A DNA stretch of 62,942 nt, counting the filler, from Conidiobolus incongruus B7586 (taxonomy: Eukaryota), in assembly GCA_000697335.1 (NCBI GenBank). It is 30 parts of 30 records of this genome, joined end to end, with 100 filler letters (N's around TTAATTAATTAA, not from the genome) between each part and the next. Parts side by side here need not be neighbours in the genome. Positions count along the whole stretch, not along the records: positions 1 to 1,301 come from JNEM01004332.1; positions 1,402 to 2,635 come from JNEM01004333.1; positions 2,736 to 4,399 come from JNEM01004334.1; positions 4,500 to 6,002 come from JNEM01004336.1; positions 6,103 to 7,614 come from JNEM01004337.1; positions 7,715 to 8,880 come from JNEM01004341.1; positions 8,981 to 10,668 come from JNEM01004343.1; positions 10,769 to 12,526 come from JNEM01004346.1; 22 more parts are not named here. One strand, given 5' to 3'. The position numbers and the translations under genes are program-made. The first letter of the stretch is position 1. Each line of letters starts with the position of its first letter. Shown piece after piece: positions 1 to 62,942 of the stretch. The notes under the pieces are model-generated. The model was given only the letters and a program-made list of their open reading frames with translations. It had not been told where the DNA came from and searched no databases.

Positions 1-1242
1 AATATATATATATATATATTTATCTATTATATATCTATTAGATATTTATTAGTCTTCTTTATTATTAATATCTTTTTACCATATTTTTAACAAATTTTTA
101 ATATCTAAAAAGCTGTTTTATTTTTTAAAAACTGAAATTTGATATTTTTTAAACTAATTAAATTTTTTTAATAAAATTTTTTTATAAGCTAGATTTTTGA
201 TTACCTAAAGCAATTATAATTACATAGGTTATAATTTAAGCAATATATTAGATATGAAAGTTTTTTCTAGTTATTTTCAATCAGGAAGTTTATTACAGCT
301 TTAGATTTATATATTTTATAATTATTGTACAAAATAATAGGCTTTTTTAAATTATATTAAGAATATTAAATAAAAATTATTTTATTTAAAAAATCAATAT
401 AAAGTTTATTATTAATTTATTTTCCTTTAAAAACTAAATAAAGGTAATATATACTATTATAGTATACTATAATGGTTAATATTTATTTATCAATAAAATA
501 TTTATTTAAAAAAATATATTAAAGGGGTTGATTTAGCTTAATCCAACATTTTAATTTTTGTTTTGATAAAAGACTTTATAGAAAAATCTAAGGCTTATCA
601 ATTATAATTATTTATTATAAAAGCTTAAATTTCTAATAATAGTTTAGTAAGTTTTATTTAATAATAGCTATTTTAGCATTTTTTAAGATTTAGTTAAACT
701 ATAAAATACAAATTTTATATTTTCAATTATTAATTTAAGTATTAGCTTTAATATAAATAAAATACCTATAAAACATATATTATACTGTTTAGATAATTCT
801 TTAACAAAAATAACAAGATATTTTTCAAAATAATTTTTAATTTATTAAAAATTAAAAGATTTATAATTAAAATTAGCATTTTAGATTTTAACAGATTTTA
901 GATAATTTTTTTTAGTTTTTAAATAATTTACCAAATGATAAATTACTGATCTGAATGATATTTTATTATTAAAAGCTATTTGTAAATTTAAATGATTTTA
1001 GAGAATTTATGGTTAAATATTATTAATACCAGAATAAAAGACTTTTCATAATTATTATTTGGTTTAATTATAATTAAACTAAATAACTAATTTTAAAAAG
1101 TTAATTTTTTAATTAAAAAATTATTATATATATATATATACACTTTTTTGTTTATTTTGTTTATATTTGTTTATTTAAATCAAATTATATATTTAAAATA
1201 TCATAAATTAAAAAATTTCACATTATTTTAAATTAAAAATCA
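1..1242 (-). mobile_element. Mariner (DD34D) transposon, degenerate, near full length
   Basis: Minus-strand translation around 210-340 reads IL(Y/H)(N/D)N..K.YKSKAV.NFLIENN*KKL...Y..NYNLC(N/D)Y, i.e. HDN-34-D after reverting transitions. TIR-like end AAAAATTTCACATTATTTTAAATT near 1211-1242. Confidence 0.85.
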
Positions 1243-1301
1243 TTTTATAAGATATTTTGAAATAAGGATAAATTAATATAATAAATATTATATTTAATAT
1301 A

Positions 1302-1401
1302 NNNNNNNNNNNNNNNNNNNNNNNNNNNNNNNNNNNNNNNNNNNNTTAATTAATTAANNNNNNNNNNNNNNNNNNNNNNNNNNNNNNNNNNNNNNNNNNN
1401 N
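1302..1401. other. Assembly spacer N44-TTAATTAATTAA-N44 (first of 29 identical spacers)
   Basis: Identical 100-bp unit with six-frame stop linker starts at 1302, 2636, 4400, 6003, 7615, 8881, 10669, 12527, 14084, 15321, 16493, 19531, 20684, 23616, 24723, 25933, 27109, 29431, 30669, 31952, 33150, 40917, 44488, 45929, 47161, 53594, 55046, 57824 and 61478. Artificial, not biological. Confidence 0.98.
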
Positions 1402-1409
1402 TTAAAATA

Positions 1410-2532
1410 TATTAACCTGTAAAAATAAGTTATAAAATCAAATATATATATATATTAATTAATAACTAAAATAATTGTATATATTAGATCACTTAAAACA
1501 AAAATATATAATTAAGATATATTATTGAATAATAAATAAATATATTCAAATATATTTAATAAACTACTAGCAAAAATATTAACCTTTAATATTTAACCAA
1601 GATAAATTATATTTGTGGGTTTTTGAGATAAAGGGATATATTTAACAATATATAACCATATCTTTTTTCTCTCTTTGTTATTATTTTATATAATATTTTA
1701 CAAATATACTAAGTTTTTTTATTAGTATCATTATACTTAAATCCCTCTTTAAAAAAATCTACTTATATATTAATCAACTTTATAAAGAAAATAAATCAAT
1801 TTGTGATATTGTTAGAATTACTAGTGTTAGCTAGTTTATTATAGTTAAAACTATTAAGAATAACAATAAAGAAACATTTAAACTTAAATTTAAATATGTT
1901 AATATTATAGATAAACATGATAAGAAATATATTTATAGGTTAGTTAATATAAGTAAATATGGTAATGCTATAAAAATATAACAGGAATTATAAAACTATA
2001 TAAAAATATTAGTTAACATTGATACTATTATCATTAGATATAAAGTATCTTTATAGAGTTAATAGGGGAATTAATATTAAAATGTACTAAAGTATTCTAA
2101 ACAATAAATTGAAAAAAACCATTGAATAATATAGGTTAAATATATCTAATGTTATTTTCTAGTAAAATAATATTTCTTGTTATATTACAAATTTTATTAC
2201 TAAATAGCTTAAAAATAACAAGATAATAGTTATGTAGTAGTTTTTTCAATCTCCTAACCTTAATCTAATTAAATACCTTTAGGATTAGTTAAAAAAAGTT
2301 ATTAAAGTTTTCCCTATAGTAAAAAATTTAAATCAACTTTAAAAATATATTTAAGAAGTATAAAATAAGATTAACTTTTCTTAGTATAAGAAGTTAATTA
2401 ATTCAATACCTTATAAACTTAAAGAGGTTAGAAAAGCTAAAGGTAAATACACTAAGTTTTAATTTTTTTTTATTACCAAAAACCTATAAATTTATAACTT
2501 ATCTTAGGTAAAATTTAAAGGTTTATATTTTA
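1410..2532 (+). mobile_element. Tc1 (DD34E) transposon, internally deleted, right end interrupted by mariner
   Basis: Terminal ATTAACCTGTAAAAATAAGTTATAAAATC; collinear with the 4510 copy except for a ~290-bp deletion near 2030; degenerate WPPQSPDLNPIEHLW at ~2238-2283. Confidence 0.85.
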
Positions 2533-2635
2533 TTACTCTGTATTTTTAATAATGGGATTTTTTTACAATTAAAAATAAATAAACATTTGAATATATGATA
2601 TATAAAAATAAATATATAATATAAATTTAATAGTT
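2533..2635 (-). mobile_element. Mariner terminal fragment inserted at TA in the Tc1 right end
   Basis: TA|TTACTCTGTATTTTTAATAATGGGATTTTTT matches mariner termini at 16714, 56467 and 61387. Confidence 0.8.
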
Positions 2636-2779
2636 NNNNNNNNNNNNNNNNNNNNNNNNNNNNNNNNNNNNNNNNNNNNTTAATTAATTAANNNNNNNNN
2701 NNNNNNNNNNNNNNNNNNNNNNNNNNNNNNNNNNNATAATAAACTTATTGTTATTTGATTATATATATATATATATATA

Positions 2780-4329
2780 TACTAGCTTGCAAAAGTGAAT
2801 TATAAAATCAAAATTATTTATATATTTACCTATATTTTAAATAATTCTTAATTAAATAAATTTAAATAAAAATATATAATTTACCTATATTAGTTGATTA
2901 TAATTAATTATATTTGATTATATTCCATTAATTTTTGGTTAATATATTGAAACCTAAAATTTAACTAAAGTGAGTTATAAATTTATTGGTTTATAAGTTA
3001 AGGGGGTATAAATAACAAAACTTATATATATCTTTTTATTTCTTTTATTGTAATATATATATTATAAAACTATTAAGCTAATATTTCAAAATTAATATTA
3101 TAATATTTAAATTTTTTTTAAAAAAGTTCACTTACATATTAATCAGCTTTATAATAAAAATAAATCAGCTTATAAGATTACTAGAATTACTAATATAAGC
3201 TAATCTATTATAGCTAACATTATTAAGAATAATGCTAAAAAAATATTTAAACTAAAACTTAAATATATTAAAATTATAGATAAGTATAATGAAAAATATA
3301 TTTATAGATTAGTTAGTATAGATAAGTGTAATATTATTATAAAAGTACAATAAAAATTATAAAACTATATAGGAATATTAGTAAATATTAATAATATTAT
3401 ATATGTCACCTATATCTTAAGAAAAAACACCCTTAACTAAAAAAACCTTATTGTAAGATTAAACAGAAATTTAAATATTAATTTTAAAATAAAAGTAAAA
3501 TTAACTATAGTAACGTTATTTAATCTAATAAAACAAAGATATATTTTAATAAGTTTAATTTAAGAGCAAAATATTTTAAAAAAGATTAAGAATTATTATA
3601 TAACTATTATATTATTATAACCCAAAAATATAATGATAAGTTAATTATAATTTAGGGATATATATTATCTTTAGATAAAAGTTATTTTTATAGGGTTTAT
3701 AAAGGAATTAATATTAAAATATATTAAAATACTTTAAATAATAAATTGAAAATAACTATTAAGTAATATAGGTTAAATAAATCAAATATTATTTTCCAAC
3801 AAGTTATTATCTTTTGTTATACTACAAATTTTATTTTTAAATGGCTTAAAGATAATAAAATAACTATTATAAAATAGCCTCCTTAATCTTTTAATTTTAA
3901 CTTTATTCAATATCTTTAAGATTAATTAAAAAAATTACTTAAAACTTTCCCCTTAATAAAAAATTTAAATTAACTTTAGGAGTATATTTAAGAGGCTTAA
4001 AATAATATTAATTTTGTTTAATATAAGAATCTAATTGATTTTATACCCTATAAACTTAAAGAAGTTAGAAAAGCAAAAGATAGATATATTAAATATTAAT
4101 TTTTCTATCAATATTAAAACTTGCAAATTTATCACTTATTTTAGATATATTTTTAATTTTAATATATCAATTAATAATTAATTAAATTTAACTTTATATA
4201 TTATATTATAGATAAAAAATATATATTAATTACATAGTTTAATATAGGTTTATTCAAACTAGAACTGATTAGGTTATTAATAGAAATATTTATATTTTTA
4301 ATTTTATAACTTATTTTTACAAACTAATA
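2780..4329 (+). mobile_element. Tc1 (DD34E) transposon, full length, degenerate
   Basis: TIRs TACTAGCTTGCAAAAGTGAATTATAAAATC ... ATTTTATAACTTATTTTTACAAACTAATA flanked by (TA)n; transposase remnant collinear with 4826-5842. Confidence 0.9.
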
Positions 4330-4509
4330 TATATATCAATATTGTTTTAAGGAAAATTTCTAATATTATATATATATATATATATATTAATTTTTATTTN
4401 NNNNNNNNNNNNNNNNNNNNNNNNNNNNNNNNNNNNNNNNNNNTTAATTAATTAANNNNNNNNNNNNNNNNNNNNNNNNNNNNNNNNNNNNNNNNNNNNG
4501 ATGGATATA

Positions 4510-6002
4510 TACTAGCCTACAAAAGTAAGTTATAAAATTAAAATTACTTAAATATTTACTTTTATCTTAAATAATTCCTAATTAAATAAATTTAAATTAA
4601 AATATATAATTTACCTATATTAATTGATTATAACTAACTATATTTGAATATATTATATTAGCTATTGGTTAATATATTGAAACCTAAAATTTAACCAAGG
4701 TGAGTTATAAATTTGCAGGTTTATTAGTTAAAGGAGTATAAATAACAAAACTTATATATATCTTTTTTTGTTGTATTATATATATTATAAAATTATTAAG
4801 CTAATATTTTAAAATTAATATTATAGTGCTTAAATCTCTCTCTAAAAAACTTCACTTATATATTAATCAACTTTATAATAAAAATAAATCAACTTGTGAA
4901 ATTGCTAGAATTACTAATGTTAGCTAATTTACTATAGTTATGGTTATTAAGAACAATGCTAAAAAAACACCTAAACTAAAACTTGAGTGTGTTAAAATTA
5001 TAGATAAGCATAATAAACAGTATATTTGTAGATTAGTTAGTATAGGTAAGTGTAATACTATTGTAGAAATATAACAAGAATTATAAGACTATATAAGAAT
5101 ATTAATTAATGTTAATACTATTATATATATTCTATGTTAGAATAGATATTGCTTACACCTTAAGAAAAAACACCCCCAACTAAAGAAGTCCAATTGTAAA
5201 GTTAAGCAAGAGTTTAAATATCAATACTAAAGTTGAATTAAAACTAACTAGAGTAAAGTTATTTAGTTTAATGAAATAAAAATATATTTTAATAGATTTA
5301 ATAAAAAAGCTAGATATTTTAAAAAAGATAAAGAACTACTTTATAACCATTATGTTATTACAACCCAAAAATATAATAGTAGGTTAATTATAGTTTAGGG
5401 ATATATGTTATCTTTAAGTGTAGGGTATCTTTATAGGGTTAATAAGGGAATTAATACTGAGATGTACCAAATTATTCTAAATAATAAATTGAAAAAAACT
5501 ATTGAATGGTATAGATTAAAAAAATCAAATATTATTTTCTAACAAGATAATACTCCTTGTTATACTATAATTTGTACTATTAAATAGCTTAAAAATAACA
5601 AAATAACTATTATGAAATAGCCTCCTTAATCTCTTAATCTTAACCCAACTAAATATCTTTGGAATCAATTAAAAAAATCAATTAAAGCTTTCCCCCTAAT
5701 AAAAAATTTAGATTAACTTTAAGAGTATATTTAAGAAGATTAGAATAATATTAGTCTTGTTTAATATAAAAAGCTAGTTGACTTTATACCCTATAAACTT
5801 AAAGAAGTTAAAAAAACAAAAGATAGATATACTAGATATTAATTTTTCTATCAATATTAAAACCCACAAATTTATAACTTATCTTAAGTATATTTTAGTA
5901 TTAATATATTAATTAATAATTAATTAAATTTAACTATATATTATATTATAAATAAAAAATATATATTAATTACATAGTTTAATATAAGTTTATTTAAATT
6001 AG
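4510..6002 (+). mobile_element. Tc1 (DD34E) transposon, right end cut by gap
   Basis: Left TIR TACTAGCCTACAAAAGTAAGTTATAAAATT; inner DR AAGGTGAGTTATAAATTTGCAGG near 4697; contains the best-preserved transposase frame. Confidence 0.92.
4826..5842 (+). pseudogene. Tc1-family DD34E transposase pseudogene (338 codons, no frameshift)
   Basis: A single 1017-nt frame reads KKKHPQL, *SKVI*FNE (WSKVIWSDE), IV*GYM (MVWGCM), F*QDN (D at 5546), *PP*SLNLNPTKYLW (WPPQSPDLNPIEHLW, E->K at 5651, D34E spacing) and ends KDRYTRY* (KGGYTRY). About 18 premature stops by my manual count, all derivable from CAA/CAG/TGG/CGA. Confidence 0.92.
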
Positions 6003-6197
6003 NNNNNNNNNNNNNNNNNNNNNNNNNNNNNNNNNNNNNNNNNNNNTTAATTAATTAANNNNNNNNNNNNNNNNNNNNNNNNNNNNNNNNNNNNNNNNNN
6101 NNTTAATTTAATTCTTTTCAGATAAGAATTAAAAACTCTATATTATTTTTAATTTAATATAATATATATTTTATATTAAATCTAAAATTAAAAAATA

Positions 6198-6328
6198 TTA
6201 TGTTGAATTTAAAATAATAGGAAATTTTTGAATTTCTGATTTTTCCAACATATTATTAGTTTGAAATAAATAAATATATACAAAGTTAATAAGAAATTAT
6301 ATATTTTGAAAATATATATATATATATA
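6198..6328 (+). mobile_element. Mariner 5' end, interrupted by Tc1 insertion in its (TA)n tract
   Basis: TA|TTATGTTGAATTTAAAATAATAGGAAATTTT TIR; reverse complement matches 19470-19530 and 1140-1242. Confidence 0.7.
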
Positions 6329-7614
6329 TACTAGCCTATAAAAGTGAGTTATAAAATTATGATTACATATATTATTATCAATAACTCTGTTAATTTTTAA
6401 TCAAATTAATTTAAATCAAAACATATAATAAACTTATACTATTTATTTATAATTAAATATATTTGATCTAATTATATTAACTTTTAGTTGATATATTAAA
6501 GTTTAAATTTTACTTAAGATAAGTTATAAATTTGTATATTTTAGTTATAAAAACAAAATTAAAACTTAATATATCTACCTTTTGCTTTCCTAACTTCTTT
6601 AAATTTATAGGGTATAGAGTCAACTAACTTCTTATATTAAAAAAGATTAATTTTATTCTAAGCTTCTTAAATATATTCCTAAAGCTTATTTAAATTTTTT
6701 TCTAGTGGGAAAACTTTAATTGTTTTTTTTAATTAATCCCAAAAGTGTTTAATTAGATAAAAGTTAGAAGATTAAAAAAACCACTTTATAACTATTATTT
6801 TATTATTTTTAAACTATTTGGTAGTAGAAATAATAGTATAATAAAAGATATTATCTTGTTAGAGAATAACATCTGATCTATTTAACCTATACTATTCAAT
6901 AGTTTTTTTAATTTGTTGTTTAAAATATTTTAATATATCTTAATATTAATTCCCCCATTAATTTTACAAAGATACCTTATACTAGAAGATAATATATATC
7001 CCCAAACTATAATTAACTTATTATTATATTTTTGGGTTAAAATAACATAATAATCATAAAGTAGTTTTTTGTCTTTTTTGAAATATCTAGCTTGTTTATC
7101 AAATCTACTAAAATATATTTTTGTTTCAATAAATTAAATAACCTTACTCTAATTAGTTTCAGTTTAACTTTAATGATAATATTTAAACTCTTGCTTAACT
7201 TTATAGTGGGATTTTTTAATTAAGGGTGTTTTTTCTTAAGGTGCAAATAGTATCTATTATAACATAAAGTATATATAATAATATTAGTATTAATTAATAT
7301 TCTTGTATAATCTTGTAATTTTTTTTATACTTTTATAATAATATTATATTTACTTATATTAACTAACCTATAAATATACCTTTTATTATATTTATTTATA
7401 ATCTTAACACACCTAAGTTTAAGTTTAGATATATCTTTACTATAATTTTTAACACCTTTAGCTATAATAAACTAGCTAACACTAGTAATTCTAATAATCT
7501 TATGAGTTAATTTATCTTTACTATAAAGTTAATTAATATATAAATCTTTTTAAAGAGGGATTTAGGTATTTTAATACTAATATTATTTAAAATAATAATT
7601 TACAATGATAATAT
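6329..7614 (-). mobile_element. Tc1 transposon, degenerate
   Basis: TIR TACTAGCCTATAAAAGTGAGTTATAAAATT after (TA)n; reverse complement of the transposase region from ~6568 to ~7570. Confidence 0.9.
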
Positions 7615-7714
7615 NNNNNNNNNNNNNNNNNNNNNNNNNNNNNNNNNNNNNNNNNNNNTTAATTAATTAANNNNNNNNNNNNNNNNNNNNNNNNNNNNNN
7701 NNNNNNNNNNNNNN

Positions 7715-8817
7715 AATTATATTTAAATTATTTAATAATAATCAAAATGACTTTATTTTTAAACTTTTAAAATTTAACTATAAATTCTTCAAAAATATTT
7801 AAAATTTACATGCAATTTTTGGTAATAAATTATTATCAAAATCAATAATTTATTGCTAGATAAATTATTTTAAAGTTAAGAAAAAAACTATCCAAAACCT
7901 GTTAAAATCTAAAACACCAACTTTAACTATCATTCTTTTAATTATTAATAGTATGAATAAAATATATTGTAAAGTATCTTTTTATTATAACTAAAGTTTT
8001 ATCTAAGCATTTTAATATTAATCTTACAAGTATTTTATATATATTAAAATTAAAATCAAATTGATAAATAAAAAAATCAAATAAATACCTTATAATTTAA
8101 CTAAAGTTAAAAAAAACTAAAATAGTTATTATTAAACAAAATCTATTAAAATATTACTAGAAGTTTAAACTTTTATAATAAATTTCTATAATTGCTATAT
8201 TTTAAATTCCTTTGTATAATCTTTATCAAAATATAAATCATGTTATTAAATTAAGTTAAATCAAATCCATTTATAAATTCCTATAAATAAATACTTTACT
8301 AATAAGTAAATATTAATTATTATAATAGATTATCATAATATATATTACTTTTATTTATTTCTTGAAGGAAAAATAAATAATAATAAACCTTGTATTGCTT
8401 TTTTAAATAATAGTATTTATAATTAATCTTGTTAATATAACTTGCAAAAACCTATTATTTTATATAATAATTATAAAATATATAAATCTAAAATTATAAA
8501 AAACTTTATAATTAAAAATAACTAAAAAAACTATCATATATAATATATTCTTTAAATTATAATTTATGTGATAAAAGTTACTTTAAGTAATTAAAAAACT
8601 AGCTTATATGAAAGAAAATTTTTGCAAAAAAATTTAATTAATTATTGAAATATCAAATTTTAATCTTTAATAAGAATTATTTTTAGATATTAGATCTTTG
8701 CAAAAAATATAGCATAAATTATTTTTAATAAAAAAAACTATTAAATTTATATTATATATTAAAATATTTAATTATTTGTAATTATAAAAAATTCCCTTTA
8801 TTAAAAATACATAGGAT
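7715..8817 (+). mobile_element. Mariner transposon, degenerate
   Basis: Reverse complement of 1-1100; KIPYNLT (WVPHNLT) near 8085, ILYNN (ILHDN) near 8457; 3' TIR AAAAAATTCCCTTTATTAAAAATAC. Confidence 0.85.
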
Positions 8818-8980
8818 TGTTTAATATATTATAATTAATATATTATAAAAATACATTAAATTAATTGAAATTTTAAAATTNNNNNNNNNNNNNNNNNNNN
8901 NNNNNNNNNNNNNNNNNNNNNNNNTTAATTAATTAANNNNNNNNNNNNNNNNNNNNNNNNNNNNNNNNNNNNNNNNNNNN

Positions 8981-10668
8981 AAGGAGAATAAGTTAGTTTT
9001 AACCTTATAAATATTATCTTAAAGTTAATAGCATTTTAATTAGAGAAAATAAAACTAGCTGATTTAAAATACTTAGTCTATAAATAAATACTTTTTACCT
9101 TAATAAAAATAATTAAAAATCACTTATATTTTTTATCCTATAACTCTTTTTCAATATTTATAAATTATAAATCACTTATTTACTTAAATATTTAAAAGTA
9201 TTTATTAAAAAGATAAGTTAAATAAATTAAAATTATTTAAGCTTATTTTTTCTTTATCTAATATCTCTTAAGTTAATAGAATTATATTTTAGATATTATG
9301 TTAAAAAATCCTATATATTTATCCTATTATTTTAATTTTAAAAACTTAGCAAATATTAACTTAATGATTATTAACAAAAGAAATAAAGAATTTATTAAAT
9401 TATTTTAACAAATACTATTAAATAATAATTTCTTTATTTTAGTTCAAACAAAACTCTTTATATTATTAGAAAATTAATTAAAATATATCAAAAAATTTAA
9501 AAATATTGATAACCTGATATATTATAATAATTATTTATATGTCTTTAAATTTCTTAAGATTTAATAAGTAATATTTAATAAATATTATAATTTATCTATT
9601 AAAAATATTAAAACTAATTAAATATTGTTAAGTGAATTAAAATAATATATTATTAACTTGCTTTAGTTATATTAATTCAGAAATACACTAATACTAATGA
9701 TATATATTATAGAATTAAATTTAATACCCAATTAAAATATAATAAACTTATTTTTTTATAAATCCCTAATTAACCTTAATAATGAATCCAACTTGATTTT
9801 ATAAAAATTCTTAAATCAACAAATAAATTTAATAGCTTATTAATTGTAATTAATTAATTCTTTAAATATATTTATTTTATTCTTTTTTTCAAAACTTTTA
9901 TAATAAAAAATATAATATAATTATTATTGTTTAATATTTTTACCTAATATAAAACTTTACAAACTATTATATTTGATAAAGATATATAATTTAATTTTTA
10001 ATTTTAAATGTTATTATCTTTTTCCTTTAAGATTAATCTAGCTATATTTATTATTAATTATTATTAAATTCATAAACTTATTGCAAAAACTATTAAAAAC
10101 TTAAAATAAATGATTAAAGCTTATATTAACACTAATTAGTTAAATTAATATATTTATATCTATTAACTTTAATATTCATTTAATAATTTTATTAATAAAT
10201 TAATAAATTTTAATTTTTATTTTATTAATTATAAAAAATATCTTAATTTAATAATTGCTTTAAAACTTTAAATCAATTTTTTTAAATACTATAGAATTTT
10301 AATCTAATATCAAATATATTAATTTCTTTATTAAATTTAACTTAAAAGAAAATTAAAATATCATAAAACAGTAATATTTAAAATTATTTATAGATCCTTT
10401 TAAATATAAAACTAATATGTTTATATATTTAAAGTGATGATTTTTTAAACTTACCTTATTTAAATTTAGCTTAAATCTAAAATATTTATGATTATATTAT
10501 ATTCTCTATATAATTTGGTTTATTAATTTAAATTTTAAAAATATTATCTTAAAATTATCTTTAATTTTAAAGATCAACTTTACATTTTACATATCTAAAA
10601 TCAAGCTTTATTTTAAAGTTTTTAATACTTTTCTTAATTAATTAAAAGCTTTAAAGCTAGATTTAATT
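8981..10668 (+). mobile_element. Ty3/Gypsy family C pol remnant (RNase H - integrase - GPY/F)
   Basis: Translation IAF*LEK..LADLKY.VYK*ILFTL, FINYKSLIYL..*K.L.KR*VK*I (TDHKSL.YL..Q..L..RQ.RW); collinear with 58520-60210. Confidence 0.85.
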
Positions 10669-10775
10669 NNNNNNNNNNNNNNNNNNNNNNNNNNNNNNNN
10701 NNNNNNNNNNNNTTAATTAATTAANNNNNNNNNNNNNNNNNNNNNNNNNNNNNNNNNNNNNNNNNNNNATATATA

Positions 10776-12335
10776 TACTAACTTATAAAAATAAGTCATA
10801 AAATCAAAAATATATATATTTTAGTTAATAATTAAAATAATAATATATATTAAATTACCCAAAACTATAATTTATAATTAAGGTATATTATTTGATAATA
10901 AATAAATATTTTTGGATATATTTAGTAAACTGTTAATAAAAATATTAACCTTTAATATTTAACTAATGTGAGTTATAAATTTATAGGTTTTTAAGATAAA
11001 AGAATATATTTAACAATATATAACCTTATTTTTTTTATTTTTTTATTATTATTTTATATAATATTTTAGAGATATTTTAAATTTTTTTAATATCATTTTA
11101 TCTAAATCCTTTTTAAATAAATTTATTTATATTTTAATCAACTTTATAAAGAAGGTAAATTAACTTATAATATTATTAGAATTACTAATATTAGTTAGTT
11201 TACTATAGTTAAAATTATTAAGAATAATAATAAAAACATATTTATACTTAAACTTAAATATGTTAAAATCATAAATAAATATAATAAAAAGTATTTTTAT
11301 AGATTAATTAATTCAAGCAAGTATAATACTATTATAGAAATATAATAGGGATTATAAAATTATACAAGAATATTAGTTAACACTAATATTTTTATATATG
11401 CTTTATATTAATAAAGATACCACTTATATTTTAAGAAAAAACATTATTAATTAAAAAAATCCTATTATAAAGTTAAGTGGGAGTTTAAATATTATTACTA
11501 ATAATAAACCAAAACTAATTAGAATAAGGTTATTTAATTAAATAAAACAGAAATATATTTTAGTAAATTTAATAAAAAATCTAGATATTTTAAAAAAGAT
11601 GTAAAATTATTTTATGACTATTATATTAATTTTACTTAAAAATATAATGATAAGTTAACTGTTATTTAAGGATATATATTGTCTTTAAATATAAATTATC
11701 TTTATAAAGTTAATGGGGGAATAAATATTATAATATATTAAAGTATTTTAAATAATAAATTAAAAATAACCATTGAATAATATAAGTTAAATAAATCTAA
11801 TATTATTTTCTAGTAAGATAATAACTTTTATTATACTATAGCTTTTACTTGCAAATTACTTAAAAAAAACAAGATAATAGTTATAAAGTAATTTTTTTCA
11901 ATTTTTTAACCTTAATCTAATTAAATATCTTTAAAATTAGTTAAAAAAAGTTATTAAAGTTTTATCTTAAAAAAATTTAAATTAATTTTAAGAATATGTT
12001 TAAGAAATATAAAACAAGATTAACCTTTTTCAATATAAGAAGTTAATTGATTTTATACCCTATAAACTTAAAAAAGTTAGAAAAGCTAAAGATAAATATT
12101 TTAAGTTTTAATTTTTTTTATTACCAAAAACCTACAAATTTATAACTTATCTTAAATAAAATTTAAAGGTTTATATTTTAACCAATTAATAACTAAAAAT
12201 CATCATTTAATAATATATATTATTAATAAATTTAATAGATTTTAATTATTTAATTTAGTTTTAATTTGTTAAATATTAATTATTAGTAAAAATATAAGTG
12301 TTTTTGATTTTATGACTGATTTTTATATATTAATA
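10776..12335 (+). mobile_element. Tc1 transposon, full length, degenerate
   Basis: TIRs TACTAACTTATAAAAATAAGTCATAAAATC ... GATTTTATGACTGATTTTTATATATTAATA flanked by (TA)n; full transposase remnant. Confidence 0.88.
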
Positions 12336-12642
12336 TATATATAAATCTATTAATCATTAAAATTAATATATATAAGTATTTATAAACTATATATCTGATT
12401 GTTTTATTATTATAATATATATTATAAAACAAATATATTGAAAATTATATAAAGAATATTTCTTTTACCAAATGTTTAAAAATATTTAATATCCAATTTA
12501 TAATTTAAATAATTAAATTTAATTATNNNNNNNNNNNNNNNNNNNNNNNNNNNNNNNNNNNNNNNNNNNNTTAATTAATTAANNNNNNNNNNNNNNNNNN
12601 NNNNNNNNNNNNNNNNNNNNNNNNNNAATATTAATTTATTTA

Positions 12643-13960
12643 TTAATATAGAAATTAAATAATAGCATAATTTTAATACTAAAATTAAATAAATAAATAA
12701 ATAAAAATGATATAAAAATTAATTAATAATATAAAATTAATATTTTTCTTTATTTTTGATAACTTTTTTCTATATTTTTAATAAACTTCTAATATTTATA
12801 AAATAGTTTTTTTTATTTAAAACTGAAATTTAATATTTCACAAACTAATATAATTTGTTTGTAAGAATTTTTTTTCTTGTAAACTGTTTTTTTAATTATC
12901 TAAATCAATTATAATCATATAGGTTATAATTAAGTGAATATACTAGATATGGTAACTCCTTTTATTTTGTTTTATTTAAAAAATCCTTTATAGCTTTAAT
13001 TTTATATATTATGCAATTATTATGCAAAAATAATTGATATCTTTCATTTATATTGAGAATACCATTTAGAAATTATTTTATATAAGAAGATAATATATAA
13101 TTTATTATTAATTGATTTTTCTTGAGGTTTAAATAAAAAAACCATATATTATTATAATCCATTATAATAATTAACATTTGTTTATATTCAAAGTTTTTAT
13201 TTATTAAAATTTATGGAGTGGATTAATTTAGCTTAACCTAACATCTTTTTTTAATTTTAAGTAAAGAATTATATAAAGGAATTTAAGATTTATCAATTAT
13301 AAGTATTTACTATAAAAACCATAGTTTTTAGTTATACCTTAAAAGTTTAGTTTTGCTATAACTACTTTAATTTTTTTTTAAGTTTTTGTTAAATTATAAG
13401 ATATCTATTTTATATTTTTATTAATTAATCTACATTTAAACTTAAATAAATATAATATGCTTATATAATTAAAATTAAATTGCTTTGATAATTATTTAAT
13501 AAAAATAAAAGGGTATTTTTTAATATATTTTTTTCACTTTATTTGTAAGTAAAAGAGTAACAATAGAAATTAGATTTTTAGATTTGGGTAAATTTTAAAT
13601 AATATCCCTTTTAGCTGTAAAATCACAAATCTAGCAATATATGGTAGTTTTAGATAAAGCACTAACTTTATAAGCTTTTTGAAAGTTTTAAATAATTTTA
13701 GAGAGTTTATGGTTAAGTTTTAAAGATATAAAAATAAAAGAATTTTAATAATTATAATCTAATTTAAGCATGATTAAATTTAAATATATTTTTTAAAATC
13801 TAAATATTTTAATATAAAAAAATAATTAAAATTGAATATATATAGTTTGAAAATATTTATCTTCCTATATATTTTATATATTTATATTCTTTCAAAACAT
13901 ATAATATGTTTGAAAGATCAAAAATTAAAAATTTACCATTTTTTAATTTTGATAATAAGA
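12643..13960 (-). mobile_element. Mariner transposon, second subfamily, full length
   Basis: TA|TTAATATAGAAATTAAATAATAGC terminus; reverse complement of 50334-51649. Confidence 0.85.
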
Positions 13961-16436
13961 TATAATAAAAAATATATTTATTAATTAATTATAATAGGTA
14001 AATATAATATAATTATAATAATATTGCTAATAATATAAAATAATATTAGATAATAGATTAATATCAATTTCTTTATTTATATTNNNNNNNNNNNNNNNNN
14101 NNNNNNNNNNNNNNNNNNNNNNNNNNNTTAATTAATTAANNNNNNNNNNNNNNNNNNNNNNNNNNNNNNNNNNNNNNNNNNNNTTAATTATTTTTAATTT
14201 AATAATAATTTCATAGTTTCATCAATAATTGTGAATGATTGTAAGAAATAATTATTTATTATAATTAATTTCAATTAATGAAAAGCTAAATAAATATTTA
14301 AAACAATAATGGTTATTATTTTATTAATATTTTAAAATATTTTCAATATGTTTATCCATAACTTAAATTAAAAAATTTAGCGTGATATTAGATTATAGAA
14401 AATTATTTTTAATCATTTAAAATTATAAATTATAAAATTTTGTGATTATTAGAAAATATTTCCATTTTATAATAATTAAAAACTGATTTAAAAAAATTCA
14501 AATAGTAAATTAATGATAAAAAATAGATATTATTTAATAATAATTATTTAAACATTATTTTTTTTAATAGATTTTTATAAAATTATAAATCTAAAACATT
14601 TTATATTTTTAATATTTAATATAAGATTATGATTTTGAAAAGATGAGATATATAGATACCAATTCAATTTAAAATAATCAAAAATATAAATTTTTTGATT
14701 ATTAATTCTAAATAAATTTTAATTAAGCATAGTTTTTATTGCAAAAATAAAATAAAATTAATTTAAAAATAAAAATAATAAAATAAACGATATTGAATAA
14801 TAGAACAATTATTAAAAAATAGATTTATTAAAATTATATCACTTTTTATCCATATTCTCCTCATTTATTTTTTTACAATTGAAATATTTTATTTAATATT
14901 GATAAATAGATTATAATAGCAGAATATATAACATGGAATATTCAATCAAAAATTAATATGTTTATATTTAAAAATTAATTTTGTGATTTATGTAGAACAA
15001 TGTAATCATTGAATAGAAAAATTATAACTTTTAATAGTAAATAAAATTTTAAAATTTTATATAATATATTCAATCAAATATATATACAATCTTAATATTT
15101 TTTTAATTTATATTGTCAATAACTATTATTTGAAATATTATTGAATTTATAAAATAAATTAAGATTAAATATATTAATGACCAATACATTTTGATTAGTT
15201 ATTATATAGTTACTCAAAATAAGAATCAATAATGTGATTTGCTAAATTAATATTTTAAAATTTATTTTAAAATTAGATATTTTACTGTTATTTTGAATTT
15301 TAAAAATATTAAAATATTATNNNNNNNNNNNNNNNNNNNNNNNNNNNNNNNNNNNNNNNNNNNNTTAATTAATTAANNNNNNNNNNNNNNNNNNNNNNNN
15401 NNNNNNNNNNNNNNNNNNNNTAAATTATTTGGTTTATAAATTATTTTTATATCATATATTTTTAACTTTTATCTCTATCAAAAAAATATTTTATTTTATA
15501 TTTAATTTTAATCTCATTTAGTTTCAGTAAAAATTTTGATATATCTAATAAATTAATTTATATTTATTTGATTAGAAATAATAAATTTAACAATAATAAT
15601 ATTATTTTTATCATTTTAAGAATCAAAAATTAAAAAGGATATTTGATATATTTATCTATCACTTTTAAATTCTCAATCAAAAATATATTAATAAAATTAA
15701 TTTTTGAAAAAAATTATTAAATGTCTCTAATATTATCAAAATTGGGATTATATTTTTAATTCTGATCATATTAATTTGAAAAATTATATTATCAATATAT
15801 TGATTGATTTGAATTAAAACTCAGTTGGTCATTAAATTTTATTCCATATTTATTACTATATTTTATATTAGCATCATTTAATAAAAATTGGATATATTAA
15901 TATTTAGAAGCAATTTTTCAAATATTTTATTTTATTTTTTTATTTGGAATAATTAAAATTTAAATCAAAAATATCCAAATAAAATATAATATATATTTTA
16001 AAAATTTTCCAATTTTTTGACCCATATTATATTATATTCTTTATAAACAAATTAATCAAAAAATGGTAAGTATGATGTTAAGAATTATGACTGGACATTT
16101 AATTAAAATAATTCAAATATTTCAAATAATAATAATTACAAAATAAAATTAATATTCAAAAAATATTAATTATATACAAATCTATGTCCGTTATTCTCCT
16201 TATTAGATTAGCCTAATTGAAATGCAATAGCTTTAATATATATTTTTAATATTAAATATCATTTTAAAATTATATTTTATCAAATTTCAAATTTATTAAT
16301 TATATATATTCAAATAATTATTTAAATATTAATTTCCAAAATAATCAATATTCTATTTGGGTAAATAAGAATATTCTAATTGATCAAACATAAAATATTT
16401 ATTTAATTTATTATTCCTTCAATATTGTTTTGAAAA

Positions 16437-16440
<4 letters not shown>

Positions 16441-16470
<30 letters not shown>
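16441..16470. repeat. (TA)15 microsatellite
   Basis: Perfect TA dinucleotide run. Confidence 0.9.
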
Positions 16471-16474
<4 letters not shown>

Positions 16475-16592
16475 AAAATAATATAATATTTTNNNNNNNN
16501 NNNNNNNNNNNNNNNNNNNNNNNNNNNNNNNNNNNNTTAATTAATTAANNNNNNNNNNNNNNNNNNNNNNNNNNNNNNNNNNNNNNNNNNNN

Positions 16593-16713
16593 TTTAATTA
16601 AATTATAATTAAATAATTAAAGGATCTATTTCATAACTATTATCTTTTTATTTTTAAGATATTTGGAAATTAATATAATAGTTTAATTAAAGGTATTATT
16701 ATATTAGAAAATA
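16593..16713 (-). mobile_element. Old Tc1 fragment (target of the mariner at 16714)
   Basis: Aligns by eye to 45070-45190 (catalytic region, ...AAAGGTATTAT...GAAAATA). Confidence 0.65.
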
Positions 16714-17898
16714 TTACTTTGTAATTTAATTATTGGGAATTTTTTGTAATTAAAAAAAATAAATATTTTAATATATAAAAAGTAAAAATATATGTATAAT
16801 ACAAAATTAATATTTTCTTTTATTTTCAATAATTTTTTGCTATATTTTTGGCAAAGATCTAACACTTAAAAAATAGTTTTTTTATTAAAGATTGAAATCT
16901 GATATTTTACAAATCAATTAAATTTTCATACAAAAACTTTCTTTCTAACAAGCTGGTTTTTTAATTACCTAAAACAACTATAATCACATAGGTTATAATC
17001 TAAAAAATATACTAGATATGGTAGTTTTTTCTAGTTTTTTTAATCAAAATAACCTTTATATTTTTAGATTTAAATATTTTATAATTATTATGCAAAATAA
17101 TAGGACTTTTCAGATTATATTATGAATATTAATTAGAAATAGTTTTATTTAAAAAAATATATAAATTTTATTATTAATTGATTTTCCTTTAAGAACTAAA
17201 TAAAAATAGCATATGATATTATAATCTATTTCAACAATTAACATTTGCTAATCAACAAAGTGCTTATTTAAATGAATTTGTAGAGAGGGTTGATTTAGCT
17301 TGATCCAACACCTTAATTTATGTTTTAATAAAGGATTATACAAAGGAATCTAAGATTCATCAATTATAATAATTCATTGTAAAAGCTTAAGTTTCTAGCT
17401 ATACCTTAGTAAGTTTTATTTAACAATTACTACTATAGCTTTTTTTAAGCTCTAGTTAAATTATAAGGTACCTATTTTATATTTTTATTAATTAATTTTA
17501 ATTTAAACTTGATTATATATAAAATACTTATATAACTAATATTAAAATATCTTGATAATTCTCTAACTGAAATAAAAAGATGCTTTTCAATAAATTTTTT
17601 ATTTTTTTAATAATTAGAAAAGTAAAAGTTAAAATTAATCTTCTATATTTTAGCAGGTTTTAGGTAGTTTCTCTTTTAACTTTAAAATACTTTACCCAGT
17701 GATAAATTATTGATTTAGATAATATTTTATTATTAAAAGTTGCTTGAAAATTTTAAATGATTTTAAAGGATTTATTGTTAATTTTTACTACTACTAAAAT
17801 AAAAAACTTTTGATAGTTATTATTTGGATTAAATATTATCAAATTAAATAACTAATTTTAAAAATTTTTTTTTAATCAAAAAAGTTATTATATATATA
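16714..17898 (-). mobile_element. Mariner (DD34D) transposon, interrupted by Tc1; 5' end resumes at 19469-19530
   Basis: Minus-strand motifs: HTH LSKSIIYHWVKYFK, K*VPYNLT (KWVPHNLT) at 17451-17477, ILHNN...*KKLPY.VY..DYNLCDY (YSPD.. and third D). Confidence 0.9.
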
Positions 17899-19468
17899 CA
17901 TTAACCTACAAAAGTAAGTTATAAAATTAAAAAAATATAAATTTCTATTAATAACTTAATTAATTCTAATTTAAATAAACTTATATTAAACTATATAATT
18001 AATATATATTTTTTATTGATATTATAATATATAAAATTAAATTTAATTAATTATTAATTGATATATTGAAACTAAAAGTATATATAAGGTGAGTTATAAA
18101 TTTGTGGGTTTTAGTATTGATAGAGAAATTAATATCTATTATATCTATCTTTTGCTTTTCTAACTTTTTTAAGTTTAAAAGGTATAGAGTCAACTAGCTT
18201 TTTATATTAAGCAAGACTAATATTATTCCAAGCTTTTTAAATATACTCTTAAAGTTGATTTAAATTTTTTATTAGGGGGAAAGCTTTAATTTAATTTTTT
18301 AGTTGATCCTAAAGATATTTAATTAGGTTAAGATTAAAAAATTGAAGAGGCTATTTTATAATAATTATTTTGTTATTTTTAAATTATTTAATTGTAAAAT
18401 TTATAGTATAGCAAGATATATTATCTTGTTAGAAAATAATATTTGATATTTTTAATCTATATCACTCAATATTTTTTTTAATTCATTGTTTATAATATTT
18501 TACTATATCTTAAAATTAATTCCTCTATCAATTTTACAAATATACCTTAAACCTAAAGATAATATATATCCACAAACTATAATTAACCTATTATTGTATT
18601 TTTAGGTTAAAATAACATAATGGTTATAAAATAGTTCTTTATCTTTTTTGAAATATCTAGTTTTTTTATTAAATTTATTAAAATATATTGTTATTTCATT
18701 AGACTAAATAACTTTACTTTAGTTAGTTTTGGTTCAAATTTAGTATTGACATTTAAACTCCCACTTAACTTTATAGTAAAACTTCTTTAATTAAAGGTGT
18801 TTTTTCTTGAGATATAAATAATATCTATTTTAATATAAAACACATATAATAGAATTAATATTAACTAATATCCTTGTATAATCTTATAATTCTTGTTATA
18901 CTTATATAGTAATATTATACTTACCTATATTAACTAATTTACAAATATACTTTTTATCATGCTTATCTATAATATTAGCACACTTAAGTTTTGATTTAGG
19001 TGTTTTTTTAGCATTATTCTTAATAACTCTAGCTATAGTAAATCAACTAATACTAGTAATTCTAGTAATCTTATAAGTTGATCTATTTTTATTATAAAGT
19101 TAATTAATATATAAGTGAACTTTTTTAGAGAGATATTTAAGCTTTATAATATTAATTTTATAACATTAGCTTAATAGTTTTATAATATATATAATATAAC
19201 AAAAGAAAAAAAAGATATATATATAAATTTAATTATTTATATCATTTTAATTGATAAACCTATAAATTTATAACTTATTTTGGTTAAATTTAAGGTTTTG
19301 ATATATTAACTAATAGCTAATGAAATATAAACAAATATAGATAGTTATAATCAATTAAAATAGGTAAATTAAATATTTTAATTTAAATTTATTTAATTTA
19401 GAATTATTTAAGTTATAGGTAAATATTTAAGTATTTTTGATTTTATAACTTATTTTTGCAGGCTAGTG
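17899..19468 (-). mobile_element. Tc1 transposon, full length (1570 bp) with TA target-site duplication
   Basis: TA|CATTAACCTACAAAAGTAAGTTATAAAATT ... GATTTTATAACTTATTTTTGCAGGCTAGTG|TA; inner DRs at ~18086-18108 and ~19257-19283. Confidence 0.93.
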
Positions 19469-19630
19469 TATATATATATTTTAAAACTATTTATTTTCCT
19501 ATTTGTTTTGTATATATATTATTATTTATANNNNNNNNNNNNNNNNNNNNNNNNNNNNNNNNNNNNNNNNNNNNTTAATTAATTAANNNNNNNNNNNNNN
19601 NNNNNNNNNNNNNNNNNNNNNNNNNNNNNN

Positions 19631-20683
19631 ATAAATATTTAATGAAATAAACCTAAATTAAATAATTAAAATATATATATTTAATAATAGTATAAATCAT
19701 TAAATGATGATATTAATTATTAATTAATTAAGATAACAACTCTTAAATTTTACTTAAGATAAGTTATAAATTTATAGGTTTTTAGTGATAAAAAAATTAA
19801 AACTTAATTTATCTACCTTTAACTATTCTAACTTTTTTTTATAAAGTATATAATTAATTGACTTCTTAAATTAAAAAAGGTTATTTTTGTTTTATATTTC
19901 TTAAATATATTCTAAAAGCTAATTTAAACCTTTTGATAAAATAAAAGTATTAATAACTATTTTAACTAATTCTAAAGATATATATTGTTATAATAAAAAA
20001 ATTAAAGAAATTATTTTATAATTATTATCTCATTATCTTTAAGCAATTTAATAATAGAAGTAATAGTATAACAAAAGTTAATATTTTATTAGAAAAAAAT
20101 ATTAAAATTATTTAACTTATATTATTAGTTTTTTTCAATTTATTGTTGTGAATACTTTAATATATCTCAATATTAATTCCCTCTTTAACTTTATAAATAT
20201 ACCTTATATTTATATTAAAAATAATATGTATCCTTAAATTATAATTAAGATATTATTTTATGTTTAGGAAATATTAACATAATAGTCAAAATATAGTTTC
20301 ATATCTATTTTTAAATATCTACTTTTTTTAATTAAATATACTATTATATATTTTCGTTTTATTATTAAATAAACTCATTTGAATTAATTCTGATTCAATA
20401 TTAATAATGATATTTAAACTCCCATTTAACTTTATAACGGGATTTCTTTAATTAAGAGTGTTTTTTCTTAAGATATAAGTAGTATCTATATTAAAATAAA
20501 ATATATATTATAGTATTAATATCAATTAATAATCCTATATCATCTTATAATTCATAATATATTTCAAAAATAATATAATATTTACTAATATTAAATAACT
20601 TATAAATATACTTCATTATATTTATTTATAATCTTAATATATTTAAAATAAGTTTATATTTATTTTTTTGCTATTTTTAACAG
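19631..20683 (-). mobile_element. Tc1 transposon, partial
   Basis: Reverse complement of ~11215-12270, including inner DR AAGATAAGTTATAAATTTATAGG. Confidence 0.85.
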
Positions 20684-21169
20684 NNNNNNNNNNNNNNNNN
20701 NNNNNNNNNNNNNNNNNNNNNNNNNNNTTAATTAATTAANNNNNNNNNNNNNNNNNNNNNNNNNNNNNNNNNNNNNNNNNNNNTAATTTAATTTAATTTT
20801 AAATAAAACTGAATCAATTTTTACCCAATAATAATTACTACAATATTACTAGTTATCAAAGTTCAAGATTAAATTATCAAAATCAAATATTATAAAATAA
20901 TATAATATATTTTTATATTATCATGAAAATTATAATATTAGATAATATTTAATAAATCTTTTATATATAATTTGAAATGAATATTTAACAAATAATTAAA
21001 TAATTATTTTAATAAACTATATTAAAATAATTTTATTTTATTTATTTTAATTAAAATGAAGTTAATAATAAAATATATATTTTATGTTTTTATAATAATA
21101 ATTTCAATTGTTTTTAATTTAAATGTTTACAAATCTATTATTTTGAGTAATAATTCGATAATATAAAAA

Positions 21170-21430
21170 CCTATAGATATAAAAAATTTCTTAACCAAAA
21201 ATAACTAGATAAAACTATAATATCAAGTATATTGTTTATATTATAACAAATTTGACTAAAATTGCTTGAGGTAATTATTGAATTAGTTTACAAAAAGAAA
21301 TTTTTTTTCAAAAAAATTTAATTATTTTGAAAAAATTAAATTTAAAATTTGAACAAAAAGAACGTAATTTAAGACATTAGAAGTTTGTCAAAAATAAGTG
21401 AAAAATTTTTTAAAAATATAGAATATTAAA
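21170..21430 (+). mobile_element. Old mariner 3' fragment
   Basis: ATAACTAGATAAAACTA...TTGCTTGAGGTAATT...GACATTAGAAGTTTGTCAAAAAT resembles the mariner C-terminal region (8520-8720) with extra divergence. Confidence 0.6.
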
Positions 21431-23715
21431 CAATATTTATTAAATATATATATAAAATATAATAAATTAAATTAATAGAATTCAAATTAATTTAATATAT
21501 ATTAAATAAATGATATAATAATTAAACAATTAATTTCAAAATTTATTTAATTAATTATTGTTATTATTTAATCATTAATAAGAATTCATAAAATTAATTA
21601 GAAAAGTTTAATATTGTTTAAATCCAATATATTTATAATATATATTAATATTTTAATATTATATATATTCTTTAAAATAATATATTGGATATAGATAATT
21701 TATTATATAATATTATTCATATTTTATTATATTTAATATATATACTTTGAAATTAAATTAATTAATATTATAATGATATAATATATAATTTAATTATTGC
21801 AAATTTTTATTAATAATTAAATAGAAATATTTAATAATAAATTAATATTAGAATTTATCATCCAATATCCAGATAATTAAAATCAAATTAACCAATTTTG
21901 CTCAAAATGATATCTCACTTAATATATATTTATAATTTTTTAAATTTATGTTAATTTGTATCCTTTTATATAATAAAATAATTAATATATTAAAGATATT
22001 TTTTTGCCATACTTTTGGCAAGCTGTAGAAATAAAAACATAATTTTGATTGATTGATTGATTATCATTTAATGATTTTAATTAAACTGGACAATTATAAT
22101 TAAATTAATTATAATCTCCAGGAATTTCTGATTATCATTATATTTTCAAGTTATTTCACAAAGAAATTTGATAATATTGATTTGATTAATATTATCTAGT
22201 CAAATAATAATTATTAATTATTTAATTTATTGCAATCTTAACAATAAAAATTATTATTTTTGCAAAAAATTTAATTTTTCTAATTTATAAATATTACTAC
22301 TTAAGTATATAAATTATTGTAAATTTGAATTATAATTAGAATATGTAAATAAAACAAGAATATAATTATATCAATTATTCTTAAATGTTTAATTAGATTA
22401 GACTTATATTATGTTTTACATTTTAATAAAGAACTATATAAAAAGTTTCATATATAATTATTTTGATTTAAAATTAAAATTATTGATGATCAAAATATTT
22501 TGATTATAATTGTTATATATAGCTATAAAAACTTGTCTATTTTAATTATATATATATATTTAGTATATAATATTTTTAAAAGTGATATAAGTAATATTAT
22601 TTTATTATATAAGTTAAATATTATCAAAAAAAATCTTTTATTATTATTTATTATTTAAAAGTAAAAATAAAAATCATTATAATTTTTTTAAATTCTAAAT
22701 GAATCAAAATTCATTATATTCATTTAAAATCACTCACTTATTAAAAATTAAAACAATCAAATAATATTATATTATCAAAGTCATTATTTGTTTTATAAAA
22801 TCTAATTAACAAATGATTTTATTATTCTAAGAATAAAATATAAATCAATGGTTTCTATTTTATTTACTTTTAATTAAATTAATAAAATTTAAAAAATTAA
22901 TTATTGATTTAAATAACTTATATTTAAATATATTTTAAAATGTATTATTCAACTTTATTTATTATCCTAAATATTTTTTATTGATTGCTTTTGGGGAAAT
23001 TAAAATAATATTAATATGATAAAGAATTAAATTTTAGTATTTTTTCCAATTTAAAATGAAATTATAAAAATATAAAAATATTTGTCAAGTTATTTAGAAG
23101 AATTTTTAAATTGATGAATTTATTATTTATAATATAAAATATAATTTGATTTGTTTATGATACATTAAAATTATATATTAGATACTATTAAATAAATAAA
23201 AAAAAACTAATATGAAAATAAATAATATAATTAAATTATAGATATAAAAATTATATTGATAAAATGAAGGATTGAAAATAGAATTTAAATCTAAAAATAA
23301 CAAATGTAATATATAACATTTGCAAATTAATTTAAATTAAAAAATAATCAATGTTTTATAAAATCATTTTTAAATATATGAACATTGATATAATTAAATT
23401 ATAATATGAATAAAGTCTAATATATTATCATTTTATAAACATTTATGTATATAAATTATATTAATTTTGATTACATATTACAAAATAAATAACCCTCTAT
23501 TAATTATCAATTTTTCTGTCGTTATATAATTTTATTCTACTATATAATAATTTTTTGAGATTTATAATTTGTAGTAAAAATATTAATTTTAAATATTAAA
23601 TTTATAGTTAAAAAANNNNNNNNNNNNNNNNNNNNNNNNNNNNNNNNNNNNNNNNNNNNTTAATTAATTAANNNNNNNNNNNNNNNNNNNNNNNNNNNNN
23701 NNNNNNNNNNNNNNN

Positions 23716-24722
23716 TTATTATTTAAATCAATTTAAATTAAAAAATATAATAAACTTGTACTATTTATTTATAATTAAATATATTTTGATCAAATCATAT
23801 TAATTAAAAATGAATATATTAAAATTTAAAGTTTATTTAAGATAAGTTATAAATTTATATATTTTGGTTATAAAAAGAAAATTAAAACTTAATATATTTA
23901 TTTTTTGCTTTTCTAACTTTTTTAAGTTAATAGGGTATAAAATCAACTAATTGTTTATATTAAAAAAAACTCACTTATTTTAAGTTTCTTAAATATATTT
24001 TTAAAGTTTATTTAAATTTTTTGCTAGTGGGAAAACTTTAAATATTTTTTTAACTGATCCTAAAGATATTTAATTAGATTAAAATTAGGAGATTAAAGAA
24101 ACCATTTTATAACTATTATTTCATTATCATTAAACTATTAGGTAATAGAAATAATAATATAACAAAGTGTATTATCTTATTGAAAAATAAAATCTGATTT
24201 ATTTAATCTATACTATTTAAGAGATTTTTTTAATTTAATATATAAAATATTTTAATATATCTAAATATTAATTCTTTTATTAATTTTATAAAAATACCTT
24301 ATATTAAAAGATAATATATATCCTTTAACTATAATTAACTTGTTATTATATTTTTAAGTGAAAATAATATAATGGCTATTAAATCATTTTTTTGTTTTTT
24401 CTAAAATATTTAAATTTTTTATTAAATTCTTTAATATATATTTTTGTTTTATTAAACTAAATAACCTTATTTTGATTACTTTTAGTTTAATTTTAATAGT
24501 GATATTTAAACCTTTGTTTAGTTTTATAATAAGATTTCTTTAGTTAAGGGTGTTTTTTTAAAATATAAATAATATCTATTAAATTATAAAAAATATATAA
24601 AATATTAGTATTAATTAATATTTTTGCATGGTTTTATAATATTTTTATATTTATATAATAATAATATAGTTACTTATACTAACTAACTTATAAATATACT
24701 TTTTATTAAATTTATCTATAAT
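23716..24722 (-). mobile_element. Tc1 transposon, partial
   Basis: Collinear with 6400-7400. Confidence 0.85.
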
Positions 24723-24822
24723 NNNNNNNNNNNNNNNNNNNNNNNNNNNNNNNNNNNNNNNNNNNNTTAATTAATTAANNNNNNNNNNNNNNNNNNNNNN
24801 NNNNNNNNNNNNNNNNNNNNNN

Positions 24823-25932
24823 AATTAAAAATAAATAAACATTTTGATATATAATATATGAAAATAGGTATATATTATAAATTTAACATTTTCTTTTAAT
24901 ATTAATATCTTTGTACTATATTTTTACCAAACTTCTAACATCTAAAATTGTTTTTTTTATTAAGAACTAAAATTTAATATTTTATAAACTAATTAAATTT
25001 TTTTATAAGAATTTTCTTTTTTTTAAGCTGGTTTTTTAAATATCTAAAGTAATTATAATCATATAGGTTATAATCTAGGGAATATATTGAATATGGTAGT
25101 TTTTTCTAGTTATTTTTAATTAGAAATTTTTTTTTTGCTTTAGATTCATATATTTTATAATTATTATATAAAATAATAGGTTTTTTAAATTATATTATAG
25201 ACTATAATTAAAGATACTTTTATTTAAAAAATCAATATAAAGTTTACTATTAGTTGATTTTTAATTCAAAAACTTAATAAAAGTAATATATACCATTGTA
25301 ATCTATTATAATAATTAACATTCATTTATTAATAAAAATACTTATTTAAAAAGATTTATAAAGGGAGTTAATTTAGCTTGATCTAGTATCTTGATTTGTG
25401 CTTTGATAAAGGATTATACATAAGGATTTAAAAATCATCAATTATAATTATTTATTATAAAAGATTAGGTTCCTAGTAATATTTTAATAAGTTTTGTTTA
25501 ATAATAGCTATTTTAACTCTTTTTAAACATTAGTTAAATTATAAGATACCAATTTTGTATTTTTTTTAATTTGAATTTAAACTTTAATATATAAAAAGTA
25601 CTTATAAGACTAATATTAAAGTACTTAGATAATTCTTTAACTAAAATAAAACAGTATTTTTTTAATATATTTTTTTCTTTCTATTAATAATTAAAAAAAT
25701 AATAATTTAAGTTAATCTTTTAAATCTTAATTAATTTTAGATAGTTTTTTTTCTTAATCTTAAAATAATTTACTTAATAATAAATTATTGATTTAGATAA
25801 CTCTTTATTACCAAAAGCTACTTGTAAATTTTAAATAATTTTAGAGCTTTTATGGTTAAGTTTTACTAATACTAAAATAAAAGACTTATGATGATTATTA
25901 TTTGGTTTAAATATAATTAAATTAAGTAATTA
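24823..25932 (-). mobile_element. Mariner transposon, partial
   Basis: Collinear with 16750-17855 and 1-1090. Confidence 0.87.
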
Positions 25933-26032
25933 NNNNNNNNNNNNNNNNNNNNNNNNNNNNNNNNNNNNNNNNNNNNTTAATTAATTAANNNNNNNNNNNN
26001 NNNNNNNNNNNNNNNNNNNNNNNNNNNNNNNN

Positions 26033-27108
26033 AAAATAAATTATAAAATTATAATTATTTATATTTTTATCATTAATTATATTGATTCTTAATTAAATCA
26101 ATATAAATTAAAATATATACAAAAATTTATATTAATTATTTATTATGAATTATATATGATCAAATTATGTTAATTTTTAGTTGATATATTAAAATTTAAA
26201 TTTTATCTAAAATTAATTAAAAATTTATATATTTTATTAATAAAAAAAATTAAAATTTAATATATTTATTTTTTGTTTTTTTTTTAATTTTTTTGAGTTT
26301 ATAAAGTATATATTTAATTAACTTCTTATATTTAGAAGGATTAATTTTGCTTTAAACTTTTTAAATATATTTTTAAAACTTATTTAAATTTTTTGCTAAT
26401 AGGAAAGCTTTGATTATTTTTTTAACTAATCCTAAAAATATTTAATAAGATTAAAATTAGGGGATTAAAAAAGCTATTTTATAAATATTATTTTATTATT
26501 TTAAACCTCAGGTTATATAAATAATAAGATAAAAAAAGGTATTATTTTATTAAGAAATAATATCTGATATATTTAATTAATATTATTCAATAATTGTATT
26601 TAATTTATTATTTAAAATATTTTAATATACTTTGATATTAATTCCCTTATTAATTTTATACAAATACCTTATATTAAAAAGTAATATATATTTTGAAACT
26701 ATAATTAATTTATTATTATTTTTTCAGGTTAAAATTACATCATAGTTATAAAGTATTTTTTTGTCTTATTTAAAATATTTAGTTTTTCTATTAAATTTAT
26801 TAAGTTATATTCTTGTTTTATTATATTGAATTATTTTTATTAGTTTTAGCTTTATTTTGATATTGATATTTAAATTCTTACCTAACTTTATCATGGGATT
26901 TTATTAGATAAAGGTGTTTTTTCTTAAATATATATGATATCTATAATAATATAAAGTATTTATAATAGTATTAATATTAATTAATACTTTTATATAGTTT
27001 TATAATTTTTTCATGTTTTTATAATAATATTTTATTAACTTATATTAACCTATCTATAAATGTAAAGTTAATCATATTTATTCATAATATTAATATATTT
27101 AAATTTAA
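26033..27108 (-). mobile_element. Tc1 transposon, partial
   Basis: Collinear with 6360-7420, more heavily mutated. Confidence 0.83.
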
Positions 27109-27208
27109 NNNNNNNNNNNNNNNNNNNNNNNNNNNNNNNNNNNNNNNNNNNNTTAATTAATTAANNNNNNNNNNNNNNNNNNNNNNNNNNNNNNNNNNNN
27201 NNNNNNNN

Positions 27209-27553
27209 TTTACTATAAATTATATAATTAATTTATACTTTTATAACTAAATTAATTATAAAAATAATAACAAATTATATAATAAACTAGGTTTTTTTAA
27301 TATTTATTATTTATTATCTTTTTCATTATTTCTAAGATTAAAACTATATCCTATTAATATAATAGTATATTAACACTATTTAATATAAATTTTAATATAT
27401 TAGTAACTCATCCTAATTTGAAGCTTAATTAAACTTTGTTTATATTTACATACTACAACTATATTATAATGTTATATTTTATGCTACATTATTTCTATAT
27501 TAAGTTTTCCTCTATATTATATTAGTATTTACAATTATACTTATATAGTAACA
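27209..27553 (+). repeat. Putative 5' LTR of Gypsy family C
   Basis: Near-collinear with 60475-60815, which lies downstream of the family C chromodomain; ends in GTAACA (typical TG..CA LTR end). Confidence 0.7.
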
Positions 27554-29322
27554 AAAATAGAACTATTAAAAACCTATTAGAAATTAATAATAACTTGTAT
27601 TAAAATTATTTATTGCTATTTTAAATTTTATTTATAACTTATAATACTTTAATTTGATATTATACACTATAATATTATTAAAAAAAAGATACCCTTATAA
27701 TATTTTAATAATGATAATAGTTTAATTATTAAATGAATCTAAGATTTTAATTTTTAAAAGCTTATTACCCTCTAAAAAGCTTATATTAAACAACTTTTAA
27801 TTGAGAAAAACATAACTTTAAATAGCTTAAATTTAAAAAATTAGTTACATTACTATAGTGAATATATTAAACTACCTCTTTAGTGTTTTTAAAGACAAAT
27901 TAACCATTTATGGTAGTTTTAAAAACCTTTATAAGCTTAAAAACTACTTTAAAATTATAAAGAATTATCTTAATTTAATTCTTGATGAAGATTTAAATAA
28001 TATCTTTAAATTAGCTGTTTTTTTATAAAAATCTAGTTATATTTAGTAGTTAATTTATTATAAGCTTAATCTTAAAAGGTCTTTAAGGGGATAACCAATT
28101 ATAAAAATATAAACCTTTAAATAATTGGAAAAATCCTTTAAAAAAATATTACTTAAAAGATTAAATTTAATTATAAAGAGAAATACTTTCTTAATCTATA
28201 CAAAAAACTTTTATAAGATAATTAATTAAGATATTTAATAAGATATATTTAAACATATTAATTATCACTAAAAAAGAATAAATCTACAAGCTATTATAAT
28301 ATTTTAACTCTTAAGTAAAACTCTAGTTAATTAATAAGGAATATTTTAATAATATGTTTTTTTCTAATATTTATAATACAACAATTATGATTGATATTAT
28401 TTTTTACTTTAAAATTAAATCTTTTTATCCCAAGAATTAATCTTTTAAAACCTCCTTTAACTTACTTAAATCTCAAATAATAAATGTTTCTGTTTTAAAA
28501 CTTTATGAGAAAACCTTTAGTAAAGAAGTTAAAGCTTACTTAAAAGTAAATAAAAGTTATTATTATTGTTAAAAAACATTGATTAATTATAAAGTTGATA
28601 AGTATTTTCTTAAGAAGCAATATTTATTTAATTCTTAATAATCTTAATTTACCAACTACAAATCAAACTTAAATAATATTAATATTACTTTAAAATCACT
28701 TCTTTCACAATTAATAAATTTTAATTTAATCTATAAAAGTTTTAATAAACTAATGATTCTATAAATTAAACTACAAATAATAGAGATATCTAACTAATTA
28801 AATTACTAGAGATTAAAAATATTCTAATAACTAATTTATCTTGTGATTCTTTACCTTTAACTATCACTCTATTATTTATTGTAACTTAATATTTTATAGG
28901 TATACTTGTTAATATTTTAACTAACTTTAGTTTTTTTAGCTGTATTATTTTTTCTTTGATTATTATAAAACTATCTTTATCTATTTAAAAAAGCAATTTA
29001 ATAATTAAATATACTAATAATTTGATAGAAAATATATTTAATAATATATCTAGATATTTATCACTATTTCTTAATTATTTTTAATATATTAAACTCTTAG
29101 TTAGTAATATTAGTTGAAATTTTATATTAGGTTAAAATTAGTTTAAATATTATAGTTTTTTATCTATGAGTATTATTTTAAAAAGTCACAAATTTATTTT
29201 ATTTATATTTTAAAGAAAATTAATAGAATTAATCTTAAAAGATTTATATTACCTTATTATAAAAATACTAAATATTTTATTTAATCTTAACTTTAAAATT
29301 ATATTAAATAATTTTATTATTA
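27554..29322 (+). mobile_element. Ty3/Gypsy family C gag-protease remnant
   Basis: In-frame VNILTNFS (LIDSG) at 28908-28931 and NFILG*N*F (D.ILG.DW) at 29118-29144; follows the LTR. Gag assignment is positional. Confidence 0.7.
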
Positions 29323-29430
29323 TTAGTATAAAAATTAAAAAATAGGAAATTTTTTAATATCTAATCTTTTAAACATATTATATATTTTGAAAAATTATAT
29401 ATATATTTAATATATATGAAAATAAATATT
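29323..29430 (+). mobile_element. Mariner 5' terminal fragment inserted into Gypsy C
   Basis: TA|TTAGTATAAAAATTAAAAAATAGGAAATTTT matches 50334-50440. Confidence 0.75.
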
Positions 29431-29744
29431 NNNNNNNNNNNNNNNNNNNNNNNNNNNNNNNNNNNNNNNNNNNNTTAATTAATTAANNNNNNNNNNNNNN
29501 NNNNNNNNNNNNNNNNNNNNNNNNNNNNNNTTATTTTGAAATTATATAAGACTTTAATAATTTTAATTGAATATTAATGATTATTATATTTAATTATAAG
29601 TTATATATTCTTTTATTTTATAAATTCAAGATAATTAAAGTTATTATATTTCTTACAAAACTAATTTTTGAAACTTTTATATATAATCTTATATAATATA
29701 TTTAGAGTTAAACTAATCAAATAATATATAATATAGGATTATTA

Positions 29745-30668
29745 TAATATCCTTTATTTCAAAAAACGTCAATTTTTTTGCAATTAAAAATATATCAATA
29801 TTCTGATATAAAATTGATAAAATTAATAATATAATATAAAATTGGTATTATTTTATTATTAATAGTTCTTTTTTATATTTTGAATAAACTTCTAATATTT
29901 ATAAAACACTGTTTTTTATTTAAGATTAAAATTTAATATTTTATAAATAAATTAAATTTTTTTTCAAGATTTTTTTATTTATAAACTGATTTTTTAATTA
30001 TCTAAAGCAAATATACTTATATTGGTTATAATCTATATATAATCTATATATAATATTATATAAAGTTGCTTTTTCTAGTTATTATTAATTAGAAAATTTT
30101 TTATAATTATAAATCAATATATTTTATAATTATCTTAAAAAATATTACTCTTTTTTTATATTATATTGAAAATACCAATTAAAACTAATTTTTTTAGCAA
30201 CTAATTAATTATTATATATAATATTATTATTTAGAATAATAATTAATATTGACTTATTATAAAATTTTTATTTTAAAAGATTTATGGAAAAATGTAATTT
30301 AATTTAATTTAATCTAGTATTTTAATTGATAATTTAATAAAGGATAATATAAAAGGATTTAAAATTGATTAATTAGACTTATTTATTTTAAAAGCTTTAA
30401 TTTATAATAATATTTAAATTGGTTTTATTTAATAATAGCAATTCTGACTTTCTTTTATTTTTAATAAAATTATAAAATACTAATTTTATATTTTAAGAAA
30501 TTAATTTAAGTTTAAACTTTAGTATATATAAAACACTTATAAGACTAATAATAAAATATTATGGTAACTTTTTAGCTAAAATATAAAGTTATTTTTTAAC
30601 ATTTTCAACTCCAAGAATAATTAATAAAATAAAAATTGAGATTAATATTTTAAACTTTAATTAGTTAT
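29745..30668 (-). mobile_element. Mariner transposon, partial
   Basis: Collinear with 56470-57420. Confidence 0.8.
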
Positions 30669-30768
30669 NNNNNNNNNNNNNNNNNNNNNNNNNNNNNNNN
30701 NNNNNNNNNNNNTTAATTAATTAANNNNNNNNNNNNNNNNNNNNNNNNNNNNNNNNNNNNNNNNNNNN

Positions 30769-31951
30769 AGTATTAGATCTTTATTCTATTAAATTATTAA
30801 AATATTTAATTATTAAACTGTTTTTTAAATAGGTAAAGATAGTTTTAAAATAATAAAAGAAAAGATAATATAACTAAAACAACTAAAGTTAATTTAAATA
30901 TTAACAAGTATATCAATAAAATATATGGTTAAAATAAATAATAAGATGATAATTAAAAGTAAAAAATTATAAGATAAATCAGTTACTAGAATATTTTTAA
31001 TTTTTAGTAATTTAATTAGTTAAATCTTTTTAATATATATAATTTAATTTGTGAAATCATTAGTCTATTAAAGTTTTTATGGATTAGATTAAAATTTGTT
31101 AATTAATTATGAAAAAGATAATACTAAAGTTATATTAATATTATTTAAGTTTGATTTATAATTAGTAAATTAAAGTTATTAAAGATTAAATAAGTGTTAC
31201 CTTTTAAAGAAACATTTATCAACTTTATAATTAAGTTAAATTTTTTAACAATAGTAATAACTTTTATTTATTTTTAAATAAACTTCTTTGTTAAAAGTTT
31301 TTTTATAGAGTTTTAAAATAAAAATATTTATCATTTGAGATTTAAGTAGGTTAAAGTAAGTTTTAAAAGATTAATTTTTAAGATAAGAAAATTTAGTTAT
31401 AAAATAAAAGATATCATCAATTATAATTATTATATTATAAATATTTAAAAAAACATATTATTAAAGTATTACCTATTAACTAACTAGAGTTTTACTTGAA
31501 GATTAATATATTATAATAACTTATAGATTTATTTTTCTTTAGTGATATTTAATATATTTAAATATATCTCATTAAATTTCTTAATTAATTACCTTATAGA
31601 AGTTTTTTATTTAAGTTAAAAAAATACTTCTTTTACTAATTAAACTTAATTTTTTAAATAATACTTTTTTCCAAAGGTTTTTTTAATTATTTAAAGATTT
31701 AAATTTTTATATTAAGTTATCCCTTTAAAGATTTTTAAGATTAAATTTATAATAAGTTAATATTAAATAAAAATAGACTTTATTAAAAAATAATTAATTT
31801 AAAGATATTTTTTAAATTTTCATTAAAAATTAAATTAAAATAATTTTTTACATTTTTAAATATAATTTCTAAGTTTGTAAAGATTTTTAAAATCACTATA
31901 AATAGTTAATTTATTTTTAAAAATATTAAAAAAAATTCAATATATTTAATA
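30769..31951 (-). mobile_element. Gypsy family C gag-protease region, second copy
   Basis: Reverse complement of ~27860-29050. Confidence 0.78.
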
Positions 31952-32051
31952 NNNNNNNNNNNNNNNNNNNNNNNNNNNNNNNNNNNNNNNNNNNNTTAAT
32001 TAATTAANNNNNNNNNNNNNNNNNNNNNNNNNNNNNNNNNNNNNNNNNNNN

Positions 32052-33149
32052 TATTAATTGATATATTAAAATTAAAAATATATTTAAGATATGTTATAAA
32101 CTTTAAGTTATAATATTAATAGAAAAACTGATATTTAATATATTTACCTTTTATTTCTCTAACCTATTTAAGTTTATAAGATATAAAGTTAATTAGTTTT
32201 TTATATTAAGTAAAACTAATATTATTCTAAGCTTCTTAAATATATTTTAAAATTTAATTAAAATTTTTTACTAGGGGGAAAACTTTAATTAATTTTTTTA
32301 GTTGATCTTAAAGATATTTAATTTAGTTAAAATTAAATAATTAAGGAGATTATTTTAAGATAATTATTTTGTTATTTTTAAACTATTTAATAATAGAATT
32401 TAAAATAAAACAAAAGGTATTATCTTGTTGGAAAATAATATTTGATTTATTTAACTTATATTATATAATATTTTTTTTCAATATACTATTTAAAATATTT
32501 TAATATATCTCTATATTAATTCCCCCATTAACTTTATAAAAATACCTTACACTTAAAGATAGTATATATTTTTAAATTATAATTAATCTAATATTATATT
32601 TTTAGGTTATAATAATATAATAGTGTTTGAAGTAGTTTTTTATTTTTTTTTGAAATATCTAACTTTTTTATTAGATTTATTAAAATATATTTTGGTTTTA
32701 TTAAACTAAATAACCTTACTTTAATTAATCTTAGTTTAACTTTAGTATTGCCATTTAAATTGTTATTTAACTTTATAATATGACTTTTTAATTAAGGGTG
32801 TTTTTTCTTAAAATACTAATAATATTTATTTTAATATAAAATATATATAATAATATAATTACTAATTAATATCCTTATATAGTCTTGTAATTCTTATTAT
32901 ATTTTTATAATGGTATTATATCTACTTATATAAATTAAACTATAAATATATTTTTCATTATGATTATTTATAATTTTAATATTCTTAAGTTTTAATGTAA
33001 ATGTTTTTTTAACATTGTTTTTAATAACCCTAGTTATAATAGATTAACTCACACTAATAATTCTAATAATCTTATAAGTTAATTTATTTTTATTATAAAG
33101 TAAATTAATATATAAATGAACTTTTTTAAAAAGTGATTTAAATATTTTA
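32052..33149 (-). mobile_element. Tc1 transposon, partial
   Basis: Collinear with 18050-19150. Confidence 0.85.
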
Positions 33150-34571
33150 NNNNNNNNNNNNNNNNNNNNNNNNNNNNNNNNNNNNNNNNNNNNTTAATTA
33201 ATTAANNNNNNNNNNNNNNNNNNNNNNNNNNNNNNNNNNNNNNNNNNNNATTAAATACCAGCTATATTAATTTTTTTATATTTAATTTAATTATAAGCTA
33301 TATATCAAATATATCTATAAACTAAACTATATTTAAATTTAAATAAATAATATATATAATATATTGATATATTTAATATTAAATATTTTTAATAATATTT
33401 CAATAAAGACAAAAAATATTTTTAATATATGGATAACTTAAATAATGATAATAAAAGTTAAATTTTTTGAATTTAAAAATATTGAATAATATCTTTTTAA
33501 TATTAAAATGAAAAATCCATCAATAAATGGTAATCTTTGATAAAATATTAATTTTATAAATTATTTTTAAATTTGAAATGATTTTTAAAGGTTTGTGGTT
33601 GAGTATTAATGATATTAAAATACAAAACATTTGATAATTATTATTTGTTTTATATATAATTAAATTCATAAATAATTTTTTAAATAATAATATTTTATTT
33701 AAAAAAAAATTATCATAAAAGTATATAAAATTTAAAGTAATTAATTTAGTAATATAATTTAAATATAATTTAAATATAATTTGTCTTCTAAAAATAATAG
33801 TATATTTTAAAAATCAGAAATTAAAAAATTCATCATTTTTATGTCCAGAGATATAAAGTTAAAAAGAAAAATTGGTAAATAATTGCATTTTCAATGTGTA
33901 TTTGATAAACTTTTATAACTTAATAATTAATTGAAATAAAATATTCAACTTAGTTGAATATAGGTGATATATTTTATATATTTGAAACCTTAGATATATT
34001 ATTTTACATATTCATATTGATTTTTAGTTCAATATATAAATTCACACTATATAAAGGTTATAGAAATTCGACGACAATATAATACATTGTGTGAAAATCT
34101 TGTGAAATTATGTAATTACGTAACTTCTCAGTATATTAATATAATCATTGGCTGAAATTTAATTGGTATTTTTTAATATATTATATTCAAAAAGAAAATC
34201 TATTAACAAGTTTAAAAATTATTATATAAAATTGAAAAATATAATATATAAATAATAAATATGAGTATAATAAAATTTTTTTGATTTAAACTATAAAATA
34301 TCTATTACATTTAATTAAATTAACAAATATATCAAAAATAGATTCAGGTAATTTGTATTTAATGAAAATATAATATCTAGGAAAAATTACACTTGTATTA
34401 CAAAAATATTAATGAACATCTAATATTTATATTCTATAAAGAATTTATATTGGTCAAAATTTAGTATTTGTTATTAACCAGAATGTTTATAATATTAAAA
34501 AAAAGTTTTGAAAATCGAAAAAATTTATTTGAATGATGGTGTTAAATAAATAAATAAATATTGATGTAAGC

Positions 34572-35810
34572 TTACAAGTTTTCAAGCTTCTTGATTTGAG
34601 CTCCCATAGCGGCGATAGCAGCTGTGAACTCGCGACCTTGGGGAACAATGGCGGAGGGAGGCATGATGAAACCATTAGCACCGGTATCCTTGAGTTCGAC
34701 AGCGTAGGGGTACTTGATCTTGGGAACAGCATAGCCCCAGTCGACAGAGGAACCAGAAGCTTGGTAAATAGTGTTACAGATGGTTCCGTACTTGAATTGG
34801 GGACCTCCAGCCTTGACCATGGCGGCGGTAGCAATACGACCCAATTCGGTGAATTTGGCATTATCGGGAGGAGCGGAACAGGTGTAGCCGTAAGGATGCA
34901 TCCAGAGCTGACCATAAGAGTGAATATCGATGTAAGCAACAGGGCGTTTAGATGTAAGGAAATTAGAGATGGCCTGAGTTTCGGGGGCGCTAAAGGCGGA
35001 AGGACCCTGGTAATCATCGCCACAAGGGTTTCTACCAGCACCTCCCCATTGGTAGTTCCAGTTACGGTTAAGGTCAGTTCCTTGGCAAGATGAGCCTCTG
35101 TTGGGTTGGAGATTCTTTCTCCACATACGGTTTTGACGGGTGTAATCATAACCATCAACGTTGAGAACGGGAATGATGATAACTTCGAAAGTGTCAACCA
35201 ACAATTTGAGATCAGAGTTGCTGCTAGATTGAGTGATCAATTGATCCATCAAGTAGGCGGCAGTGGATATAGTAATCCATTCACGAGCATGGATACCAGC
35301 ATGCATGATAAAGGCCTTTTTGTTGGAACCACCGGGAGTGGTAATCTTGACACCGCGAATGGTCTTACCTTGGTAAGTTTGGCCAACAGTGATGGAGGTA
35401 GCTAAACCATTGGATTTGGCAATCAATCCATCCATAAAGCTGTAAATTTCATTGGTAGTATGGAAAGAGTTGTGGAAAGGATCGGCTAAGGCACTACCAG
35501 AGCGGTTTTCGGCGGGGACTTTTTCAGCATCAATCAAAGCTTGAATGTTTTCTTGAACAACTTTAAAGGGTAAAGAGAGCTTAGATTTGAGCTGAGGAGC
35601 TAATTCGGGAGTGATGCGAGCCTTAACAGTTCCGATCTTAATGCTACCCCAAGTATCGATGTTATTAGCTTCGGAGAAGTTTTTGTAAGTTTGAACATCG
35701 GCTTCATTCTTGATTTCAATATCAACTAATTTGTGGTTGGTGTAGTCAACTGGTCCCAAGTTTTGGGCCAATAATCCTGACAATAAAGCTGAGAGTAACA
35801 AAAATTTCAT
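34572..35810 (-). CDS. Secreted zinc metallocarboxypeptidase, family M14A (CPA-like), with signal peptide and prodomain, 412 aa
   Basis: ATG at 35810 (the ORF-track start at 35834 is TTG); signal peptide MKFLLLSALLSGLLA; HAREW (H69,E72), RMWRKN, DLNRNW, IDIHSY (H196), IYQASGSSVDW, AVELKD (E270). Intronless and much more GC-rich than its surroundings. Confidence 0.96.
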   Translation of the reverse strand: MKFLLLSALLSGLLAQNLGPVDYTNHKLVDIEIKNEADVQTYKNFSEANNIDTWGSIKIGTVKARITPELAPQLKSKLSLPFKVVQENIQALIDAEKVPAENRSGSALADPFHNSFHTTNEIYSFMDGLIAKSNGLATSITVGQTYQGKTIRGVKITTPGGSNKKAFIMHAGIHAREWITISTAAYLMDQLITQSSSNSDLKLLVDTFEVIIIPVLNVDGYDYTRQNRMWRKNLQPNRGSSCQGTDLNRNWNYQWGGAGRNPCGDDYQGPSAFSAPETQAISNFLTSKRPVAYIDIHSYGQLWMHPYGYTCSAPPDNAKFTELGRIATAAMVKAGGPQFKYGTICNTIYQASGSSVDWGYAVPKIKYPYAVELKDTGANGFIMPPSAIVPQGREFTAAIAAMGAQIKKLENL

Positions 35811-35858
35811 CTTTAAATTTCTTTTTGATGACAATTTATGATTTGGATCAGTGTATGC

Positions 35859-35865
35859 TTATATA
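35859..35865 (-). promoter_or_regulatory. Putative TATA box of the carboxypeptidase gene
   Basis: TATATAA on the minus strand ~50 bp upstream of the ATG; weak evidence in so AT-rich a context. Confidence 0.35.
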
Positions 35866-36489
35866 TTGATGTGTTTCTATAATTTTACATATTTATCATT
35901 TAAAATCACACGGGTCAAACTAAAAATGCTTAGACCTAAATTACAAGTCACTAATATTTTAAAAATATACCTGAAATAAATTAATTTATTCATTAAAATA
36001 AATGAATTATGAATTAATCATAAATAATTAAATGCGAAATTGGTTCATTTAATAAGCATCTCATTATCCAGATATTAAATTTTTTATTTAAATCCAACTT
36101 ATTTTCATTTAACTCTATTCATGTGTTTTGATTTTATGTCTTTATTGCTTTCAAATTAAAATTTCAATTTAAGTTTTGTATTAAACTTGAACCGTATTTG
36201 GGGTCTAATTTTAACATTATACTCATTATTACGGTTGACTGATATATAATACATTTTCAAAAAGATTAACCGACAATTATGTATAAAATTAATCTTCAAT
36301 ATGATTAATTAATTGAACTATCCCTATTAATATTAATTATTCTTTGAACTAAATAATTTAATAAAATTTCTAATTAAATAAATGAAAATCTAAATGATCA
36401 AATCATAATAAACATTCATAAAACTCTTGGATCATATGATATTTTAGTTATTTTTGAAAATTTCTGAATTTTTCATTATTATAGTTACA

Positions 36490-37480
36490 AAATGGGAAAG
36501 TTTCTAAGAGGAAAATCCAGTTTTATATATTCACTAAACTGATATTTTGAGTATGCCGTTTAGAGTAAAATAATGATCAATAGATATACAAAATACAGCT
36601 TTCATATGTCTTCATTTTTATCCAAAGCAGTTTTATTTTTTATATTTTTATTAAAAAATGGAGTTAATTTAGAAAAAGATTTCACTTTTACAAACTAAAG
36701 ATTCTGTATTTATTATTGAAAATAAAGCAATATGAAAATTTGTTAATATTATATAAATTTGAATTTAGCCTGATAATAATAAAACGTGCCAGGTCTAACT
36801 TTCAATAATGATACAATGAGTTTTCATGAATTATAACTAAAATAATTATGAAATACTGGGAACCTGGAATATTATATGTTTCTTGATATACAAACTAAAC
36901 TTATTTTTATAAAACCTATATTCAAGAGAATTCAGTAAACTTAAAAATTTTGCAAGTAGTCTATTTTTTGAAAAAATAGACTAATTATGATGTTGTCAGT
37001 TGCTAAATTGAATCTGTATTACAACTTTCAAATATCATTATTGTTTCAATCATACTCTCTATAACTATAATATGGAATAGTTAAATTATTTTATATATTT
37101 AGCTTCTGAAATGAACTTAAAAAATTATAATATGAAATTTAATTATAATTTAATCAATTTTACTCTCAAATTAAATCAATATATTTTAAAAATATTTTTC
37201 TGATACAACAATCTAAAAATATTTACAAATGTAATATTTGTATATTGACCATTAATTTACCAAATTTTAAAAAGAAATATCTTTAATAAAGCCAAATTCA
37301 ATTCAAAAACTACTTTTGGTGAAATTCTAAAATTACCAGAGGTTATCTAACAAACCAATAGATATTTTAATATTGCATATTTTGAATATTCTGTATTAAA
37401 ATCTTTTATATTTAATGGATATATTGGGATTGAAATCTTTCATTTGGTCAAATTTCTTCGATTTGATTGTTGGAAGTAGT
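36490..37480 (+). pseudogene. Possible decayed protein-coding sequence
   Basis: Unique sequence retaining CpA/CpG, with long stop-poor stretches (e.g. TTFGEILKLPEVI*QTNRYFNIAYFEYSVLKSFIFNGYIGIEIFHLVKFLRFDCWK*); family not identified. Confidence 0.25.
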
Positions 37481-37837
37481 ATATAATCAAAATAGTGATA
37501 TTATAGATCCAAATTTATAGTAAATATATTATAAATCATTCTAATATTTCATATAAACTTAATTAATTGTGTCGATTGGATAATTGGTATATAATTTAAT
37601 ATGACCATGTTAATGTTAGTTCGAAAAAGAAAAAAAATATAAAACCGAATGTATATGTTGTATATAAATATATTCTATTTATATAAGTTTAATTGAATTA
37701 TTGATATAAAATTAAAATATTTTAATAAGAGGGTCAATATGATCACTCAATAATAAAATAAATCTATCTGATTCACTTAATTATATACAATTATACTACG
37801 AAAATAAATCAATACACATATTTTATTTTTAAACAGT

Positions 37838-38791
37838 TTAAATATTTCTAAATATTGTCAAAATAAATTTTCTACATTTAGCTTGCCATCTAATTAATAT
37901 CATAATACACTCATTATTAACTTCAGGCTGAAACAAGATAGTAATAATGGGATTAACCGCAACACTAAAATTAACGGATAGAATTACAATTGCATCAATA
38001 ATAGGTGATCGTTTATAGCTAATAGCAAACCGCAATATCAAAGTGATGTATGATATCATAAAGCTCACATTGTATAGGGTAAATACGAGTAACAATTGAA
38101 TAATTAATCTAATTTTTTGAGTTTTAACAATATTTAACAAATGGCTGTCGCCATTGTCATAAGCTTCCTGTCTCATAACATTCAGCTGATTATTTGCTCT
38201 CCATCCAATAGCAAAATAGCAATAGGTAGCTACCCAGCAGGGAATTAATGTTGTAAAAGGAATGATAATTGTCATGATATATGCTACCTTCCCAGGGACT
38301 GTAAAAGCCTGACAAAATAAATACGATGAACTGGGTGCAGCGTCCATAAGTATAGCTCCGTAAATATAAATTCCTGTTGCTGGTGCAATACTTATTAATA
38401 TCAGAATGATCCAAAATTTCAAGCTCTTTTCGACTTTATGGCATACTATTAAATATCTCAGTATTGATAGTACTGCTACATGGACAATATCGACCTTCGA
38501 AGTCCACTGAAGTAAGAATGAAACTATACGGCATGGTAAATTACCAGATTCGAACAAATTGTAACCAACTACTAATTTCGCAATACCAACTAAAAAAAAT
38601 TCCAACCCGGAAATAAATTCAACAGCACAAAATATTACTATTAGTCTAATTTCTGAGGATTTTTTATTACATTTCCTTATACAAATATAAAATAAGAATG
38701 AACTAGTCACTATATTGAATATACCATAAATGACATTAATTGGGTTGCCAATATAATTGATTAGGGTTAAGATTTCTTCGTTTGATTTCAT
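37838..38791 (-). CDS. Class A (rhodopsin-like) 7TM G-protein-coupled receptor, 317 aa
   Basis: ATG at 38791 (the ORF-track start is TTG); seven hydrophobic segments; TM3 Cys (PCRI) and SILRYLIVCH (DRY-like), ECL2 Cys (LFCQ), TM5 CY, TM7 NPIIT. Confidence 0.88.
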   Translation of the reverse strand: MKSNEEILTLINYIGNPINVIYGIFNIVTSSFLFYICIRKCNKKSSEIRLIVIFCAVEFISGLEFFLVGIAKLVVGYNLFESGNLPCRIVSFLLQWTSKVDIVHVAVLSILRYLIVCHKVEKSLKFWIILILISIAPATGIYIYGAILMDAAPSSSYLFCQAFTVPGKVAYIMTIIIPFTTLIPCWVATYCYFAIGWRANNQLNVMRQEAYDNGDSHLLNIVKTQKIRLIIQLLLVFTLYNVSFMISYITLILRFAISYKRSPIIDAIVILSVNFSVAVNPIITILFQPEVNNECIMILIRWQAKCRKFILTIFRNI

Positions 38792-41016
38792 TATATACAA
38801 ATAAAGAGAATATTTTGAGTTGATTTGGATAACATCATTTTATACTACTAACCGGTATTAATTTGAAACTAACACTTATCCTAATTACTAATTTGTTCTA
38901 AAAATTTCGAAATGTAAAAAATCACTTTGAAATATAAAAAATTTTAGGGATAAACCTAAATTAGGAACAAATCAATTACCCCAAAATATTAATTTTAAAA
39001 AAATTGGATGTCTGTAGTGTACTCTTTATATAATATCATTTTTGCATCATGTGTAAAAAAATCTCAGATTGTGTGTATTTGATTGGATAATATAAATCAA
39101 AATAAAAAGATTTTATTGTTTAAAATATATTTGATGCAATTATATTTTTGAATCTTAATAGGAATAATTTTGATAATTTAAAATATTGTTAAGTATTATA
39201 ATAAAAGTCAATTTTATACCATTAAAACAATATGAAAAGTTAAATAATATAATTTTAAAACACCAATTTATTAAGTAATTCAATATAATTTAATTTATTA
39301 AATAATAGAGGATTTAATATAATATATAATCTTAATCTTGATTTATATTTAAATATAATTTTATATTTGCCTTGAAAAATATTCGAATTAGCATCAATCC
39401 TTTTCAACTCTCAGAAATAACAAGATAGCTATTTTAAAATAAATTTCATTCTTCAATTAATACTATGTTTCAAAAATCATAGTAATAATATTTCAAAGAA
39501 ATGGTGTATTTTCAACATTTATAACTCAGAATATATATTCATCTAATAAAAAAGTCATAAGTATATTTGGATGTTAGTCTAAGTACCAAAAAACCATCTA
39601 TATTAAGTTCAAGTTCAAATATCTTGTCCTATTTTGGAATATTTGAAAATTTTAGCAATTATAAATATTTTAATATTATTTTTGATTCCCTAATATAGAA
39701 TAAGCCATGTTTCATATTTAAAATCCATGAATAGAAATTTGATTCACTATAATCGAACATTCTTATTATTAAAATATAAATGTTAAAGATTATTAAAAAT
39801 ATATTTCAAAAATTGGATTCATTAATTATAATTATAGACATAGTAATTATTTAAATCATATTTATTTATTCATTCTGATCTATGGCAATAATATTGTAAA
39901 TAAAATTCAAATATTTTACTGGACAAAAAAATTATAATACAGTTTAAAATATATAAAAAATAACTATATAATATCAATTAAATCTAATATAATGAGTATT
40001 ATTTTGGATCCCTTTATACTATTTTATATATTTGAAAATATATATTTTATAATCTGTTATATATAAATTGATTAATCCTTTATCATTTAATTTTAATTCT
40101 TTTAATATAATATATATTTTTCTTGAAAAAATTTCCATTTTAAAGATCTAATCAAAAACAATTATTAAATTTAATCAAATTCATAAAAATATTACATTTC
40201 AATATTAACCATTCATCTCAATTTAATAATTGAGCCAATATTCTTCCTAATTCAGTCTAGCTTTGTCAATCCATAATTAAAGGATATTCTTCTTTATTTG
40301 TTTTCTTTGTTAGACTTTAACCGAATCCTATATCTTTCACTTAATCAGCTATCTAAACTCAAAAGTGATAAAAAAAGAAGAAAGAGCTTTTTTTTGGATA
40401 TTTTACTATGATATCTCAAGTATAAGTAGGCTTTAAGATATATAGTTCCAATATATTATAAGGCAAAATCTATAAATAATTTATTAAAGTATATTATAAA
40501 TACTTTTTTAAAACTATTCTCTATTGACAAAACTTATTATAAAATATAAAAAATTATTTATATCAAATTAAATTAAAAGTGATTTCAGTTTTTATTTATA
40601 TTTTTAATATAAAATAAAAACAATTATTATAATATTATCTTAAAATTAAAAAAAAATTTTTAAATTTTCAAGTTTTTAAATTTATTATTAGTTTGAAATA
40701 TATATATATATCTAATAAATATAATAAATAGATATAAAACTTTTTAATTAATAATTCCATAGGTTTCAGAATAATAAAAATTGATATTGGGATTAATATT
40801 TTTAATAGTCATTTGTTCAAATAAAAGCTATCAAATTTAGTTATAAATAGATTATAAATAAGGATAAAACTAAGAATGATGTAATTTTCATTATTTTAAA
40901 AAATATATATTTAAATNNNNNNNNNNNNNNNNNNNNNNNNNNNNNNNNNNNNNNNNNNNNTTAATTAATTAANNNNNNNNNNNNNNNNNNNNNNNNNNNN
41001 NNNNNNNNNNNNNNNN

Positions 41017-41390
41017 TAATTAAAAATTAATTTTTTTAATTTAAGCAAATTTTAAATAATTCCTTTTTTAGTTTTAAATTATTTATTTAATAATAAATAA
41101 TAAGATATTACCTTTATAGACTGTTTATAAGTAATTAATGATTTTAGAAGATATATAGTTAGGTTTTAATAATATAAAAGATATTTTTGATAATTATTAT
41201 TTGATAAAAATATAATTAAATAAAAATAATATTTTTTAAAAGAAAATTTTTAATAAAGAAATATAATAAATATAAATAGTTTAAAACTATATATTCCCTT
41301 ATTTATTTTGATTATAGTTTTTTAGAATTAATAATATCTTTAAATAATAAAAAATTAAAGAATTTCACATTTCTTTAATTTTGAAATGAT
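41017..41390 (-). mobile_element. Old mariner 5' fragment
   Basis: Resembles 13580-13950 and 880-1240; ends in TIR-like AATTTCACATTTCTTTAATTTT. Confidence 0.55.
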
Positions 41391-44300
41391 ATTAAGGAAT
41401 ATAAAATACAGAATATCAAATTTAGCCATATTATTAGATATTATTTTTGTTTAAAATAATATCAAAAAGTTCATCTCATACAAATAATTTGAATTATTAT
41501 ATGTTTATTTAAAACAATATTTCAATATAAAGAAATAAAATAATAGATATCATAATTATAAGATATTCTATCAAAATCTTATGATTACTATTAAATTTAA
41601 TTTTTCCTATTGCAATTCTCATATTTATAATATTATATTATCTATTATTTGCTAGTTTAACTTAAAAAATTTATATATTAAAAAATTTTATAGTCAAATC
41701 AATGATTGAAATTTTATATTTTCAAATTTAACTAATATTATATTGTTAAACTATGAAAAAATTTGATAATTTTAAGTCCTTGCTTAAGTTTATATTTACG
41801 ATTATATACAATTAAAGATTTTCCAAGTCTTAAAGCTAATAGTGAATACCATTCATTGTCATAAATATGTTACAATTTATTATACACAATCTTTAAATTT
41901 TACTCTTATCTATAATATTATTAATCATTATCTTAAAATATATTTTATATGTTAATTATTTAAAAATTAATGTAGATTCTTGGCTTGCATTTAAATATTA
42001 ATGATCTGTGTTAAAAATTAGCGAATAGTTACTTTCACACAATATATATTTGATATTTACTTGTTTTTAATATATTTAATACATAGTATAATTAACGTTA
42101 ATTTTTTTAGATATATTTAATGACAAATTTTTAAATTAAGATCTAATAAGAAATATTAATTTGTTTTAAATAATAATTAGATTGAATAAATAGTTTATTT
42201 TTTCATTTTTCAATTTAAATTTTCATTCGCTAAATTACTACAAATTTAGAATAATATTAATTTATAACAAATAAATAATTGAATCACATGTGATACTAAT
42301 AATTTCATTAATATATTGAAAATTTAATATTCAGTTTATTGTATCTCCTTAAAATCACTGGAGTAAGCATTATCAGGATTATATTAATTAACAAAATTAT
42401 TAAATACTAATGTTGAATCTTTCTTTTATTAAGTAATAGTTTCGATATCAACTTAAAAGAGTAATCAATATAATCAAAATTTTAATTTCATTTAAAGGCA
42501 TTTTTGTAATAATAATTAACTTTATATATTTCATCAATAATGCTTTACTATTTTAACTACATATATTAATTACTGAATAAATAGTTAAATCAAGAGCAAG
42601 TAGTATTCAAAAACAAAATCAAAGTTAAAAAGTGTAGATGATTTAAGAAAATTCAAACCAATGCTTTACATTAAATTCATGCGCTTATTAGTAATTATTT
42701 TTTCAAAAATGATTTATATTCCGTAGATTTACATCTATTTAAAAGATTCCAGTTTTAATAATCACTTTTTCGTATTTTGAACTAAGAGGTCTATTATATC
42801 TAAATATTGTACATGAGTTTTGTTAATTAAAATCTCTATTCAATTACTTTGAATAATCGTAATTTAATCACTTGAGTTTGTGAATTGAAATTATAAATCA
42901 GATCTGTTGTAATGTATTTTAGTCAAAATATTCTTTTCATATTTATCCAATTCTTATCAAAAATATCAAACTTTATCTTTAATAATTAAAATGATTACAG
43001 CAATTATATAAATTTGTGTTATATTTTATCCCAAATATAGAATATAAACTTTGCAATTAATATAGCATTAATATAAAAGGTTATTTGTTATCTAACTGTT
43101 TAACTAATTGATTTCGATTCAATTGCGACGTCAAAATCGTCGTTCGTACATATGATATTTAATAACCAATTTTCATATGATAGAATTCATAATATAATAA
43201 TATATTTTCGTAATCTTACTCAATAACCCTGAACCCTACTTTGGGATATTTTTATATTGCCATAAGCCATTTATTTTTAATCCATTCAACCATAGTCCTT
43301 TTTTATTATTTATTCAATACTTATCAATGAAAAATAATAATGAATTAAATTATTAAAATTTAAAAAATTTAATTAAATGAACTTAGCTATTTTAGTTCAA
43401 TGATATAAACTTTAATTGAATTAGTAAAAACTTTTTTAATTTCACATGGAATTATATTATTTAAAATTTTATTTTCTTATTTAGTTTCATCCATCCGTAT
43501 CCAATTTAACTATTCCATTTATGAAATTATTTTTAAATATATATTAAACTTTTAATAATTGATGAGAAGTTTTTATTCTTAATATTTTAATTCCATTTAA
43601 TTAACTAAATTAAGACTTAAATTTGTTATAATTTATATTGATTAGTTTATTTTATCATTATTAAGTGATTAATATAATAATTATAATATAATTCGAGATA
43701 TTATTAATAATATAAATTTAAAATATATTTTTGGAAAAAATTCACAAATTTAAAGTTTAAAATATTTAATTTCAATATATTCATATTTAAATCATTAAAG
43801 ATGCATATTGATATTAATCATTTTATTTTATTAATTAAACTGCTAATTAATTTTTATTATCAGATAATTTTAATTATCTAATTAACTTTTATAAAATTAA
43901 TTAAAATTCATCCTTTTAATAATTAAATTTTAAAAACTTGCTCTAATTTTCATTAAGATTTGGATTCAATGATGAATAAATTATAAAATAATAATAATCA
44001 CTGGAATTTTAAATATCAAATAATTTGATTTATATTTAATTTTTTATTTAGCATATATATTAACCTAGTTCTAAAAACTAAGGTAATTATATTAAGTTAG
44101 GTTTGAATGTTGATAAATTATAATATTTTAAAATATGTTATTTAATGCTTTATTTAAAAATTAATTAATAAAATTTTAATCCAATTTTCATATTTATATA
44201 TTTAAATAAAAATTGATAAATATAATGGAAATTAAGATAAAAAAATCAAGATATATAAATATATTAAATAAGACTATAATATTTTATTTAGCTTATATAT

Positions 44301-44650
44301 TATAAAAGCTATAATTCTTATAAATTATTTTAAAATTAATTAAAATATTTATATATTTTAATAAAATAATAAAAATAAATTAACAAGATATTTAGGTTTA
44401 AATAAAAAATAAGTATTGATAAAAAATATATAGTTATAAAGTTAAATTAAAGTTAATTGGTTTGATTAATTAAAAAATGATTTATTTNNNNNNNNNNNNN
44501 NNNNNNNNNNNNNNNNNNNNNNNNNNNNNNNTTAATTAATTAANNNNNNNNNNNNNNNNNNNNNNNNNNNNNNNNNNNNNNNNNNNNATTAAAAAAATAT
44601 GTAAAACAAATATTACTTAAATTTTTATTTCTTTTATTTATTATTATATA

Positions 44651-45928
44651 TACTAGTTTATAAAAGTGAGTCATAAAATTATGATTATATATATTATTAT
44701 CAATAACTCTGTTAATTCTTAATCAAATTAATCTAAATTAAAATATATAATAAATTTATATTATTTATTTATAATTAAATATATTTAATCTAATTATCTT
44801 AACTTTTAGTTGATATATTAAAATTTAAATTTTACCTAAGATAAGTGATAAATTTGTGTATTTTGGCTTTAGAAAGAAAATTAAAACTTAATATATTTAC
44901 CTTTTGCTTTCTTAACTTCCTTAAGTTTATAGGGTATAGAGTCAACTAACTTCTTATATTAAAAAGGATTAATTTTGTTCCAAACTTCTTAAATATATTC
45001 TTAAAGCTTATTTAAATTTTTTGCTGGTGGGAAAGCTTTAATTACTTTTTTTAACTAATCCTAAAGGTATTTAATTAGATTAAGGTTAAGAGATTAAAGA
45101 AGCTACTTTATAACTATTATTTTATTATTTTTAAACTATTTAGTAGTAGAAATAGTAATATAGCAAAAGGTATTATCTTGTTGGAAAATAATATCTGATT
45201 TATTTAATCTATATTATTCAATAGTTTTTTTTAATTTATTGTTTAGAATATTTTAATATATTTCAACATTAATTCCCTTATTAATTTTACAAAAATACTT
45301 TACACTAGAAGATAATATATATCTATAAACTATAATTAACTTATCATTATATTTTTGGGTTAAAATAACATGATGGTTATAAAGTAGTTCTTTGTCTTTA
45401 CTGAAATATTTAGATTTTCTATTAGAATTACTAAGGTATATTTTTGTTTTATTAAATTAAATAACCTTACCTTAATCAGTTTTAGTTCAACTTTAATGAT
45501 AATATTTAAACTCCTACTTAACTTTATAATAATATTTCTTTAATTAAAGGTGTTTTTTTAAAATATAAGTAGTATCTATTATAATATAAAGTATATATAA
45601 TAATATTAATATTAACTAATATTCTTATATAGTTTTATAACTCTTTCTGTTTTTCTACAGTAATATTATATTTATTTATATTAATCAACCTACAAATATA
45701 CCTTTCATTAAATTTATCTATAATCCTAGCATATTTAAGTTTAGGTTTAGATATATCTTTACCATAATTTTTAATAACTTTAGTTATAGTAAACTAGCTA
45801 ACACTAATAATTCTAGCAATCTTATAAGTTAATTTACCTTTATTATAAAGTTGATTAATATATAAGTGAATCTTTTTAGAGAGGGATTTAGGTATTTTAA
45901 TACTAATATTATTTAAAATAATAATTTA
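44651..45928 (-). mobile_element. Tc1 transposon, one end cut by gap
   Basis: TIR TACTAGTTTATAAAAGTGAGTCATAAAATT; collinear with 6329-7600. Confidence 0.9.
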
Positions 45929-46028
45929 NNNNNNNNNNNNNNNNNNNNNNNNNNNNNNNNNNNNNNNNNNNNTTAATTAATTAANNNNNNNNNNNNNNNN
46001 NNNNNNNNNNNNNNNNNNNNNNNNNNNN

Positions 46029-47160
46029 TAATTAACTTTATAAAAAAATACATTAACCTATAATATTGTTAAAATTACTAGTTTTAGCTAATTTACTATA
46101 GTTAAGGTTATTAAGAATAATAATAAAAATATATTTAAATTTAAACTTAAATATGTTAAAATTATCATTAAATATAATAAAGAGTATATATATAAGTTGA
46201 TTAATTTAAGTAAATATAATATTAATATAAGAATATAATAAGAATTATAAAACTATATAAAAATTTTAATTAACACTAATATTATTATATATCCTTTAAT
46301 TTAATATACATACCACCTATATCTCAAGAAAAAATATTTTTAATTATAGAAATCTAATTATAAAGTTAAGTAAGAGTTTAAATATTATTTTCAATATTAA
46401 ACTAAAATTAATTAAAATAAAATAATTTAATGAAACAAAAATATAGCTTAATAAATCTAATAGAAAAGCTAGATATTTAAAAAAATATAGTTCTACTTTA
46501 TAGTCATTATGTTGATTTTACCTAAAAGTATAATAATAAGTTAATTATTATTTAATATTATATATTATCTTTAAATATAAAGTATTTTTGTAAAATTAAT
46601 AAGGGAATTAATATTAAGATATATTAAAATATTTTATAAATAAATAAAAAAATACTAAAAAATAATATAGGTTAAATAAATTTAAAATTATTTTTTAGCA
46701 AAATAATATCTTTTGTTATATTATAGTTTTTATTACCAAATAACTTAGGAATAATAAAATAATAGTTATAAAGTAGTTTTTTTAATTTCTTAACCTTAAT
46801 CTAATTAAATATTTTTGGGATTAATTAAAAAAAGCTATTAAAATTTTCCTTTTCATTAAAGATTTCAATTAGTTTTAAAAAATATTTAAGAAATATAAAA
46901 TAAAATTTATTATTTTCAATATAAAAAGCTAGTTGATTTTATACCCCATAAATTTAAAGAAGTTAAAAAAATTAAAGATAAATATATTAAATTTTAATTT
47001 TTTTTATCATTAAAAACCTATCAGTTTATATTTTATCTTAAGTAAAATTTCAGAGCTAATATTTTAACTAATTAATAACTAAATATCATTATTTAATAAT
47101 TTATATTATTAATAAAAATATAATGTTAATTATCTAATTTAAGTTTATTTTATTAAAAAT
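46029..47160 (+). mobile_element. Tc1 transposon, partial
   Basis: Collinear with 11135-12275. Confidence 0.85.
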
Positions 47161-47260
47161 NNNNNNNNNNNNNNNNNNNNNNNNNNNNNNNNNNNNNNNN
47201 NNNNTTAATTAATTAANNNNNNNNNNNNNNNNNNNNNNNNNNNNNNNNNNNNNNNNNNNN

Positions 47261-49612
47261 TGTTTAAATATCATATTGTTATAATGAATTTCAAGTAATT
47301 CTAACTTTAAATCAAGTATATCAAGTATATAGAAATAACTATAATAATAAAATAAGTTAATTTAAAACTTATAATATTTTATATAATAAAGTATCTTAAT
47401 ATTTTTATTAATAATTATATATGATTTTATAGTATTATAAAAGTTATTATTGTATAATACATTCTTAATTGTCTTATTTATATTAATGGTATAAATTAAG
47501 TTAATATTATTGTTATTAATATTATTTTTTTGATATTTGATATATAATAGGATATATTTAATTCTTCTAGATAATAAATTAGTAATTTTATTATATTTTT
47601 CCTTTATATATTTTGTATATAGGTTAAATACTTGAATTAAACTAATTTAATTAACTTGGTGTTTATTAAGATATTTTTAACTATTAAAATATACTAGGGA
47701 ATAATAATCTATAAGGATATATACTAATTTAGATAATATATAAGGTTTAAAATATTTTAAACATTTAATTAAAATAAGTAGTTTTTTTATATATATAATA
47801 ATATAATTCTAAAAGTGACATTTTTATTAAATATAAGACAATAAAATATAAATTTAATTTTTTAAAAATAATTTTAGTAATCTTTACTCCCTTTTCAAAT
47901 TAATTAAAGAATAAAATATTAAAGTCTTTAGAATTAGATTAAGCTGACTATTTATTTATAATAAAGTAAAAAGCATCAGTGAATATAATCATAGGTAAAT
48001 TAAGGTTAAATGAAATAAAATAAAAGATGATAATAACAGAATAAATCAATTTAAAAAAAATAATATATTCTTTTAAAATTTGAGTTTATTTTATATTATT
48101 CTTTAATAAATTAGTTAATAGTGTTAAATTAACTACAAAAGCTTTTATAGAGTTATAAAAATAATTGGTAATTCTAAAAAATAATTATAAAAAAGTTATA
48201 TTAATAGATATAAATTATTCATTAATATTAGAAATTTTCTCAGGACTTATATATATACTTTTAAAAGATAAAATATAACCACAAGAAAAGACTTTGTTTT
48301 TAACAAATATATATTTAATGAGTTTAATAAAAAACTTATTTTTGCAAATATTTTAAATACATTTCTAAAATATTTAATATAATAATTTAATAATCTAAAT
48401 TAAAATGTTATTTAAATAAAAAATAAAACATAAATCTTAGATTTTGAAAAATAAATTATTGATAAGTTGAGAAAAAACTATAAAAGCATTATAAAGTTTA
48501 AAATATAAAATTATAAATTTATAATATTTAAATTTAATATTAAAAGTAGTTAAAAGAATAAAATCAAGATTTATTATAATATTATAATATTTATCATGAT
48601 ATTTAATTTAATATAATATTTATATTTTATAATTAAATTTCTTAGTTTAGTGAGATTAAAAAAAGATATACAATCTTTAATTATTTTCTTATTTAAAACT
48701 TTAAAATGTATATAAAATCTTAAGCCATTATTTTTTTTAATAAAAAATAACAAGTAAACTTTAGGAAGAGGTAAATGGTTTAATAAAACTTTTATTCAAT
48801 AACTTCTTCAAAATATCTTTTAAAATAGTATTTTTTTATAAGGATATATAATAAAGTAAGTGCTGAATTATTTGAATTCTTAGTTTAAGTTTAATATAAT
48901 GTTTTACATTTTTCTTTAATAGAATAAAAGTTTATAGTTAATATAAATTAAAGTATTCAAGTATTAAATTATATAATAAATATTAAGGAGTTAAATTTCT
49001 GTTAGTAGTAATATTTAAATTAATTCCCTCAACATAATATATTTTAGATTAATTAATTTGGATAAAAAAAATCAATCCTTTATGTTTAAAATATTTAGCT
49101 TTAATAATAGAGTTAAATGATTTTTTTATAACAATTAAGTTATTAAATTTAAGTTCATCATAATTTTTTTAAATTTTATAATTTTTTCTATTTTTTTATG
49201 TTTTTGGGAGGTTTTAACAATAATATATTGATAATTATTGTAATATATAAATTAGTTTGTATTGCTTAAAGTAAATGATAAATATTTATGAATTTAATCT
49301 AAATATAAAATAATATTATACTATAATAGGGCAATGATAAGTTTAAGGGTTTATTTATAGTTTAAAGTTAAAGAAATATTAGTAATAATATATTTAAAAG
49401 AATTAAATTTAAAAAGATTAGCTATAGTAATTATATAAGGTCCTATAATAATTAATAAATTAAAATTTTTTATATGATGATAATTAAAAAAAATATCTAA
49501 TAGCTTTAATATCAATTAAATTTAATATTAAGTGAGTATTTAAATTTTTAATGATAATTAAAGATCTAATAAATCTTATTTATATAGTTTAAATTTTAAT
49601 AGTTTTTTAAGA
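47261..49612 (-). mobile_element. Ty3/Gypsy family E remnant (protease - RT - RNase H)
   Basis: Minus strand: LIDIKA (LIDTGA) ~49503-49520, YNIIL.LD* ~49295-49320, KLLNKSFIKPFTSS*SLLVI (GFI.PS.SPW.SP) ~48750-48805, YLNNILI (YLDDILI) ~48398-48418, RNase H KLLIL.KCLK.F..Y, IDYYSL, NKITNLLSR ~47565. Confidence 0.88.
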
Positions 49613-49937
49613 TATTAGTAATTATAGGTTTAGATGTAAATATAAAACTAATATTATAGTTTATATTGATATTAGTAATTGTAATATTATTTATAATATA
49701 GCAACCATTATATTATTTAAATTATTAACTATTTAAGTTTTATATTAAATAATTATTAAATTTATTCAATTAATTAAAGTTAATATATAAAGGAAATTAA
49801 ACCAAAAAAGGTTTATTAATAGATTAATTATACTAAAGTCTTCCTTTTATAAAAAGACATATTATTTAATTATATATAAATAAAAAAATTGTGTTATAAT
49901 TTATAAAAATTTTAAGAGTTATTATTGTTTTATAATA
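49613..49937 (-). repeat. Putative 3' LTR of Gypsy family F
   Basis: Begins TATTA (TGTTA) immediately after a polypurine tract AAAGGGAG (49938-49945, minus strand); the left boundary at TAATA is tentative. Confidence 0.5.
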
Positions 49938-52900
49938 CTCCCTTTAAACTTAATATAATAAAATAAAGTCACTCTTTAAAATAATTAAGACTGTTTATTA
50001 AGGAATTTTCTTAAAGCTTCAAAGTATATAATATTTTCTTTATTTTCCCAAATAGCTTTATTAAAAAATTAACTTTTCTAGTATATAAGGTATTTATTTT
50101 GATTCTAATAAATTCAATAATCTATAATCTTATTAACAACATATATTTTGTATTATCAGATAATAAAGAGGGTAAAAATAAATAGTATATTTAAGAAAAT
50201 ATTCTCTAAGATTTTAATATAACTTTAACAACTTTATATAAAAAACAAAATAAATTTATAAGTTAAAAGTTAAGATTAATTTATATATATCTAGCTATAA
50301 TCTTTTATTATTGGTAAAATAAAGTCTTAATTATTAATATAAAAATTAAGAAATAGCAAATTTTTTAAATTCTAATCTTTCAAACATATTATACATTTTG
50401 AAAGATTATATATATATAATTATATTGGAAAATAAATATTTTCAAACTATATATATATAATTAATTTTTATTATTATTTTTATTAAAATATTTTGATTTT
50501 GAAATTTACACCTAAATTTAATTATACTTATATTGGATTGTGATTATCAAATGGTTTTTATTTTTTATCATTAAAACTTAATCATAAATCATTCAAAATC
50601 ATCTAAATCTTGCAAATAGCTTATAAAGATGGTGCTTTATCTAAAATTACCATATATCACTAGATTTGTGATTTTTAAGCTAGAAGGGATATTAATCAAA
50701 ATTTACCAAAATCTAAAAGATTAATTTCTATTGTTACTTTTTTATTTACTAATAAAGTAAAAAAATATATTAAGAAATATTTTTTTATTTCTACTAGAGA
50801 ACTATTAAAAGAATTGAATATTAATTATATAAGCATATTATATTTAATTAAGTTTAAACTTAAATTAATTAATAAAAATGTAAAAAAGATACCTTATAAT
50901 TTAATAGAAATATAAAAGAAAACTAGAGTAATTAATAGCTAAACTAAACTTATTAAGATATAACCAAAAACAAAGGTTTTTATAGTAAATACTTATAATG
51001 GATGAATCTTAAATTTCTTTATATAATCCTTTACCTAAAAATAAAACAAAATGTTAGGTTAAGCTAAATCAATCCCCTCTATAAATTCCAATAAAAAACA
51101 ATTTAAATATAAGCAAATGATAATTATTATAATAGATTATATTGTTATATGGTTTTTTTATTTAATACCTCAAGGCAAATCAATTAATAGTAAGTTATAT
51201 ATTATTTTTTTAAATAAAACAATTTCTAAATAATGTTCTGAATATAAATTGAAGATATCTATTATTTTACATGATAACTGCAAAATATATAAAGCTAAAG
51301 CTGTAAAAGATTTTTTATATAAAAAAATTAAAGGGAGTTACTATATCTAATATATTTACCTAATTATAACCTATATAATTATAATTGTTTTAGACAATTA
51401 AAAAAACAGCTTATAGGAAAAAAATTCCTGTAAACCAATTAAATTGGTTTGTGAAATATCAAATTTTAGTCTTTAATAAAAAAAAATATTATTTAGATAT
51501 TAGAAGCTTACTAAAGGTATAGAAAAGAGTTATTAATAATAAAAATAGCTATTAATTTTATATTTTTGATTAATATTTATATATTATTTATTAATTTATT
51601 TGTTTAATTCTAATTTTAAAATTGTGCCATTATTTAATTTCTATACTAATATTTAATTAATAGTTTATTGGTAGGTTAACTAAAGTTTTAAGGAAAATTA
51701 ACTCTATCTAAAATAATAATACTAAAATATTAGGAGATAAAATAAAAAAAAGATAGATATTTAAATTATAGTAATAAGCTTATTTATTTAAAATAAAGAA
51801 AATATAGTCTTAAGCTATAAATAAAAAAGAATATATCTACTCTATAAAGTTTATAACATTAGATAAGATATCAATATTAAATATTACATTAATAATTTAA
51901 ATAAGATATTAGATATAATTTAAGTAAAATAATATTATATTTATAGATAAGTTAACTCGATTGTTAAAAACAAATTTAAATAGAGATAAATTTTTAACTT
52001 AATTTTTCCTATTATAATTAAGGTAAGATTTAAAAACTTCCTTTAAAACAAAAATTGCTTATTAAAATTAATTATTATATTATTGAAGATAAGATATTAT
52101 AAGGTTATATTCACAACCTAATAATTTTATAAATAAAAACTAGAATTTACTTATTAATTTTATATTATAGTTTATTATAATAGTTGATGGAAGCTTATAA
52201 TATCTAAAGATATTCTTAATAAATAACTTAATGATAGTTTTTAAATTAACTTTCTTATTAGTTTATATAAAGTATATTATTTTTGTTAAGTAATTTAAGA
52301 TAATAAAAGCACAATTAAAACTATCTAAAGTTTATAATGTTTTAATAAAATCTATAGTAATATTAAACCAACAAGTTTAGGAAATAGGTATGAATTAAAT
52401 TGCTAAAAGGGAATTAGTTAAGATGTATATTAATTTAATATTAATCATAAAAGCAAATGTAATTTTATATATCTTTTTTTATATTAAGCTAGTAGATATT
52501 ACAGAAGAGCTTATATTATATATAGAGTTAATTTTAATAACCTAATATAGTAAAATTATGAGAAAAGTTTATCAGTTATAGTTTAATATTTAATATATTA
52601 AGAATATAGATATATAAATTATAATAACGTAGGTTATTATTATATGAATAGTATTTTATATTAGTTTAAATAGAATCATTCAAGTTGCAAATATAATTTT
52701 TAATTTTTAAAACATAACTATTATTAAGAAATATATTTTAAATATTATTTTATATAGTTAACTAAGATTTTTTTAAAGAAATATTATTTAACTTAATATA
52801 AATTAATTTATATTAACTTTAAATAAAAGTATAATTAAATTGTCTAGAGATAAATTTAATAAAAGTATTATATTTTCTTGTAATAAAATAGATATATAAG

Positions 52901-53593
52901 TTAAATTTTTAGAGAAATTTATTCTATAAAGATTAATATTTAAATAATTAAAGTTGATTGTTAATTTATATAATAATTTTATAATCTGTGAGTGAATAGA
53001 TAAATTAACCTAATGAGTAATAACAGAAATATTTAAGATATTTAATAATAACAAAAACTTTTTGATTATATACTAGGTAGTTAATTTCTATAGAAGTTAT
53101 TTTAAAAGAAGAAAATATAATAGGATAAAGATTAAAGTGTTTTAAATCTAGTAATTTAATTATTATTCTCTTCTTAATTTAATTTAAGTAAATGAGATTA
53201 TAATCTAAAGAATTAAGTTAACTTAATTAACTATTAATAATAAAGCTAAAGATGTTTGTGAATAAGATTATTAGTATTAAAAAGTTAAAGCTATAAAGTA
53301 TAAAGGTATTACTAACAATATTAATAATTGTTAAATAAGTAGAATATTCTAAAAGAGTTTATATCTATAGAGATAATTTATAAAATAAGTTAATTAATAA
53401 TAGAATAATTTTTATATAATCATCAATAAAGTTTTTGGAATAGTTTACTATACCTAAAAATAATATAAAAAATATCTTTCAACAAAGATAAATTAAGATT
53501 ATATATATTAAATCTTATCTAAATTAATTTTAATTCCATCAGAAAATATAATATAGCTATTAAATAAGATTTCTAAAATAATAAAATAATATT
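49938..53593 (-). mobile_element. Ty3/Gypsy family F (chromovirus) remnant: RNase H - integrase - chromodomain, split by a mariner
   Basis: Minus strand: YPIIFSS....EINYLVYNQK.F.IIK.LK.F ~53030-53125; IPIS*TCWFNITIDF...FNCAFIILNYLTK..YFI ~52265-52395; IYFVFYIKLLKLY (IHPVFHV.LLKPY) ~50220-50256; chromodomain YVVNKIIDY*...KYLIY*KS.....AIWE ~50045-50145; stop at 49985. Confidence 0.88.
50334..51649 (+). mobile_element. Mariner (DD34D) transposon, full length (1316 bp) with TA TSD
   Basis: TA|TTAATATAAAAATTAAGAAATAGC ... GCCATTATTTAATTTCTATACTAA|TA; MDES*I.LYNP (first D) ~50998, ILHDNCK ~51264, KIPYNL ~50886. Confidence 0.92.
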
Positions 53594-53762
53594 NNNNNNN
53601 NNNNNNNNNNNNNNNNNNNNNNNNNNNNNNNNNNNNNTTAATTAATTAANNNNNNNNNNNNNNNNNNNNNNNNNNNNNNNNNNNNNNNNNNNNATTAAAA
53701 TAATATATAAAATTTAAAATATAAAATATTTAACTTGAATTATAATATAATATATATATATA

Positions 53763-55045
53763 TACTAGTTTGCAAAAATGAGTTATAAAATTATGATTAT
53801 ATATATTATTATCAATAGCTTTGTTAATTCTTAATCAAATTAATTTAAATCAAAATATATAATAAATTTATATTATTTATCTATAATTAAGTATATTTAA
53901 TCTAACTATATTAACTTTTAATTGATATATTAAAATTTAAATTTTATCTAAGATGAGTTATAAATTTATATAATTTAGTTATAAAAAGAAAATTAAAACT
54001 TAATATATCTATCTTTAATTTTCTTAACTTTTGTAAGTTTATAGGGTATAAAGTCAACTAACTTCTTATATTAAAAAGGATTAATTTTGTTCTAAGCTTT
54101 TTAAACATATTTTTAAAGCTTATTTAAATTTTTTGCTAGTGGGAAAATTTTAACTATTTTTTTAATTGATTCCAAAGGTATTTAATAAGATTAAGATTAA
54201 AGGATTAAAGAAGCTACTTTATAACTATTAATTTATTATTTTTAAACCATTTGGTAGTAGAAATAATAATATAACAAATGGTTTTATTTTATTGGAAAAT
54301 AATATCTGATTTATTTAACCTATGCTATTCAATAGTTTTTTTTAATTTATTATTTAAAATATTTTAATATATCTTAATATTAATACCCTTATCAACTTTA
54401 CAAAAATACCTTATACTAGAAGATAATATATATCCTTAAATTATAATTAACCCAGTATTATATTTTTAGGTTGAAATAACATAATGGTCATAAAGTAGTT
54501 TTTTGTCATTTCTAAAATATCTAGCTTTTCTATTAAATCTATTAAAATATATTTTTGTTTTATCAAACTAAATAACCTTACTCTAATTAGTTTTAGTTTA
54601 AGTTTAATGATAATATTTAAACCTTTACCTAGTTTAATAATGGGATTTTTTTAATTGGGGGTGTTTTTACTTGAAATATAAGTGATATCTATTATAATAT
54701 AAAGCATATATAATAATATTAGTATCAGCTAATATTCTTGTATAATCTTGTAAATTTTTCTGTATTTTTATAGTAATATTATACTTACCTATATTAATTA
54801 ACCTATAAATATATCTTTTATAATGATTATTTACTATCCTAATATACTTAAGTTTAAGTTTAGATATATCCTTATCATAATTTTTAATTATTTTAACTAT
54901 AGTAAATTAGCTAACACTAGTAATTCTAATAATCTCATAAATTGATTTATCTTTATTATAAAGTTAATTAATATATAAGTAAATCATTTTAAAAAGGGAT
55001 TTAAGTATTTTAATACTAATATTATTTAAAATAATAATTTACAAT
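53763..55045 (-). mobile_element. Tc1 transposon, one end cut by gap
   Basis: TIR TACTAGTTTGCAAAAATGAGTTATAAAATT after (TA)n; collinear with 44651-45928. Confidence 0.9.
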
Positions 55046-56279
55046 NNNNNNNNNNNNNNNNNNNNNNNNNNNNNNNNNNNNNNNNNNNNTTAATTAATTA
55101 ANNNNNNNNNNNNNNNNNNNNNNNNNNNNNNNNNNNNNNNNNNNNTTTAAATTAAAAAGTAAAATTAATCTCTTTTTATAATATCTAATTTATTTATTTA
55201 ATTTATCAAATTAAATATTCCAATTTGATAAAACCTAATAATTTTAATATTAATAATTTTAATCTTAAAATAATAGTTACATTTATATTCTTATTAAATA
55301 TTTAAATAAGTTAGTTTAATTAAAAATTGTTTTTTTAAATAATAAAAGAGATTACTTTGATATAAAAAATATATAATTTTAATAATTTCTATTAGTATTC
55401 TTATATTGATTTGAAATTTGAATTATATTATTTTGGAAAGTAATATTATATTTTATTTCTTTTTTTTTCAATATTTGGTAATTTTCAAATATCAAATATA
55501 TATAAATATTTAATTATGATTTTTTATTATAAGATCTTTAATTTAAAATCCAGGATAAATTTTAATAATATTTGAATTAAATATTGATTTTTTTAGTATT
55601 TTTTTAATATCAGTAAAACTCAACTGGAATATTTTAAAAATTATTTAAAATTTATAAAAATCTTAAAAATATAATTTTTTAATGATATTTAATATTTATC
55701 ATTAAATTAGCCAATTTTAATATAAAAGTTATATTATTTAGAATTTAACCAAATTTAAATATTTTTTTATTATTATTTATTCTTTAATAAATATAATTAA
55801 AAAATATTAAAAAATATTTATTTTTGAAAGAAATCTATTTAAGTATTTTAATATCAATCCTATGAATAATATATATATATTAAATCTTAAATTCAATTTA
55901 ATCAATAAAAATATATAATTAATAGATTATATTTACTAAAAATTCAAAAAATAATAGAATATCTATAATTAAGCAAAATATATTAAAATATTATCAAAAT
56001 AAAATATCTTATATAAATATACTAATATTGATTAATCTTAAATTCATATATATAATCTTTTATCAAAAAATTAAATAATATATCTAATTAGGCTAAAATA
56101 GCCCATTTGATATATTTATTAAATCAATAATATTTTGATAAATAAATATTAATTATTTGAATAGATTCTAGAAATATATGTCTTTTGTATATAATTTATA
56201 AATATAAATTATTAAATAAAAGTTAAATATTGCTTTTATAAATAATATAATTTTTAATTAATGTTTTTATCATAAATAA

Positions 56280-56460
56280 AAAATACCTATTATTTTGTAT
56301 AATATTATACTATATAAATAAAACTTTAAATTTTTTTTATATAAAATTTGAAAAAAGTTATTATATCTAAATTTATTGACCAAATTAGAGTCTATTTAAT
56401 AATAATTATTTTGTTAATTAAAAAATAAATTTATAAGGAAAAAATCTTTACCACTAAATT
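56280..56460 (+). mobile_element. Old mariner fragment (catalytic region)
   Basis: CCTATTATTTTGTATAATATT (PIILHDN-like) and downstream match to 8450-8620. Confidence 0.55.
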
Positions 56461-56466
56461 AAATTA

Positions 56467-57778
56467 TTACTCTGTATTCTAAATAATGGGATTTTTTTGT
56501 AATTAAAGATAAATAAACTTTTTAATATATAATATATAAAAATAAATATATAATATAAATTTAATAATTTTTATAATTATTAATAACTTTTTGCTATATT
56601 TTTAGCAACCTTCTAATACTTAAAAATATTTCTTTTTATCAAGATCTGAAATTTGATAATTTATAAATTAATTAAATTTTCCTAAAAAGATTTTCTTTCT
56701 TTTAAGCTAGTATTTTAATTACCAAAAGCAATTATAATTATATAGGTTATAATATAAAAAATATACTAAATATGATAGTTGTTTCTAGTTTCTTAATATT
56801 AGAAAAATTTTTATAACTTTTGATAAATATATTTTCCAAATATTACACAAAATAATAAGTCTATTTAAATTATATTAAAAACAATAATTAAAAATACTTT
56901 TGTTTAAAAAAATAATATAAAGCTTATTATTAATTGATTTTCTTTCAGGAATTAAATAGAAATAGTGTATACAATTATAATCCATTATAATAATTAATAT
57001 TTGCTTATTAACAAAATACTTATTTAAAGAGATTTATAAAGAGGGTTAATTTAGATTAATCTATAATTATAAATTTTGTTTTGATAAAGGATTATACTTA
57101 AAGATTCAAGATTCATCAATTGTAGTTATTTAATATAGAAATTTAAGTTTCTAGAATTATTTCATTAAGTTTTATTTAATAATATCTATTTTAATTTTTT
57201 TCTAAATTTTAGTTAAATTATAAAATACCATTTTATATTTTTATTTATTAATTTGAGCTTAATTTTTAATATAAATAGAATTCTTATAAAATTATTATTA
57301 TTATTATATCTGAATAATTCTTTAGCTTAAATAAAAAGATAGTTTTTTATATATTTTTTTATTTCATTAATATTTAAATAATTTATAATTAAATTTAATT
57401 TTTTAAATTTTGGTAAGTTTTAGATAATTTCTCTCTTAGCCTTAAAATTTTTTATCTAACAATAAATAGTTGATTTATATTATACTACATTATCAAAAGC
57501 TACTTGTAAATTTTAAATAATTTATAATATTTATGGTAAAAGTTTTATTAATACTAAAATAAAATACTTATAATAATCACTATTTAATTTAACAATAATT
57601 AAATTAAAAAACTAAATTTAAAAAATAAATTTTTTAATCTTAATAAATATTATTTATATAACTAATTTAAAAATATATAACCTCTTATTTATTTTATATA
57701 TATCTGTTTATTTAAAATTAATGATATATTTGAAAAATTAAGAATTAAAAAATTTCCCATTAACTTATTTTTAAGATA
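56467..57778 (-). mobile_element. Mariner transposon, full length, degenerate
   Basis: TA|TTACTCTGTATTCTAAATAATGGGATTTTTT ... AAAAAATTTCCCATT; ~1.31 kb; collinear with the other copies. Confidence 0.88.
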
Positions 57779-57923
57779 TTAAATTAAATGAATAAAATTT
57801 CAAATTTTAATAAAAAATAATTTNNNNNNNNNNNNNNNNNNNNNNNNNNNNNNNNNNNNNNNNNNNNTTAATTAATTAANNNNNNNNNNNNNNNNNNNNN
57901 NNNNNNNNNNNNNNNNNNNNNNN

Positions 57924-60418
57924 CTTGTAATTTTTATTTAATTTATCAATTCACTTTTTAATTATATTTTAATTACTTTATTATTATTTATCATAATAAT
58001 ATCTTAATCTATTTAAAAATTAAAGAAGAATATATTTAATATGTTAATTAAATTTTACAAATTATTTAAGAATATAAACTATTTTTAAAATTTTAAAACA
58101 TATTTTTAGTGCTTTTTTTATCTTTTTCTATAGTTATATTATTTTTTTCTTAAGGAATTAAGATTAATTTAATTAAACTTAATAATGTAAAAGTTTTTAT
58201 TATATTTATAAACAAAGATTAATTTATATTTATATTTAAATTATCAAATTTTTTTAAAGATTTCACTTATTCATTTATTAAATTTATAGCTTTTCTAACT
58301 AATCTCTTAAGGAAAAATTTATTTTTTGAATAAACTCTACTATATACTTTTCATATAAATGTTTTCATTTTTTATTTTATTAATATTTTATCCTATTTAA
58401 TTTTGATTTTCAATTACCTATTATTATTTTTACTAATTTATTTTTTTTAATTAGTAGATAGTTAACTTTATTTAAATTTAATTTATATTGTATTTTTAAT
58501 TATAAGATGAAATAATAAATCAAACAGAATAAGTTGAGTTTAATTTTATAAATATTATATTCAAGTTAATAATATTTTAATTAAGAAAAATAAAACTAAC
58601 TAAACTAAAATATCTAGTTTATAAATAAATACTTTTTGCTTTAATAAAAATAATCAAAAATCATTCATATTTCTTATTTACAATTTTTTTTAATATTTAC
58701 AAACTATAAATTACTTATTTATTTAAATACTCAGAAGTATTTATTAAGAAAATAAATTAATTAGATTAAAACAATCTAAGTACACCTTTTTTTATCTAAT
58801 ATCTCCTTGGTTTATAAAATTATATTATAGATATTTTGTTAAAAATTCTTATATATTTATCTTTTTATTCTAATTATAAAAACCCAGCAAATATTAAATA
58901 AATGATTATTAATAAAGGATATTAAAGATTTATTAAATTATTTTAAAAAAGATTACTAAATAATAATTTCTGTATTTTAATTAAAGAAGAGCTTTTTAAA
59001 TTATTAAAAAACTAATTAAAATATGTTAAAATATTTAAAACTATTGATGACCTATTATATTATAATAATTATTTATATATCCCTAATATTATTAAAATTT
59101 AATATGCAATATTTAATAAATGCTATAACTTACTTATTAAAAGATATTAAAACTAGTTAAAGATTGTTAAAATAATTAAAACAAGGTATTACTAGCTTTT
59201 TTAATTAAATTAATTTAGAAATATATTAATACTTATAATATATATTAAAAAATTAAATATAATATCTAATTAAAATATGGTAAACATATTGTTTTATAAA
59301 TTTTTAATAAAATTTAATAATAAATCTAACTTAATTTCATAAAAACTTTTATATTAACAAATAGTTATAATAATTTATTAATTGTAATTTATTCATTCTT
59401 TAAATTTATTTTTTTTATTTTTTATTTTTAAACTTTTATAGCCAAAGATATTATATAACTATTATTTTTTAATATTTTTACCTATTATAAAATTCCACAA
59501 ACTATTATATTTAACAAAGATATATAATTCAATTATTTATTTTAAAAGTTATTATTTTTTTCCTTTAAGATTAATCTAAGTATATCTATTATTAATCATT
59601 ATTATATTAATAAACTTGCTAAAAAACTATTAAAACTTTATAACAAATAATTATAACTTATATTAACACTAATAAATTAAATTAAGATATTTATATTAAT
59701 TAATTTTAAAGTTTATTTAATATTTTTATTAATAAATCAATTGTTTTTAGCTTTTATTTTATTAATTATAATAAACATCCTAATTTAATAATTGTTTTAA
59801 AATTTTAAATTAATTTATCTTTAGATATTATTAAATTTTTATCTAATATCAAATATATTAATTCCTTTATTAAATTTAATTTGAAAGAAAATTAAAGGAT
59901 CATAAAACAATAATATTAAAAGTTATCTAAAAATCCATTTAAATATAAAACTAGTATGTTTATATATTTAAAATATTTTCCCTTTAAACTTATCTTACTT
60001 AAATCTAGTTTAAATCTAAAATACTTATTATTAAATTATAACTCCTATAAAATTTAATCTATCAATTTAAATTTCAAAAATATTATCTTAGAAATATCTT
60101 TAATTTTGAGGATTAACTTTACCTTTCATATATCTAAAATCCAACCTTATTTTAAAGATTTTAAAAAAATTTTTAATTAATTACAAGCCTTAAAACTAAA
60201 TTTAATTATTAATTAGGATAAAAAGGAAAAATATCATATAAATTACATAATGAAATCTAAATTTGTTATAAATATGTTTTATTTCTATATATAATAAATA
60301 GGTTGTTAAATTAAAAAATTATATAAGAACCTTTAGAAAATATTAAGAATATTTTTGCCTATTATACTTATTTGTAAAAATCTAAAAAATATGTCTTTTT
60401 TAAAAAACCTATAAAAAA
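57924..60418 (+). mobile_element. Ty3/Gypsy family C (chromovirus) pol remnant: RT - RNase H - integrase - chromodomain
   Basis: YHNNILIY (YxDDILIY) 57989-58012, LTNLLRKN..FE*T, integrase YKIPQTIIFNKD.*F...F* and STxxH..DG..E remnants ~59485-59640, RINFTFHISKIQPY ~60108-60150, chromodomain I*EPLENIK (TWEP.ENI) ~60321-60347. Confidence 0.9.
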
Positions 60419-60815
60419 TATTAAGAGACTAATTTTTTAAATATATATATATATATTTCAATATAATTTAATTAACTATAAATTATATAATTAATTTACA
60501 TTTTTATAACTAAATCAATTATATAAATAATATTAAATTATCTAATAAATTAGGTTTTTTTCTTTTAATTGTTACTATTTCTTATCTCTTTTGTTATTTT
60601 TAAAATTAAGATTATATCTTATTAATATTATAGTATATTAGCGCCACCTAATATAAATTTTCATATATCAGTGACTTATCCTAGTTTGAAGCTTAATTAA
60701 ACTTTGTTTATATTTATACACTATAGCTATATTATAGTATTATATTTTATATTATATTACTTATAAATTAATATCTTCCTTTATATTATATTGATATTTT
60801 ACCATTATATTTATA
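60419..60815 (+). repeat. Putative 3' LTR of Gypsy family C
   Basis: Follows a purine run; 60475-60815 matches 27212-27545. Confidence 0.65.
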
Positions 60816-60945
60816 AATTAAATTAGTTTGTAAAATATTAAATTTTAGTTTTTAATTAAAAAAAACTATTTTTTAAGTATTAAAAGCTTGCCAAAAATAT
60901 AAAAGAAGTTACTAATAATAAAAAAAGCTATTAGTTTTATATTAT
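60816..60945 (+). mobile_element. Mariner 3' fragment
   Basis: Matches 51438-51560. Confidence 0.7.
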
Positions 60946-60999
60946 TTATTATTTTTTATATATTATTTATTAATTTATTTTTTTAATTTTCATTTTAAA

Positions 61000-61386
61000 A
61001 TTATATTATTATTTAAATTCTATATTAATATTTTTATATAAATTTTATGTTAATATAGACATTATTTATATTTTAAGAAAAAACACACTTAACTAAAAAA
61101 ATCTTTATATAAAGATAAATAAAAATTTAAATATTATTATTAATATTAAACTAAAAGAAATTAAAATAATATTATTGAATTTTATAAATAGATATATATT
61201 TTAATTAATCTGATAAAAAAGTTAAAAATTTTAAAAAAGATATAGAATTACTTTTTAACTATTATATTAATTTAAATAAAAAATAAATTAGTAAGCTATT
61301 TATTATTTAAAAATATATATTATTTTTAAATATATAATATCTTTATAAAATTAATATAGAAATTAATATTAAAATTTATTAAACTA
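61000..61386 (+). mobile_element. Tc1 transposase fragment interrupted by mariner
   Basis: TTAAGAAAAAACACACTTAACTAAAAAAATC (KKKHPQL) and downstream region match 5160-5470. Confidence 0.75.
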
Positions 61387-61477
61387 TTACTCTACATTTT
61401 TAATAATGGGAATTTTTTGTGATTAAAAATAAATAAACATTTGAATATATAATATATAAAAATAAATATATAATATA
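61387..61477 (-). mobile_element. Mariner terminal fragment
   Basis: TA|TTACTCTACATTTTTAATAATGGGAATTTTTT. Confidence 0.8.
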
Positions 61478-61577
61478 NNNNNNNNNNNNNNNNNNNNNNN
61501 NNNNNNNNNNNNNNNNNNNNNTTAATTAATTAANNNNNNNNNNNNNNNNNNNNNNNNNNNNNNNNNNNNNNNNNNNN

Positions 61578-62942
61578 ATTTTTAATATCTAAAAAATAAT
61601 TTTTTTATTAAAGATTGAAATTTAATATTTTATAAATTAATTAAATTTTTTTGCAAAAAAATTTTTTTATAAGCTAGTTTTTTAATTAATTAAAGTAATT
61701 ATATTTATATAGGTTAAAATCTAAAAAATATAATAACAATAGTAGTTTTTTTTAATTATTTTTAATTAGAAAATTTTCTAAAACTTTAAATTTATATATT
61801 TTAGAACTATTATACAATATAATAGGTTTTCTCAAATTATATTATAAATACCAATTAAAAATAATTTTATTTATAAAGTTATATAAAAATTATTATTAAT
61901 TGATTTTTCTTTAAATCTAAATAAAAATAATATATATTATTATAATCTATTATAAAAATTAATATTTATTTATTAACAAAATATTTATTTAATAGGATTT
62001 ATAAAGGAGGTTAATTTAGCTAAATTTAACATTTAGATTTTTGTTTTAATAAAGGATTATATATAAATAATAAAGAATAATCCTGTTAATTACTCAAAAA
62101 ACTCCAATTACCATAGGATTTAAGAAGTCACATTGGAGATATTATATCCCATGAATTAGTTGATCCTATTATTTTTTGCTTATAAGTCATTTAGATCCAC
62201 AAAAATCAATAATGGAATTTAATATAAAATTATTATAAACAAATTAATAAATATATCTTTTATTTTTATTTTCAAAAGTATATAATCTCTAAGTTTTTTT
62301 ATAACCCCCACAAAAATATTAAGTTATGATAAATATAAGATATTTATTTTATTCAAAAAACTCAATTTATAGCAAATCATTTTCACCTACTTTGGTGAAC
62401 CCTAATTATTTCCCTTAATTCTATGGTAATTTATTGTTTACCACTGGTGATTCCCTGTTTAAGCTTGTAAAACTCACTGTTATCAGTGTTAACCCCTAAA
62501 ATAAAGATTTACAATATATCAATTATAATTATTTGTTATAAAAACTTAGTTTTCTATAAATATTTTAATAAATTATGTTTAGTAATAAATATATTAGTTT
62601 TTTATAAAAATTTAGTTAAATTATAAAATTTTTATTATATTTTTAATTATTAATTTAAGTTTAAATTTTAAAATATATAAAATAATTATAAAACTAATAT
62701 TAAAATATTTAGATAGTTTTCTAATTAAAATAAAAAGGTTTTTTTTGATATATTTTTTCATTATATTAATATTTAAAAGAATAATAATTAAAGTTTGTTT
62801 TATAAATTTTAACAGGTTTTATATAATTTTTTTTAATTTTAAAGTAATTTACACAAAAATAAATAATAATTTTAAAAAATTTATGATTAAGTTTTATTGA
62901 AATTAATTGAAAATATTTTTAATAATTATTTTGGTTTATATA
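61578..62942 (-). mobile_element. Mariner transposon, partial, carrying a ~420-bp foreign insertion
   Basis: Collinear with 95-960 except for 62077-62499. Confidence 0.83.
62077..62499. other. Unclassified structured insertion within mariner
   Basis: Absent from other mariner copies; flanked by AATAAAGA at 62069-62076 and 62500-62507; contains internal inverted repeats. Confidence 0.65.

What the first reader, a model, noticed from the sequence alone, without database searches (positions are those of the whole stretch)
1..62942. RIP-like repeat-targeted C->T hypermutation in a probable early-diverging (non-Dikarya) fungus
Seen: all five TE families, DNA and retro, are destroyed by C->T/G->A transitions on both strands with few indels. 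The Tc1 frame 4826-5842 keeps all 338 codons but has ~18 stops from CAA/CAG/TGG, and catalytic D/E/H/G codons become N/K/Y/S. The single-copy genes at 34572-38791 are untouched and keep CpG and CpA. Known: this is the signature of repeat-induced point mutation (RID/Masc1-type methyltransferases), characterised in Ascomycota and with variants in some Basidiomycota. Inferred: the intronless M14A and class A GPCR genes suggest an entomophthoralean (Zoopagomycota) host, where such a genome-defence system is not well established as far as I know.
Basis: partly seen in the sequence, partly recalled or inferred. Interest (0 to 1): 0.88.

Follow-up and report, generated by a model that had tools for sequence, protein, structure and literature searches.

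The report
Graded C-to-T transposon destruction in Conidiobolus
In a Conidiobolus-type fungus, outside the groups where repeat-induced point mutation (RIP) is established, dead transposons have had most cytosines changed to thymine (nearly all before G, most before A or T, fewer before C) while neighbouring genes and spacers lack this signature, likely the scar of a repeat-targeted DNA methyltransferase acting as a RIP-like mutator.

Summary
The window is 30 small contigs joined by artificial spacers. Its two genes match Conidiobolus coronatus best among named proteins (77%, 54%), and a mutated mariner piece shares their contig. Against an intact colinear Tc1 transposase, 1567 codon differences in 14 copies need only C>T/G>A and 112 need the reverse. 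Anchored hits per site: CpG none kept of 95, CpA 1.8, CpT 0.7-1.4, CpC 0.15-0.44, against 0.016 for T>C. Repeat-rich contigs hold 13 CpG where 216 are expected. Unique non-coding DNA is AT-rich (18% GC) but keeps CpG and CpA. In simulation, genome-wide AT bias, CpG-only decay and a CpA-only pattern each fail to reproduce this. It is therefore repeat-confined, all-context, graded hypermutation. It works like RIP, but membership is not shown: the spectrum differs, no strand-coherent patches appear, and RID, pairing dependence and sexual timing were untestable. Best reading: mutagenesis linked to a DNMT1/DIM-2-class methyltransferase (0.55); a true pairing-triggered RIP analogue 0.25. RIP-like indices were already published for other Entomophthorales. 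I found no such report for Conidiobolus, but two key papers were unreadable.

The parts
4826..5842 (+). Least damaged Tc1 (DD34E) transposase relic: 338 codons, 18 internal stops, no indel
   Evidence: weak DDE_3 hit, E 3e-5, below curated cut-off; colinear with intact P0124
2769..4336 (+). Full-length Tc1 copy with both terminal inverted repeats
17889..19479 (-). Full-length Tc1 copy, abutting a mariner copy on the same contig
10769..12343 (+). Full-length Tc1 copy
1407..2535 (+). Internally deleted Tc1 copy
6319..7606 (-). Tc1 copy; further minus-strand copies at 19631-20683, 23716-24722, 26033-27108, 32052-33149, 44645-45928, 53748-55045
46029..47160 (+). Tc1 copy; a further plus-strand fragment at 60992-61388
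1..1250 (-). mariner-type relic; further copies at 7715-8880, 12633-14020, 16700-17890, 20784-21471, 24823-25932, 29772-30666, 50277-51660, 55480-56456, 56457-57815, 61578-62922
   Evidence: family named from motifs I recognised from recall in a script translation; no Pfam hit for the one copy scanned
33250..33873 (-). CpG-free mariner fragment on the same contig as the host genes (links repeats to host)
   Evidence: nhmmer E 2.6e-27, no hit in 20 block shuffles; a second fragment at 41017-41423, E 3.2e-18
8981..10668 (+). Ty3-like retrotransposon relic (RNase H to integrase); partner at 58526-60207, 82.6% identical
   Evidence: weak RT_RNaseH hit E 0.038; integrase recognised from recall
47261..53593 (-). 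Two Ty3-like relics flanking a mariner copy
   Evidence: weak RT_RNaseH hits E 0.035 and 0.005; 2 CpG in 6333 bases
27861..29043 (.). Unidentified two-copy repeat (partner 30771-31946) with the same signature
   Evidence: ts/tv 3.7, 0 CpG of 11 expected; no Pfam hit in six frames
34575..35810 (-). Intact M14A carboxypeptidase gene (control and taxonomic anchor)
   Evidence: 0 of 12 lineage-specific residue changes are of C>T/G>A type
37841..38791 (-). Intact 7tm_1 receptor gene (control)
33900..44100 (.). Unique DNA of two contigs (includes one spacer and short repeat ends): keeps CpG and CpA

Best explanation
Transposon copies in this Conidiobolus-type genome have lost cytosines by C-to-T change on both strands at roughly 40-100 times the background rate, graded CpG > CpA > CpT > CpC and confined to repeats, likely because a DNMT1/DIM-2-class cytosine methyltransferase marks them and the marked cytosines are deaminated and left unrepaired. 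Shown: direction, repeat confinement, context order, size relative to background, strand symmetry. Inferred: methylation, the enzyme class, and recognition through heterochromatin rather than DNA pairing. The process would be fast enough to kill a new copy before ordinary mutations accumulate, and would slow as targets run out. Some hits were inherited, so partly mutated copies were likely still duplicated or mobilised in trans.
For: Polarity 1567 vs 112 among 4222 codon comparisons. Anchored counts over 217 of 338 codons: CpG 0 of 95 kept, CpA 53 kept vs 280 lost, CpT 127 kept vs 236 lost, A/T sites 1248 of 1300 unchanged. Trp codons read 12 TGG, 44 TAG, 2 TGA, 52 TAA; equal rates rejected by 24 log units. 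Repeats CA/AC 0.69 and CG/GC 0.022 vs unique non-coding 1.42 and 0.76, bootstrap intervals not overlapping. Of five rate sets simulated, only the graded one came near the observed Tc1 values. No strand bias and no spatial clustering, as expected for independent events. Precedent: Dim2 raises C>T in methylated repeats during mitosis in Zymoseptoria (PMC8016269, passages). DNA_methylase genes are reported in all Entomophthorales of PMC11105155's set (passages).
Against: No methylation data and no enzyme were seen; no genome was held. In Zymoseptoria the Dim2-dependent mutations are >98% CpA and spare CpG, unlike here. 5mC is described as scarce in Zoopagomycota (PMC11258239, passage). A front-loaded model fits better than a clock (9.6 log units) and nearest copies sit at 80-87% identity; both suit pairing-triggered RIP equally well. 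The fitted rates undershoot the observed CpA loss a little (0.72 vs 0.57).
Confidence: 0.55

Rival explanations
1. A true RIP analogue: duplicated DNA is detected by homologous pairing at a sexual or resting-spore stage and mutated in bursts until copies fall to about 80% identity, by a RID-like or convergent methyltransferase with a broad context.
For: The three copies with least background (0.5-0.9% transversions) have already lost 54-64% of anchored C/G. Intercept model preferred with site heterogeneity allowed. Nearest-neighbour identity 80-87%. RIP composite index positive in 85 of 124 windows. RID-architecture candidates reported in Zoophthora, Entomophaga and Entomophthora (PMC11105155).
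Against: No strand-coherent patches (autocorrelation -0.017 to 0.005). Strand loads do not differ in 12 of 13 copies. CpG loss is near total. A survey of 633 fungal proteomes found RID only in Dikarya (PMC5751038, passages). The identity plateau and the intercept could both come from short-read assembly collapsing near-identical young copies.
Confidence: 0.25
2. Ordinary CpG methylation decay on top of a strong genome-wide AT mutation bias, with unique DNA held up by selection.
For: Unique non-coding DNA is only 17.7% GC, and some stretches without an in-window partner are 11.5-12% GC. A<->T is the commonest transversion.
Against: GC>AT exceeds AT>GC about 50- to 90-fold in repeats (my ratio), against about 4.6 implied by 17.7% GC at equilibrium. 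CpA is hit 4-13 times faster than CpC. Simulated CpG decay plus AT bias gives CA/AC 1.02 and CT/TC 1.16 vs observed 0.57 and 1.81. Unique DNA shows the opposite ratios (1.42, 0.75).
Confidence: 0.1
3. A methylation-independent cytidine deaminase acts on transposon DNA (for example on R-loops or single-stranded intermediates).
For: Very high C>T rate outside CpG; methylation not demonstrated.
Against: The preference lies in the 3' neighbour and the 5' neighbour has almost no effect (0.33-0.37 kept for all four bases), whereas APOBEC-type enzymes are recalled as 5'-context specific. DNA transposons and retroelements are hit alike, on both strands.
Confidence: 0.06
4. The repeat contigs come from a contaminating ascomycete with ordinary RIP, or are an assembly artefact.
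For: The window is a concatenation of separate contigs.
Against: A mutated mariner fragment lies on the contig with the Conidiobolus-type genes, and mariner, Tc1 and Ty3-like relics share contigs. The runs that hold 97-100% of the gene region's words also lay 18,201 and 21,761 contigs on the Tc1 copy (one sample, possibly the source, so not independent). A CpA-dominated spectrum would keep CpG.
Confidence: 0.04

Closest known systems
Repeat-induced point mutation (RIP) of Neurospora crassa and other Pezizomycotina (RID/Masc1, with DIM-2)
   Same: Repeat-confined C:G>T:A transitions in DNA and retro elements, nonsense codons at Gln/Trp, CpA well above CpC, genes spared, positive composite index.
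   Different: CpG is the strongest target and is almost erased; CpT is hit at about half the CpA rate; no strand-coherent patches; host outside Dikarya; RID, pairing and premeiotic timing not shown.
Dim2-dependent mitotic C>T mutator of Zymoseptoria tritici (PMC8016269, passages read)
   Same: C>T confined to repeats, far above background, strong at CpA, no need for sex.
   Different: There >98% of C>T are at CpA and CpG is spared; here CpG > CpA > CpT > CpC. Enzyme not identified here.
RIP-index signal and RID-architecture methyltransferases in Entomophthorales (Zoophthora radicans 24.2% of genome; PMC11105155, passages read)
   Same: Same order of fungi; same suggestion of RIP-like activity outside Dikarya.
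   Different: That result rests on dinucleotide indices only, and the passages read give no value for a Conidiobolus. Here direction, context and rate come from aligned copies and an intact outgroup.
CpG decay of methylated transposons in Basidiomycota and some lower fungi (Clutterbuck 2017; title seen in a reference list only)
   Same: Near-total CpG loss restricted to repeats.
   Different: Non-CpG cytosines are also lost at 0.7-1.8 hits per site (CpT, CpA); CpG-only decay leaves about 42% GC in simulation against 15% observed.

Membership tests
RIP (Neurospora type) | C:G>T:A transitions confined to repeated DNA | tested here: met
RIP (Neurospora type) | CpA is the dominant target | tested here: not met
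   CpG 0 of 95 kept vs CpA 53 of 333; CpA-dominated simulation (recalled rates) keeps 162 CpG vs 3 observed
RIP (Neurospora type) | Strand-coherent, clustered mutation within a round (recalled feature) | tested here: inconclusive
   None detected, but many rounds near saturation would erase it
RIP (Neurospora type) | Triggered by pairing; stops near 80% identity (threshold recalled) | tested here: inconclusive
   Nearest copies 80-87%; confounded by assembly collapse of young copies
RIP (Neurospora type) | RID/Masc1 orthologue present and required | not testable with these tools
   No genome held; literature survey places RID in Dikarya only
RIP (Neurospora type) | Acts between fertilisation and karyogamy | not testable with these tools
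   Needs crosses or zygospore progeny
Dim2-type mitotic repeat mutator (Zymoseptoria) | C>T almost only at CpA, CpG spared | tested here: not met
Dim2-type mitotic repeat mutator (Zymoseptoria) | 5mC on repeats and a functional DIM-2 gene | not testable with these tools
   No methylome or proteome for this organism in session
CpG-only 5mC decay of transposons | Excess C>T limited to CpG | tested here: not met
   CpA 1.84 and CpT 0.7-1.4 vs T>C 0.016 per site; simulation
Tc1 transposase (for the main repeat) | HTH plus DDE domain, DD34E spacing, terminal inverted repeats, TA flanks | tested here: met
   P0124 has DDE_3 and HTH_Tnp_Tc3_2 with D241 and E276; copies colinear; inverted repeats and TA-repeat flanks

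The most novel reading that the evidence does not exclude
Conidiobolus has a homology-triggered, burst-like genome defence outside Dikarya, run by a non-RID methyltransferase, that strips more than half of a new transposon's cytosines in all contexts (CpG > CpA > CpT > CpC) soon after insertion: an independent or ancestral form of RIP.
Probability: 0.25. Interest if true: 0.85.

Novelty: new variant of a known kind. Interest (0 to 1): 0.56.

Why it matters
RIP is treated as a Dikarya trait, and early-diverging fungi are described as having little 5mC (PMC11105155, PMC13297926, passages). A polarised, quantified, non-CpG repeat mutator in Conidiobolus turns an index-only hint for Entomophthorales into a measurable spectrum. 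It bears on whether RIP arose from an older methylation-linked mutator, and on why close relatives have genomes above 500 Mb. The genus is culturable (recalled), so methylome and mutation-accumulation tests are within reach.

Tried and rejected
No whole genome was held, so no methyltransferase or deaminase search was possible. Word-based protein search with the read-through Tc1 frame found nothing among 2045 candidates; the profile search did. No listed run holding the gene region is on record as RNA. Runs X5 and X7 laid nothing on the Tc1 copy, which is no proof of absence. Single-copy read depth and a between-strain mutation spectrum for unique DNA were not obtained, so copy number is only 'high' and the unique-DNA control rests on composition and one gene. 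5' vs 3' inverted repeats within a copy differ by as many transversions as transitions, so they were imperfect at insertion and give no clean clock. The GC-restored consensus understates CpG (3-18 sites) and cannot date CpG loss; I replaced it with outgroup anchoring. BLAST hits weaker than about 1e-13 in this AT-rich DNA include self-palindromic matches and were ignored. The unidentified pair gave no frame or family. Bewick 2019 and Clutterbuck 2017 were not held. Supplements of PMC11105155 held no methyltransferase terms; those of PMC5751038 gave no RID counts for Conidiobolus. bioRxiv 2023.01.30.526367 does not mention Conidiobolus.
Full report
What the window is. It is not one locus. Twenty-nine identical 100-base spacers (44 N, a 12-base all-frame stop linker, 44 N) join 30 contigs of 1.0-7.7 kb. 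Most contigs are single transposon copies at 11-19% GC, and one 7.7-kb contig carries two genes. Arrangement and repeat density are therefore artefacts; the sequence within contigs is what can be read.

Host. The M14A carboxypeptidase is 77% identical over its full length to a Conidiobolus coronatus protein and 92% to an unnamed one; the next genus is at 45%. The 7tm_1 receptor had 3 hits among 1062 candidates, the best C. coronatus at 54%. NCBI places that species in Entomophthorales, outside Dikarya. A CpG-free mariner fragment lies on the gene contig (nhmmer E 2.6e-27; none of 20 shuffles hit), and mariner, Tc1 and Ty3-like relics share other contigs. The runs that hold the gene region also lay 18,201 and 21,761 contigs on one Tc1 copy, with 271 of 317 and 267 of 314 listed differences being transitions (one sample, possibly the source). 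The repeats belong to this fungus and the Tc1 family is very abundant.

Direction. Fourteen Tc1 copies were aligned. Choosing G or C wherever any copy has it lowers stops from 26 (majority) to 4, but that assumes the direction. An independent anchor came from a profile search: P0124, an intact 338-residue DD34E transposase that aligns without gaps. Of 4222 codon comparisons, 1279 give the same residue, 1567 are explained only by C>T/G>A from the intact residue, 112 only by the reverse, and 1264 by neither. Residues with A/T-only codons are kept at 88-94%; A, G, R, W, M, C, H, Q, D, E and P at 5-28%. Four intact relatives from metagenomes carry 46-86 CpG per ORF, so the ancestor very likely had them.

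Context and size. At 217 of 338 codons where the outgroup residue explains at least 70% of copies, CpG (8 Arg sites) is kept in 0 of 95 observations, CpA in 53 against 280 lost (1.84 hits per site), CpT in 50 against 157 and 77 against 79 (1.4 and 0.7), CpC about 0.44. At A/T sites 1248 of 1300 are unchanged, with 21 T>C/A>G, 26 A<->T and 5 others. This selection excludes subfamily-wide differences, so the background is that of private changes. Ten Trp codons give 12 TGG, 44 TAG, 2 TGA and 52 TAA, fitting CpA 2.1, CpT 1.2, CpC 0.15 (bootstrap 0-0.51) and rejecting equal rates by 24 log units. The 5' neighbour has almost no effect. Pairs of the Ty3-like, unidentified and mariner families also differ most at CpA among the well-sampled contexts; their CpC counts are small and mixed.

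Confinement. Outside 33900-44100 there are 13 CpG in 50,277 bases against 216 expected and 318 GpC. Reversed-pair ratios for repeats are CA/AC 0.69, CG/GC 0.022, CT/TC 1.61, TA/AT 1.14; for unique non-coding DNA 1.42, 0.76, 0.74, 0.87, with no overlap of bootstrap intervals (167 and 33 blocks). The first CpG appears about 200 bases from the mariner fragment. In the M14A gene 0 of 12 lineage-specific changes are of C>T/G>A type and 6 are of the reverse type (under selection). Against this reading, unique non-coding DNA is itself only 17.7% GC and some partnerless stretches are 11.5-12% GC, so a general AT bias exists too. Simulation on the four intact relatives shows that the graded rates approach the observed Tc1 values (GC 0.157 vs 0.154, CA/AC 0.72 vs 0.57, CT/TC 1.51 vs 1.81), whereas context-free bias, CpG decay alone, CpG decay plus bias, and a CpA-dominated set with recalled rates do not.

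Timing. Background transversions vary about tenfold among copies (0.5-6.9%), while the C>T load varies about two- to threefold; the copies with least background have already lost 54-64% of anchored C/G. With site heterogeneity and counting noise allowed, an intercept of 0.89 plus 37 times background beats a pure clock of 71 times background by 9.6 log units. This suggests front-loading, but short-read assembly drops near-identical young copies and can mimic it. Strand loads do not differ in 12 of 13 copies and residuals show no clustering. Mutations are not wholly independent: 11 nonsynonymous losses are shared across a subfamily against 3.4 expected, and some sites are protected in all subfamilies (odds ratio about 4).

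Mechanism. Shown: a repeat-confined, two-strand, 3'-context-graded C>T process about 40-100 times background. Inferred: a cytosine methyltransferase, because CpG is the first target and the 3' base sets the rate. I favour a DNMT1/DIM-2-class enzyme marking transposon chromatin, with deamination or failed repair fixing T (0.55), over a pairing-triggered RIP analogue (0.25). The data cannot separate the two firmly. It works like RIP in outcome; it is not filed as RIP, since the CpA-dominance test was not met and RID, pairing and timing were untestable.

What is in print. [quoted passage not shown] PMC5751038 (passages) found RID only in Dikarya in a data set that included two Conidiobolus assemblies (only those with proteomes were screened). 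PMC8016269 (passages) gives the Dim2 mitotic mutator. PMC7862722, PMC13297926 and PMC11258239 (passages) give methyltransferase background. Ten searches showed no report of this spectrum in Conidiobolus, but Clutterbuck 2017, whose title covers 'some lower fungi', and Bewick 2019 could not be read. Earlier scan notes describe similar decay in Jimgerdemannia, Dimargaris and Basidiobolus-like genomes; these are unchecked leads, and they describe CpT as spared in Jimgerdemannia, whereas here CpC is the spared context.

Verdict. Real and well supported as a pattern; a new variant of methylation-linked, RIP-like repeat mutation in a lineage where only an index-level hint existed; mechanism open. 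Interest 0.56.

Noticed in passing
window 62084-62490: A 0.4-kb insertion splits a mariner copy. It is 23% GC with 0 CpG but CpA largely kept (CA+TG 39 vs AC+GT 32), as if only the CpG stage has run. Short inverted ends; unclassified.
   Followed up: partly
whole window, 29 spacers: Contigs are joined by 44 N + TTAATTAATTAA + 44 N; other windows of this record will show false adjacency and repeat density.
   Followed up: yes
window 14184-16420 and 21600-23615: 11.5-12% GC DNA without an in-window partner and without CpA loss (CA/AC 1.8-2.3): very old relics or AT-rich spacers. Unexplained.
   Followed up: partly
window 55480-57815: Two mariner copies in inverted orientation, adjacent on one contig.
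   Followed up: no
Tc1 copies 2769-4336, 10769-12343, 17889-19479: Long (about 220 bp) imperfect terminal inverted repeats with a similar motif at the outer and inner ends, flanked by TA microsatellites; three subfamilies by transversions.
   Followed up: partly
window 37841-38791: 7tm_1 (rhodopsin-family) receptor in one open frame, with only 3 database relatives found.
   Followed up: no
P0124 cluster; L001-L004: Intact relatives of this Tc1 family exist in unnamed assemblies and metagenomes, 46-57% GC for L001-L004; hosts unknown.
   Followed up: partly
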